Shown one piece after another: positions 1 to 24,000 of a DNA stretch of 24,000 nucleotides. Origin of the DNA: an uncultured delta proteobacterium. GTDB lineage: Bacteria; Desulfobacterota; Desulfobacteria; Desulfobacterales; CAWDIC01. The stretch covers positions 169,608 through 193,607 of the forward strand of contig CAWDIC010000007.1 of NCBI GenBank assembly GCA_963802265.1, written 5' to 3'. Every line of letters begins with the position of its first letter. Positions within the stretch are counted from its first letter, which is position 1. The translations under genes were made by a program, and so were the position numbers. Under the pieces are notes generated by a model, which worked only from the letters and a program-made list of their open reading frames with translations, was not told the origin of the DNA and did no database searches.

Positions 1-1021
1 TAATGATGTTGATATGCGTATCTTGAGTATCCAAAACTGGAAATAATATCGAAGGTTGTCTGTCTCATGGTCTGGGAAAGAATAAAACCACGATCAAAAT
101 CAAGGTGTTGCTGTATAGGCTTTTCATTACCTTATTGATTAGTTCGTCTATACTTGTATTAGTTGATGTTACCTTACCGATTTCTTGGATGAGGATGGAA
201 TTGCTATGGCGGATATTTATTTCATCAAGCAGATTTTTAGCAGCATTTCCTTGTATCTTTATTGTATCTTTGATATTTATTCTTTTTTAGCCGTTCTGCA
301 ATATTCGATGAAATTAAAGAAATAATCAAAACTTAATCAGCACGATTATCGATACTAAGGCTACCTGGAAATAAAATAAGGATAATGAGGAGACGATATG
401 AGAGCGACCAGAAAACTATGCGACTAATTTGTGTCCAGATTGAGAGAGAGCTTTTATCCCAGGTGATAATGTAACGGCAGCAGTCATCACCTTTATGAAT
501 ACAAGATGTTTCAACTATATTAGCATAGTTGTCAGTAAAGTATTTGGGCATTGATTCAAATATACCTTTTCGATTTTCACATTGATAAGGTTTTTCATTT
601 ACATTGGGTTTGGGTTTTGAGGTAATTTGAATCTTATGAGGTCCAATTTTTTTTGCTTCTAAATTGGCCGCACGGCTCAAAAGCGGATAGCCTTTAGCAA
701 CGAGCATATAATTTGAAGTCAAATTTACGTAGGCCTAAAACATATTGTTTTACATAGCCAAGGGATTCTGAAGAAGTAATAACCGCCCAGCATCTCTGGA
801 GATGTTCATATTACCAGTTTTTTTGACAACAATTTCGTTGAAAACGATCTACCTGTTTCTGATTGAACCAATGCGCTGGGTCTTCTACCTCGTATCTTTC
901 AATACCAGCAAAGGATAAAATCGATCCAATATCGATTTCAGGATAATATTTTTCCAAATATTCGATATAAGTGTTGGTAATTCGGCTGTTATAAAGTGGA
1001 TATTAGGTCGTGTAGATTCAT
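1..1021 (-). CDS. Multidomain sensor protein, N-terminal part (V4R/haem-NO-binding-like sensor module followed by a GAF-like region). It runs off the window and has several frameshifts.
   Basis: Minus-strand ATG at 1021-1019 gives MNLHDLIS. It continues in shifted frames as YNSRITNTYIEYLEKYYPEIDIGSILSFAGIERYEVEDPAHWFNQKQVDRF. Next comes track ORF 333..722 (EKPYQCENRKGIFESMPKYF...CIHKGDDCCRYIITWD). Below 290 it reads AAKNLLDEINIRHSNSILIQEIGKVTSTNTSIDELINKVMKSL and LDFDRGFILLSQ. Domain names rest on motif memory only. Confidence 0.45.
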
Positions 1022-1091
1022 CTGATTGCATTTTTATTTATCATTAATTAGAGAGTTAAAACCTCAAACGTATTATCCAAAAGATCGACAA

Positions 1092-1904
1092 TTAACAGGC
1101 GGTTTCGTAGGGGGGTTCCCCGGCCAAGGATATTTTAACGATTTCAGCACATTCCAGAGAGGCCAAGGTTGTAACCACGGGTGATAATGTGCCAAGGGCG
1201 GCCTCCGCGCCCTTCGACGGGATGTCGTTTTCAACAGCGCCATATATCAGCTTCAAGCCCTGATCTTCGGGGAAAATCGTTGTGAGTTGTCCTGAAAAAC
1301 CCGCAACTGCAGCTGAAATGAACGGTACACCCATTTGTTTGGCGGCCCGCTCTACCACGAACCTGGTTTTGATATTATCCAGACAATCAACGATTACATC
1401 TGTCTTGGCCAATAAATCTGTCGCATTGGTCTCGTCTATGTATTCAGCGTGAGCATGGCACATATTGAAGGGTTCACTTCTGCGACCCTTTGCTTGGCAG
1501 CATTCGCTTTGGAAGAACCCAATAAATCCGTTTTACTAAGGAATTGTCGGTTTAAATTGCTTTCTTCAAACATATCACCATCAAGCAGCACAAGCCGACC
1601 GAAGCCTATACGGGCCAGAATTTCTGTAACCGCACCTCCCAAACCGCCTAAGCCAACAACGCCGACCTGGGAATTGAGAAGGGCAATTTGATCTTCCACA
1701 GAAAAAAAGCGCAAGTTACGGGCATAATGTTCGGGTACGATATCGTTTTGTAAGGCGACTAATTTCAATTTGCTGCAGGTTTAAATTAAATTTAGCTGAA
1801 AGATGGTTGGTGCTGTCGAGCGATAAACTCAAAAATGGCGTGTTGTCTGGAAATTTCTTTTGAGATGCTTGCTTATTTATGGCGGAAACCAATTCAGAAG
1901 GCAC
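1092..1904 (-). CDS. ThiF/MoeB/HesA-family E1-like adenylyltransferase (two frameshifts, near 1445-1465 and 1765-1775)
   Basis: Three track ORFs (1716..1904, 1436..1768, 1092..1463) join into one protein. It carries the nucleotide-binding motif VGVVGLGGLGGAVTEILARIGFGRLVLLDGDMFEESNLNRQ and a ThiF-type C-terminal half. The GTG start lies 2 nt after the upstream carrier gene stop. Confidence 0.8.
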
Positions 1905-1906
1905 GA

Positions 1907-2141
1907 TTATCCACCTCCCACGGGCGGAAAAAGTCCAACCGTCTCTCCACCCTTTAGGCGTGTAGACAAATCACTTTTAACACTGTTAACGAAGATCAAT
2001 TTAACATCGTTAACTGGAACGCCGATTTGCTCGACCAGGTCTTTTATACTGATGCCGGGATCAATTGGATAGGTCTCAGGCGATTCGGGCAAATATTTTC
2101 TTAAGTGTTGCAAAAAGCTTTATGTGAATATGAGGCTTCAT
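1907..2141 (-). CDS. ThiS/MoaD-like ubiquitin-fold sulfur-carrier protein ending in GGG (one frameshift in the T4 run at 2096-2099)
   Basis: Track ORF 1907..2113 ends ...GGETVGLFPPVGGG. Minus-strand ATG at 2141-2139 reads MKPHIHIKLFATLKK and joins YLPESPETYPIDPG if one base of the homopolymer is removed, giving 77 aa. It lies directly upstream of the ThiF-like gene. Confidence 0.7.
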
Positions 2142-2166
2142 ATTGATTTCAAAATAGGCTATAAAA

Positions 2167-2210
2167 ATAAAATCGCAGGGCGATTTTATATGACGCGACT
2201 GCGTCGCTCC
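2167..2210 (-). repeat. Double-hairpin (DH) element, copy 1
   Basis: ATAAAATCG caggg CGATTTTAT atgac GCGAC tgc GTCGC tc. On the minus strand it sits 26 nt upstream of the ThiS-like start. Confidence 0.85.
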
Positions 2211-2224
2211 ATAAAGGGCTTTTA

Positions 2225-2426
2225 TATCTCACAGAGACAGAGCACAGAGTTTTATTCGAATTTTTCAAAGAAGATTCAGATTTTAGCCCAATCTTCGCTT
2301 ATCCTTGTTTTATTATCAATATAACGTATTTTAATATATACGTTTTCCTGATTTTTCCTCTCAAAAAATCAGGAAAAGAACAATCTTTGTGATCTCTGTG
2401 GGCTCGAGCGAAGCGGGCGAGAGATA
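2225..2426. mobile_element. CTCTGTG-terminal inverted-repeat element, copy E1 (MITE-like)
   Basis: Left end: TA TCTC ACAGAG ACAGAG CACAGAG. Right end: hairpin 2343-2377 (loop CCTCTCA), then CTTTGTG at CTCTGTG GGCTCGAGCGAAGCGGGC GAGAGA TA. Confidence 0.7.
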
Positions 2427-2528
2427 GATAGAGCAATTCGTCGCCTCACTATTATTGCATAGCCCCTTACGGTTGAAATTGTCAATAAGTCACAAAATGT
2501 TGATTTTAACCTTCGCTGATTTAGTTTT

Positions 2529-2572
2529 GAGCGGCGAAGCCGCGTCAAATAAAATCGTCAAAGCGATTTTAT
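2529..2572 (+). repeat. DH element, copy 2 (compensated first stem)
   Basis: GA GCGGC gaa GCCGC GTCAa ATAAAATCG tcaaag CGATTTTAT, immediately followed by ATG 2573. Confidence 0.85.
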
Positions 2573-3491
2573 ATGGATATAATTTAACCATCATCCCCAT
2601 CTTTGCCGTAATCGGCCTCGGGTGTATTGCCCGATGATTGGGTTCATCAGGAAAGAGTTTTTGGAACCGGCCAACCGGCTGGTTTATTATCTCGCGATTC
2701 CTGCAATGATTTTCCGTTCTATAGCTCAAACTTCACTTAAAACCCAGTTCGATATCACGGTGATCGCGGTTACATTATTAGCCGTGATTGCCTCTTTTGT
2801 AGTCGTTTGGTCGGCTGGTGCGATATTTCGTGTAAAAAAATCACAATTGGGCACATTTGTACAGAGTTCCGTGCATGGCAATCTGGGCTATATCGGCTTG
2901 GCGGTTGCATTTTACTATCTGGGAAGCGATGGGTTGACCCGTGCAAGTATTATTGCCGGCTTTGTGATGATTCTGCAGAATCTGTTGGCGGTTACAGCCT
3001 TGCAATCGTTCGGCCCGAGAGGTTTGGGTGCAAGAAAGTGGTTGAAAAGTTTAGGAAAAATTGCCGGAAATCCTGTAATCATATCTGCCTTGGCTGGAAT
3101 TGTATTCTCGGTTGCCGCAATACCAATACCGGTAGTGGTGGATCGGAGCTTGAAAATATTAGCAGGAATGGCGTTACCCATGGCACTGCTGGTAATCGGT
3201 GCATCGTTGTCCTTTGAACAAATCTGGCAACGCATCATACCTGTCTGCACGACTGGTATGTTTAAACTCCTTTTGTTGCCCGGTATCGGATTTATGCTCT
3301 ATACATTTTTTGATGTCAGTGCCTATGATTACCTCCCGGGTCTGATCTTGCTTGCATCACCCACGGCTACGATTGCTTATGTAATGGCCAAAGAAATGAA
3401 TGGCGATGCCGATTTTGCCGGTGCGGCCATTTCTTTGAGTACGCTCCTTTCCGGAGTGACGTTTATCATATGGCTAAATTTAGCGATATGA
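2573..3491 (+). CDS. AEC (auxin efflux carrier) family membrane transporter; two -1 frameshifts near 2583-2585 and about 2630
   Basis: Track ORF 2622..3491 is polytopic and hydrophobic with AEC-like segments. The N-terminus LTIIPIFAVIGLGCIAR sits in the frame of ORF 2455..2637. ATG at 2573 gives MDII and joins it if the T-run is one base longer. The start is therefore uncertain. Confidence 0.7.
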
Positions 3492-3493
3492 AG

Positions 3494-3530
3494 ATAAAAT
3501 TATTACACGATTTTATATAGCGCGACGACA
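3494..3530 (-). repeat. DH element, copy 3 (degenerate)
   Basis: ATAAAATtattaca CGATTTTAT atag cGCGAC gac..; the second arm of the GC hairpin is decayed. It starts 3 nt after the transporter stop. Confidence 0.6.
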
Positions 3531-3554
3531 TTGAGAAGCTTTTAGCGTTTAAGC

Positions 3555-3587
3555 GCCAGTGTTTACAACCATGGGGCTGGCTTTTTT
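3555..3587 (+). terminator. Weak terminator-like hairpin after the transporter gene
   Basis: GCCAG (3555-3559) pairs with CTGGC (3577-3581) around a long loop, followed by TTTTTT. Confidence 0.3.
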
Positions 3588-3675
3588 CATATGAAATATA
3601 GTAACATTTACATATACGACAGTTTGTGCGATTTTGGATAGATTCGGCGTCATCCTTTTTTGAAATAATGATTTA

Positions 3676-3704
3676 TTACTATTTTCTTTCTAATTATGTA
3701 ATAT
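3676..3704 (+). promoter_or_regulatory. Candidate sigma-70 promoter for the epimerase gene
   Basis: TTACTA (3676-3681), 17-bp spacer, TAATAT (3699-3704). This would give a ~190-nt leader containing the GT-rich/CA-rich and AACTGGC arrays. Confidence 0.35.
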
Positions 3705-3726
3705 CATCCCTATAACGAAGGACTTA

Positions 3727-3783
3727 GGTTCATTGGGTTCGTTGGGTTTGACGACGGACAACGAGCAACAAGCAACCCACAAC
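3727..3783 (+). repeat. GT-rich then CA-rich short-period array in the epimerase leader
   Basis: GGTTCATTGGGTTCGTTGGGTTTG followed by ACGACGGACAACGAGCAACAAGCAACCCACAAC. The two halves are roughly complementary, and the second contains the ACGGACAAC motif. Confidence 0.7.
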
Positions 3784-3847
3784 ATTAATGACCTTGCTGA
3801 AAGCGACAAATTGAAGGGTGAATGACCATAAAGACGTTTCATTCATT

Positions 3848-3881
3848 GGCAAACTGGCGTAACTGGCCAACTGGCTAAACC
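3848..3881 (+). repeat. AACTGGCN octamer array
   Basis: GGCAAACTGGCGTAACTGGCCAACTGGCTAAACC, 17 nt upstream of the epimerase ATG. Confidence 0.75.
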
Positions 3882-3897
3882 AAAAAAGGTGTATACA

Positions 3898-4942
3898 ATG
3901 TCGTTTAAGTTTAAAAATGTATTGGTAACCGGAGCAGCAGGGTTCATTGGTTTTCACCTTTCGCTGCGACTGTTGAAAGAGGGTTACCAGGTAACAGGCC
4001 TGGACAACCTGAATGCCTATTATGACGTCAAGCTAAAGGAATCACGACTTGAACTACTCAAAAAGCACGACAAATTCAAGTTTCAAAAGGTCGACCTGGC
4101 CGACCTAAGCGAACTGGAAGCACTTTTTAAGGAGACAGAACTATGAAGTTGTCGTCAACATGGCGGCTCAGGCAGGCGTTCGCTATTCCCTAACGAACCC
4201 CCACGCCTATGTCGATGCCAATATTGTCGGTTTTGTGAATATTCTTGAATGCTGCCGTCATTCAGCGTCAAGCATCTGGTGTATGCGTCGTCCAGTTCCG
4301 TGTATGGCGCCAACACCAATATGCCGTTTTCGATTCACCACAATGTGGATCATCCGGTTTCCCTTTATGCGGCTTCCAAGAAAGCCAACGAACTCATGGC
4401 GCATACCTACAGCCACCTGTACAAGTTGCCATGTACCGGACTCAGGTTTTTTACGGTATATGGTCCATGGGGGCGTCCGGACATGGCGCTCTTTTTGTTT
4501 ACACGGGCCATTATCGAAGGCAAGCCCATCAAGGTTTTCAACCATGGCAAAATGCTGAGAGATTTTACCTACATCGATGACATCATCGAAGGCGTTTACC
4601 GCGTTATGCATAAACTCCCAGAGCCAAATTTATCGTGGAGCGGGTGATGCACCCGATCCGGGTACATCCTACGCCCCTTTCAAATTGTACAACATCGGGA
4701 ACAACAATCCCGTCGAACTTACTGAATTCATCGCAGCCATCGAGGAAACACTTGGCAAACAAGCCCAGAAAGAATACCTCGACTTGCAGCCAGGCGATGT
4801 GCCTGCCACTTATGCCGATGTCGACGATTTGATCAATGATGTTGGGTTTAAGCCGTCCACGCCGCTAAAAGTCGGGATCGCACGTTTCATCGAGTGGTAT
4901 GAGAATTACTATTCTTATAAAATCGTGAAACGATTTTATTGA
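3898..4942 (+). CDS. NAD-dependent epimerase/dehydratase (UDP-glucuronate 4-epimerase-like); three frameshifts
   Basis: Motifs seen: [14 protein letters not shown] Rossmann motif, [30 protein letters not shown] (YxxxK) and [14 protein letters not shown], spread over track ORFs 3889.., 4160.., 4249.. and 4577..4942. SD AAGGTG lies 7 nt before ATG 3898. Confidence 0.8.
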
Positions 4943-4958
4943 CGCGACGATGGCGCTC
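4917..4958 (-). repeat. DH element, copy 4
   Basis: ATAAAATCG tgaaa CGATTTTAT tgac GCGAC gat GGCGC tc. It encodes the last codons (YKIVKRFY stop) of the epimerase. Confidence 0.85.
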
Positions 4959-5063
4959 TATTTGACTGATTAAAAAATTTTTTAGTTCGGACAGCCTTGA
5001 AGGCTTATCAGTGTTTTACAAGATCTACAGGGTTTCAGTTCTTACGGGCTTTTGAAGGTGCAT

Positions 5064-5103
5064 AGCGACAGTCGCATTAAATAAAATCGCATAGCGATTT
5101 TAT
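5064..5103 (+). repeat. DH element, copy 5
   Basis: A GCGAC a GTCGC attaa ATAAAATCG catag CGATTTTAT. It lies 54 nt upstream of the leader-peptide ATG and is inverted relative to copy 4, about 105 bp away. Confidence 0.85.
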
Positions 5104-5156
5104 ATTAACATGATCAGGGTTTTCATAGAATACCTTGAAATTAAAGGATTAATATT

Positions 5157-5204
5157 ATGAATAATTTTTCGGGCAATTATTATTTTTATTACTGGCTACT
5201 ATAA
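5157..5204 (+). CDS. Candidate leader peptide MNNFSGNYYFYYWLL (15 codons, 7 aromatic, 6 consecutive)
   Basis: ATG 5157 is preceded by AAGGA (5144-5148) at 8-nt spacing. Codons read AAT AAT TTT TCG GGC AAT TAT TAT TTT TAT TAC TGG CTA CTA TAA. It is followed by alternative helices and a terminator, and lies upstream of the DAHP synthase gene. Confidence 0.55.
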   Translation: MNNFSGNYYFYYWLL

Positions 5205-5253
5205 TACCGGTTTGCCCGAAGTGCGCTGATACAAGCAAAAACAACTAAGAATT

Positions 5254-5296
5254 AAAAGCCGTGGCAAACTAAAAACTGCCACGGCTTTTTTTTTTT
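5254..5296 (+). terminator. Intrinsic terminator (attenuator 3:4 helix)
   Basis: GCCGTGGCA (5258-5266) pairs with TGCCACGGC (5277-5285) around a 10-nt loop. An A-run precedes it and 11 consecutive T (5286-5296) follow. Confidence 0.75.
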
Positions 5297-5349
5297 CGCA
5301 TAGAAAACTGTACAAGCTGATAGGTGAAATGGTTAATTGTAGGTGGAGT

Positions 5350-5591
5350 TATCTCTCGCCCGCTCCGCTCGAGCTCGCAGAGTTCTCAGAGTTTTTCATT
5401 TTGCTGATTTTTTGAGAGGAAAAATCAGTAAAAAATAATTTTAACTATATGTTGCAGTAAAATTAGACTTTTTTGTGGCTTTTCGATACTTTAATTAACC
5501 AGATGATAACATGTGATGATTTATTGAGAATCCTCCTCTCAAGGATTCTCAATTAATATTCTCTGTGGCTCTGTGATCTCTGTGAGAGATA
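5350..5591. mobile_element. CTCTGTG-TIR element, copy E2
   Basis: Left: TA TCTCTC GCCCGCTCCGCTCGAGC t CGCAGAG tt CTCAGAG, then hairpin 5404-5428 (loop TGAGAGG). Right: hairpin 5524-5552 (loop CCTCTCA), then CTCTGTG g CTCTGTG at CTCTGTG AGAGA TA. It ends 31 nt before the aroG ATG. Confidence 0.75.
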
Positions 5592-5622
5592 ATCATAAAA
5601 ACATGGGTGAGGGACAACGACA

Positions 5623-6708
5623 ATGAAACAGACACAGGACCTTCGGGTCAGGGACTATAAGAATTTGATGAGCCCGAGAGAACTGGAAAAGACACTTCCA
5701 ATGACGACCGAAGCCAACGAGACTGTCGTTGAGGGACGCAAGGCAATTGAGGACATACTGGCACGCAAAGATAAGCGCCTCCTGGTTATTACAGGCCCTT
5801 GTTCGATCCACGATGAAAAGGCAGCCTTTGAATATGCTGAAAAATTGTGCGATTTGAAGAAAAGGGTCGAAAAAACACTTTGCGTGGTCATGCGGGTCTA
5901 TTTCGAAAAACCACGTACAACGGTTGGGTGGAAAGGCATGATCAATGATCCTTATTTGGATGGCACCTGCGACATGACCGAAGGGTTGGTAAAAGCTCGC
6001 CAGATATTACTAAAAATCACCGAAATGGGAATACCAACAGCAACGGAATTGCTGGAGACCATCACACCGCAATATGTTGCCGACCTGGTGTGCTGGGCTG
6101 CCATCGGGGCACGTACAACCGAATCGCAGACCCATCGGGAGATGGCAAGCGGTCTGTCTATGACGGTAGGGTTTAAAAACGGTACGGACGGGAACCTTGA
6201 CACTGCCATCAACGCCATGCTCGCCGCGCGTGCCCCCCAAAGTTTTTTAGGAATAGATCCTGAAGGCCTGACAAGTATCGTAAATACAAATGGTAATCCG
6301 TCTGGGCATATTGTACTGCGAGGAGGTAAACATCCCAATTACGATTCTCGCAGCATCGAGGAAGCACGTATGGAGCTCATCGGTAAAAATTTGCCGGATA
6401 CGATTATGGTCGACTGCTCCCACGCCAATTCCAAAAAGAAATTTCAAGGCCAGGCACTTGTGTGGAAAAACATCATCGATCAGCGCATCAACGGGAATGA
6501 TGCCATCATCGGTATGATGATGGAGAGCAATTTATTCGAAGGAAACCAGAAATACAATGGTGATGCTTCGGCTTTGAAGTACGGCGTATCGATTACAGAC
6601 GAGTGCATTTCATGGGAAACAACCGAAAGCTTGCTGCTATATGCACATGAGAAACTGGCAAACCGTACCAACCGGTCAATAGGACTGAGGACGCAGAGGA
6701 CTAAGTAA
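5623..6708 (+). CDS. aroG: 3-deoxy-D-arabino-heptulosonate-7-phosphate synthase, class I (AroF/G/H type)
   Basis: Track ORF has the hallmarks [38 protein letters not shown] and VDCSHANS. The last ~10 codons (IGLRTQRTK) are encoded by a GGACTNAG repeat array. Confidence 0.9.
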
Positions 6709-6764
6709 ATTTACGGCCTTGGAACCGCGGTCCGCAAGCAAAAGAAAACTCAGTCCATAAGTCC
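6681..6764. repeat. GGACTNAG octamer triplet and its inverted partner around the aroG stop
   Basis: AGGACTGAG GACGCAGA GGACTAAG (6681-6705), then stop, then ACTCAGTCC ATAAGTCC (6748-6764). GGAACCGCGGTCC lies in between. Confidence 0.65.
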
Positions 6765-6787
6765 TAATAACTAAATCCTTATTGATG

Positions 6788-6843
6788 TCCTTGAGCATCC
6801 TCTTGCTCAAGGATTCTCTAATAAATACGTCTGTGACTCTGTC
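6788..6843 (+). repeat. Half element E4 (right-end type)
   Basis: Hairpin TCCTTGAGCA tcctct TGCTCAAGGA (6788-6813), then GTCTGTG a CTCTGTC. It lies 19 nt upstream of the CM-aroE ATG. Confidence 0.6.
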
Positions 6844-6861
6844 AACTTTGATAGCTAAAGT

Positions 6862-7979
6862 ATGCAAACAAAGCAAAAACCCAACATCGGCGTGCTTCGA
6901 GATGAGATTGACGCCATCGACAAGCAGATTCTCGAGTTGATCAACCAGCGTATTTCGATTGCCGTTGAAATTGGAAAGGCCAAAGAGCAGAGCGGCACCC
7001 AGGTTGTCGACAATGCCCGTGAGCTCGCTTTAATCAAGCGGCTTTTAGAGCTCAATAAGGGTCTTTTGAAAAACAGCGCTTTGCGCCGTATTTTCCATGA
7101 TATCATTACAGCATCGCGTGAAGCCCAAAGAGCGGAGGCAACGCCAAGCCTCGGCCCTGATTCCCAAGCCCTTTTCTGTGTTTTCGGTGATCCGGTTGGT
7201 CACAGTCTCAGCCCGGTAATGCACAACAGTGCTTTTGCTTACACAGGCTACAATGGCCTTTACATGGCATTCAAGGTGAGCGACATCTCCCAGGCGATTG
7301 CCGGTATGCGTGTATTGGGAATCAAAGGCGCCAGCATTACGATCCCGCACAAGATTAATGTAATGGGCCAAATAGATGAAATCGACGATATGGCCAAGGA
7401 TATTGGTGCAGTGAATACTGTCGTCAACCAGAATGGCGTTTTACGAGGCTTCAACACGGACTGTCATGGCGCAACTGCGGCATTGTTGAAGCAAACTAAA
7501 ATAGCCAACCGTAGCGTAGCGATTTTCGGCGCAGGAGGGGCGGCCAGGGCGATCGGTTTTGGTATCGTTGCCGAGAGTGGCAAGGTAACAATCTATAACC
7601 GATCTAAAGACAAAGGCGAGGCCCTTGCAAAAGCATTGAATGCAAATTTTTATCCATTATCAGAGATTAAGCAGTTAGAATGCGACATATTGATCAATAC
7701 GACTTCTGTAGGTATGTCACCCCATGTGCAGGCAACTCCAATTCCGGGAAAACTGTTGAAAAAAGAAATGGTCGTCATGGACATCGTCTACAACCCCATC
7801 CAAACGCGTTTCTTAAAGGACGCTAAAAGGCAGCTGGATGCACGGTAATCGAAGGAGTCGACATGTTCGTTTATCAGGGCGCCTCCCAGTTCGAACTGTG
7901 GACCGGTAAAAAAGCTCCGGTGCAGGTAATGAAAAAAGCAGTCTTGGATGCAATAAATAAAAATGAGCGCGGTGAATAG
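6862..7979 (+). CDS. aroE: Chorismate mutase (AroQ class) fused to shikimate 5-dehydrogenase; one -1 frameshift near 7829-7830
   Basis: The N-terminal ~90 aa read LRDEIDAIDKQILELINQRISIAVEIGKAKE...ELALIKRLLELNKG (CM type 2). Then comes FCVFGDPVGHSLSPVMHNSAF...SITIPHK...NTD...IFGAGGAARA (AroE). The C-terminus continues in another frame as AAGCTVIEGVDMFVYQGASQFELWTGKKAP up to TAG 7977-7979. Confidence 0.85.
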
Positions 7980-7993
7980 TAGGATGGTTTTTA

Positions 7994-8209
7994 TATCTCT
8001 CGCCCGCTTCGCTCGAGCCCGCAGAGCTCTCAGAGATACATTATAGTTGCCTGATTTTGAGAGGAAAAATCAGGCCAACAAATAAGATCTTAGAACATTG
8101 TATGCTCGATAGGCAAGAAGCGATACCGAAGGTGAGCTATAAAATCAGAATCTTCCCCTCAAAGATTCTGAAAAATAACTCTGTGCCTCTGTGGTCTCTG
8201 TGAGAAATA
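7994..8209. mobile_element. CTCTGTG-TIR element, copy E3
   Basis: Left: TA TCTCTC GCCCGCTTCGCTCGAGC c CGCAGAG ct CTCAGAG, then hairpin 8050-8074 (loop GAGAGGA). Right: hairpin 8145-8171 (loop CCCCTCA), then CTCTGTG c CTCTGTG gt CTCTGTG AGAAA TA. Confidence 0.75.
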
Positions 8210-8221
8210 ATAATTCTACTT

Positions 8222-8262
8222 AAGCGACACGGTCCTCATATAAAATTAGTGGAGCATTTTAT
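8222..8262 (+). repeat. DH element, copy 14 (degenerate), carries the aroA SD and start
   Basis: AA GCGAC acg GTCct cat ATAAAATta GTGGAG cATTTTAT G. Compare copy 10. Confidence 0.6.
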
Positions 8263-9527
8263 GTATCAAGTCAAAACACAGCCAATTAAAAATACGACCA
8301 TAACCGTTCCCGGGTCCAAAAGCTTCACCCATCGTTTCCTGATCTCTGCGGCGCTGGCAGATGGACAAAGCACTCTGAAAAACTGCCTTCACAGTGAAGA
8401 CACCACTTATACGATGTCCGCTTTACAACAAATGGGAGTCGCCCATAAAAAACAGGGCCAATCGGTTGTTGTTGAAGGCACGAGCGGAGATTTAAGTGCA
8501 CCTGCCGAGCCGATATACCTTGGCAACTCCGGTACATCCATGCGGTTGTTGACAGCTTTGGCAGCCATAAGCAATGGGAAACATGTTTTGACGGGCACAG
8601 AGCGTATGTGTCAGCGTCCTATTGGTGATTTGATCGAAGCGCTTACGCAGATAGGCATCGATGCCCACTCGAAAAATGGGGATGGTTGTCCTCCGGTTGA
8701 AATCAAAGGCGGGCAGCTTGCCGGCGGTAAAGTCGATCTGAATTGCAAAACCAGCAGCCAGTTTCTTTCCGCTCTGTTGTTGATTGCGCCTTATACGACC
8801 GAGGGACTCGATATTCACGTGATCGAGGGGCCGGTATCAAAGCCGTATATCGACATGACGATCCAAACCATGGGCAAATTGGGCGTCGATGTTGATAGCG
8901 AAGGATATCAAAAATATTTTGTCCAGGGGGGGCAGAAATATCAGGCCGGTGAATATTTCGTTGAAGCCTGATTGCTCCCAGGCCAGTTACTTCTGGGCGG
9001 CCGCAGCGATTACCGGTGCTTCGATTAAAATTGAAGGCATTCAACAGGATTCTATCCAAGGTGATGTCCGGTTGGTTGAAATTTTTAGGGCAATGGGGTG
9101 TGATGTGTTTCCGGAATCTGATGGTATCAGGGTTACAGGTGAACCTCTTCGAGCTGTCCGGGTCGATATGTCCGACATGCCGGATATGGTGCCGACGCTT
9201 GCGGTAGTCGCAGCCTTCGCCAAAGGGACAACCGTGATCGAAAACGTTGCCCATTTAAAAGCCAAAGAGAGCGATCGTATCGCATCGGTGGCCAACGAGT
9301 TGGAAAAAATGGGCATCCATGTCAAAAGGGCAGGGGATGGTTTGAGCATCAAAGGAGGAAACCCGAAAGGCGCTGAAATAGACACCTACGACGATCACCG
9401 CATCGCCATGAGCTTTGCCGTGGCAGGCCTTAAAACACCTGGTGTCGTTATAAAAAACGAAGATTGCGTTAAAAAGTCCTTCCCTAATTTCTGGCGGGTC
9501 TTTGAGACCCTATATAAAATCGCTTAA
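8261..9527 (+). CDS. aroA: 3-phosphoshikimate 1-carboxyvinyltransferase (EPSP synthase); one +1 frameshift near 8966-8968
   Basis: Motifs: VPGSKSFTHRFLISAALA, LGNSGTSMRLL, then after the shift PDCSQASYFWAAAAITG, KESDRI and DDHRIAMSFAVAG. GGAG lies 6 nt before ATG 8261. Confidence 0.9.
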
Positions 9528-9557
9528 CGATTTTATATTTGGCGCGACTTCGTCGCT
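9514..9557 (-). repeat. DH element, copy 6
   Basis: ATAAAATCG cttaa CGATTTTAT atttggc GCGAC ttc GTCGC t. It encodes the last aroA codons (LYKIA stop). Confidence 0.85.
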
Positions 9558-9603
9558 TAATTCAACTCACATATGAAAATAATTTAATTTGAAAATATTA
9601 TAT

Positions 9604-10209
9604 ATGAACATTTATTTGGTCGGATATCGCGGTTCCGGTAAAACGACTTTAGGTAAATCTTTGGCGGCCAGGATCGGTTGGCGTTTCATAGACTCAGACG
9701 ATGAAATTATAAAATCATCAGGAATGACAATTCGCGAAATGGTTGATAGCGAAGGATGGAGCGTATTCCGCGAACGGGAATGCAGAATGATAGAGCTAAT
9801 TGCCGGTATACAAAAATGCGTTGTTGCAACCGGCGGCGGTGCAGTGCTAAATCCCGGAAATATTTCTAAAATAAAAGCCAGCGGTAAAGTAATATGGTTG
9901 AAAACCAATCCGGAAACGATAAAAGCAAGGCTTTTAAAAGATACCAACACGAAAGAGCTTAGACCCTCGCTAACTGAGAAGGATTTTGATACAGAAATTG
10001 TAGAAACCCTGAAAGAACGCGAACCTCTATATAAAAAAGCCATGGATGTTGAAATCGATACGGACAATATAGATATTGATAATCTATGTGATAACTATTT
10101 TAACCACATTAGAAATATCAAAATCATCCTAAGATATTTTAGATTTTCCTTTTTCTTCCCTCTCAAAAGAAAAGGAAAAAAACTCTGTGACGCTGTGAGA
10201 GATGTTTGA
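9604..10209 (+). CDS. aroK: Shikimate kinase; the C-terminal ~25 codons read through a repeat element
   Basis: Reads MNIYLVGYRGSGKTTLGKSLA (P-loop), DSD, ATGGGAV. The tail ...IKIILRYFRFSFFFPLKRKGKKLCDAVRDV is encoded by half-element 10144-10203, so the true stop may lie earlier. Confidence 0.85.
   Translation: MNIYLVGYRGSGKTTLGKSLAARIGWRFIDSDDEIIKSSGMTIREMVDSEGWSVFRERECRMIELIAGIQKCVVATGGGAVLNPGNISKIKASGKVIWLKTNPETIKARLLKDTNTKELRPSLTEKDFDTEIVETLKEREPLYKKAMDVEIDTDNIDIDNLCDNYFNHIRNIKIILRYFRFSFFFPLKRKGKKLCDAVRDV
10144..10203 (+). repeat. Half element E5 (right-end type)
   Basis: Hairpin TTTTCCTTTT(T)CTT ccctctc AAAAGAAAAGGAAAA, then CTCTGTG a CGCTGTG AGAGAT. It lies inside the 3' tail of the aroK ORF. 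Confidence 0.6.
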
Positions 10210-10240
10210 TCATCGACTTCAACCCATCGACTCACTGTCA

Positions 10241-10316
10241 GTAACTGGCCAACTGGTTAACCGGTTAAACTGGCTAACTGATAACAGCAACGGACAACCG
10301 ACGACAAACAACTAAC
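10241..10316 (+). repeat. AACTGGCN octamer array followed by a GGACAAC/CA-rich array (aroC leader)
   Basis: GTAACTGGCC AACTGGTT AACCGGTT AAACTGGCT AACTGATA ACAGCAAC GGACAACC GACGACAA ACAACTAAC. It ends 20 nt before the aroC ATG. Confidence 0.8.
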
Positions 10317-10335
10317 ATTATATGGAGCATTATAC

Positions 10336-11424
10336 ATGTCCAGCACTTTCGGTACATTATTTAGAGTTACAACATTCGGCGAATCACATTCCAAAGGTGT
10401 CGGGCGTTATCCTCGATGGCTGTCCTCCCAAGATGTCGCTAAGCGAAGACGATATTCAACCTCAGCTCGATCGCCGCCGCCCTGGACAGAGCAAATTGAC
10501 GACTGAGACGAAGCGAAGCGGATCGTGTCACCATTTTATCCGGGGTTGAAAACGGTAAAACGTTTGGGACACCCATAGGCATGTTTGTGCCCAACAAGGA
10601 TCATCGACCAGGCGATTACAAGGCCATGCAGGATATACCGCGTCCGTCCCATGCGGATTATACCTATCAGATGAAATACGGAATTCGGCCGTCCAGCGGG
10701 GGAGGGCGGTCGAGCGCCAGAGAGACAATCGGCCGGGTTGCCGCTGGCGCCATTGCTGAGAAGATTCTTTTTGAAAGAGCCGGTGTTGAGATTGTCGCAT
10801 GGGTGAGTTCCATCGGCGATATCGATGCCCACGGAATTGATATCGGAACAAATTACACGCCTGCAAGTCGATGAATCACCGGTTCGTTGTCCTGATCCTG
10901 AGATAACCGAAAAAATGGTGCGGAAGGTAAAGGAGGTAAAAGCAGCCTCCGATTCAGTGGGAGGTATTGTATCGTGTGTTTGTCGATTTGTTCCACCTGG
11001 TTTGGGTGAACCGGTTTTCGATAAAATGGAAGCCAAGCTGGCCCATGCCATGTTGTCGATTCCTGCAACCAAGGGATTTGAAATAGGTTCCGGTTTCGCT
11101 GGATCCAGAATGCACGGATCCGAGCACAATGATCCGTTTATGAAAAAGGGGGGTGGGTTAGGGACCGTGACCAATTTTAGCGGCGGCATACAGGGAGGCA
11201 TTACAAATGGTGAGCCGATCGTATTTCGAGTGGCATTCAAACCCCCGGCAACAATTGGACTTGCCCAGCAGACCGTTGACTTTGAGGGCCAACAAGTAAC
11301 CCTGGAAGCCAAAGGCCGCCACGACCCCTGTGTCGTCCCAAGAGCCGTCCCAATCGTAGAGGCGATGGCAGCTTTAGTCTTATGCGACATGTTTTTAATC
11401 CAAGCCACAAGAAGTCACAAATGA
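10336..11424 (+). CDS. aroC: Chorismate synthase; three +1 frameshifts (10402-10404, 10520-10521, about 10840-10870)
   Basis: ATG 10336 gives [23 protein letters not shown]. It continues as [33 protein letters not shown], then [33 protein letters not shown]...RPSHADYTY..., then VRCPD...[13 protein letters not shown]...[18 protein letters not shown]. Confidence 0.85.
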
Positions 11425-11459
11425 AACAAAATTAAAAAAGATTTAGAATTTTTAGAATA

Positions 11460-11489
11460 TTTTTCCTCTGTCAAGCGACAGTGGAAAAA
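11460..11489 (+). other. Strong intercistronic hairpin between aroC and tyrA
   Basis: TTTTTCC-t-CTGTC aagc GACAG-t-GGAAAAA, followed by a T-rich tract. It could be an internal attenuator or an RNA stabiliser. Confidence 0.4.
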
Positions 11490-11542
11490 ATTTTTGATTA
11501 TTTTGTGCTTTTTTGCGGCTAAAAGAAAAGAGCTTTAAACCA

Positions 11543-12289
11543 ATGAAACCAAACAACAAGCCAACCATAGGGATAATTGGATTTGGCCGTTTCGGCAAAC
11601 TGATGGCACGGTATCTTGCCGAGGATTTTAAGGTCGTCGTCTATAACCGAACTGATAAATCAGCGGCAATTAAAGAAATCGGAGCAAACCCAGCATCGCT
11701 GTCATCGGTGTGTAACCAGGATATTGTTATCGTAAGCGTACCCATATCGACCATGCAAACGGTGTTGAGAGAAATTTCGCCCTTACTCAAGCCCGATGCC
11801 TTGGTGGTCGATGTTTGTTCGGTCAAGGTATATCCGACGCAATGGATGAAAGATGCACTCCCGGAAACAGTTTCAATCCTGGCAACACATCCCATGTTTG
11901 GTCCGGACAGTGCAGGTGAAACGCTTAATGGCTCTAAAATATTCGTGAGCCCAGAGCGAATTACAGAAGATTGTTACATAAAGATAAAGAATTATCTTGA
12001 ATCTAAAGGTTTGCTTATTATTGAAGGCACACCAGAGGAACATGATCAACAGATTGCTGTCAGTCTTTCATTGACCCATTTTATCGGCCGTGCATTGTCC
12101 AGCTTCGGAGCGGCACCCCTGAATATCGATACCGAGGGATATAAAAGACTATTGCACATCCTAGAGGTGGTTCAAAACGACACCTGGCAGCTTTTCATGG
12201 ACATGAACCGCTATAATCCTTATGCTGCTGAAAATCGTAAGGCGTTTATGGATGCGATGAAAGCAATCGATGCGAAACTGAAAGTGTAA
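11543..12289 (+). CDS. tyrA: Prephenate/arogenate dehydrogenase
   Basis: IGIIGFGRFGKLMARYL dinucleotide fold, DVCSVK, THPMFGP. An alternative TTG start at 11513 is possible. Confidence 0.8.
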   Translation: MKPNNKPTIGIIGFGRFGKLMARYLAEDFKVVVYNRTDKSAAIKEIGANPASLSSVCNQDIVIVSVPISTMQTVLREISPLLKPDALVVDVCSVKVYPTQWMKDALPETVSILATHPMFGPDSAGETLNGSKIFVSPERITEDCYIKIKNYLESKGLLIIEGTPEEHDQQIAVSLSLTHFIGRALSSFGAAPLNIDTEGYKRLLHILEVVQNDTWQLFMDMNRYNPYAAENRKAFMDAMKAIDAKLKV

Positions 12290-12461
12290 TTTATCACCGC
12301 CCGTCTCGTAACAGCGATAGCTGCGGATAAAATTTTAATCGCTGCTACTTATTCAGGCAGCACTATTTAAAGTAATAAAACTTTTAAATCTTTGCAGCAA
12401 TTCTGTTACGTGCTCTTGCGTCGAATAAATAAAAACACAATTTCTTAAAGGAACAATAACA

Positions 12462-12906
12462 ATGTCTAAAAATAAAAAAATCTTGGTCATCCACGGTCCC
12501 AAATCTGAACATGCTCGGTACACGCGAACCCGATATTTATGGCAACATGACTCTCGCCGAGATCGATGCCAAACTGCTAAAAATCGGAGAGACACTCGGG
12601 ATAACCGTAGAAACATTTCAGTCCAATCACGAGGGAGCTATCGTAGACAAGATCCAGGAAGCTGTTGGAAATTGTCAAGGTCTGATTATCAATCCTGCAG
12701 CATACACTCACACCAGTATCGCCATCCGCGATGCCCTCCTTTTACTCGATGTCCCAATCATCGAGGTCCATCTTTCAAACGTTTACAAAAGAGAATCCTT
12801 CCGGCACAAATCGATGATATCAGACATCGTAACAGCTAAAATGGTAGGTTTCGGCGCAAATGGGTATTTTTTAGCAATTGAGGCGATAAGTCAGTTGGCC
12901 AGTTAA
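12462..12906 (+). CDS. aroQ: 3-dehydroquinate dehydratase, type II; one +1 frameshift in the AAA run at 12501-12503
   Basis: MSKNKKILVIHGP joins NLNMLGTREPDIYG after removing one A. Then come FQSNHEGAIVDKIQEA, IINPAAYTHTSIAIRDA and IEVHLSNV. Confidence 0.85.
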
Positions 12907-12947
12907 CCAGTTATGCCGGTTTAGCCTCTGTTTTGCCAGTTCGACTG
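12891..12947 (-). repeat. AACTGGCN-type array, reverse orientation, across the aroQ stop
   Basis: TCAGTTGGCCAGTTAACCAGTTATGCCGGTTTAGCC...TTGCCAGTTCGACTG. It encodes the last aroQ codons (SQLAS stop). Confidence 0.7.
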
Positions 12948-13019
12948 TTTATGGCGATTTATTCACCGCCCATTCGCGCCGCTCGTTCAAGATCTACCCT
13001 GTATCTATACCTTTTGGTA

Positions 13020-13062
13020 GAGCGACATCGTCGCGTCACATAAAATCGTCTAACGATTTTAT
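13020..13062 (+). repeat. DH element, copy 7
   Basis: GA GCGAC atc GTCGC GTCAc ATAAAATCG tctaa CGATTTTAT. It shares an extended left flank TTTTGGTAGAGCGACATCGTCGCGTCA with copy 8. Confidence 0.9.
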
Positions 13063-13064
13063 CC

Positions 13065-13098
13065 TTGAAAACCGTTCAGGTATGATATATTGTCATAC
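13065..13098 (+). promoter_or_regulatory. Candidate toxin-antitoxin promoter with operator-like inverted repeat
   Basis: TTGAAA (13065-13070) with TATATT/TATTGT at 15-17 bp. It overlaps the inverted repeat GTATGA-N7-TCATAC (13080-13098) just upstream of the RHH antitoxin gene. Confidence 0.4.
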
Positions 13099-13112
13099 TG
13101 GAGGTGATAAAA

Positions 13113-13355
13113 ATGGCAGCTTCAAAAATAGCAATTACAATTGATGATAGAATGTTGAAACAGCTTGATATATTAGTCAAATCAAAGTTTTTTCCAAACC
13201 GCAGCAAGGCTATTCAACAGGCTGTTGCCGAGAAACTGATGCGTCTTGAAAAGAACCGTTTATCTCAAGAATGTGCAAAACTTGATCCAGCATTCGAGCA
13301 ATCCATTGCAGAAGAGGGCTTTTCAACGGAGATAGAAGAATGGCCAGAATATTAA
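13113..13355 (+). CDS. Ribbon-helix-helix (CopG/MazE-like) antitoxin
   Basis: The N-terminus [34 protein letters not shown] is typical RHH, with an acidic C-terminal tail. GGAGGTG lies 6 nt upstream. It overlaps the toxin start by 16 nt. Confidence 0.75.
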
Positions 13356-13678
13356 GAGGAGGAATTTATTGGGCCGATCTAAACCCTGTTATTGGAAGTG
13401 AGCAGGGCGGTCTACGCCCCGTTCTTGTTTTGAGCCAGAATGTTTTTAATGAGCGATCCGGCACAGTCATTGCCGTTGCATTAACGAGTCAACCGCAAAG
13501 AGCAGGATACCCTCTTACATTGGAAATTGAAAACGATGAGCTTCCCAAGAAGTCATGGGTTAAGATCAGTCAAATTCGAACGCTTTCTGTAAAGCGCATA
13601 CAAAAAAAAATTACGAAAGCATCTGAAAAAGATATTGCTCTTGTTATAGAAGGACTAAACGAAATACTTGGCGCTTAA
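13340..13678 (+). CDS. mazF: MazF/PemK-family endoribonuclease toxin
   Basis: [45 protein letters not shown]... matches the PemK/MazF fold pattern. It is 112 aa and translationally coupled to the antitoxin. Confidence 0.85.
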
Positions 13679-13708
13679 TATCGGGCATATAAATCAAGGT
13701 TTTTGGTA

Positions 13709-13751
13709 GAGCGACATCGTCGCGTCATATAAAATTGTTCCACGATTTTAT
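13709..13751 (+). repeat. DH element, copy 8
   Basis: GA GCGAC atc GTCGC GTCAt ATAAAATtG ttcca CGATTTTAT. The T opposite G would be a G-U wobble in a +-strand RNA. Confidence 0.9.
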
Positions 13752-13769
13752 GCCCGAAGGGCTGAGTGT

Positions 13770-13899
13770 TTTATGGATTTTCCCCTCCCTGGCCTGTAGG
13801 TCCGGAAGATCGTACTGGGCTCAGGAAAATCCATAAAGAAATAGTACTCTCTCTGCGTTCTCTGCGTCTCGAGCGAACACAGTGAGCGGGTGTGAGATA
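13770..13899 (+). repeat. Half element E8 (right-end type, expanded loop)
   Basis: A 14-bp perfect stem TTTATGGATTTTCC / GGAAAATCCATAAA encloses a 40-nt loop that starts CCTCCCT and ends CTCA. Then comes CTCTGCG tt CTCTGCG t CTCGAGCGAAcacagtgaGCGGGTGTGAGATA. Confidence 0.6.
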
Positions 13900-13944
13900 A
13901 AAAACCATTATACCAACCGCCCAGATACTGTCGGCGAGCTTTTG

Positions 13945-13973
13945 CTCAGTCCTGAGTCCTTAGCCCTCAGTCC
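13945..13973. repeat. Heptamer array CTCAGTCC TGAGTCC TTAGCCC TCAGTCC across the kinase stop codon
   Basis: Four 7-nt units are seen directly. The minus strand reads AGGACTGAGGGCTAAGGACTCAGGACTGAG and supplies the last codons (RTEG stop) of the hybrid kinase. Confidence 0.7.
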
Positions 13974-15907
13974 TTTTTGTTAAAAGTTCTTTAAGCTTAA
14001 ACGACAACTGCTTAATATTAAACGGCTTTTGAATAAACCCGTCACACCCTCGTTCCAAAATCGGAACCGCCTGGCCATTAACACTGTACCCACTGGACAA
14101 TAGCACTTTCACATTCGGGTCTATTTCTTTAAGGCGATCATAGACTTCGCCGCCATTTATATCCGGCATGATAATGTCCAAAATGACAAGATCGATTTTG
14201 GTGTGTTGCTTTTTAAAAATATCGATTGCGGTCGTGCCGTTGTGTGCGGTTATTACTTCATACCCTAGTTCATTCAGCATCTTTCCATTTACTTCGATAA
14301 TAACGGTTTCATCATCAACCAAAAGAATCGTACCGGATCCCTTAACGATTGCTGGCGTGAGGGCTTTCTCTTCTAATTTGGTTTCAACTTTTTTACCGGT
14401 GGTTACCGGCAGGAAAATATTAAAGGTTGTTCCTTTACCCTTGCTGCTGGTGAAGTTGATGATACCGTCGTGATTTTTTATAATGCCAAAGGCCGAGGCC
14501 AATCCCATGCCGGTCCCTTCGCCCATCTCTTTGGTTGTAAAAAAGGGTTCGAAGATACGCTGTTGAATCTCTTTTTCCATTCCAACGCCGGTGTCGTTTA
14601 CGGAAATTCTTACATAGCGGCCAGGTTTGGCATCATAGGTCTTGGTGAAGCTCTTTTTCAAGGAGACGTTTTCGGTTTCAATATAAACATCACCACCGCC
14701 AGGCATGGCTTGCCAGGCATTGAGGAACAAATTCATCAAGACTTGCTCGATCTGTCCCTGGTCAACTTCAACGGTCCAGATGTTTTCCTGGAAATTTTCG
14801 ATAATTCGAATTTCCTTTTTGGTGCGTTCAAACATGCGGGAAATTCTTTCGACCATTTCATTTAGACTGGTCGCTTTGACCATGTATTTCCCGCCGCGGG
14901 CAAACCCTAGCAACTGTTTGGTCAGTTTGGCCCCGCTCTCAACACAGCGCTCGATACTTTGCACTTCTTCATAAGTGGGTGAATCAGGCTCGAGATCCAA
15001 AAGCAGAAGGGATGTGTTTCCCTGGATTCCCATTAGTAAGTTATTGAAGTCATGAGCAATACCGCCAGCCAAGGTGCCGATCGCTTCCATTTTTTGGGCT
15101 TGCTGCAGCTGCAGTTCCAGTCGTCTTTGATCCGTTACATCGGCAATCATGATCATGTAAGTTTGTGTTTCACTTTTTACGGGGAAGACCTTGAGCGTCA
15201 CCTTCCTGTTGTTCAGATCCAGCGAAGAATCTCCTCCGATTTCGATGGCTTCCTTGATTGTGGATTGGAAAACATGCCTCGACTTAGTCTCGTAATTTAC
15301 CCTCAAACAGATCAGGTGGAAAAGAATATAGGATATCCTCCTGTGGTATCCCGATCATGGAGACCGCAACCGAGTTGGCATAAATCACGCGGTTGTCATA
15401 TATTTCAATAATACCCTCGGAAAGGCTTTCCAGAATGGTTTCCAGGTGATGTTTGCGGGAGAGCAACTCTTTGGTTAGCTGCCGGGCATAAATCGTTTCC
15501 AGGCCAATGACGGGTATGGGATCAGACTTTAATACGGGGCGATCGGATTCTTTAATGGCTTTTAAGACGTTCTCAGCCATCGTGTCGAACGATCCTTTGG
15601 CGATGCATGCATTGACCCCAATTTTGGCATGATCGATATCCAGTTCCGCCGCAGCCGCTGTGAAAAGGATTAAATAAGCGTCTTTCAATCCTTTTTTATT
15701 GCGTACAATTTGGCAGACCTTGTCTCCGTCAATTTTGGGCATAAACATGTCAATGAACATGATGTCCGGCGTGAATTCATCGATGATATCCATCGCCGCA
15801 AATCCATCCTGCGCCAGCCTGACATTGTGTCCTTCCTTGACCAGCGTCTTTTCCAAAAACTTCAGAACCAGCCGGTTGTCATCCACAACAATGATATTTT
15901 TCCCCAT
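13960..15907 (-). CDS. Hybrid sensor histidine kinase REC-PAS-HisKA-HATPase-REC; one frameshift near 15290-15305
   Basis: Track ORFs 15284..15907 (REC IIVVDDNRL...IMFIDMFMPKIDG plus the first PAS half) and 13960..15306 join across a single split PAS domain. The second ORF carries the second PAS half, the H-box GGIAHDFNNLL, the N/G boxes, and a C-terminal REC ILLVDDE...LVILDIIMPDINGGE. Confidence 0.85.
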
Positions 15908-15971
15908 GATAATTATTCCGCCCCACTTTTGACAATTATAGTGTTTTCCAGCTTTTGTTAAGCTAAGTTTA

Positions 15972-16113
15972 TAGAAGTGGTTTTAAAACCTCGGATCATG
16001 TTCGAGAGCAATGCGCCCCGTAGAATAGAAAGGGGAGTCCGCCTCAGGCGGATGAGCAAATTCGCGGGACAACACCGCTATTGGACATTAGAGGGGTTTT
16101 AAAACCGTTTCTA
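15972..16113. mobile_element. 142-bp MITE-like element with 19-bp terminal inverted repeats
   Basis: TAGAAGTGGTTTTAAAACC (15972-15990) matches the reverse complement of GGTTTTAAAACCGTTTCTA (16095-16113) at 17/19 positions. Internal hairpins include TCCGCC tca GGCGGA. Confidence 0.6.
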
Positions 16114-16178
16114 CATAGCATTTCAATAATTCCAATGCAATCATCAAGAAATTCACAGACGTTAAATCGTGTTGCCAA

Positions 16179-16201
16179 ATGAAATCGCTAAACGATTTTA
16201 T
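16179..16201. repeat. Solo AT-rich hairpin related to DH hairpin 2 (copy 9)
   Basis: ATgAAATCG ctaaa CGATTTTAT, with no GCGAC hairpin next to it. Confidence 0.6.
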
Positions 16202-16269
16202 TTGTGATAATAGGACTACCCAGTTAAAAAACGAAGATTATTCTAAAGTTGAATGATCCGCATTAGAAA

Positions 16270-16312
16270 AAGCGACAACGTCGCGTAATATAAAATCGTG
16301 GAGCGATTTTAT
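16270..16312 (+). repeat. DH element, copy 10, carries the SD and start of the LamG-VanZ gene
   Basis: AA GCGAC aac GTCGC GTAAt ATAAAATCG TGGAG CGATTTTAT G. GGAG lies in the loop, and the A and T of the ATG (16311-16313) lie in the stem. Confidence 0.9.
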
Positions 16313-17455
16313 GAGAACAATCAGGCCTTTGTTTTTGCTAATTATTATTGCGGCAGCCTTATTTATAATGATTGCGTATTTTGGGTTGAGACCCAAGGAT
16401 TTTAACTCAGTAAACCAAGTTAGCTGGCTTGAAGATAAAAATGGAATTCGGGTGGGGAAATATAACCTCTGTTACGCCATTGACCCATTAAAACAAACAA
16501 ATGGAATAATGACATACCCACTGCTTTTACAATAGAAATTGCGCTGAGATCCCAAGGCACACACAAGGATGGGTTTCAATTTATCATGGTCTTTCACAAT
16601 GGAAATGATTCCGAACAGTTGTTAGTCGGTCAATGGCGATCCTCTATCGTTGTCATGAATGGCAATGACTATGCCAATAAGCAAAAAACTCCAAAACTGT
16701 ATATAAAGGAGGGCTTACCGTCTCATAAAACACGCTATTTAACGATAACGACAGGATTAGATGGGACGTGTGTTTACCTTGAGGGCCAACTGGTTAGAAA
16801 GAGACGCAATTTGTTGCTTAAGATACCGACTGGTACTGTCGAAACAACACTCGTTCTGGGCAATTCCGTAAACGGCAGACACCCTTGGAAAGGTGAATTT
16901 TATGGCTTTGTACTATTCCCCTTTCAGTTGAATGCCAAGGATATTGTCATCCACCATGACGAATGGATGAAAAGTAACTCATTTTCCTCTTTTAAGAAAT
17001 ATTCTCCAAGTATTATGTATATGTTCGACGAAAATTCCGGTCATAAAGCGTTAGATCATTCAAGTGGTGGGCACCACCTTAACTTACCGGCCCAATTTCG
17101 CATTTTGCAAAAAGAAATCCTTGGCATCCCTCAACGAACCGACCTAACTACCAAATCATCAATTCAAGATATATTGCTTAACTTATTAGGATTTATTCCC
17201 TTTGCCATCGCTCTAAACGCGGTTTTTTTGCATGCCAACCGATGGACGGCCAAGCATGGCGCCTTATTGACTTTGTTGTTGTGCTTTACCATTAGCCTAT
17301 CCATTGAGCTTATACAGGCTGAAATGCCATCGCGTAGTTCACAACTAATTGATTTAATTTTAAATACATTAGGATCCGGCCTCGGCCTGGTGGTTTTTGG
17401 GCACTGGTATTCAAAGATCACGACGAATAATGAGCGACGCCGTCGCGACATATAA
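16311..17455 (+). CDS. Membrane-anchored LamG/concanavalin-like domain protein with a C-terminal VanZ-like membrane domain; one -1 frameshift about 16510-16585
   Basis: N-terminal TM segment RPLFLLIIIAAALFIMIAYF. LamG-like segment FTIEIALRS...WRSSIVVMNG...LYIKEG...LVLGNSVNGRHPWKGEFYGFVLF. C-terminal hydrophobic VanZ-like segment ...SRSSQLIDLILNTLGSGLGLVVF. Confidence 0.6.
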
Positions 17456-17474
17456 AATCGTTGCACGATTTTAT
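17432..17474 (+). repeat. DH element, copy 11
   Basis: GA GCGAC gcc GTCGC GACAt ATAAAATCG ttgca CGATTTTAT. It encodes the VanZ gene tail (RRRRDI stop) and lies 40 nt upstream of the small ORF. Confidence 0.9.
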
Positions 17475-17514
17475 TGTTTGACAAGATTTTACATATTCCA
17501 TTAGAGTGATAATT

Positions 17515-17712
17515 ATGAAATCAAATACAGAATCCCCACCAAAAAGCTCGAAGAAAGCATCTGGTTGCTCCAAGCGTCGGTCAGGGGCTGACCGACGTCA
17601 GGAATTCATCACGCCCTACATGAATTTTGTTTACAATGGCGATGAAAAACGATCGGATGAAGAGCGCCGCAAAGCTGAGGAACGACGCAAAGAATCGCGA
17701 AAAAAAGAATAA
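17515..17712 (+). CDS. Small (65 aa) highly basic Arg/Lys/Glu-rich protein of unknown function
   Basis: MKSNTESPPKSSKKASGCSKRRSGADRRQEFITPYMNFVYNGDEKRSDEERRKAEERRKESRKKE. It is bracketed by inverted copies of the double-hairpin element. The SD is weak, so coding status is uncertain. Confidence 0.45.
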   Translation: MKSNTESPPKSSKKASGCSKRRSGADRRQEFITPYMNFVYNGDEKRSDEERRKAEERRKESRKKE

Positions 17713-17716
17713 AATC

Positions 17717-17759
17717 ATAAAATCGCACAGCGATTTTATATGTCGCGACGATGCCGCTC
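17717..17759 (-). repeat. DH element, copy 12
   Basis: ATAAAATCG cacag CGATTTTAT atgtc GCGAC gat GCCGC tc. It starts 5 nt after the small-ORF stop and is inverted relative to copy 11. Confidence 0.85.
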
Positions 17760-18044
17760 TTCACGATTGGGAAAAAACCAACAACCATTCAGAATTTTAG
17801 ATTATCTCCAAGGACAAGGCGTCCAACTATTCACTACCTTTTTTATATCTTGCAGCTATGAAGCCTGTTAAGAACCTTTTACTTAGCAAGAAAATGAGTT
17901 GGAACGATACAAAGAAATTGATCGGAAAGGTTTAGGCAGGTGATTGAAAAAAGTTTATGATGGGGAATTAAAAAGAGTCAAATTAAAGGCTTGCGAGTTT
18001 TGCGTTATCGAGGCGTACTAAGTTTGAAATAACCGCGGAACGAA

Positions 18045-18071
18045 GCATAACGCAGAAGTTATGCCTTTTTT
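18045..18071 (+). terminator. Terminator-like hairpin inside a 630-bp non-coding region
   Basis: GCATAAC (18045-18051) pairs with GTTATGC (18058-18064), followed by CTTTTTT. No annotated upstream gene explains it. Confidence 0.45.
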
Positions 18072-18220
18072 AGATAGTTAAATTCATATCGCTTTGTTAT
18101 GGCACTAATAATTAAAGATATGTGTAAATTTATGAGGGGCTTTTTATCAGAGGAATTGATATAAAAGCCATTTAGAAATTTAGATCATGCCCAAGGACAA
18201 GGCATCCCACGTTTTTTAAA

Positions 18221-18401
18221 CGGAGCGTACAGGTGGTACGTGAGTATTGAAAAACTTGGGATAACGCCGTAGTTGAGCATGAGATGAATTTATAAATGGC
18301 ATTTTAGAAGCGGAGCGTGCAAAGTAATACGTGAGTATTGAAAAACACAGAATAACGCCGTGATTGGGTGCGAGGTGGCTTTATAATTGGCTTTTTAGAA
18401 G
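18221..18401. repeat. Two tandem ~90-bp direct repeats
   Basis: Units 18221-18310 and 18311-18401 share CGGAGCGT, ACGTGAGTATTGAAAAAC, ATAACGCCGT and TTTTAGAAG (roughly 70 percent by eye). The second unit overlaps the stop and last codons of the beta-barrel gene. Confidence 0.7.
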
Positions 18402-19775
18402 CGATATTCGTAGGCAGCGGTAATCGAGTTTCGATTGATCAGATTCCCCTCAACACAAATCACCGAATGCCCAGTAAGGTGATATTCAACTCCCCCAAAG
18501 AACCCCCAGTGCTTCTTTTCTTCCAACTCATCTTCATAGCGATATGTTGTAAACGGGGCAGGTAGGTTCTCGAGCTGTCTTCGGGTGGTGGTTTCACGGT
18601 AGTCTAACCAATTGCCCCCCCCAAATACGATCAAACGGGAATATACAATACCGCCTTCCAGTTTGAGCATTATTTCTCGCCAATCAGATGACTTGTGCCA
18701 TTTGTCGCCGGCTTTTGATTTATAATCCTCCTCGAACTGCCCCTTGTGGAAATCGGCCAGAAAAGCAAAGTAAAGCTTAGATGAGGTATAAAAGTCAGTT
18801 TCATACAGGTTTTGGCGCAATCCAAGTCCGTATACATACCTGGGCTCGGAAGATTCGAAGTCATAATTCGCGCCAAAGTCAGCATAAAGCTCCACGAAGT
18901 CGGTTAAACCAAAACGGGCATTGATCGTGGTCATGTGGAAAGAGGCCGGGAAGTCGTTTCTGAAGTCCGTGGTGACAGGAACAGTTGTTCTTCCAGTGTC
19001 CGTTACGCGGATTCGCTTATCAACTTCCGTATCCATTTCAATATAGGAGTGTTTTAGGCTCAAAGCGAATGAACTCTCACGCAGGTTGCGCCCCAGCCCC
19101 CTGTTTAGTTCCTTTATTTTTACAGCTCTTTGTGTTGGCTCGGGCATTTTTGCATCAACGTCGTCCTGGTGTTTGTCTTCGGTGATTTCAGCCGTTGCAG
19201 CCGCCGCCATGGTGGCATTCTGGGGAGAGGATGATGCCATCTCTGAACCGGCGGTTGTCTCTTCCATTGAAGGGGCTTCTGTGTCCACCATTGATGAAGC
19301 GCTGACAGGCGCAATTTTTTCTTTTAAAGGAATCACGGTTCCCTGTTCAGCAACTTCAGGTTTGGGTTTTTCCTGGAACTTATCGAAAAGCAAAGAAGGC
19401 TTGCTAATGATTAGCGCCTGACCCGTAAAAAGCCCCTTTTTCCTTAAATCCAGGGCCGCCGCGTCCGCTTCAGGTCTAGACTTCATAAGGCCCAATGAAA
19501 ACCCTGTTCCAGAATTCGGATTCCGTGACTTCGGTATATCTGATCACGGTTTCATAATTTAAATTTTTCAACTCGTTGGAAAATTTTACGGCCCTGTCTT
19601 CTGTTTTAAACGATCCCACCTGGATGTAGAAAAAATCTCCTTCCGCACAAAAAACTAAAGTCGGGAAAATGCAAAAAAGTGCAAAAAATAAGGATACAAG
19701 TACGGCAACCCAATGCTTTCGCCGAGCACACCTTGATTCGGCCTTTCCGTAAATTAGCCTTTTGATTTTATTCAT
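18395..19775 (-). CDS. Exported SPOR-domain protein fused to a C-terminal outer-membrane beta-barrel; one frameshift about 19476-19495
   Basis: Signal/anchor HWVAVLVSLFFALFCIFPTLVFCAEG. SPOR-like FYIQVGSFKTEDRAVKFSNELKNLNYETVIRY...WNRVFIGPY joins RPEADAAALDLRKKGLFTGQALII. An Ala/Thr/Glu/Ser linker follows, then alternating-pattern strands ending YEYRF. Confidence 0.65.
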
Positions 19776-19837
19776 GATTTCACCTGCAAGGAGAGATTAA
19801 AATATAGATATATATAATTATAATATATTATAGATTA

Positions 19838-19864
19838 ATTATATGTAAATATCAAAAATGTCAA
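19838..19864 (-). promoter_or_regulatory. Candidate sigma-70 promoter for the SPOR/beta-barrel gene
   Basis: The minus strand reads TTGACA (19864-19859), a 15-nt spacer, then TATAAT (19843-19838). The spacer is short, but homopolymer lengths are unreliable here. AGGTGA SD lies 5 nt before ATG 19775. Confidence 0.45.
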
Positions 19865-19867
19865 CAA

Positions 19868-19920
19868 ATAAAATCGCTTTACCATTTTATGCTTCATTGA
19901 AATCGCCCTGGCGATTTCAA
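19868..19920. repeat. Two adjacent hairpins related to DH hairpin 2 (copy 13 plus a variant)
   Basis: ATAAAATCG cttta CcATTTTAT (19868-19890), then TTGAAATCGC cctg GCGATTTCAA (19897-19920, a perfect 10-bp stem). Confidence 0.65.
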
Positions 19921-20103
19921 TTGGGAAAAAAACTACACAAAAAATAGGCAAACTGTTACCTTATTTACCCACTTTTTTGCTATTGAATCCCTCCCAATAT
20001 TACCTCCGATAAATTTATTATTACAAAAAATAAAAAATAACTATGCTCGTTATCACAGAAGAATAAAAAACAGGATGGTTTTGCCGCGATTCCATCTATT
20101 CTT

Positions 20104-20119
20104 TGGCACTTAAGTTGCT
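20104..20119 (+). promoter_or_regulatory. Sigma-54 (-24/-12) promoter TGGCAC-N5-TTGCT
   Basis: ctt TGGCAC ttaag TTGCT tgcc matches the consensus GG/GC elements and spacing exactly. It lies 86 nt upstream of the PEP-CTERM gene start. Confidence 0.7.
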
Positions 20120-20204
20120 TGCCTCCTTGTTAAGCAGCATTTCGCCTAACTGGCTGCTCCTATAAACAAACAATTCAAAATTTACATAAAGAAGGGATCA
20201 GAAT

Positions 20205-20920
20205 ATGCGAAATATACCAAAGATGTTAATCTTTCTTGTGTTAGCAGTTTTTTTATTTGGCTCTAATGCTATTGCAACAACAATTTTAGACCCAAATAAT
20301 GGAGAAAAAAACCTTTACGAAATTTGGAACGAAATTTTCACATTAACTTCTGGCGATTCTTATTACGCTAATAATTCCCAGGATTTATTCGATTCTCCCT
20401 TAGGGCTGCCCGACAATAGTGATGATACCTGGTCTGCTGTAGACGGCCGAGCACAAGCAGCCTATACGTATGCTGGTTATCAACAAAGGCTTGGTTATAC
20501 ATCTACTGGTTGGCACAACCTGGTTATACAATATTCAGATGATGTTGGGATGGGGCCCATACCTTGACGCCGGGTGGTCCGTTTGACCAAGATAGCTTTT
20601 CGTGGGTCGAGGCACTGGAACGGCAGAACTGATGGCAACTGGTATTCTAATGACGCATTAGGTGATGGCTTGGATCATTTTATTGCTATTAAAGTACCTC
20701 AGGCGCTAATTAACACATATTTTTTTGGGGCCTTATTTGAAGAAGGAAGTGTGTGGGTATTGGCTTTTGAAGACTTAAGTTAGGAGATAAAGATTACAAT
20801 GACTTGGTTGCATTAGTAACTAATGTCAGACCGGTCCAAGAGCCAGCGACTATGTTGCTACTTGGCACCGGCCTGATCGGATTAGCAGGCATTGGTAGGA
20901 AAAGGTTTTTAAAGAAATAG
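20205..20920 (+). CDS. Secreted DUF4114-like protein with a PEP-CTERM sorting signal; three frameshifts (about 20560, 20630, 20783)
   Basis: Signal peptide MRNIPKMLIFLVLAVFLFGSNAIA. After frame correction it reads ...PLTPGGPFDQDSFSWVEAL...GNWYSNDALGDGLDHFIAIKV...VWVLAFEDLSLGDKDYNDLVALVTNV. It ends with PATMLLLGTGLIGLAGIGRKRFLKK (PEP motif variant, TM segment, basic tail). Confidence 0.75.
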
Positions 20921-20946
20921 ATCCAAAATAAAATTAATTACAAAAA

Positions 20947-20989
20947 GAAACAGCCCGTTCCAATTTGAAACGGGCTGTTTCTCTTTTGT
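20947..20989 (+). terminator. Intrinsic terminator after the PEP-CTERM gene
   Basis: GAAACAGCCCGTT (20947-20959) pairs perfectly with AACGGGCTGTTTC (20969-20981), followed by TCTTTTGT. Confidence 0.8.
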
Positions 20990-21000
20990 ATATCTTGCGC

Positions 21001-21073
21001 CTTTTTGTGGCTAAGATTATTAAAAATATTTTATTCGGCCATGTCGGCCGAATAATGTCTGCGTGGGTCTGCG
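21001..21073 (+). repeat. Half element E6 (variant)
   Basis: TTTTTGTGGCT is shared with the E2 centre at 5470-5480. Then comes the hairpin TTATTCGGCC atgtc GGCCGAATAA (21031-21055), then GTCTGCG tgg GTCTGCG. Confidence 0.45.
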
Positions 21074-21094
21074 GCTAATAAAAAGCCATCAGCT

Positions 21095-22143
21095 TTATAC
21101 CTTCCGCCCAACACGCCCCGGCGGTCTAATATTCAAATCCGTAATTTTATATAGCAGTGTTTTATAACTAATTTTCAATATTTTGCTGGCCTTGCTCCGA
21201 TTCCAATCGGTCTTATCCAACACATAAGAAATAACCTCTTTTTCAACCTGGTCCACAGCAACCCGTTTGATTTTTTTCAAGGAAAAGGACTTGTTGTCAG
21301 GGGAATTTCGTCCTTCCAGGTCGATCATGTCGGAGATGCTGGCCTGTTTTTTCGATGGGTCTGACCGTCCGGTGTTATTTCTTCGGTTGTTTTAACGCTG
21401 GCTTCGAGTTCATTGACGATTTCATCATGATCTTCAAGAACCAACATTCTTTTTAAAATATTCTGAAGTTCCCGCACATTCCCCGGCCAGTGATAAGCCA
21501 TCAAGCGATCCATTATTGAAGGGCTAAGTTTAACCGGATTTTCGCGATTAAACTGGGAAGAATATTCTTTGGTGTAATAGTCGATCAAGCGGGGAATATC
21601 TTCAGGTCGTTCGCGTAAAGGTTGAATGTAAATTTTGATGATGTTTAGTCGGTAAAACAAATCCTCTCTAAATTTACCTTTTTCGATTTCTATTTCCAAA
21701 TCGTGATTGGTCGCGGCAATGACCCAGGTGTCGGTCGTGAATTCCTTCTCTGAACCTAAAGGCGCAAATTCACCGCTTTGCAGCACGTGCAAAAGTTTGG
21801 ATTGGAGCGGCAACGACATGTCACCGATTTCATCTAAAAATAAAACGCCTTTGTTGGCAAGTTCGAACTTCCCCCGTTTTTTCTGATCCGCACCTGTAAA
21901 AGCGCCCCGTTCATAACCAAACAGTTCACTTTCCAGCAATCCTTCAGGCAAGGCAGCGCAATTGATTTTAATGAACGGTTGCCCTTTGCGAGACGATTTG
22001 TGATAAAGCGTCTGGGCAACCACTTCTTTGCCAACACCGCTTTCACCATAAATAATGGTGTTCAACCCAGTATTGGCAACATGCTCAATAACTTCCTTTA
22101 TTTTTTCAATATTCTTACTTACACCAACAATCGGAGGCCCCAT
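21095..22143 (-). CDS. Sigma-54-dependent transcriptional activator, AAA+ plus Fis-type HTH only (no N-terminal regulatory domain); one frameshift about 21325
   Basis: It starts directly at IVGVSKNIEKIKEVIEHVA..IIYGESGVGKE (Walker A). Also present: GAFTGA loop (ERGAFTGA), LFLDEIG, FREDLFYRLN, WPGNVRELQN and a C-terminal HTH SKASKILKISYKTLLYKI. Confidence 0.85.
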
Positions 22144-22233
22144 AGAAGTTATCCGTATAATTGGAATGGAATCTTTGATATATTATTATTTTTGACAGGA
22201 TTTACAGGATATTAAGCCATAAGCATACTTATA

Positions 22234-22260
22234 ACTAAGTTTCTTCTGAAGAAACTTAGT
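22234..22260. other. 13-bp perfect palindrome between the receiver and activator genes
   Basis: ACTAAGTTTCTTC t GAAGAAACTTAGT lies in the 140-bp spacer between the stop of the receiver gene and the start of the receiver-less activator gene. Confidence 0.6.
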
Positions 22261-22283
22261 ATAAAATAATCTAAATAATCTTG

Positions 22284-22676
22284 TTAATCCTGTCTATTTT
22301 TAAGCGATGTTACTTTGATCCCAATCAGCTTCGCTACCTCATCATCAAGTTCCTGCACCTTAAACGGTTTTTCCAACACCAAATCCGCCTGCACCTCTTT
22401 TGCCAAGGCCCCAGGATGCTCACCATAACCTGTTATCGCAATAACCGGAACATCCGGCCATTTTTTCTTGGCAATCGATATAATGGCAACCCCACTCACA
22501 TGCGGCATGACCAAATCAGTAATGATGGCATCATAATTAGCAGCTTCAGCCTCGATCAGCTTCAACCCATCCAGCCCATTCGCCGCTGCATCAACATCGT
22601 ATTTCTTTTTAAGAAAATAGTTCTTGAGCGAAACCAATATTTCTTCGTTGTCGTCGATGATAAGGAGTTTGGGCAT
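22284..22676 (-). CDS. Stand-alone response-regulator receiver (CheY-like)
   Basis: MPKLLIIDDNEE...AIITDLVMPHVSG...VIAITGYG...EKPF. AGGTG lies 6 nt before ATG 22676. Confidence 0.85.
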   Translation of the reverse strand: MPKLLIIDDNEEILVSLKNYFLKKKYDVDAAANGLDGLKLIEAEAANYDAIITDLVMPHVSGVAIISIAKKKWPDVPVIAITGYGEHPGALAKEVQADLVLEKPFKVQELDDEVAKLIGIKVTSLKNRQD

Positions 22677-22710
22677 ATGGGGCACCTATATCGGTTTTGC
22701 CTTAGATCAA

Positions 22711-22806
22711 TTAGCCGGTTTTGCCAGAGTTGTAGGAAATACCAATTGGTCAGTTGTGTGTTGTCCGTTGTCGTTTGCAGGTTGGCCAGTTTGGCCGGTT
22801 GCAAGC
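22711..22806 (-). repeat. AACTGGCC plus GGACAAC arrays in the leader of the receiver gene
   Basis: The minus strand reads AACCGGCCAAACTGGCCAACCTGCAAACGACAACGGACAACACACAACTGACC ... GGCAAAACCGGCTAA. The order and orientation match those upstream of aroC. Confidence 0.75.
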
Positions 22807-22856
22807 ACGTTGACCATTGAACTATTTTTCACCGATCTCTGTGGAAAAATAAAATG

Positions 22857-22870
22857 TGAAAAATTTTTCA
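22857..22870. promoter_or_regulatory. Perfect 14-bp palindrome TGAAAAATTTTTCA (copy 1), candidate activator binding site
   Basis: Exact palindrome; an identical copy lies 42 bp away. It sits in the divergent region between the receiver gene (-) and the sigma-54 promoter at 23073. Confidence 0.4.
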
Positions 22871-22898
22871 ACAATGGAAAATATTTCGCATATATATA

Positions 22899-22912
22899 TG
22901 AAAAATTTTTCA
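22899..22912. promoter_or_regulatory. Perfect 14-bp palindrome TGAAAAATTTTTCA (copy 2)
   Basis: Identical to 22857-22870. The centre-to-centre distance of 42 bp is about 4 helical turns. Confidence 0.4.
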
Positions 22913-23072
22913 TAATTGCAAGAATTTCATTAAATTTTTTAAGATCGTTACGGGCTATCCCAAAGCAATGTTAGATTTGAGTGAAATTTTATACTAAATA
23001 ATGGTATTGATTTACATAGGTTATCATTTGTGGTAATAAATACAGCCTATTTCCAATTATTTTCTAAGCTAT

Positions 23073-23088
23073 AGGCACGCTATTTGCA
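23073..23088 (+). promoter_or_regulatory. Probable sigma-54 promoter AGGCAC-N5-TTGCA
   Basis: at AGGCAC gctat TTGCA ag has correct GG..GC spacing and one departure (A for T at the first position). It lies about 295 nt upstream of the activator gene at 23383. Confidence 0.5.
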
Positions 23089-23115
23089 AGTGACTAAAAT
23101 CAATAAAAAAAATAA

Positions 23116-23325
23116 CCACAGAGACACGAAGGACACAGAGCTAACTATCTATTATGTTTGTCGGGAGACGACGACAAACATAAAAACATCTTTAGTTCAT
23201 AAAGATTATAACTTTATATTTTCAATTGCTTAAATTTAAATTATTGGTATCAAAAGTTTTATCCAATCGTCGTCTCCCGATTGGATAAAAAATGTATAAT
23301 CTCTGTGACCTCTGTGCCTCTGTGG
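23116..23325. mobile_element. CTCTGTG-TIR element, copy E7 (variant loops)
   Basis: Left TIR CCACAGAGACACGAAGGACACAGAG versus right CTCTGTGACCTCTGTGCCTCTGTGG (21/25 as reverse complement). Hairpins 23152-23183 (loop GGAGACGA) and 23257-23290 (loop TCGTCTCC) have different stems. It lies between the sigma-54 promoter and the activator ATG. Confidence 0.75.
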
Positions 23326-23382
23326 TGGAATTAAATAAAAACCTGTTCAATCTGTGTGAATCAGTGTCCTTTAAATTGACAA

Positions 23383-24000
23383 ATGGCCAACAGCGATCAA
23401 CATAAAATAGTTATTCTCGAAAATAACCTCGAACGCCGAGATCTACTCCGTTCCTTTCTATCCGGCAACGGTTATACAACCATCTGTTTTGAAAAAGTGA
23501 ACATCTGTCTGGACAACATGCCGGTTCTGAATCCGGATCTTGTTGTCATCGGAAATCTAGTTAGAGATGAAACGTTACGCTTTATCAACGCGCTGAAGAT
23601 TTTAGATGGAAAGATACCGGTGCTCATTGTTTCGGACGATGCCATTGTTCAAAAATATGTAAATGATAATCGGTTTGATGCAATATCCATTAGATCCGAG
23701 TTGTCAGATGCAAAAAAACTAAAAGAGGTGATAAACGGTGTTTTAGCGAGTCGCCCAGAAAAAAAAGGCCGAACAAATAGTGCGATAATCATCGGCAATC
23801 ATCCTGAAATCATTAAAATAAAGAAAATAATCCATGATATGGCGCATTCGGATGAGCCGATACTTATTTATGGAGAGCCTGGAACCGGAAAAGAACTAAT
23901 TGCCAAAACCTTTTGTTTGGAATCTCAAAGGAAGGATAACCCCTTTGGACGGCTGGACGTTGAGAGCTTCCTATTGACAAACCAAACAACACCAGTTGAT
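23383..24000 (+). CDS. Sigma-54-dependent activator with a degenerate (pseudo-)receiver domain; 3' end outside the window
   Basis: Read by me from ATG 23383: MANSDQHKIVILENNLERRDLL...NPDLVVIGNLVRDE... The acidic pocket DD is replaced by EN, and the phospho-acceptor position reads G/N instead of D. Then comes IIGNHPEIIKIKKIIHDMAHSDEPILIYGEPGTGKE (Walker A). There is no obvious SD. Confidence 0.75.
   Translation, partial: MANSDQHKIVILENNLERRDLLRSFLSGNGYTTICFEKVNICLDNMPVLNPDLVVIGNLVRDETLRFINALKILDGKIPVLIVSDDAIVQKYVNDNRFDAISIRSELSDAKKLKEVINGVLASRPEKKGRTNSAIIIGNHPEIIKIKKIIHDMAHSDEPILIYGEPGTGKELIAKTFCLESQRKDNPFGRLDVESFLLTNQTTPVD

Follow-up and report, generated by a model that had tools for sequence, protein, structure and literature searches.

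A REP-like family of two-hairpin repeats with the AT-rich hairpin toward gene borders in uncultured Desulfobacterales

Described repeat systems and the new family

The REP/BIME elements of Enterobacteria, Pseudomonas, and Stenotrophomonas are short (20-40 nt), high-copy extragenic palindromes with conserved structure and compensatory changes. They are lineage-specific and vertically inherited, form mosaics with other palindromic modules, and are often located near stop codons. An HUH tyrosine transposase presumably processes them as single-stranded hairpins. The repeat analysed here resembled REP/BIME elements in these general features; its unit differed in consisting of two unlike hairpins, one of them AT-rich. 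Families carrying GTAG or CGTC tags (PMC3733652) and REPIN-RAYT systems (PMC3116915, PMC2817692) have been described, and REPs are located mostly downstream of genes (PMC3733652).

Hairpins are also recognised in other mobile systems. For IS608 and ISDra2, recognition is of subterminal hairpins on a single strand and needs an irregular, extrahelical hairpin base; insertion occurs beside a specific tetra- or pentanucleotide with no target duplication. MITE-like repeats, such as the Correia elements of Neisseria and ERIC, share with our element that they are small, non-autonomous, often immediately beside ORFs, and able to provide a stop codon, a promoter, or an RNA hairpin (reviewed for repeats touching coding borders in PMC2229807). 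Our 43-nt element is far shorter, and its alignment and flanks, unlike those of Correia and ERIC repeats, contained neither terminal inverted repeats nor a target-site duplication.

The consensus of the 43-base unit was AGCGAC-N3-GTCGC[G]T-N3-ATAAAATCGY-N3-RCGATTTTAT. An earlier note on the 24-kb stretch of DNA analysed here (the window) had claimed at least 14 copies, and 14 were found: 10 full copies, two degenerate copies, and two lone AT hairpins (Table 1). The AT hairpin, searched as ATAAAATCG-N5-CGATTTTAT, matched the window 12 times at three or fewer mismatches (0.04 expected from shuffles), with an additional copy of 6-nt loop starting at 2549, and GCGAC-N3-GTCGC matched nine times versus 0.34 expected. 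A covariance model was built from 119 copies, and the full window copies scored 53-63 bits.

Table 1. Element copies in the window, with their gene context and orthologous sites
Positions	Strand	Form	Score	Context
2167..2209	-	full copy; AT hairpin 2167-2189, GC hairpin 2195-2207	63.4 bits	24 nt between AT end and start of minus-strand ThiS-like gene; orthologous site in L190 empty, ATAAA kept
2530..2572	+	full copy, 6-nt loop, compensated GC stem (GCGGC/GCCGC)	57.2 bits	TTTTAT, then directly the AEC transporter ATG (2573); kept at orthologous site in L189 (49.7 bits), decayed in L190
3494..3530 (model match 3492-3545)	-	degenerate copy; AT hairpin with 2 mismatches, GC hairpin truncated	26.7 bits	begins 2 nt past AEC stop codon; missing behind orthologous gene in L189
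4917..4958	-	full copy	54 bits	epimerase ORF 4577-4942 runs through AT hairpin (adding YKIVKRFY), stop in spacer; Pfam Epimerase match on adjoining frameshifted ORF 4249-4647 of the same gene
5064..5103	+	full copy, 1-nt loop in GC hairpin	53.3 bits	520 nt upstream of DAHP synthase gene; one of two exceptions to the border rule
8222..8262 (model match 8218-8264)	+	degenerate copy, stable fold lost	22.6 bits	probable aroA start ATG (8261) overlaps hairpin foot; loop GTGGAG Shine-Dalgarno-like
9514..9558	-	full copy	53 bits	TAA in AT-hairpin loop terminates aroA ORF (ORF 8889-9527)
13020..13062	+	full copy	63.1 bits	mazEF cassette (mobile, 621 nt, own promoter first) begins at 13063, right after TTTTAT
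13709..13751	+	full copy, T.G wobble in AT stem (wobble copy 13729)	58.7 bits	direct repeat of 13020-13062 including 5' flank TTTTGGTA, beyond mazEF cassette; in family D2, 86% identity
16179..16201	.	lone AT hairpin ATGAAATCG...CGATTTTAT, without GC hairpin	pattern match; also matched by covariance model	
16270..16312	+	full copy	63.4 bits	hairpin foot overlaps ATG (16311) of 74-aa membrane ORF; Shine-Dalgarno-like loop TGGAG
17432..17474	+	full copy	61.1 bits	VanZ-domain ORF crosses GC hairpin, ends at AT-hairpin TAA; TTGACA box 4 nt beyond foot
17717..17759	-	full copy, G.T wobble in GC stem (wobble copy 17717)	58.2 bits	begins 4 nt past stop of 65-aa basic ORF (17515-17712); forms inverted pair (I3) with 17432-17474 around this ORF
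19868..19918	.	lone AT hairpin with one mismatch (19868-19890), then variant hairpin GAAATCGCCCTGGCGATTTC (19899-19918)	weak covariance-model matches	

Stretches with exact matches numbered more than 108 and came from about 26 assemblies of uncultured Desulfobacterales, in both short-read and long-read builds, which refuted confinement to the window or an assembly artefact. Unrelated control loci (aro loci of other taxa, 682 kb) and viral contigs yielded no covariance-model match. The family is lineage-specific and found in a clade of uncultured Desulfobacterales. An Rfam search returned no match and the GTAG or CGTC tag of the described REP super-families was not present in the element alignment, in agreement with the earlier note, which had recognised no described REP family.

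Conserved hairpins and strand asymmetry

The GC hairpin consisted of 6 bp with a conserved bulged G (A-GCGAC-N3-GTCGC-[G]-T) and the AT-rich hairpin of 10 bp (ATAAAATCGY-N3-RCGATTTTAT). In the stems, 99.3% of cells were paired, and five pairs carried double changes in 34 cells, a covariation that was matched by none of 500 shuffles. The 10th pair of the AT stem, which was not fixed by the search pattern, was U-A in 81 copies, C-G in 21, and U.G in 11, and the GC stem changed from A-U to G-C in seven copies. Subfamilies with compensated stems throughout were found, such as ATAAATACGCG/CGCGTATTTAT and ATAAATTTGCG/CGCAAATTTAT, and one orthologous locus showed an A-T to T-A swap. The A8-U24 pair was present in 105 of 119 copies, and the conserved bulged G makes the two strands of the element unequal. 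The compensatory copy claimed at 2531-2543 was real, as were the two wobble copies. The two hairpins form in single-stranded nucleic acid, and the covariation of both stems is that of conserved hairpins and not of a duplex operator. This supported the claim of an abundant, structure-preserving, REP/BIME-like family.

On the element strand the 10th pair was T.G in 11 copies versus C.A in 3 (small numbers), and 5 versus 0 in copies abutting a stop codon. The state of this pair is the one unbiased strand marker, and it tracks the element strand rather than the mRNA; in stop-abutting copies the mRNA would therefore have a C.A mismatch.

Elements were retained by orthologous genes across species instead of being shuffled. 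In unbiased orthologous comparisons at 82-90% identity, about half of the copies kept perfect stems, whereas loops and flanks drifted. A purely selfish immobile relic would not keep perfect stems, which makes gene conversion or some constraint at the host level likely.

Polarity toward gene borders

Gene borders were taken from a crude in-house ORF and hexamer caller. A CDS lay within 20 nt of the AT end in 57 of 121 copies, versus 4 of 118 for the GC end, and in the paired comparison the AT end was nearer to the CDS in 76 copies and the GC end in 32 (p=3e-5). Among the 12 oriented window copies, a CDS border was located within 55 nt of the AT end in 10 and of the GC end in 3. The gene-polar orientation described earlier therefore held copy by copy, and was sharper than claimed. 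AT-end offsets had two peaks, one at -4 relative to the stop and one 11-18 nt away from the start. At stops, the codon was supplied by the TAA within A-TAA-AATCG of the AT hairpin; at starts, the initiation codon followed 11-18 nt past CGATTTTAT, or a TTGACA box came directly after CGATTTTAT. A -35-like box after the AT end was found in 27 of 131 copies, compared to 5-11 in controls.

Unlike REPs, the element was as frequent at gene starts as at stops (half of the copies were at stop codons), presented one defined end toward the gene, and was not depleted from divergent intergenic regions, where its frequency equalled the chance expectation. The rule is that the AT hairpin faces the nearest gene border on either side, and not that it follows one RNA strand. 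Because both stems are self-complementary, orientation alters the RNA very little. The earlier step from polarity to a function at the RNA level was therefore not borne out.

An RNA-level role was weighed on its own evidence. Transcribed hairpins at the 5' and 3' borders of cistrons could shield mRNA ends against exonucleases, mark processing sites of polycistronic transcripts, or tune the initiation or termination of translation, and the AT hairpin would stay beside the Shine-Dalgarno or stop through selection for such functions. The tight spacing to both signals, the bracketing of many genes on both sides, the stop codon inside the stem, the starts at the foot, the GGAG-containing loops at 8222 and 16290, and the perfect orthologous stems amid drifting loops are consistent with this, as are RNA folds of -13 to -20 kcal/mol with z-scores of -2 to -4.7. 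However, the AT end also abuts -35 boxes, which places the element upstream of the promoter and outside the transcript of the gene, and the wobble tracks the wrong strand. Several orthologous copies were decayed or missing while the adjoining gene was unchanged. No U-tract was found 3' of the element hairpins, only four of which were terminator-like in a terminator scan. The chance frequency in divergent regions also argues against this role, and the exact DNA junctions described below are left unexplained by it. We consider gene punctuation at the RNA level rather unlikely as the reason for the family, and an RNA-level role to be secondary at best.

Exact junctions, mosaic architecture, and proposed mode of spread

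Insertions, one deletion, and the mobile mazEF cassette were all joined exactly at the foot, TTTTAT|. In L107, a 100-nt repeat lay between TTTTAT and the Shine-Dalgarno and was absent from the orthologs L026 and L053; TTAT preceded this repeat in 9 of 9 copies with 5' flank sequence. In L093, a 123-nt deletion extended from exactly past the foot to 4 nt before the Shine-Dalgarno. Empty orthologous sites in L099 and L190, the only two filled/empty comparisons, kept ATAAA. Free ATAAA sites within 20 nt of a border amounted to 16.8% versus 44.5% of element AT ends, and account for part of the border enrichment only.

In about 70 copies the left boundary of the short form was sharp, and loops such as TGCAA, TTCTA, and AAC recurred among copies, which fits amplification from master copies. 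In a long form of about 200 nt there were additional covarying hairpins, in which 12 of 43 pairs were compensated. This form is a mosaic of palindromic modules, and the 43-mer is its sharply delimited 3' module.

We put the probability at about 55% that this is a new REP/BIME-like family of dispersed non-coding hairpin repeats that acts as single-stranded DNA and has an active TTAT foot. It would then be an unusually gene-hugging REP-like family rather than a novel kind of system. We infer that folded single-stranded DNA is the form in which a trans-acting, hairpin-recognising enzyme, possibly of the HUH/Y1 type (IS200/IS605 or RAYT-like), spread the repeats and still rearranges them. Cutting and joining would take place at the AT-hairpin foot, which reads TTTAT| on one strand and |ATAAA on the other. 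Insertion would occur beside a pre-existing ATAAA, a sequence frequent at A-TAA-A stops; deletions and insertions would be anchored at the foot, and selection would remove whatever harms a gene. Together these events could push the AT end against the closest signal that the gene cannot lose (a stop, Shine-Dalgarno, or -35 box) and leave the inert GC end with its spacer; foot-anchored deletion has L093 as its single supporting case. Effects on expression (a donated stop, a start at the foot, a loop resembling a Shine-Dalgarno, AT-rich DNA upstream of promoters, and UTR hairpins) would be by-products or secondary exaptations and not the reason for the family.

The element resembled IS200/IS605 ends and PATEs, the miniature derivatives of that family, in its TTAT foot, in empty sites that keep ATAAA without target-site duplication, and in sharing genomes with the 100-nt repeat that is always 3' of TTAT. 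It differed in being too short for two like hairpins, and its implied cut is within the stem. The implied target is on the 3' side of the wobble-favoured strand, apparently the other side compared to IS608, a geometry unlike that of IS608. Strand-specific insertion of the REP/RAYT type, the other possibility raised earlier, fits better than an RNA role; a search of about 2.0 Mb of loci with IS200 TnpA and YafM queries has so far revealed no transposase, whether Y1, RAYT, or other, and neither tnpA nor tnpB was found in the examined loci.

Integron attC sites are likewise recognised as folded single strands, conserve structure more than sequence, contain extrahelical bases, and lie at or over the cassette stop codon. 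The copies might accordingly be recombination sites at which genes are inserted or swapped precisely at their borders, with a recombinase reading the folded strand and the bulged base picking the strand. The conserved extrahelical G, the overlapped stop codons, the inverted copies bracketing genes (such as I3), and the mazEF cassette, which elsewhere bears an attC-like palindrome and here lies exactly between two direct copies, point in this direction. Yet no integrase was found nearby, there was no co-oriented cassette array, and the element has two short hairpins where attC has one long R''-L''/L'-R' palindrome. Copies occurred at both gene ends, in both orientations, and beside genes of either orientation including core genes such as aroA. 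The element was missing at 20 other mazEF loci, and its orthologous retention is not that of shuffled cassettes. Cassette exchange is thus improbable, and the new REP/BIME-like family remains our preferred reading.

Two adjacent duplex operators for a dimeric regulator or nucleoid-associated protein would explain perfect palindromes with free central spacers and a promoter-proximal position, but this reading is already disfavoured and has very little probability, since spacers or loops of 4 to 7 nt, lengthened by nested hairpins to as much as tens of nt, would destroy the phasing of half-sites, single genomes contained symmetric compensatory changes, 14 sites in 24 kb stood beside unrelated genes, and half of the copies were at stop codons. 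Intrinsic, possibly bidirectional, terminators with chance sequence similarity are hardly credible either: the AT hairpin has the layout of A-tract, stem, and T-tract, T runs follow some GC hairpins, and four hairpins were flagged in the scan, but only 4 bp of the AT stem form its G+C-containing part, the T run is internal to the stem, a copy immediately preceding a Shine-Dalgarno leaves no room for a promoter and would turn the gene off, and canonical terminators stand beside elements instead of being replaced by them, as in L037.

The hairpin unit and its hosts

The double-hairpin element is a 43-nt unit of two palindromes, with 14 copies per 24 kb in the window. Its AT-rich palindrome, ATAAAATCG-N5-CGATTTTAT, was matched 12 times in the window at up to 3 mismatches versus 0.04 expected from shuffles, a 13th copy having a 6-nt loop, and GCGAC-N3-GTCGC was matched 9 times versus 0.34 expected. 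When the copies were aligned in one orientation, the unit (G/A)AGCGAC-N3-GTCGCG-N3-4-ATAAAATCG-N5-CGATTTTAT was obtained. With a covariance model trained on 119 copies, 10 window copies scored 53-63 bits. Its further hits were a copy at 3494 whose GC hairpin is truncated, a degenerate one where aroA starts (8222), and AT hairpins standing alone at 16179 and 19868. Across 682 kb of other organisms' aro loci the model gave no match. Based on this enrichment and recovery, the count of 14 and the consensus put forward in the earlier note are correct. Only 3 of 134 oriented copies were intragenic.

The window carries a Desulfobacterales-type aromatic amino-acid operon, together with genes for an AEC transporter, an epimerase, MazEF, a VanZ-domain protein, and two-component and sigma-54 regulators. 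The frame breaks in five of its genes (see table) suggest homopolymer indel errors of long-read assembly, not pseudogenes. The element extended beyond the window into related genomes: a genome scan found exact matches in more than 108 stretches, with about 26 uncultured Desulfobacterales assemblies among the matches listed, including the Olavius algarvensis Delta3 symbiont, Ca. Desulfatibia and several Danish MFD MAGs. The most contiguous assemblies with the family are CP070768.1, CAWGLD01 and CAWKCS01. One Acidobacteriota MAG among the matches listed was probably a chance hit. A scan of viral contigs returned no element copies, and a metagenome scan with DAHP synthase, which serves as a negative control, returned relatives of at most 72% identity, none with the element and none offering a usable empty site. 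The earlier note had not recognised a described family. In agreement with this, Rfam searches of the window and of 10 loci rich in the element, with E-value cut-offs set at 1, 0.1 and 0.05, gave no relevant match, and the literature searched held no account of the family for Desulfobacterales or the Olavius Delta3 symbiont. The element is real, non-random and undescribed, yet it is of a known kind of feature.

In the 119-copy alignment, 99.3% of cells were paired and 5 pairs had changed on both sides, which was equalled in 0 of 500 shuffles. The search pattern had fixed most stem positions, and the informative covariation is that of the positions left free. The free 10th pair of the AT stem covaried (U-A in 81 copies, C-G in 21, U.G in 11), and in the GC stem 7 copies had G-C, and 5 had G.U, in place of an A-U pair. 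Moreover, copies found by the model only included whole subfamilies with compensated stems, such as GAGCGGC/GCCGC together with ATAAATACGCG/CGCGTATTTAT, as well as ATAAATTTGCG/CGCAAATTTAT and ATAAAACCGC/GCGGTTTTAT. Similarly, two species read ...ATACGC... at one orthologous locus and a third read ...ATTCGC..., with the matching change in the opposite arm. The compensatory changes pointed out in the earlier note are real. Loops varied from 4 to 7 nt, with a nested hairpin in some copies. A dimeric protein binding duplex DNA would not tolerate such compensated stems and variable or nested loops, and these sequence patterns point to a single-stranded hairpin, of either DNA or RNA, as the acting form. 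Fold energies were predicted at -13 to -20 kcal/mol for RNA and about -12 for DNA, far under those of shuffled controls. The sixth pair of the GC hairpin was A-U in 105 of 119 copies and spanned a conserved bulged G, which makes the two strands non-equivalent.

Orientation towards gene borders

Gene calls for the window and 108 comparison loci (809 kb) came from a simple caller based on ORFs and hexamers, so that distances are approximate, but the polarity is clear. Of 121 AT ends, 57 lay no more than 20 nt from a coding border, versus 4 of 118 GC ends, and in the paired comparison the AT end was nearer in 76 copies and the GC end in 32 (p=3e-5). The AT end faced 64 starts and 57 stops. Three contexts covered most AT ends. 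On the 3' side of genes, the stop was usually the TAA inside A-TAA-AATCG, at offset -4 in 14 cases and -1 in 6. On the 5' side, the Shine-Dalgarno sequence lay directly 3' of CGATTTTAT, with the start 11-18 nt beyond that arm. In the third context a TTGACA-like box followed the AT end (27 of 131, versus 11 of 131 at the GC end and 5-6 in reversed controls). The same rule held for lone AT hairpins, and many genes were tightly bracketed by elements at both ends. In the window, 10 of 12 oriented copies obeyed it, and the starts at 2573, 8261 and 16311 lay on or against the foot, the outer base of the AT hairpin. The VanZ, epimerase and aroA ORFs ran into the element, which supplied their last codons or stop (tails ERRRRDI in the VanZ-domain protein, YKIVKRFY in the epimerase and YKIA in aroA). 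The strongly non-random orientation claimed in the earlier note therefore stood, whereas a single orientation relative to transcription did not: the AT hairpin points to the gene, whichever side of the gene it occupies.

ATAAA without the element is also common at stops (52 of 887 at offset -4), and its availability was considered as the sole cause of the polarity. Free ATAAA lay within 20 nt of a border in 16.8% of cases versus 44.5% of element ends (odds ratio 4, p=8e-11). Since element ends exceed free ATAAA at borders, target choice alone is insufficient and covers only part of the polarity.

The polarity had originally been read as a sign of function at the RNA level, and such a role as "punctuation" is the main rival to the DNA-level reading set out below, although we consider it unlikely. 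In its favour, about half of the pattern-unbiased orthologous comparisons kept perfect stems at 82-90% nucleotide identity while loops and flanks drifted, so some constraint or gene conversion acts on many copies; the other half of the orthologous copies were decayed or absent. However, each stem is its own reverse complement, so both orientations yield nearly the same RNA, and a copy that abuts a -35 box precedes the promoter of the adjoining gene and is hence outside that transcript. Copies lay in divergent (28), co-directional (87) and convergent (15) intergenic regions roughly in proportion to the space available, without depletion of divergent regions. The numbers are small, but on the element strand the 10th pair was T.G in 11 copies versus C.A in 3, and at stop-abutting copies, for which the mRNA is the opposite strand, T.G in 5 versus C.A in 0, which would mismatch in the mRNA. 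The -35-box copies, the T.G asymmetry and the undepleted divergent regions speak against an RNA-level role as the primary one; as an exaptation, such a role could hold alongside the DNA-level reading. An intrinsic terminator, in which an unpaired U-tract directly follows a G+C-rich stem, is very unlikely, as the T run is inside the AT stem and only 4 element hairpins passed a permissive terminator scan, a count that also weighs against the RNA role. As a general role a sigma-70 promoter was discarded, in which TAAAAT of the 5' arm would be the -10 box, the -35 position being A-rich and unconserved. Outer-stem mismatch types were dropped as a strand marker, the informative cases being too few.

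Junctions at the foot and relation to known systems

Four independent observations placed DNA joints exactly after TTTTAT at the foot. At L107, one of the comparison loci, a 100-nt repeat exactly filled the interval from the foot to a gene's Shine-Dalgarno sequence, whereas in its orthologues L026 and L053 the Shine-Dalgarno sequence lay directly on the foot, without the repeat. TTAT immediately preceded this repeat in 9 of 9 copies with a 5' flank, the 10th beginning at a contig end, which shows TTAT-directed insertion in this lineage. The repeat showed no duplication and had no Rfam match, three of its copies adjoined the double-hairpin element, and it looks like an IS200/IS605-type miniature element.

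In the window, mazEF forms a 621-nt cassette with its own promoter (13063-13683), which begins at the first base past the foot of copy 13020-13062. The cassette had 85-87% DNA identity in 20 unrelated contexts (L191-L210), where a conserved attC-like palindrome follows mazEF and the surrounding genes are all co-directional, which suggests integron cassette arrays. The attC-like palindrome is absent from the window, where the cassette sits between two direct element copies. That mazEF travels with the element was rejected, as the 20 other contexts lack it. Compared with L044, locus L093 misses 123 nt, from directly after the foot to 4 nt before the Shine-Dalgarno sequence; because the outgroup L006 has the GC hairpin, this gap is a deletion, which left only a lone hairpin of a formerly full copy, now pressed onto the next gene. 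ATAAA was retained at the AT-stem start of orthologous empty sites in two cases only (L099 versus L065, and L190 versus the window). A target-site duplication was rejected: ATAAA occurs on both sides of copy 2167 and was not seen so at other copies.

The best-supported reading is that the element represents a new clade-specific REP/BIME-like hairpin-repeat family. We infer that a trans-acting enzyme of the HUH/Y1 type handles it in the form of folded single-stranded DNA, and that the TTAT foot is the active site. The AT end would then be pressed onto the nearest essential signal by three processes together: insertion beside ATAAA, deletions and insertions anchored at the foot, and purifying selection. 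In the furthest-reaching version, a long shot to which we give a probability of about 0.12, the hairpins would be working sites of an unrecognised chromosomal system. A hairpin-guided single-stranded DNA nuclease/ligase would cut and join exactly at the TTAT foot, trim intergenic DNA up to gene borders, and dock cassettes and miniature elements, a border-marking cassette exchange unlike integrons and classical REP-RAYT.

REPs are imperfect palindromes of about 20-40 nt, and the element resembles REPs and BIMEs in being a short extragenic palindrome in many copies, and BIMEs in being combined with other palindromic modules as a mosaic. Described REPs carry a conserved GTAG (or CGTC) tetranucleotide at one end, and most of them are found on the 3' side of genes, where the flanking ORFs are co-directional or convergent (PMC3733652). 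In contrast, the 119-copy alignment had no conserved GTAG/CGTC column, the base before AGCGAC being G, A or T and GTAG preceding only a few copies (for example at window 13016 and 13705), and AT ends were about equally frequent at starts and stops, also in divergent regions. REPs are associated with RAYTs, Y1 transposases flanked by REPs in the REPtron arrangement. A tblastn search of the window and all collected loci, with IS200 TnpA and YafM queries, found no Y1/RAYT transposase. We class the element as one that works like REP-RAYT, but not as a member in the strict sense, because no enzyme was found in the loci, its geometry is off that of IS608 and the GTAG/CGTC tag is lacking. PATEs derived from IS200/IS605 have subterminal hairpins, a specific target of 4-5 nt abutting one end without duplication, and a cognate Y1 transposase. 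Here, two empty sites keep ATAAA and no duplication was seen, but the loci searched gave no transposase and the atypical geometry does not match IS608 in detail. Unlike MITEs, which have terminal inverted repeats and a target-site duplication, it has unrelated ends (AGCGAC... and ...TTTTAT) and no repeated flank across copies. Unlike integron attC sites, each one long imperfect palindrome with R/L boxes at the 3' end of a co-oriented cassette and with IntI nearby, it consists of two short hairpins and occurs at both gene ends and on both strands; no integrase was present among the window ORFs.

Few common features of bacterial genomes are as poorly understood as REP-like repeats. This family is an unusually clean handle on them, with a fixed polarity and unrelated rearrangements that all join at the foot nucleotide, and the same genomes also hold a second, TTAT-specific miniature element. 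Gene-border polarity and single-nucleotide junctions are its unusual and testable sides. If the foot is truly cleaved, REP-type repeats would be tied to IS200/IS605-type chemistry beyond those Proteobacteria for which the link was first established, and the repeats on stop codons and ribosome-binding sites would be accounted for. Moreover, with stops, starts and C-terminal extensions supplied by the element, gene callers will mis-annotate genes in these MAGs.

Long forms and other repeats of the region

The 43-mer had a sharp left boundary in about 70 copies, and other copies had an upstream extension of 15-45 nt, or one of about 155 nt that makes a long form of about 200 nt in total. The upstream extension consisted of further hairpins with compensatory changes, 12 of 43 predicted pairs being compensated (for example GCCGAAATTC/GAATTTCGGC versus GCTTCAGCC/GGCTGAAG). 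At least three further hairpin modules were present in the long form, and intermediates, solo modules and loop-nested hairpins all occurred. It could be a structured RNA or single-stranded DNA in its own right. No conserved neighbour gene was found beside it, only housekeeping genes. The extra hairpins within loops make the hairpin loops appear to be insertion sites themselves.

Positions of repeats and other features in the window and in comparison loci (L-numbers)
Feature	Position	Description
100-nt repeat	L107:4767-4869	ACCGCTTGTCATAATAATGTTCCG...CTGACAACCCCTATA; 89-99% identity across several MAGs
100-nt repeat, further copies	L057, L029, L085, L040, L018, L072, L093, L106, L016	
Long-form copies	L012:1031-1227, L025:1313-1542, L056:4714-4913, L080:1450-1649, L088:7552-7765, others	
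Extra hairpins in loops	L042:1233-1305, L069:4175-4247, L108:~1450-1525, L093:6972-7044	Inside the GC-hairpin loop (CTTTCGCCC-N3-GGGCGAAAG) or the AT-hairpin loop
~105-nt intergenic repeat	Window 2323-2435, 5350-5453, 7985-8090	CTCGAGCGAAGCGGGCGAGAGAT and a TTTTCCTGATTTTT...AAAAATCAGGAAAA hairpin
CTCAAGGATTCTC...CTCTGTGNCTCTGTG motif	Window 5538-5582, 6806-6850, 8158-8202	~15-60 nt upstream of three aro starts
14-bp hairpin	Window 5254-5289	Strong; A run on one side, T run on the other (AAAAGCCGTGGCA...TGCCACGGCTTTT)
65-aa ORF	Window 17515-17712	Lys/Arg-rich (MKSNTESPPKSSKK...); no Pfam match; exactly bracketed by an inverted element pair; own TTGACA box right after the upstream copy
Tandem duplication	Window 18237-18403	76-nt segment, 80% identity, 91-nt period
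Genes broken across frames	Window 1092-1768, 2573-2640, 3889-4942, 8249-9527, 10322-11424	ThiF-like, AEC N-terminus, epimerase, aroA, aroC, respectively

The tandem duplication lies just past the stop of a minus-strand 366-aa gene and overlaps its last codons. The three copies of the ~105-nt repeat, 80-93% identical, lay upstream of the AEC, DAHP synthase and aroA genes, and the repeat was also present in L189, an orthologue of a window site. The 14-bp hairpin lies between element copy 5064-5103 and the DAHP synthase start, and is a possible terminator or attenuator for the aro operon. The CTCAAGGATTCTC...CTCTGTGNCTCTGTG motif might be a regulatory site common to genes of this aromatic amino-acid operon.

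Follow-up and report, generated by a model that had tools for sequence, protein, structure and literature searches.

The trpL and pheL leaders of Escherichia coli combine a leader ORF containing codons for the end product, four RNA segments that pair as 1:2, 2:3 or 3:4, and an intrinsic terminator, whose stability exceeds that of the antiterminator and makes the decision between them kinetic. Each of these leaders reads one type of amino acid for a terminal branch, and its regulatory codons lie within segment 1. In the his leader of Salmonella and E. coli (RF00514), which carries His codons, a chain of helices relays the position of the ribosome to a distal terminator. A mixed leader, aroR (Phe-Tyr-Phe), has been described 5′ of the DAHP synthase gene aroF of Corynebacterium glutamicum (PMC11802643, PMC7356990; Neshat et al. 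2014). As far as these descriptions go, the common aromatic pathway is expressed more strongly when ribosomes stall at the Phe and Tyr codons of aroR, and Tyr supply is reportedly without effect (PMC11802643, PMC7356990). Finally, terminator/antiterminator pairs were predicted before aromatic supraoperons in the database of Merino, as presented in Song et al. 2005 (PMC1173090). Examples given there are aroA'>aroB'>pheA>aroF>tyrA of Desulfovibrio vulgaris and aroAI-alpha_Y>tyrA of Vibrio (PMC1173090).

Here we analyse an element located 5′ of an aro operon in a 24,000-nt stretch of DNA from an uncultured member of the Desulfobacterales (hereafter the window). Judging from its sequence, its relatives and folding models, it is in all likelihood a ribosome-mediated leader-peptide attenuator that ties the operon to the charging of tRNA-Tyr, tRNA-Phe and, to a lesser extent, tRNA-Trp. 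It has in common with trpL and pheL the segment design, the leader ORF and the order of stability of the terminator and antiterminator. It differs from them in reading mixed aromatic codons ahead of the common pathway, in carrying these codons in the loop that joins segment 1 to segment 2, and in that the ORF of the Desulfobacterales family continues through segment 2. The likeness to aroR is functional and is drawn from its description: both are mixed-aromatic leader peptides preceding a DAHP synthase gene. However, only a Phe-Tyr-Phe triplet is described for the actinobacterial leader, whereas the leaders of the Desulfobacterales contain 6–11 aromatic codons, often including Trp, and the one studied here is followed by a seven-gene aro operon. 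The Merino predictions, in the form in which they are presented, concern structure only, with no leader peptide described, and other first genes and lineages; none of them corresponds to the present element.

The sequence-only reading of this DNA had presented the arrangement as not known to be described for such a genome. This claim of novelty was overstated, as aroR and the predicted attenuators of aro supraoperons, including that of D. vulgaris, precede it. A literature search, which mostly stopped short of subscription papers, returned no published account of this leader in delta-proteobacteria or Chloroflexi. No Rfam model matched the window at gathering thresholds. A permissive search of 5000–5700 returned His_leader RF00514 (27.6 bits, threshold 49), Thr_leader RF00506 (21.3, threshold 55) and Phe_leader RF01859 (17.5, threshold 55); Trp_leader was not among the matches listed. 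The T-box model gave no match either at the gathering threshold in the window or at E <= 10 in 5000–5700. The his leader is the best named leader match but is sub-threshold, hence the element is not a member of that family. The his relay resembles the predicted 2:3 / 4:5 relay over tandem terminators in nine of the 13 relatives described below, whereas the window has a single terminator. The proposed attenuation mechanism is classical, but the conserved Desulfobacterales family is apparently uncatalogued.

The aro operon and its leader ORF

The features of the operon, the upstream region and the leader are as follows.

5105–5131, + strand: weak candidate sigma-70-type promoter, TTAACA-15 nt-TAGAAT (relaxed hexamer scan; start predicted near 5138)
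5143–5148, + strand: Shine-Dalgarno sequence AAAGGA, 8-nt spacer to the leader ATG at 5157
5157–5204, + strand: leader ORF as sequenced, MNNFSGNYYFYYWLL followed by the stop, 15 aa
5178–5195, + strand: putative regulatory codons TAT TAT TTT TAT TAC TGG (Tyr Tyr Phe Tyr Tyr Trp), within the loop that separates segments 1 and 2
5623–6708, + strand: class I DAHP synthase gene (AroG/F/H type), 361 aa, predicted first regulated gene (Pfam DAHP_synth_1, E = 1.5e-82)
6862–12906, + strand: rest of the aro operon (Pfam scans)

Seven aro genes, spanning 5623–12906, lie 3′ of the attenuator on the same strand. Those at 6862–12906 encode a chorismate mutase-shikimate dehydrogenase fusion, EPSP synthase, shikimate kinase, chorismate synthase, prephenate dehydrogenase and a type II dehydroquinase. 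On the upstream side, a + strand epimerase gene ends at 4942. A standard promoter scan gave no + strand promoter 5′ of the leader, and the spacer of the candidate found by the relaxed scan is short. In the relatives, TTGACA-type boxes are located 60–70 nt 5′ of the leaders.

The leader of the window reads ATG AAT AAT TTT TCG GGC AAT TAT TAT TTT TAT TAC TGG CTA CTA TAA. The ORF of 15 codons at 5157–5204, the Shine-Dalgarno AAGGA (5144–5148) at 8 nt and the six aromatic codons are all placed exactly where the sequence-only reading had them. Across the six frames of the 24-kb window, YYFYYW is the only run of six aromatic residues out of six. A run of this kind, in any frame, appeared in 15 of 5000 composition-matched shuffles (0.3%) of the 680-nt spacer, which has 36% GC.

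Alternative helices

Four elements carry the predicted switch.

5167–5176, + strand: segment 1, TTTCGGGCAA, 5′ strand of the anti-antiterminator helix 1:2, codons 4–7 of the leader (MFE fold, covariation, RNAalifold)
5207–5221, + strand: segment 2, CCGGTTTGCCCGAAG, partner of segment 1 (with a further inner helix, ACUGG/CCGGU) or of segment 3
5258–5270, + strand: segment 3, GCCGTGGCAAACT, overlapping the terminator 5′ arm
5254–5296, + strand: intrinsic terminator (helix 3:4), stem AAAAGCCGTGGCA / TGCCACGGCTTTT of 13 bp, 10-nt loop, T11 at 5286–5296

Helix 1:2 pairs TCGGGCAA (5169–5176) with TTGCCCGA (5212–5219) and is extended by T5168-A5220. The core of helix 2:3 pairs GTTTGCC (5210–5216) with GGCAAAC (5263–5269); the full antiterminator, formed by GGCAAACT of segment 3 and GGTTTGCC of segment 2, reaches -12.8 kcal/mol, the weakest value in the family. 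In the terminator core, GCCGTGGCA (5258–5266) pairs with TGCCACGGC (5277–5285), directly followed by T11. These three helices had been proposed from the letters of the DNA, and their coordinates hold exactly, including those of 3:4 with its T11 (5258–5296). Helices 1:2 and 3:4 are present in the MFE fold, and 2:3 forms in the nascent-RNA fold. The energies of the helices in the window are -16.6 (1:2), -12.8 (2:3) and -20.5 kcal/mol (3:4), and the order of stabilities in the classical trp leader is similar. The terminator scan listed helix 3:4 on the minus strand alone; the + strand loop exceeds the 8-nt limit of the scan.

The unconstrained MFE fold of 5140–5300, a fold that the sequence-only reading had suggested as a check, consists of helix 1:2 and the terminator. 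Its energy of -43.7 kcal/mol is far below the average of shuffled sequences (-27.1 +/- 3.6, z = -4.7), none of 200 folding as well. The effect of the ribosome was simulated by masking, in the window and its 13 relatives. When segment 1 was masked and segment 4 left out, a co-transcriptional approximation used in place of full-length equilibrium folding, helix 2:3 formed in 14/14 sequences. With the ribosome at the stop, the terminator was the sole remaining helix in every case. In full-length equilibrium folds with the stalled-ribosome mask, the terminator won in ten of the 14 sequences and the antiterminator in four; the switch would therefore have to be kinetic. An inner hairpin, GCGCU...AGCGC, was also seen between segments 2 and 3 in most folds; the alignment is too unreliable there for pair counts.

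The locus presents the sequence and structural features expected of a leader-peptide attenuator. An ORF with a ribosome-binding site lies 5′ of a biosynthetic operon and contains a cluster of codons for amino acids of the pathway itself (YYFYYW, with aro genes downstream). An intrinsic terminator separates the leader from the first structural gene, and the antiterminator shares a strand with it, GGCAAACT overlapping the 5′ arm. Finally, helix 1:2 sequesters the antiterminator strand and overlaps the ORF, and the masked folds behave as expected.

Conservation and covariation

The sequence-only reading had called for a search upstream of orthologous DAHP synthase genes. In all 13 relatives compared, whose DAHP synthases are 66–89% identical, the same leader, helices and terminator were found (Desulfobacterales MAGs and metagenome contigs L001, L081–L085, L161 and L163–L168). 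With just 130 nt available 5′ of the gene, the closest relative, L162 (93% identical), is too short to decide on the 1-nt insertion described below. Family features are the Shine-Dalgarno sequence, an xxSG[RN] start (xxFSGN, with the aromatic run, is common to the window and the 13 relatives), aromatic codons, xTGLPGVR followed by the stop, the terminator GCCGYGGGCAGA and a class I DAHP synthase gene downstream. The window has them all, except that its C-terminal peptide is out of frame. The Shine-Dalgarno site, seen as a purine-rich GGA/GAGG motif at the equivalent position (alignment A1), and the start codon are conserved in most relatives. Each leader contains 6–11 F/Y/W codons, with Tyr and Phe in every one and Trp in 9 of 14. 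The run is permuted in order and kept in composition, which is the mark of codon-level sensing. The element lies directly 5′ of the DAHP synthase gene in the relatives, whereas the upstream neighbour varies (epimerase, OsmC, acetyltransferase, META, SSF transporter, ATC hydrolase, chorismate-binding protein) and in some cases lies on the opposite strand.

The helices are supported by compensatory changes. For helices 1:2 and 3:4, 87.8% of cells are paired (29–54% in slid controls), and 9 pairs are changed on both sides, compared with 4.1 +/- 1.2 in shuffles (0/500 reach this value). Five of the 11 pairs of helix 1:2 show changes on both sides, and the terminator has 4 covarying pairs. Helix 2:3 has 90.7% of its cells paired (22–49% in slid controls) and 4 pairs changed on both sides, and none of 500 shuffles reached its covariation score. 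Both sets of controls fall short of strict probabilities where the sequences are related, and the helices were first defined on one of the aligned sequences. The window is undercounted in helix 2:3, where MAFFT shifted it by one column (GG compared with GGG in the terminator arm of the others). The RNAalifold consensus independently gives helix 1:2 and the terminator. Moreover, segment 2 at its third codon positions and the CGC-TGA end either stay constant or vary in step with segment 1. By these sequence comparisons, the constraint on the leader is one acting at the RNA level.

A covariance model (R1) was built from the 14 family sequences. It finds exactly one copy in the window, at 131 bits, a score that is partly circular as the window is a training sequence. 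Over 1.19 Mb of other loci it finds the 13 relatives alone (110–143 bits), the next best score being 32 bits.

Proposed mechanism

Conservation, covariation and folding all back the trp/phe-type logic of mutually exclusive helices 1:2, 2:3 and 3:4 put forward by the sequence-only reading. Transcription would start shortly 5′ of 5143, possibly from the weak promoter candidate, and a ribosome would load at the Shine-Dalgarno/ATG and translate the leader, the aromatic codons of which would sit in a U-rich loop between segment 1 (5167–5176) and segment 2 (5207–5221). When aromatic aminoacyl-tRNAs are plentiful, the ribosome would reach the stop (in the relatives a TGA just past segment 2; in the window a TAA that precedes it by 6 nt) and would occupy segment 2. 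Segments 3 and 4 would then pair once segment 4 is made, and transcription would terminate at T11 (5286–5296). If the leader is not translated, helix 1:2 would form and 3:4 would again terminate. When charging of tRNA-Tyr, tRNA-Phe or tRNA-Trp is low, the ribosome is expected to stall in the loop, where it would cover or sterically separate segment 1 and leave segment 2 free. Segments 2 and 3 could then pair while segment 4 is still to be made, in a kinetic competition that prevents the terminator. Read-through would cross a repeat insert and enter the DAHP synthase gene and the operon. To judge from the conserved sequence, the leader very probably switches the aromatic pathway on solely when those amino acids are scarce.

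A one-nucleotide insertion and an inserted repeat

The window departs from its relatives at the end of the leader and 3′ of the terminator.

5196–5200, + strand: 1-nt insertion relative to all relatives (CTACT, compared with CT-TT in L161), creating a premature TAA at 5202–5204
5206–5229, + strand: conserved continuation ACC GGT TTG CCC GAA GTG CGC TGA (TGLPEVR and stop), out of frame in the window
5350–5594, + strand: copy of an intergenic repeat of ~245 nt between the attenuator and the DAHP synthase gene, absent there in L161 and L001

The insertion shortens the leader from about 23 to 15 residues, placing the stop 8 codons early with respect to the family. Dropping any one base of 5196–5200 gives MNNFSGNYYFYYW[L/Y]YNTGLPEVR-stop, which matches the family C-terminus. 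The TGLPEVR stretch is the in-frame leader end in all relatives and is conserved at the nucleotide level, including third codon positions; one alignment column within it, column 94, covaries with segment 1. Although out of frame, the stretch of the window is still near-identical to the nucleotides of L161. Programmed +1 frameshifting into this C-terminus was considered and set aside, as five bases each restore the frame and other genes are broken as well. The sequence-only reading placed the stop just 5′ of segment 2; this describes the window as sequenced, with its TAA, but not the family, whose ORF extends across segment 2 to end at a GCGC-TGA that hardly varies.

The repeat contains an inverted repeat (5519–5557), and further copies are found at 7994–8212 (+ strand) and 2221–2426 (- strand). 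The gap of 327 nt between the terminator and the ATG of the DAHP synthase gene contains the repeat insert, which the relatives lack. The leader does stand ahead of the common-pathway aro genes, as had been claimed, in that an operon led by DAHP synthase follows, but at a distance of 327 nt and with a repeat between. A promoter-like site of the repeat, TTGAGA-16-AATAAT at 5412–5439 (10/12 match), could allow the control of the aro operon to be partly bypassed in this genome.

These departures raise the question of whether an ancestral attenuator has been eroded or bypassed here, the premature stop being real and the repeat supplying a DAHP synthase promoter independent of attenuation. The insertion seen in no relative, the repeat with its 10/12 promoter match, the helix 2:3 that is the weakest of the family and the broken frames of several aro genes would fit this scenario. 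We nevertheless consider it unlikely. The RNA elements are all intact, with 131 bits against the family model. A ribosome at the TAA of 5202–5204 would still cover segment 2, and therefore the switch logic survives the indel; the logic of the sequence-only reading holds, and is stronger in the full-length leader. On sequence grounds, the extra base at 5196–5200 is probably an assembly error because several other genes of the window, some of them aro genes, also have broken frames, with break sites at about 8966, 4100–4640 and 10300–10880. That essential genes are hit points to assembly error more than to decay. As for the repeat, its copy at 7994–8212 lies within the operon and is therefore evidently transcribed through, and promoter-like matches near the attenuator occur at chance frequency (3 compared with 3.2 expected).

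Other explanations

The terminated leader transcript of ~150 nt might also have a role in trans, as an sRNA of the kind represented by rnTrpL in Sinorhizobium, which would be compatible with attenuation. Attenuation would leave a stable RNA of two hairpins with the terminator at its end, and attenuator-derived small RNAs have a precedent (PMC6614838). However, we see no conservation beyond the needs of the switch itself, and this additional role is rather improbable.

It is very improbable that the ORF, equipped with a terminator of its own, encodes a functional micropeptide such as a membrane peptide or the precursor of a modified peptide. Such a function could explain the conserved termini xxSG[RN] and TGLPGVR, the xTGLPGVR end being kept for the peptide. 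Yet the residues that are conserved are exactly those encoded by the strands of helices 1:2 and 2:3, bases at third codon positions either stay the same or change along with the bases they pair with, and the central part is free in length and in the order of F, Y and W. The window has lost the frame of the C-terminal codons but kept their nucleotides. Moreover, no gene called in the 1.2-kb flanks of six relatives resembles a maturation or export gene, and the downstream gene is always DAHP synthase.

Control of termination by a trans factor, either uncharged tRNA in the manner of a T-box or an RNA-binding protein of the TRAP or PyrR kind, is likewise very improbable. A bare terminator/antiterminator pair fits many effectors, but neither the T-box nor any other Rfam family reaches its threshold, and no repeated protein-binding triplets are evident. 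The Shine-Dalgarno sequence, start codon, frame and aromatic run are conserved but the nucleotide order of the run is not, as would be expected only with decoding of the codons.

Finally, the notion of a chance ORF in an AT-rich spacer, followed by a hairpin that terminates the upstream epimerase gene, would suit a spacer of 36% GC where TAT and TTT codons are frequent and a hairpin 3′ of a + strand gene, but it is already refuted by conservation as read from the sequences, the ORF, helices and terminator recurring in 13/13 relatives with unrelated and sometimes divergently oriented upstream genes, compensatory changes tying the ORF to the downstream segments, and six aromatic codons out of six being rare in shuffles, so that the chance run which the sequence-only reading had named as its own refutation is excluded.

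Distribution and significance

Analogous leaders also precede DAHP synthase genes of Dehalococcoidia and further lineages. With considerable doubt, the observations may reflect a broad, uncatalogued class of pan-aromatic attenuators gating the shikimate pathway at class I DAHP synthase. Such a class may have arisen repeatedly, or spread linked to the gene, in Desulfobacterales, Dehalococcoidia, some Gammaproteobacteria and others, with a single leader integrating Tyr, Phe and Trp charging and a tandem-terminator relay in most Desulfobacterales members. In this relay, terminator 1 would contribute its 3′ arm and U-tract to the 4:5 helix, and terminator 2 its A-tract and 5′ arm.

The family is a well-defined RNA family that Rfam lacks; it comprises 14 sequences with three covarying helices and is represented by a covariance model. 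The annotation of MAGs, where the leader is unannotated or miscalled, would benefit from it, and engineers would gain a natural and compact means of sensing the supply of aromatic amino acids. An uncultured sulfate-reducer-like group probably controls the committed aromatic step by one translational sensor responding to Tyr and Phe, and often Trp, whereas E. coli uses repressor proteins for this control. The occurrence of similar leaders in several phyla suggests that attenuation at the entry to the shikimate pathway is commoner than the literature indicates.

Leader, helices and operon context

The aromatic leader and exclusive helices proposed by the sequence-only reading lie within 5140-5300, where its description of the sequence matched exactly at all positions checked. 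Segments 1 to 4 are the strands of these helices; 2:3 is the antiterminator.

Elements of the leader region
5143-5148, +: Shine-Dalgarno sequence AAAGGA, 8 nt ahead of the ATG at 5157
5157-5204, +: leader ORF, ATG AAT AAT TTT TCG GGC AAT TAT TAT TTT TAT TAC TGG CTA CTA TAA
5169-5176 and 5212-5219: helix 1:2, TCGGGCAA complementary to TTGCCCGA
5210-5216 and 5263-5269: helix 2:3, GTTTGCC complementary to GGCAAAC
5258-5266 and 5277-5285, +: helix 3:4 (terminator), GCCGTGGCA with TGCCACGGC, then eleven T at 5286-5296

The unconstrained fold of 5140-5300 (-43.7 kcal/mol, z = -4.7; 200 shuffles gave no fold as stable) consists of the anticipated helix 1:2, lengthened by an inner ACUGG/CCGGU helix, and the terminator. 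Helix energies are -16.6 (1:2), -12.8 (2:3) and -20.5 kcal/mol (3:4). The terminator hairpin shows up in the consensus scan on the minus strand alone, since on the plus strand its 10-nt loop exceeds the limit of the tool; the T11 tract is on the plus strand. YYFYYW is the sole run of six aromatic residues in the six-frame translation of the 24-kb window, and only 15 of 5000 shuffles of 36% GC spacer contain such a run.

The predicted aro supraoperon is real, with all genes from DAHP synthase through type II dehydroquinase on the plus strand.

Genes of the aro operon
5623-6708, +: class I DAHP synthase
6862-7848, +: chorismate mutase-shikimate dehydrogenase fusion
8249-9527, +: EPSP synthase, frame break near 8966-8969
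9589-10209, +: shikimate kinase
about 10300-11424, +: chorismate synthase
11513-12289, +: prephenate dehydrogenase
12511-12906, +: type II dehydroquinase

The fusion joins a type II chorismate mutase domain to shikimate dehydrogenase and is also found in at least one relative (L167, 3343 onward); the gene after DAHP synthase in most relatives is instead that for dehydroquinate synthase. Upstream of the leader, an NAD-dependent sugar epimerase/dehydratase-type gene, in fragments, ends at 4942. Directly 3′ of the operon (13104-13678, +) are a ribbon-helix-helix antitoxin-like ORF and then a PemK/MazF-family toxin ORF. A hybrid histidine kinase/response regulator, a PAS-domain response regulator and a sigma-54 activator fragment (13960-15907 and 21325-22143, both -) accord with an earlier remark on sigma-54.

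The 24 kb contain 13 copies of the palindrome AAAATCG-N5-CGATTTT, against 0.41 expected (2169, 4919, 5083, 9516, 13042, 16292, 17454, 17719 and others). Several copies are at or near ORF ends (e.g. 4919, 9516, 17454) and one (5083-5101) is just 5′ of the candidate leader promoter. Such a palindrome may act as a weak hairpin of terminator-like or REP-like type, or as a binding site for a protein.

Conservation and covariation

The closest DAHP synthases are from Desulfobacteraceae/Desulfobacterales MAGs and metagenome contigs. A homologous element, with the expected ORF and terminator, lies directly 5′ of the gene in all 13 relatives having a 66-89% identical DAHP synthase and enough upstream DNA (loci L001, L081-L085, L161, L163-L168). 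They share the Shine-Dalgarno site, the start codon, xxx[F/L/Y]SG[R/N]x, a run of F/Y/W codons, xTGLPGVR, TGA and a terminator of the form AAAGCCGYGGGCAGA...CCCRCGGCTTTTT. Every leader carries 6-11 aromatic codons; Tyr and Phe occur in all and Trp in 9 of 14. The composition of the run is kept and its order and length are not, which is the pattern that would be expected from selection on decoding, not on a peptide or RNA motif.

Pairing in helices 1:2 and 3:4 amounts to 87.8% over the alignment of 14 sequences (slid controls 29-54%), with 9 pairs changed on both sides compared to 4.1 ± 1.2 in shuffles, none of 500 reaching 9. The antiterminator is 90.7% paired (slid controls 22-49%) with 4 such pairs, the window being off by one column in this alignment as its terminator arm carries GG in place of the GGG of the other sequences. 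RNAalifold gave helix 1:2 and the terminator as an independent prediction. The conserved ends of the "peptide" coincide with the helix strands, and third codon positions either stay constant or covary, one example being the Pro codon, whose third base (column 94) covaries with segment 1 (column 40); this argues that the constraint on the leader ends acts at the RNA level.

Features specific to the window genome

The terminator is separated from the DAHP synthase ATG by 327 nt in the window, a distance that in relatives is about 75-215 nt. A copy of a ~245-nt intergenic repeat accounts for the additional DNA (5350-5594, +), and its insertion between attenuator and target gene is specific to this genome. 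Further copies lie at 7994-8212 (+), inside the operon, at 2221-2426 (-) and at L162 1-40. The repeat has a conserved core TATCTCTCGCCCGCTYCGCTCGAGC, a CCTGATTTTTTGAGAGGAAAAATCAGG hairpin, a GAATCYTCC...AGATTC inverted repeat and a CTCTGTG-rich 3′ end terminating in GAGAnATAAT directly 5′ of start codons. A bypass promoter for DAHP synthase within the inserted repeat is conceivable, given a promoter-like site at 5412-5439, but such sites occur in the region only at chance frequency. The hairpin as terminator of the upstream gene is ruled out, since that gene differs among relatives (OsmC, acetyltransferase, META, SSF transporter, ATC hydrolase, chorismate-binding protein) and is sometimes divergent.

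The 15-codon ORF first described is exact as sequenced, but its end differs from the family form, probably through a sequencing indel particular to this genome. The window reads CTACTATAATACCGG, compared to CTT-TATAATAACGG in L161, the closest informative relative (89% identical DAHP synthase), and removal of any single base in 5196-5200 yields MNNFSGNYYFYYW[L/Y]YNTGLPEVR*, the family form. Single-base frame breaks also split the epimerase (3889-4942), EPSP synthase (about 8966-8969) and chorismate synthase (about 10300-11424) genes, which suggests an error-prone assembly, gene decay being less likely. The 1-nt leader insertion is thus most likely an assembly error. Should the extra base be genuine, segment 2 would nonetheless be covered by a ribosome at TAA (5202-5204), and the switch logic would survive.

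Tandem terminators and analogous leaders

Two tandem terminators of similar sequence lie 20-110 nt past the leader stop in 9 of 13 relatives (L081, L082, L085, L163-L168). Between them a 4:5 helix can form (-15 to -22 kcal/mol, seven computed), in which the 3′ arm of the first terminator and its U-tract base-pair with the 5′ arm and A-tract of the second; in L164 segment 5 fits segment 4 better than its own partner, segment 6. The 4:5 helix would relay antitermination to the second terminator, disabling both.

Class I DAHP synthases that are more distant likewise have aromatic leaders with terminators ahead of them, in Dehalococcoidia, on two gammaproteobacterial contigs and elsewhere.

Loci with analogous leaders
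L008, L035, L051, L053, L076, L100, L104, L109: Dehalococcoidia/Chloroflexota or similar contigs
L075, L118; L142, L143, L146, L160; L087: further loci

Their short ORFs have 5-7 aromatic residues per 8-residue window (e.g. LYYGYWYFFTGW, NYFTYYYYF, QGFYYFNGFYF), mostly with a GC-rich hairpin and U-run next. In nascent-RNA folds the terminator 5′ arm pairs with sequence just past the aromatic run in 10 of 12 evaluated. The DAHP synthases are only 50-58% identical to that of the window, and the leaders score 14-32 bits with R1, our covariance model of the 14-member family. They appear to be analogous attenuators, at best distantly related to that family.

Known systems and proposed mechanism

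R1 scores the 14 members, which are its own training sequences, at 110-143 bits and everything else in 1.19 Mb of loci at 32 bits or less. No Rfam family reached threshold; His_leader, Thr_leader and Phe_leader were sub-threshold, architectural matches only. Full-text literature searches found no description of the family, and a delta-proteobacterial regulon reconstruction does not mention an aromatic attenuator (PMC545781). The nearest functional precedent is aroR of C. glutamicum, a leader with Phe-Tyr-Phe that precedes aroF, a DAHP synthase gene (PMC11802643; PMC7356990). Attenuators ahead of aro supraoperons, among them the one in Desulfovibrio vulgaris, have been predicted from structure alone and tabulated (PMC1173090). 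The claim of novelty thus holds for the family and not for the concept: the aro leader belongs to a well-known kind of attenuator and forms a family within it that is new and uncatalogued.

The proposed mechanism is that of classical leader-peptide attenuation, with a slight difference in geometry from trpL. Here the loop of helix 1:2 is taken up by the regulatory codons; wherever in the aromatic run a ribosome stalls, it would thus keep 1:2 open and segment 2 free. With segment 1 masked (held unpaired, standing in for the ribosome) and segment 4 still untranscribed, helix 2:3 forms in 14 of 14 sequences. The family ORF passes through segment 2 to a stop at a nearly invariant GCGC-TGA, and with a simulated ribosome at the stop codon the terminator alone remains. 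Since the terminator usually wins at equilibrium in the full-length RNA, we infer that the decision must be kinetic, as in the trp leader. Conservation, covariation and folding all back the attenuation reading, and the element is very probably a real, conserved ribosome-mediated attenuator that would sense aromatic aminoacyl-tRNA supply ahead of the aro operon.

Follow-up and report, generated by a model that had tools for sequence, protein, structure and literature searches.

The window, as the whole 24-kb stretch of DNA analysed here is called, contains four full copies and four half copies of a non-coding, hairpin-forming repeat, copies of which have invaded the spacers and the leader of an aro operon that was originally compact. 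We think it rather likely that these elements are non-autonomous mobile DNA of a REPIN/MITE-like "foldback" kind, which would leave no duplicated target on insertion and depend on an enzyme acting in trans. These elements form a local variant of an octamer-armed family of very wide distribution and represent a more elaborate version of a kind of element that has barely been characterised. The first-pass annotation of this DNA described it largely accurately; its idea of a mobile element is supported, while the transposon family that it proposed (IS630/Tc1-mariner) is not.

Copies in the Window

All eight copies were recovered at the positions given in Table 1. An array scan and a hairpin scan of the window gave no further ones, and the list drawn up in the first-pass annotation is thus complete. 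The arrays stand far above what shuffled sequence contains: the motif CTCTGTGNCTCTGTG, allowing up to two mismatches, has 6 matches in the window vs. 0.03 expected, and there are 12 degenerate arrays of at least two units as compared with 0.26 in shuffles (shuffle maximum 3). The window copies are mutually 80–93% identical, that is, different from one another, and the same family recurs in independent assemblies; therefore, they are not assembly artefacts, an alternative that had been raised together with the original description. The view of a dispersed, non-coding family with inverted ends, in a window that carries no transposase, is supported. The parts first assigned to the elements (8-nt units, terminal GAGAGATA, optional 17-mer and subterminal hairpins) were each confirmed, with a spacing between units of 8 or 9 bases.

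Table 1. Elements identified in the window and features of the aro operon in which several of them lie.
Feature	Position	Strand	Description
W1, full element	2225-2426	+	TATCTCACAGAG and CACAGAG-type units at the left end, with a degenerate hairpin; centre AT-rich; hairpin of the right end cctgattttt-CCTCTCA-aaaaatcagg, with units CTTTGTG and CTCTGTG; 17-mer at 2402-2418 (+); GAGAGATA at 2419-2426
W2, full element	5350-5591	-	Inverted with respect to W1; 17-mer end upstream, TATCTCTC plus reverse complement of the 17-mer at 5358-5374; downstream end with three CTCTGTG units plus GAGAGATA at 5561-5591, adjoining the DAHP synthase start at 5623
W3, full element	7994-8209	-	Orientation as W2; starts 13 nt after the chorismate mutase/shikimate dehydrogenase gene, whose end is frameshifted; reverse complement of the 17-mer at 8002-8018; three CTCTGTG units plus GAGAAATA at 8179-8209
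W4, full element	23116-23325 (or 23327)		Generic cross-phylum type, without 17-mer; ends AACCACAGAG... and ...CTCTGTGGTG; hairpin loops TCGTCTCC; between a sigma-54-like site (23073-23088) and a response-regulator gene start (~23386)
Half copy, degenerate	6788-6843	+	Hairpin related to that of W2, then GTCTGTGACTCTGTC; 18 nt before the ATG at 6862
Half copy, clear	10144-10203	+	Hairpin ttttcctttttctt-CCCTCTCA-aagaaaaggaaaa, then CTCTGTGACGCTGTG, then AGAGATG; within the last ~20 codons of the aroK frame (stop at 10209)
Half copy, clear	13770-13899	+	Long hairpin, CTCTGCG units, GAGATA end; 17-mer variant with 7-nt insert at about 13867-13892; downstream of mazF
Half copy, weak/decayed	21001-21073	+	Hairpin ttattcggcc-ATGTC-ggccgaataa, then GTCTGCGTGGGTCTGCGG; GTCTGCG units only
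Leader peptide	5157-5204		15 residues, Tyr/Phe/Trp-rich, MNNFSGNYYFYYWLL; precedes the aromatic amino-acid operon
Intrinsic terminator of the leader	5254-5297		Precedes the operon
DAHP synthase	5623-6708
Chorismate mutase/shikimate dehydrogenase	from 6862
EPSP synthase	from about 8261
Shikimate kinase (aroK)	from about 9604		Frame runs to 10209
Chorismate synthase	from 10337
Prephenate dehydrogenase	11513-12289
Dehydroquinase	from 12462

Organization and Polarity of the Elements

Alignment of all ends defined a basic unit consisting of a hairpin with a variable stem and the loop CCTCTCA, a short AT-rich spacer, two to four tandem heptamers of the CTCTGTG type spaced 8–9 bases apart, the optional 17-mer GCTCGAGCGAAGCGGGC and the terminal GAGAGATA. 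A full element is made of two such units, inverted around a variable centre, and a half copy is a single unit. In the subfamily that bears the 17-mer, the left end reads (T)TCTCTCACAGAG, followed by CACAGAG-type units and a hairpin with the loop TGAGAGG, and the right end is formed by the CCTCTCA-loop hairpin and then by CTCTG[TC]G units, the 17-mer and GAGAGATA.

The 17-mer stands at one end of W1, W2 and W3, and never at both. A scan of metagenomes for the 17-mer plus the terminus yielded 39 loci, from sediments and wetlands. None of the 17 tabulated full elements, which are W1–W3 and 14 metagenome elements picked for having the 17-mer at one end, carried a second one at the opposite end. 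Therefore, the elements are polar and not symmetric, a point missed in the first-pass annotation, and W2 and W3 are inverted relative to W1. The 17-mer can itself be folded into a small G+C-rich hairpin, GCTCG/CGGGC (with one T-G pair) around GCGAAGC.

At 35 of the 88 non-redundant ends, a perfect hairpin with a stem of 7 bp or more is found in the 60 nt that precede the units, as compared with 4.4% of control windows. The loop of these hairpins is conserved on variable stems: 32 distinct stems are used by the 35 hairpins, whose loop is CCTCTCA in 14 and a near variant (CCCCTCA, GCGTCTCAG, TCGTCTCC and others) in most of the remaining ones. The elements fold strongly, with z = -4.8 as DNA and -5.6 as RNA, and the fold energies of the top and bottom strands revealed no consistent preference for either (differences from -13 to +20 kcal/mol). 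In many high-G+C copies from viral contigs, the centre holds a small G+C hairpin with a C-GNA-G loop, a loop form that is typical of DNA mini-hairpins of great stability and not of RNA tetraloops.

On both strands, a T-run comes before each subterminal hairpin and an A-run after it, and therefore these hairpins do not have the shape of terminators; in a terminator scan, they were flagged solely in the direction antisense to the operon. At the spacer position, the units of one arm have a purine and those of the other a pyrimidine, and a comparison between arms gives 122 Watson-Crick combinations vs. 98 that are not. Since the spacer is unmatched between arms, arm-to-arm pairing is not itself strongly selected, and each arm acts as an array of heptamer sites, not as half of a selected perfect stem. 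An asymmetry of G-T wobbles was considered as a test for RNA and discarded, given that its counts merely mirror the CACGGAG subfamily and say nothing about the strand. With regard to general traits, the elements are small and non-coding, with terminal inverted repeats and a stable fold, as MITEs are, and they consist of palindromic extragenic units, as REPs and REPINs do, present as four doublets and four singlets in the 24-kb window.

Operon Context

W2 lies between the terminator of the leader and the start codon of the DAHP synthase gene and is therefore transcribed whenever the operon is expressed. The first-pass annotation had regarded the elements as parts of leaders and intercistronic spacers, and their position makes co-transcription with the operon necessary. 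The distance of 19–50 nt from start codons that it gave suits three copies (31, 18 and about 51 nt), but the others lie 60–200 nt away, and the placement in intergenic gaps has an exception in the half copy at 10144-10203, inside the 3′ end of the aroK reading frame. As for the sigma-54 promoter reported before W4, a sigma-54-like site having one mismatch can be recognised there, but matches of this quality are no more frequent than expected by chance.

The best matches of the DAHP synthase bear Desulfobacterales names, which points to a Desulfobacterales-like source of the window. Several genes of the window are frameshifted, which suggests a sequence with indel errors. With respect to orientation, the 17-mer is on the same strand as the upstream gene in 20 cases vs. 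9 and as the downstream gene in 15 vs. 14, counts that were obtained from noisy ORF calls and in which the window copies are split 2:2; W2 and W3 run antisense to this weak trend in the upstream genes.

For annotation purposes, the elements inflate intergenic gaps, may be misread as small proteins and, in this operon, extend the aroK reading frame. Placed between an attenuator and its gene in an operon that they have not destroyed, they also offer a test case of how operons tolerate or exploit inserted structured RNA.

Presence and Absence in Related Genomes

At the position before the DAHP synthase gene, some close relatives carry an element and another has none. In L122, whose DAHP synthase is 93% identical to that of the window, the right end of the element, CTCTGTGACTCTGTGCCCTCTGTGAGATATAA, is found upstream of the gene at the same site. 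In L121 (DAHP synthase 89% identical), the order is that of the window, namely epimerase, leader peptide, terminator and DAHP synthase, and the element is absent, with ~45 nt between the terminator and the ATG; the divergence at this empty site is too great to define the exact ends of the element. In L251 and L252 (about 73% identity), the aro operons are compact, with gaps of -4 to 31 nt as compared with 150–400 nt in the window. Therefore, insertion is favoured, and the polymorphism between relatives by which the first-pass annotation would have told a mobile element from a conserved regulatory RNA is indeed observed. At that one site, a deletion in L121 may have taken place instead of an insertion in the lineage of the window.

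Near-identical pairs of copies at different sites were not seen among the elements, which gives no support to recent movement. In sediment Desulfobacterales, the elements may serve as strain-level markers. As a separate observation, L121 carries a different array, with CTTAGCG-type units, downstream of its DAHP synthase gene.

Target Sites and Search for a Mobilizing Enzyme

Insertion of the elements does not duplicate the target. Directly before the left end, TA was present in only about 5 of 18 elements from the metagenomes and the window, and TT, TG, GA or CC in the others. The length of flanking direct repeats was 2.82 in the polar elements vs. 2.84 in mismatched controls, and 2.6 vs. 2.74 in 110 cross-phylum hairpins. 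The bases before the left end are T-rich, with no fixed word or target tetranucleotide. In view of the low proportion of TA on the left and the lack of any excess of flanking repeats, we do not maintain the TA duplication in the style of IS630/Tc1-mariner that had been suggested for the borders. As regards the other possibility mentioned with it, that the border TA is part of the inverted repeat itself, the ATA of GAGAGATA belongs to the element.

No long element bounded by the same ends was found in about 1.9 Mb of fetched loci. Two loci with arms 0.6–1.3 kb apart (L013 and L038) were considered as such and rejected, since they hold separate elements flanking hypD, hypE and similar ordinary genes. 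Three others (L241, L228 and L235) were considered as autonomous partners and carry toxin-antitoxin or GxxExxY-type small genes, not transposases. All-against-all clustering of the ORFs from 120 of the at least 120 loci described below revealed no recurrent linked gene family, and the recurrent ORFs near the elements encode ABC transporters, kinases, response regulators and metabolic enzymes. The lack of a linked gene together with ordinary housekeeping neighbours fits dispersed elements that are mobilised in trans.

A phmmer search for RAYT/IS200 proteins with two approximate query sequences detected a single Y1_Tnp gene (in L096; Pfam E = 1.6e-30). This gene, the only one of its kind in the 1.9 Mb of loci, was set aside, its flanking palindromes being different and unrelated. 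The 5′ GTAG motif is absent next to the palindromes, and the ends are (TA)TCTCTC/GAGAGATA or AAC-C/G-GTT. Neither gathering nor permissive thresholds gave a relevant Rfam match for the window and eight loci, and the window elements contain no IHF consensus WATCAANNNNTTR, its three matches in the window being all elsewhere. An integron attC-like reading of the AAC...GTT borders was also rejected, as the elements have housekeeping genes on either side and TCAC...GTGA is found at many ends. A literature search with 15-mers of the elements returned no paper with the sequence.

Distribution across Phyla and Viral Contigs

The heptamer arms are common to hairpin elements of many phyla and of viral contigs. 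An exact scan of one genome per species (596 Gb) for CTCTGTGNCTCTGTGNCTCTGTG, a 23-mer with 21 specified bases corresponding to three CTCTGTG units at 8-base spacing, found it in at least 120 genome loci, as compared with ~0.3 expected by chance according to our own arithmetic for both strands of the 596 Gb at equal base frequencies. Among the matches listed, arm loci belong to Acidobacteriota, Planctomycetota, Gemmatimonadota, Alpha- and Betaproteobacteria, Verrucomicrobiota, Spirochaetota, Chloroflexota, Actinomycetota, Nitrospinota, Bacillota, Bacteroidota, Chlamydiota, Chlorobiota and Myxococcota, and one locus to a genome bin of Methanotrichaceae; because most loci are from metagenome bins, individual taxon assignments may be wrong. 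The isolates among the matches listed are of Magnetospirillum, Pelomonas, Propionivibrio, Undibacterium and Sorangium. The arms are present in complete genomes as well, among them OY969570.1, Sorangium So ce1099, Pelomonas caseinilytica P7 and Magnetospirillum sulfuroxidans J10.

The order CACAGAG arm, interior, CTCTGTG arm was found in 63 of the 66 pairs among the matches listed, with a variable interior of 10–190 nt, and the typical borders of the cross-phylum elements are AAC-C...G-GTT or TCAC-C...G-GTGA. These elements lie near gene starts and ends, with several copies per 8-kb locus. In viral contigs, there were 89 stretches with the arm motif, several per contig. The related units CTCCGTG, CTCTGCG and CTTCGTG are found in the same loci as CTCTGTG. 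Those of the CACGGAG/CTCCGTG type account for 29 of the 366 units in the fetched loci and stand in the same elements as CTCTGTG; in L019, moreover, a CTCCGTG-type element is nested in the interior of a CTCTGTG-type one. In BLAST searches of plasmids, the window element had no match, and the generic hairpin matched single arms only, on two cyanobacterial plasmids in both of which they are unannotated.

Proposed Mechanism and Alternative Explanations

In the mechanism that we propose, the elements would be copied in trans by an enzyme encoded elsewhere, which would read the heptamer arrays and the hairpin loop, probably on single-stranded DNA, and would integrate them without target duplication. 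This would be the logic of REP/RAYT or IS200/IS605 elements, as a likeness of logic and not as the assignment of an enzyme. Within the operon, the elements would be passengers, transcribed and folding back on themselves, and read-through to the downstream genes would be preserved because their hairpins lack the shape of a terminator. To the insertion polymorphism, the duplication-free insertion, the polarity, the conserved loop on variable stems and the cross-phylum arms, all of them observed, this mechanism adds the recognition of loop and heptamer arrays by a dedicated enzyme and the passenger status in the operon, which we infer.

The elements could instead be structured RNA modules that act in cis and are under selection for a role such as the processing, stability or translational control of polycistronic mRNAs, with secondary spread or repeated origin, an explanation that we hold to be unlikely. 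Such modules would be transcribed and very stably folded as RNA, as the elements in the leader and the operon spacers are, but neither strand folds consistently better and no Rfam family was matched even at permissive thresholds. Their loops are conserved while the stems differ and, written as CCUCUCA and UGAGAGG, resemble anti-Shine-Dalgarno and Shine-Dalgarno sequences; however, the C-GNA-G loops of many high-G+C viral copies have the form of DNA mini-hairpins. Similarly, although upstream genes tend to share the strand bearing the 17-mer, W2 and W3 are antisense to this weak trend. The presence or absence of the elements among close relatives of the same operon also argues against RNA modules.

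It is about equally unlikely that a nucleoid or regulatory protein of the host binds the elements, which would then be site arrays maintained for regulation and not mobile, as Aklujkar et al. (2009) proposed for Geobacter metallireducens. Their paper lists 21 pairs in which TCTCCGTS[Y] is repeated three times in tandem, with an annotation as putative sites of IHF (PMC2700814), but the proposal was made without experiment, and the IHF consensus is missing from the window elements. The heptamer kept across phyla and the spacer, constrained only as purine or pyrimidine and unpaired between arms, do have the look of a protein array; an 8-bp spacing, however, puts successive sites on different faces of the helix. 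The elements lie near gene starts and ends, but the neighbouring genes have no common function, and the sites are missing at orthologous positions in close relatives and present in viral contigs. A mobile element that was co-opted at a later stage would agree with both the binding arrays and the RNA modules.

Cut-and-paste MITEs of the IS630/Tc1-mariner type, inserting at TA with duplication, are highly improbable: three window copies read TA-TCTCTC...GAGAGA-TA and the elements are small and non-coding with inverted ends, but TA is infrequent on the left, the right ...GAGAGATA is conserved as part of the element, flanking direct repeats are not in excess, the cross-phylum forms end in AAC-C...G-GTT or TCAC-C...G-GTGA and not in TA, and the 17-mer on one side only makes the ends polar.

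We thus retain foldback DNA mobilised in trans as the preferred explanation. As a more speculative extension of it, which we put forward with considerable doubt, the octamer-armed hairpins of many phyla, viral contigs and possibly archaea might constitute a single superfamily of duplication-free mobile elements, recognised through the CCTCTCA loop and the heptamer arrays by a conserved enzyme acting on single-strand DNA, and the polar form with the 17-mer found in the window would be its most elaborate known variant. If the hairpin repeats of groups ranging from Acidobacteriota to Cyanobacteriota, and of their viruses, are all based on one conserved 8-base unit, a widely shared machinery that recognises it must exist, and finding this machinery would add a mechanism to the short list of those by which small non-coding DNA spreads in prokaryotes.

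Comparison with Known Systems

The long inverted arms of tandem short repeats around a variable centre are reminiscent of the eukaryotic Foldback elements, which belong to another domain of life and another size range, and the analogy is architectural only. Among bacterial MITEs, Correia/NEMIS of Neisseria, Chunjie of Geobacter uraniireducens and Nezha of cyanobacteria have target duplications. In the case of Correia, there are a TA duplication and an IHF site, and no transposase is known for it. The window elements resemble these MITEs in a length of 100–250 bp, inverted ends, a stable fold, an AT-rich interior and an intergenic location that includes intact operons; they differ from them in that neither a target duplication nor an IHF site was found and in that the ends are polar arrays of tandem units.

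With IS200/IS605-derived elements and the ends of IS91/Helitron, the window elements share the lack of target duplication, subterminal hairpins, distinguishable ends and one-ended copies and, with Helitron 3′ ends in particular, a G+C-rich hairpin 8 bases from one terminus. In contrast, their halves are inverted copies, whereas the hairpins of IS200/IS605 are on one strand, and they have no conserved target tetranucleotide beside the left end and no associated HUH gene.

The resemblance to REP/BIME/REPIN sequences (RAYT) extends to short extragenic palindromic units that occur as singlets and inverted doublets, are dense and non-coding, leave no target duplication and are tolerated between co-transcribed genes. 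However, the window elements lack the 5′ GTAG, their arms are tandem 8-base units and not a single imperfect palindrome, and no RAYT gene flanked by octamer units was found in the fetched loci. Moreover, the heptamer is the same across phyla, which is unusual for REP-like elements, normally lineage-specific. A further likeness to REPs, as targets of IS110-family elements, can be drawn by analogy with the class 1 sites of G. metallireducens, from which, according to the paper, IS110-family insertion sequences are found at a fixed distance (PMC2700814).

Judging from the motifs, the closest published description of the window elements appears to be that of the "class 2 putative global regulator binding sites" of G. 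metallireducens (Aklujkar et al., 2009, BMC Microbiol 9:109; PMC2700814). The family that the first-pass annotation did not recognise has therefore had a close variant in print since 2009, the three tandem TCTCCGTS[Y]. According to this paper, each member of the 21 class 2 pairs has these three repeats, the two being on opposite strands at a variable distance; class 3 has five heptanucleotides, and the sister classes use other octamers or heptamers. Classes 1–3 were annotated, without experiment, as putative IHF/HU sites and were called unique to G. metallireducens; class 2 is described there only in supplementary alignments, and for the pair Gmet_I216A/B the supplement lists no counterpart in G. 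sulfurreducens (PMC2700814). Unlike what we report for the window elements, the available text describes, for classes 1–3, neither conserved-loop subterminal hairpins nor the 17-mer, a polarity or a distribution across phyla. The likenesses, on the other hand, concern the arms themselves: both are intergenic, paired on opposite strands at variable distance and built of three tandem repeats at a spacing of 8–9 bases, and TCTCCGTS[Y], as far as the printed consensus allows the comparison, corresponds to the CTCCGTG variant, one base from CTCTGTG.

A second repeat family

Besides the octamer elements, a second family of repeats was found in the window. Each repeat forms two hairpins in succession, GAGCGAC-N4-GTCGC(G) and then ATAAAATCG-N5-CGATTTTAT; the stems are kept and the loops are variable, the reverse of the pattern seen in the octamer elements. 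Its copies lie mostly directly 3' of stop codons, and four of the eight octamer elements in the window have one at a distance of at most 30 nt. In relatives, the double-hairpin repeat also occurs nested inside octamer elements. In L122, a contig with a DAHP synthase 93% identical to that of the window, the copy has an imperfect direct repeat at its borders, TCTCTGTGAGA[T/A]ATAA.

Double-hairpin repeats and genes split between reading frames
Feature	Position	Strand	Sequence
Double-hairpin repeat	2167-2209	-	window
Double-hairpin repeat	2529-2580		window
Double-hairpin repeat	3494-3528	-	window
Double-hairpin repeat	4917-4960	-	window
Double-hairpin repeat	5053-5110		window
Double-hairpin repeat	9501-9545		window
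Double-hairpin repeat	13012-13069		window
Double-hairpin repeat	13701-13758		window
Double-hairpin repeat	16262-16319		window
Double-hairpin repeat	17424-17481		window
Double-hairpin repeat	17712-17759	-	window
Double-hairpin repeat	41-87		L122
Double-hairpin repeat			L246
Epimerase, split	3889-4942		window
Shikimate dehydrogenase, split	7700-7981		window
EPSP synthase, split	8249-9527		window
Chorismate synthase, split	10337-11424		window
Dehydroquinase, split	12462-12906		window

A direct repeat of 76 nt (80% identity, copies 91 nt apart, 18237-18403) was returned by the repeat finder; the gene 18395-19495, on the minus strand, has its start next to it.

Reading frames and the aro operon leader

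Five genes of the window are each broken across two or three frames. The epimerase, split here, is intact in L121, a contig with an 89% identical DAHP synthase. The split frames probably reflect indel sequencing errors, not pseudogenes. The shikimate kinase frame passes through the half element at its 3' end (10144-10203) and stops only at 10209; therefore, roughly its last 20 codons and the stop codon are supplied by the element. As to EPSP synthase, its likely start (ATG, 8261) and the Shine-Dalgarno sequence GTGGAG belong to a degenerate double-hairpin copy (8240-8262), where they lie within the loop and the 3' arm.

Upstream of DAHP synthase, a leader peptide rich in aromatic residues (MNNFSGNYYFYYWLL, 5157-5204) is followed by an intrinsic terminator (5254-5297), and L121 carries a counterpart of both (MLTHKNSGIYYFYYWLYNNGLPEVR, 1056-1133; terminator at about 1160-1196). 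Peptide and terminator together have the appearance of a classical attenuation leader of the aro operon. In the Rfam search, matches to the His and Thr leaders, weak and sub-threshold, were obtained in this region.

Comparison with other systems

In metagenome loci, octamer units consisting of a right end only often lie 3' of small accessory genes (L232 and L235; also L228 and L241), either genes for GxxExxY-type PD-(D/E)XK proteins or toxin-antitoxin genes; L235 presents a complete small element, a gene and a half element in a row. In L096, from a Pyrinomonadaceae bin, an IS200-like Y1 transposase gene (5100-6010) has its own G+C-rich palindromes on either side (CCGCCGCTGACGCGGCG and gcccggcctttcaaggccggg), a typical RAYT/REP layout, and these palindromes are unrelated to the octamer arms of that locus. 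Tandem heptamer runs of the YAACTGG and ACAACRR types were also observed directly 5' of start codons in the window (3754-3781, 3846-3878 and 10238-10317). Similar short tandem repeats of heptamers occur in cyanobacteria and large sulfur bacteria, and the runs are also reminiscent of the 'class 3' sites of G. metallireducens (PMC2700814), which are heptanucleotides.

Follow-up and report, generated by a model that had tools for sequence, protein, structure and literature searches.

Conserved-loop hairpins in the aro operon of a Desulfobacterales bacterium as parts of gene-less palindromic elements, probably derived from elements that carry a GxxExxY nuclease gene

The intergenic spacers of an aro operon in an uncultured delta proteobacterium of the order Desulfobacterales contain several hairpins that share a pyrimidine-rich loop on different stems, which raises the question of what keeps the loop constant. 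The hairpins lie within a stretch of 24,000 nucleotides, referred to below as the window, by which we mean the whole of the DNA that was analysed. In a preliminary description made from the letters of the window, one loop of an element was likened to a Shine-Dalgarno (SD) sequence and the other to the anti-SD end of 16S rRNA, and it was proposed that the two could form a kissing complex relevant to the expression of aroG and aroA.

Palindromic elements in the window

Seven short palindromic elements, four of them complete and three partial, were identified in the 24 kb of the window (Table 1). The complete copies are 202-242 bp long and non-coding, and their inverted ends are built of CTCTGTG units, a motif that is found 17 times in the window against an expectation of 1.09. 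The stretch 5340-5600 folds more stably than shuffled sequences (z = -5.4), as RNA and as DNA alike. From inside to outside, an end module is composed of a hairpin with a CT-rich loop (CCYCTCA), an A-rich spacer of 3-20 nt, two or three tandem units of 8-9 nt (CTCTGTGN) and a short terminus. Copies A, B and C are asymmetric: end 1 consists of TATCTCTC, GCCCGCTNCGCTCGAG (designated 'mod') and two degenerate units (CGCAGAG, CTCAGAG), and end 2 of three CTCTGTGN units and AGAGATA. Long 'mod' forms such as that of module G also occur in the related loci L264, L267 and L182. When copy B is read on the minus strand, the loop of hairpin 5404-5428 is CCTCTCA and that of hairpin 5523-5552 is TGAGAGG.

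Table 1. Positions and composition of the palindromic elements and their parts in the window
Feature	Position	Strand	Composition and remarks
Copy A, complete, inverted relative to B	2225-2426	+	Repeat match 104 nt, 80%
Copy A, three-unit end	2225-2249		
Copy A, hairpin	2343-2377		TTTTCCTGATTTTT/CCTCTCA
Copy A, far end	2386-2426		CTTTGTG AT CTCTGTG, then 'mod', then GAGAGATA
Copy B, complete, gene-less	5350-5591	- (inferred ancestral gene direction)	
Copy B, left end			Plus-strand order: TATCTCTC; 'mod' GCCCGCTCCGCTCGAG; CGCAGAG TT CTCAGAG; hairpin 5404-5428
Copy B, left hairpin	5404-5428	-	CTGATTTTT (5404-5412), loop TGAGAGG (5413-5419), AAAAATCAG (5420-5428)
Copy B, interior and right end			Plus-strand order: about 95 nt; hairpin 5523-5552; CTCTGTG three times (5561-5584); AGAGATA
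Copy B, right hairpin, long form	~5523-5553	-	ATTGAGAATCCT (5523-5534), CCTCTCA (5535-5541), AGGATTCTCAAT (from 5542)
Copy B, right hairpin, core arms	5523/5526-5534; 5542-5550		(ATT)GAGAATCCT; AGGATTCTC
Copy B, right end array	5561-5591	+	CTCTGTG G CTCTGTG AT CTCTGTG, terminus AGAGATA
Module E, decayed solo end	6788-6850	+	Repeat match 76%; register-shifted hairpin TCCTTGAGCA/TCCTCT/TGCTCAAGGA; degenerate units GTCTGTG ACTCTGTC
Copy C, complete	7994-8209	-	Repeat match 93%
Copy C, left 'mod' end	7994-8035		
Copy C, left hairpin	8050-8074		Loop GAGAGG
Copy C, right hairpin	8145-8170		CAGAATCTT/CCCCTCA
Copy C, right end array	8179-8202		CTCTGTG three times, then AGAAATA
Module F, solo end	10144-10204	+	Hairpin TTTTCCTTTTTCTT/CCCTCTC; CTCTGTG ACGCTGTG; AGAGATG
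Module G, inverted solo 'mod'-type end	13770-13906	-	Hairpin TTTATGGATTTTCC..GGAAAATCCATAAA, 40-nt insert in loop; outer part CTCTGCG TT CTCTGCG and long 'mod' form (CTCGAGCGAACACAGTGAGCGGGTGTGAGATA)
Copy D, complete, second subfamily	23113-23328	not assigned	Same stem class in L068
Copy D, left end			TAACCACAGAG..CACAGAG
Copy D, left hairpin	23155-23180		Loop GGAGACGA (23164-23171)
Copy D, right hairpin	23257-23289		TTTTATCCAATCG/TCGTCTCC, loop 23270-23277
Copy D, right end			CTCTGTG three times, then GTGGA

The coordinates given in the preliminary description for the hairpins at 5404 and 5524 and for the loops at 23164-23171 and 23270-23277 were borne out, and the hairpins at 2343, 8050, 8145/8146, 10144, 6788 and 13770 are present as claimed, with offsets of 1-2 nt. 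The same description ascribed the conserved loop to every listed hairpin, which overstates the case; the 'loop' at 13770 is 40 nt long, and the hairpin at 6788 is register-shifted, its 3' arm including what forms loop plus stem in copy B.

B, E, C and F fill four successive spacers of the aro operon, copy C being situated between a chorismate mutase/shikimate dehydrogenase fusion gene on one side and aroA on the other. Relative to the host genes the window elements are oriented two against two, and in locus L226 every copy is opposite to the plus-strand copies of the window. Copy B contains two promoter-like sites where 2.0 are expected. Rfam returned no match to the elements, either for the window at E-values up to 1 or for 16 related loci at the gathering score. 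From their location, B, C, E and F must be co-transcribed with the aro operon. Some window copies are flanked by TA and the metagenomic copies are not.

Loops and stems in related loci

Hairpins were surveyed in 1.49 Mb of sequence, comprising the window and 242 related loci. A CT-rich loop containing CTC is present in 18 of 38 perfect hairpins that have an octamer array at most 50 nt downstream, against 40 of the 864 other hairpins in the same sequence. Strong hairpins (stem of at least 9 bp) located just inside an array show it nearly always (24 of 26 by manual count), mostly as CCYCTCA. These loops are found with unrelated stems on independent contigs (L193, L196, L242 (twice), L180, L195, L207, L237 and L254). 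When 13 hairpins with 7-nt loops were aligned, 12 of 12 stem pairs varied on both sides and the CTC of the loop was invariant; the percentage of paired positions in this alignment is uninformative, as its stems were preselected as perfect. A second loop class, (T)CGTCTCC or CCGCCTCC, goes with the stem TTTT(A/C)TCCAATCG in copy D and in L068. Conservation of the loop with covariation of the stem, which had been claimed from the few window copies, therefore holds in a much larger sample, and it supports the view that the hairpin is maintained under structural constraint and has a loop that is recognised, as opposed to an inverted repeat in random decay. That the stems 'differ completely' was an overstatement, since they can be grouped into a small number of classes of homologous stems (TGATT-type, CAGAAT-type, TTCCTTTTCTTT-type and CCAATCG-type). 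Copies B and C are distinguished by two compensated stem changes, and gene-less copies retain perfect stems of 9-14 bp.

The complementarity reported between left and right loops is seen in copies B and D, but the loops of copy C pair only with one A-C mismatch. Left and right loops vary by lineage and match within each element (TGAGAGG/CCTCTCA, GGAGACGA/TCGTCTCC, GAGACTGAT/ATCTGTCTC). The two mismatches observed within elements are A-C and U-U, with no G-U wobble, and thus give no RNA-specific support for pairing between loops. The complementarity on one strand is due to the inverted arrangement of the ends, both of which are versions of a single module; it is a matter of geometry and does not in itself speak for pairing. 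Contact between the loops, in the parent's own mRNA or in single-stranded DNA, is conceivable. The preliminary description had itself named simple reverse complementarity of the left and right hairpins as an observation that would count against it, and this was found for the loops, as inverted end modules, but not for the stems. As a separate candidate, pairing of the loop CCTCTCA with the terminus TGAGAGA was considered as a general guide-target rule and rejected, because the loops are CT-rich also in elements with a GTGAA terminus (L242, copy D), which does not match them.

The proposal that SD-like and anti-SD-like loops kiss and thereby control aro translation is exceedingly improbable. 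It draws on the presence of GAGG or GGAG in the purine-rich loops and on the location of B, C, E and F in co-transcribed aro spacers. However, none of the features of an SD/anti-SD element was found: an SD sequence stands 5-13 nt before the start codon, faces a CCUCC partner and has a fixed orientation, and here the loops are 80-210 nt from start codons (about 190-210 nt for the purine-rich loops ahead of aroG and aroA), the conserved core is CTCA/CTC, with CCTCC present in one of about 24 loops, and the orientation relative to host genes is unfixed. In addition, the orthologous aroG of L121 lacks the element, and the hairpins most likely come from a parent in which they already exist, placed on either side of a nuclease gene that runs on the opposite strand from aroG, as described below.

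Array ends and the GxxExxY nuclease gene

The distribution of the ends was investigated by scanning genomes, a single one for each species, for arrays of three CTCTGTG units (at least 120 loci) and metagenomes for the ...CTCTGTGAGA subfamily (at least 120 loci). Among the loci listed, arrays occur in Planctomycetota, Acidobacteriota, Chloroflexota, Cyanobacteria, Myxococcota, Bacteroidota, Proteobacteria, Firmicutes and a Methanotrichaceae archaeon; the same 7-mer ends are found in most bacterial phyla and one archaeon, at loci with a G+C content of 36-74% in the genome scan and 33-74% with the metagenome loci added. The usual form is TCAC-CACAGAG-N-CACAGAG-NN-CACAGAG ... CTCTGTG-NN-CTCTGTG-N-CTCTGTG-GTGA, with unit variants CACGGAG, CGCAGAG, CACAAAG and CACGAAG. 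A single array is non-palindromic, and arrays usually form inverted pairs 20-300 nt apart. The ends are often positioned 10-45 nt 5' of start codons, and small elements occur in head-to-tail clusters, inserted side by side, so that a spacer may contain two or three of them. Many lineages have arrays without hairpins (e.g. L258, L255), and hairpins are absent from most lineages, indicating that they are no general requirement of the element family. Searches of open-access papers and bioRxiv with tandem octamer and MITE (miniature inverted-repeat transposable element) wording and with sequence strings returned nothing relevant.

No transposase was found between distant inverted arrays, which enclose ordinary genes in L045, L057, L065, L102, L137 and L233. 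Clustering of the open reading frames (ORFs) near arrays in 120 genome loci gave no recurrent family, and it missed the GxxExxY gene because this is present in just one of them. In L203, an ORF of 130 aa is enclosed by a pair of arrays, and its product gave a match to Pfam PF13366 (PDDEXK_3) with an E-value of 2e-39. This ORF belongs to the 'GxxExxY protein' family (TIGR04256, PF13366), PD-(D/E)XK nucleases of about 125-130 aa. Ten of the loci selected for arrays have the gene between arrays or next to them, and in two of the ten (L140, L145) it is just outside complete small elements. In order to counter selection bias, we also chose homologues by protein similarity alone. Each of the seven such genes (P0168, P0180, P0171, P0157, P0152, P0240 and P0205) is preceded by CACAGAG-type arrays and followed by CTCTGTG-type arrays. 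Of eight distant genes, taken from annotated plasmids or chromids, six (from Bacteroidota, Gemmatimonadota, Alphaproteobacteria and Spirochaetota) are flanked by inverted arrays or an inverted repeat: arrays in Bernardetia, Bacteroides finegoldii, Gemmatirosa, Sphingomonas (unit CGCGAAG) and Prevotella (unit ACAAATC), and a single inverted repeat in Treponema. The flanking repeats of the other two (L260, L261) are direct, not inverted. The unit sequence varies among gene-bearing loci (CACAGAG, CGCAGAG, CGCGAAG, CACGAAG, GTCTGCG, ACAAATC).

The catalytic D...E-x-K residues are invariant among GxxExxY homologues, and the AlphaFold model (pLDDT 90) has a generic PD-(D/E)XK fold nearest to lambda exonuclease, Cas4 and the tRNA-splicing endonuclease. 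A sequence search of the PDB found no solved relative, the fold search returned only generic PD-(D/E)XK neighbours, and PADLOC gave weak Cas4-like matches only and PHROGs none. The family comprises 30,871 clusters at 50% identity (E up to 1e-3). A 2012 survey of PD-(D/E)XK proteins listed the function of GxxExxY/PDDEXK_3 as 'Unknown' and noted multiple transfers between Bacteria and Archaea (PMC3424549). Searches of open-access papers and bioRxiv gave only 'function unknown' for GxxExxY or PF13366, and no link to these repeats was found there. Several of the array-flanked genes are without a clear SD ahead of their ATG (..AAATAAATAGAAAATG).

Comparisons between relatives point to mobility. The spacer upstream of aroG is without the element in L121 (AroG 89% identical), and a closer relative (AroG 93%) has the right end at this place. 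In Sphingomonas parapaucimobilis a gene-bearing element sits between fabD and fabG, and in S. paeninsulae the alignment is contiguous from fabD to the matching fabG start across that junction, with only about 32 nt between. Identical GxxExxY proteins are encoded in different neighborhoods. As for target-site duplication, no consistent direct repeat was found among 83 paired-end elements, and no exact end emerged from them.

Similar units have been described before as motifs. Aklujkar et al. (2009) reported 'class 2' paired sites in Geobacter metallireducens with three tandem TCTCCGTS(Y) units and suggested IHF/HU binding (PMC2700814). They resemble the present arrays in their opposite-strand pairs, variable distance and intergenic location, and the units here, (T)CTCTGTG(N), are a one-base variant; L094 and L006 contain CTCCGTG units as well, and positions 3750-3781 of the window show the Geobacter class 1 unit GTTGCTYN. 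In contrast to the elements described here, no nuclease gene, mobility or sub-terminal hairpins were reported for class 2 (PMC2700814). It is conceivable, though very improbable, that the arrays are host nucleoid or global regulator sites of the IHF/HU kind and the hairpins incidental, for which the Geobacter pairs and the frequent placement of the ends 10-45 nt before start codons might be cited. The published proposal itself was speculative, and presence or absence among close relatives, two or three sites per spacer and the bracketing of a nuclease gene all speak against a regulatory site. The same 7-mer across phyla at 33-74% G+C fits mobile DNA better than a regulon.

This element kind is very widespread and previously undescribed, and the link between nuclease and arrays is new as far as open-access papers and bioRxiv go. 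We tentatively suggest, with a little less than even confidence, that the arrays and the gene for the GxxExxY nuclease of about 125 aa constitute an unrecognised class of mobile element, in which the nuclease would be the sole protein, extending over most phyla and archaea and accompanied by very many gene-less copies.

Origin of the window copies and role of their hairpins

Gene-bearing elements of Desulfobacterota (L182, L243, L254, L264-L270 and L170) have the order three-unit array, leader hairpin, leader, gene, 3' hairpin, two units and 'mod'. On the sense strand the loop of the leader hairpin is purine-rich, and its stems are of the type ..CAGAAT.. or TTTCCTTTTCTTT (e.g. L243, L264, L267). 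The 3' hairpin has a CT-rich loop (CCTCTCA) and carries the stop codon TGA in its 5' arm (TTATCTGATTT, TTGCCATGATT, TCATCAGAATGA, TTGGCTTGATTG); in L269, from Desulfobacteraceae SEEP-SAG9, it reads TTATCTGATTT / ATCCTCTCA / AAAAATCAGATAA. The left hairpin, array and 'mod' of the window copies align with the 3' ends of L269 and L170 in 24 invariant columns, and in an alignment that includes L254 the TGA of L269 falls within the CTGATTT stem. Since the alignment extends from the left hairpin through array and 'mod', the 'mod' end of the window copies corresponds to the 3' end of the lost gene. The right hairpins (GAGAATCCT, CAGAATCTT) were judged to correspond to the parent's leader hairpin, from the shared ..AGAAT.. 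motif and the position beside the three-unit array, and the stem of module F appears by eye to resemble the leader hairpin of L254 (TTTCCTTTTCTTT). It follows that the lost gene in copies B and C would have pointed away from aroG and aroA.

In L254, a gene-bearing copy is directly followed by a shortened one, in which the ends, the two hairpins and the leader are retained but the gene is reduced to about 20 codons of its C-terminal part; this arrangement shows what appears to be a deletion intermediate. No trace of the nuclease gene was detected in the window copies, where the hidden Markov model (HMM) search and translated alignments scored no better than shuffles, and the GxxExxY HMM gave nothing in the 24-kb window. 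The gene-less window elements are shown by the alignments to be apparent derivatives of the ends of nuclease-gene elements, and they are most likely, as far as sequence comparison can tell, internal-deletion derivatives. The 'turnover' of stems is partly explained by this correspondence, because the two hairpins represent different parts of the parent (leader and stop-codon region) and the stem classes predate the gene-less copies.

We consider it probable, though well short of certain, that the window hairpins are the sub-terminal stem-loops of gene-less palindromic elements, most likely deletion derivatives of a GxxExxY parent, with the nuclease as the putative mobilising enzyme. The nuclease would be supplied in trans, recognise the arrays at both ends and cut there; in the Desulfobacterota lineage the loops of the folded hairpins may be a further target of recognition. 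Gene-less copies would retain only the parts required in cis, which would explain why the stems still pair under drift and the loop is fixed. Perfect stems without a gene, the two compensated changes between B and C and the same loop at both ends favour a role in cis in movement. Several observations weigh against this scheme. GxxExxY could be a passenger; the gene stands outside the elements in L140 and L145, and the flanking repeats are direct in L260 and L261; a gene remnant is absent from the window copies; the 83 paired-end elements showed no consistent target-site duplication. The many array lineages that have no hairpins speak against a general role of the hairpins.

Alternatively, the hairpins could act in the mRNA of the parent nuclease, where contact of the 5' purine-rich loop with the 3' CT-rich loop would set translation or stability, the window copies being recent functionless relics. 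We regard this as unlikely but deserving of attention, given that both hairpins are located in the transcribed flanks of the gene, that the 3' stem contains and masks the stop codon, that loops vary between lineages yet match within an element, and that several parent genes have no clear SD. Matched loops are, however, equally expected if one protein reads both ends, and the mismatches seen are not of the G-U type. The perfect stems and compensated B/C changes of gene-less copies also suggest selection in cis where there is no gene to regulate.

It is rather improbable that some other trans-acting enzyme, a REP-type HUH tyrosine transposase or another, moves the arrays and hairpins, with GxxExxY as passenger or preferred insertion neighbor. 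Origins of the HUH type, as in rolling-circle plasmids and CRESS-DNA viruses, have a conserved-loop hairpin beside short direct repeats. A conserved-loop hairpin with three direct repeats, as seen here, may be likened to these; small elements also cluster and insert beside one another, and L140 and L145 have the gene outside the elements. Yet GxxExxY is the only recurrent neighbor of the arrays, no transposase lies between them, the unit sequence differs among loci with different GxxExxY genes, and in L254 the deletion derivative adjoins its parent. In IS200/IS605 ends, which share with HUH origins and the present elements the variable-stem, conserved-loop hairpin by short direct repeats, hairpins are on the same strand and terminal inverted repeats are lacking, while here the ends are inverted, the hairpins of the two ends are on opposite strands and missing in most lineages, and an HUH gene is absent.

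A mobilising nuclease, our preferred reading, would set these elements apart from other known systems that they resemble. Like REP/REPIN-RAYT systems, they are short, palindromic, non-coding, intergenic multi-copy repeats with a related small gene flanked by the same repeats in inverted orientation, and in both the repeat sequence is lineage-specific and such repeats are targeted by other insertion sequences; ISGme8/9 adjoin Geobacter class 1 sites (PMC2700814). The gene here is nevertheless a PF13366 PD-(D/E)XK nuclease and not an HUH Y1 transposase, and the ends consist of three 7-mers at 8-9-nt spacing instead of a single GTAG-head hairpin, so that the 20-40-nt imperfect palindrome with GT(A/G)G head of a REP unit is not seen. 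Moreover, the same 7-mer spans many phyla, and the gene is multi-copy and multi-context as opposed to a single domesticated copy. The elements agree with MITEs in being small (60-300 bp), non-coding and multi-copy with terminal inverted repeats, in their insertion polymorphism among relatives (aroG in L121, fabD-fabG in Sphingomonas) and in their apparent relation by deletion to a gene-bearing parent that shares their ends. The parent shares the hairpins as well, and its GxxExxY nuclease is a candidate for the mobilising protein that a MITE parent would encode. They depart from MITEs in that the parent lacks a DDE, serine, tyrosine or HUH transposase and that the terminal repeats are made of tandem short units. 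A consistent target-site duplication, as expected of MITEs, was not seen among the 83 paired-end elements.

In terms of annotation, repeats of this kind in operon spacers, such as those in four aro spacers here, are not to be mistaken for riboswitches, terminators or regulator sites, and the conserved complementary loops are accounted for without ribosome-binding mimicry. The observations link the orphan family GxxExxY/PDDEXK_3 with the tandem-unit repeats of Geobacter that were left in 2009 as 'putative regulator sites'. If the proposal is true, it would provide a function for an orphan family of about 30,000 clusters at 50% identity, explain the 'global regulator sites' of Geobacter and add a type of transposase beyond the DDE, HUH, serine and tyrosine classes. 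Should the nuclease move the elements, they would represent a new minimal transposon with unusual ends, for the study of which a single small protein and about 60 bp of DNA would suffice, and in Desulfobacterota the enzyme would read, among other things, folded hairpins whose loop is fixed.

Orientation and joining of the elements

In Pyrinomonadaceae and some Planctomycetota (related loci L005, L010, L017, L102, L032 and L036) we found the terminal arrays in reversed facing, reading CTCTGTG x3-GTGA ... TCAC-CACAGAG x3 with a gap of 10-40 nt between them. These arrays may represent two abutting elements, or they may belong to another unit of organisation. In L102, two junctions of this kind enclose 3.8 kb of ordinary genes.

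Head-to-tail joining of elements was also observed. The related locus L158 contains a tandem array (L158:370-2290) in which a 132-nt unit, made up of one complete small element and a 30-nt spacer, occurs six times in head-to-tail order. In L243, L264 and L267, successive elements are joined head to tail through a conserved spacer of 14-20 nt (for example at about L264:470-510), which reads GGGCGTGAG(A/G)AAAA(G)CCTTAAATGCCTTG-TCTCTCGCAGAG. When one gene was followed through its different contexts in these three loci, homology was seen to end just within the array of the next element.

The hairpin of module E, the decayed solo end, is re-centred (window 6788-6818). The sequence CTCAAGGATTCTC is common to module E and to copy B, the complete element upstream of aroG; in copy B it forms the loop end and the 3' arm, and in module E its pairing partner is TCCTTGAG, a new 5' arm, so that a new CT-rich loop, TCCTCT, results.

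Sibling arrays and other repeats of the window

The class 1 octanucleotide of Geobacter metallireducens (PMC2700814) has a counterpart in the window, where units of the GTTGCTYN type are present as the reverse complement (CGGACAAC GAGCAAC AAGCAAC CCACAAC). The window also carries AACTGGCN arrays, and sibling array families are therefore present in this genome. A different unit within the same architecture is found in L121, a relative without copy B, in which a small element 3' of aroG (L121:2355-2435) reads CTTGCGT CTTAGCGT CTTTGCGT ... ACGCCAAG ACGCCAAG ACGCAAAG; in L150, this CTTGCGT-type unit borders a fragment of a GxxExxY gene.

A second repeat family, unrelated to the main elements, has at least 10 copies in the window, mostly immediately 3' of genes. 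In its double-hairpin structure, GAGCGAC-N2-4-GTCGC(G) precedes ATAAAATCG-N5-CGATTTTAT, and the family has a REP-like appearance. In the related locus L122, the element upstream of aroG has a copy of this family inserted in its right end, and CTCTGTGAGA(T/A)ATAA lies on each flank of that copy.

Tandem-unit arrays and double-hairpin repeats in the window
Feature	Window positions
Further tandem-unit arrays	3727-3781 and 10290-10317
Further tandem-unit arrays	3849-3878 and 10238-10277
Second-family double-hairpin repeats	2163-2209, 2529-2580, 3494-3528, 4917-4948, 5068-5110, 9501-9545, 13012-13069, 13701-13758, 16166-16210, 16262-16319, 17424-17481, 17712-17759, 19855-19899

Two copies of a 76-nt direct repeat with 80% identity (18237-18312 and 18328-18403) are placed upstream of the gene at 18395-19495 (minus strand), and the stretch at 20928-21017 is palindromic, with a weak, below-threshold match to Thr_leader (33 against 55 bits).

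Reading frames of aroA and aroC

The aroA gene (8249-9527) consists of two overlapping frames, 8249-8971 and 8889-9527. The C-terminal part of aroC (gene at about 10322-11424) matches the chorismate synthase profile in a scan limited to this part (10825-11424), and its N-terminal part appears to lie in a different frame. Frameshifts, or else indel errors in a long-read assembly, account for both cases.

Neighbours and domain number of GxxExxY proteins

GxxExxY genes are frequent in polysaccharide-synthesis loci, where their neighbours encode Polysacc_synt_2, Wzz, Wzi, epimerases and nucleotidyl-sugar enzymes, or beside toxin-antitoxin genes of the HepT/nucleotidyltransferase type (L243-L254, L264-L270, L255). 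Some members of the family, of about 275 aa, contain a tandem pair of GxxExxY domains (homologues P0241, P0243-P0246 and others); the existence of such two-domain proteins hints that the working unit of this nuclease family is a dimer or larger.
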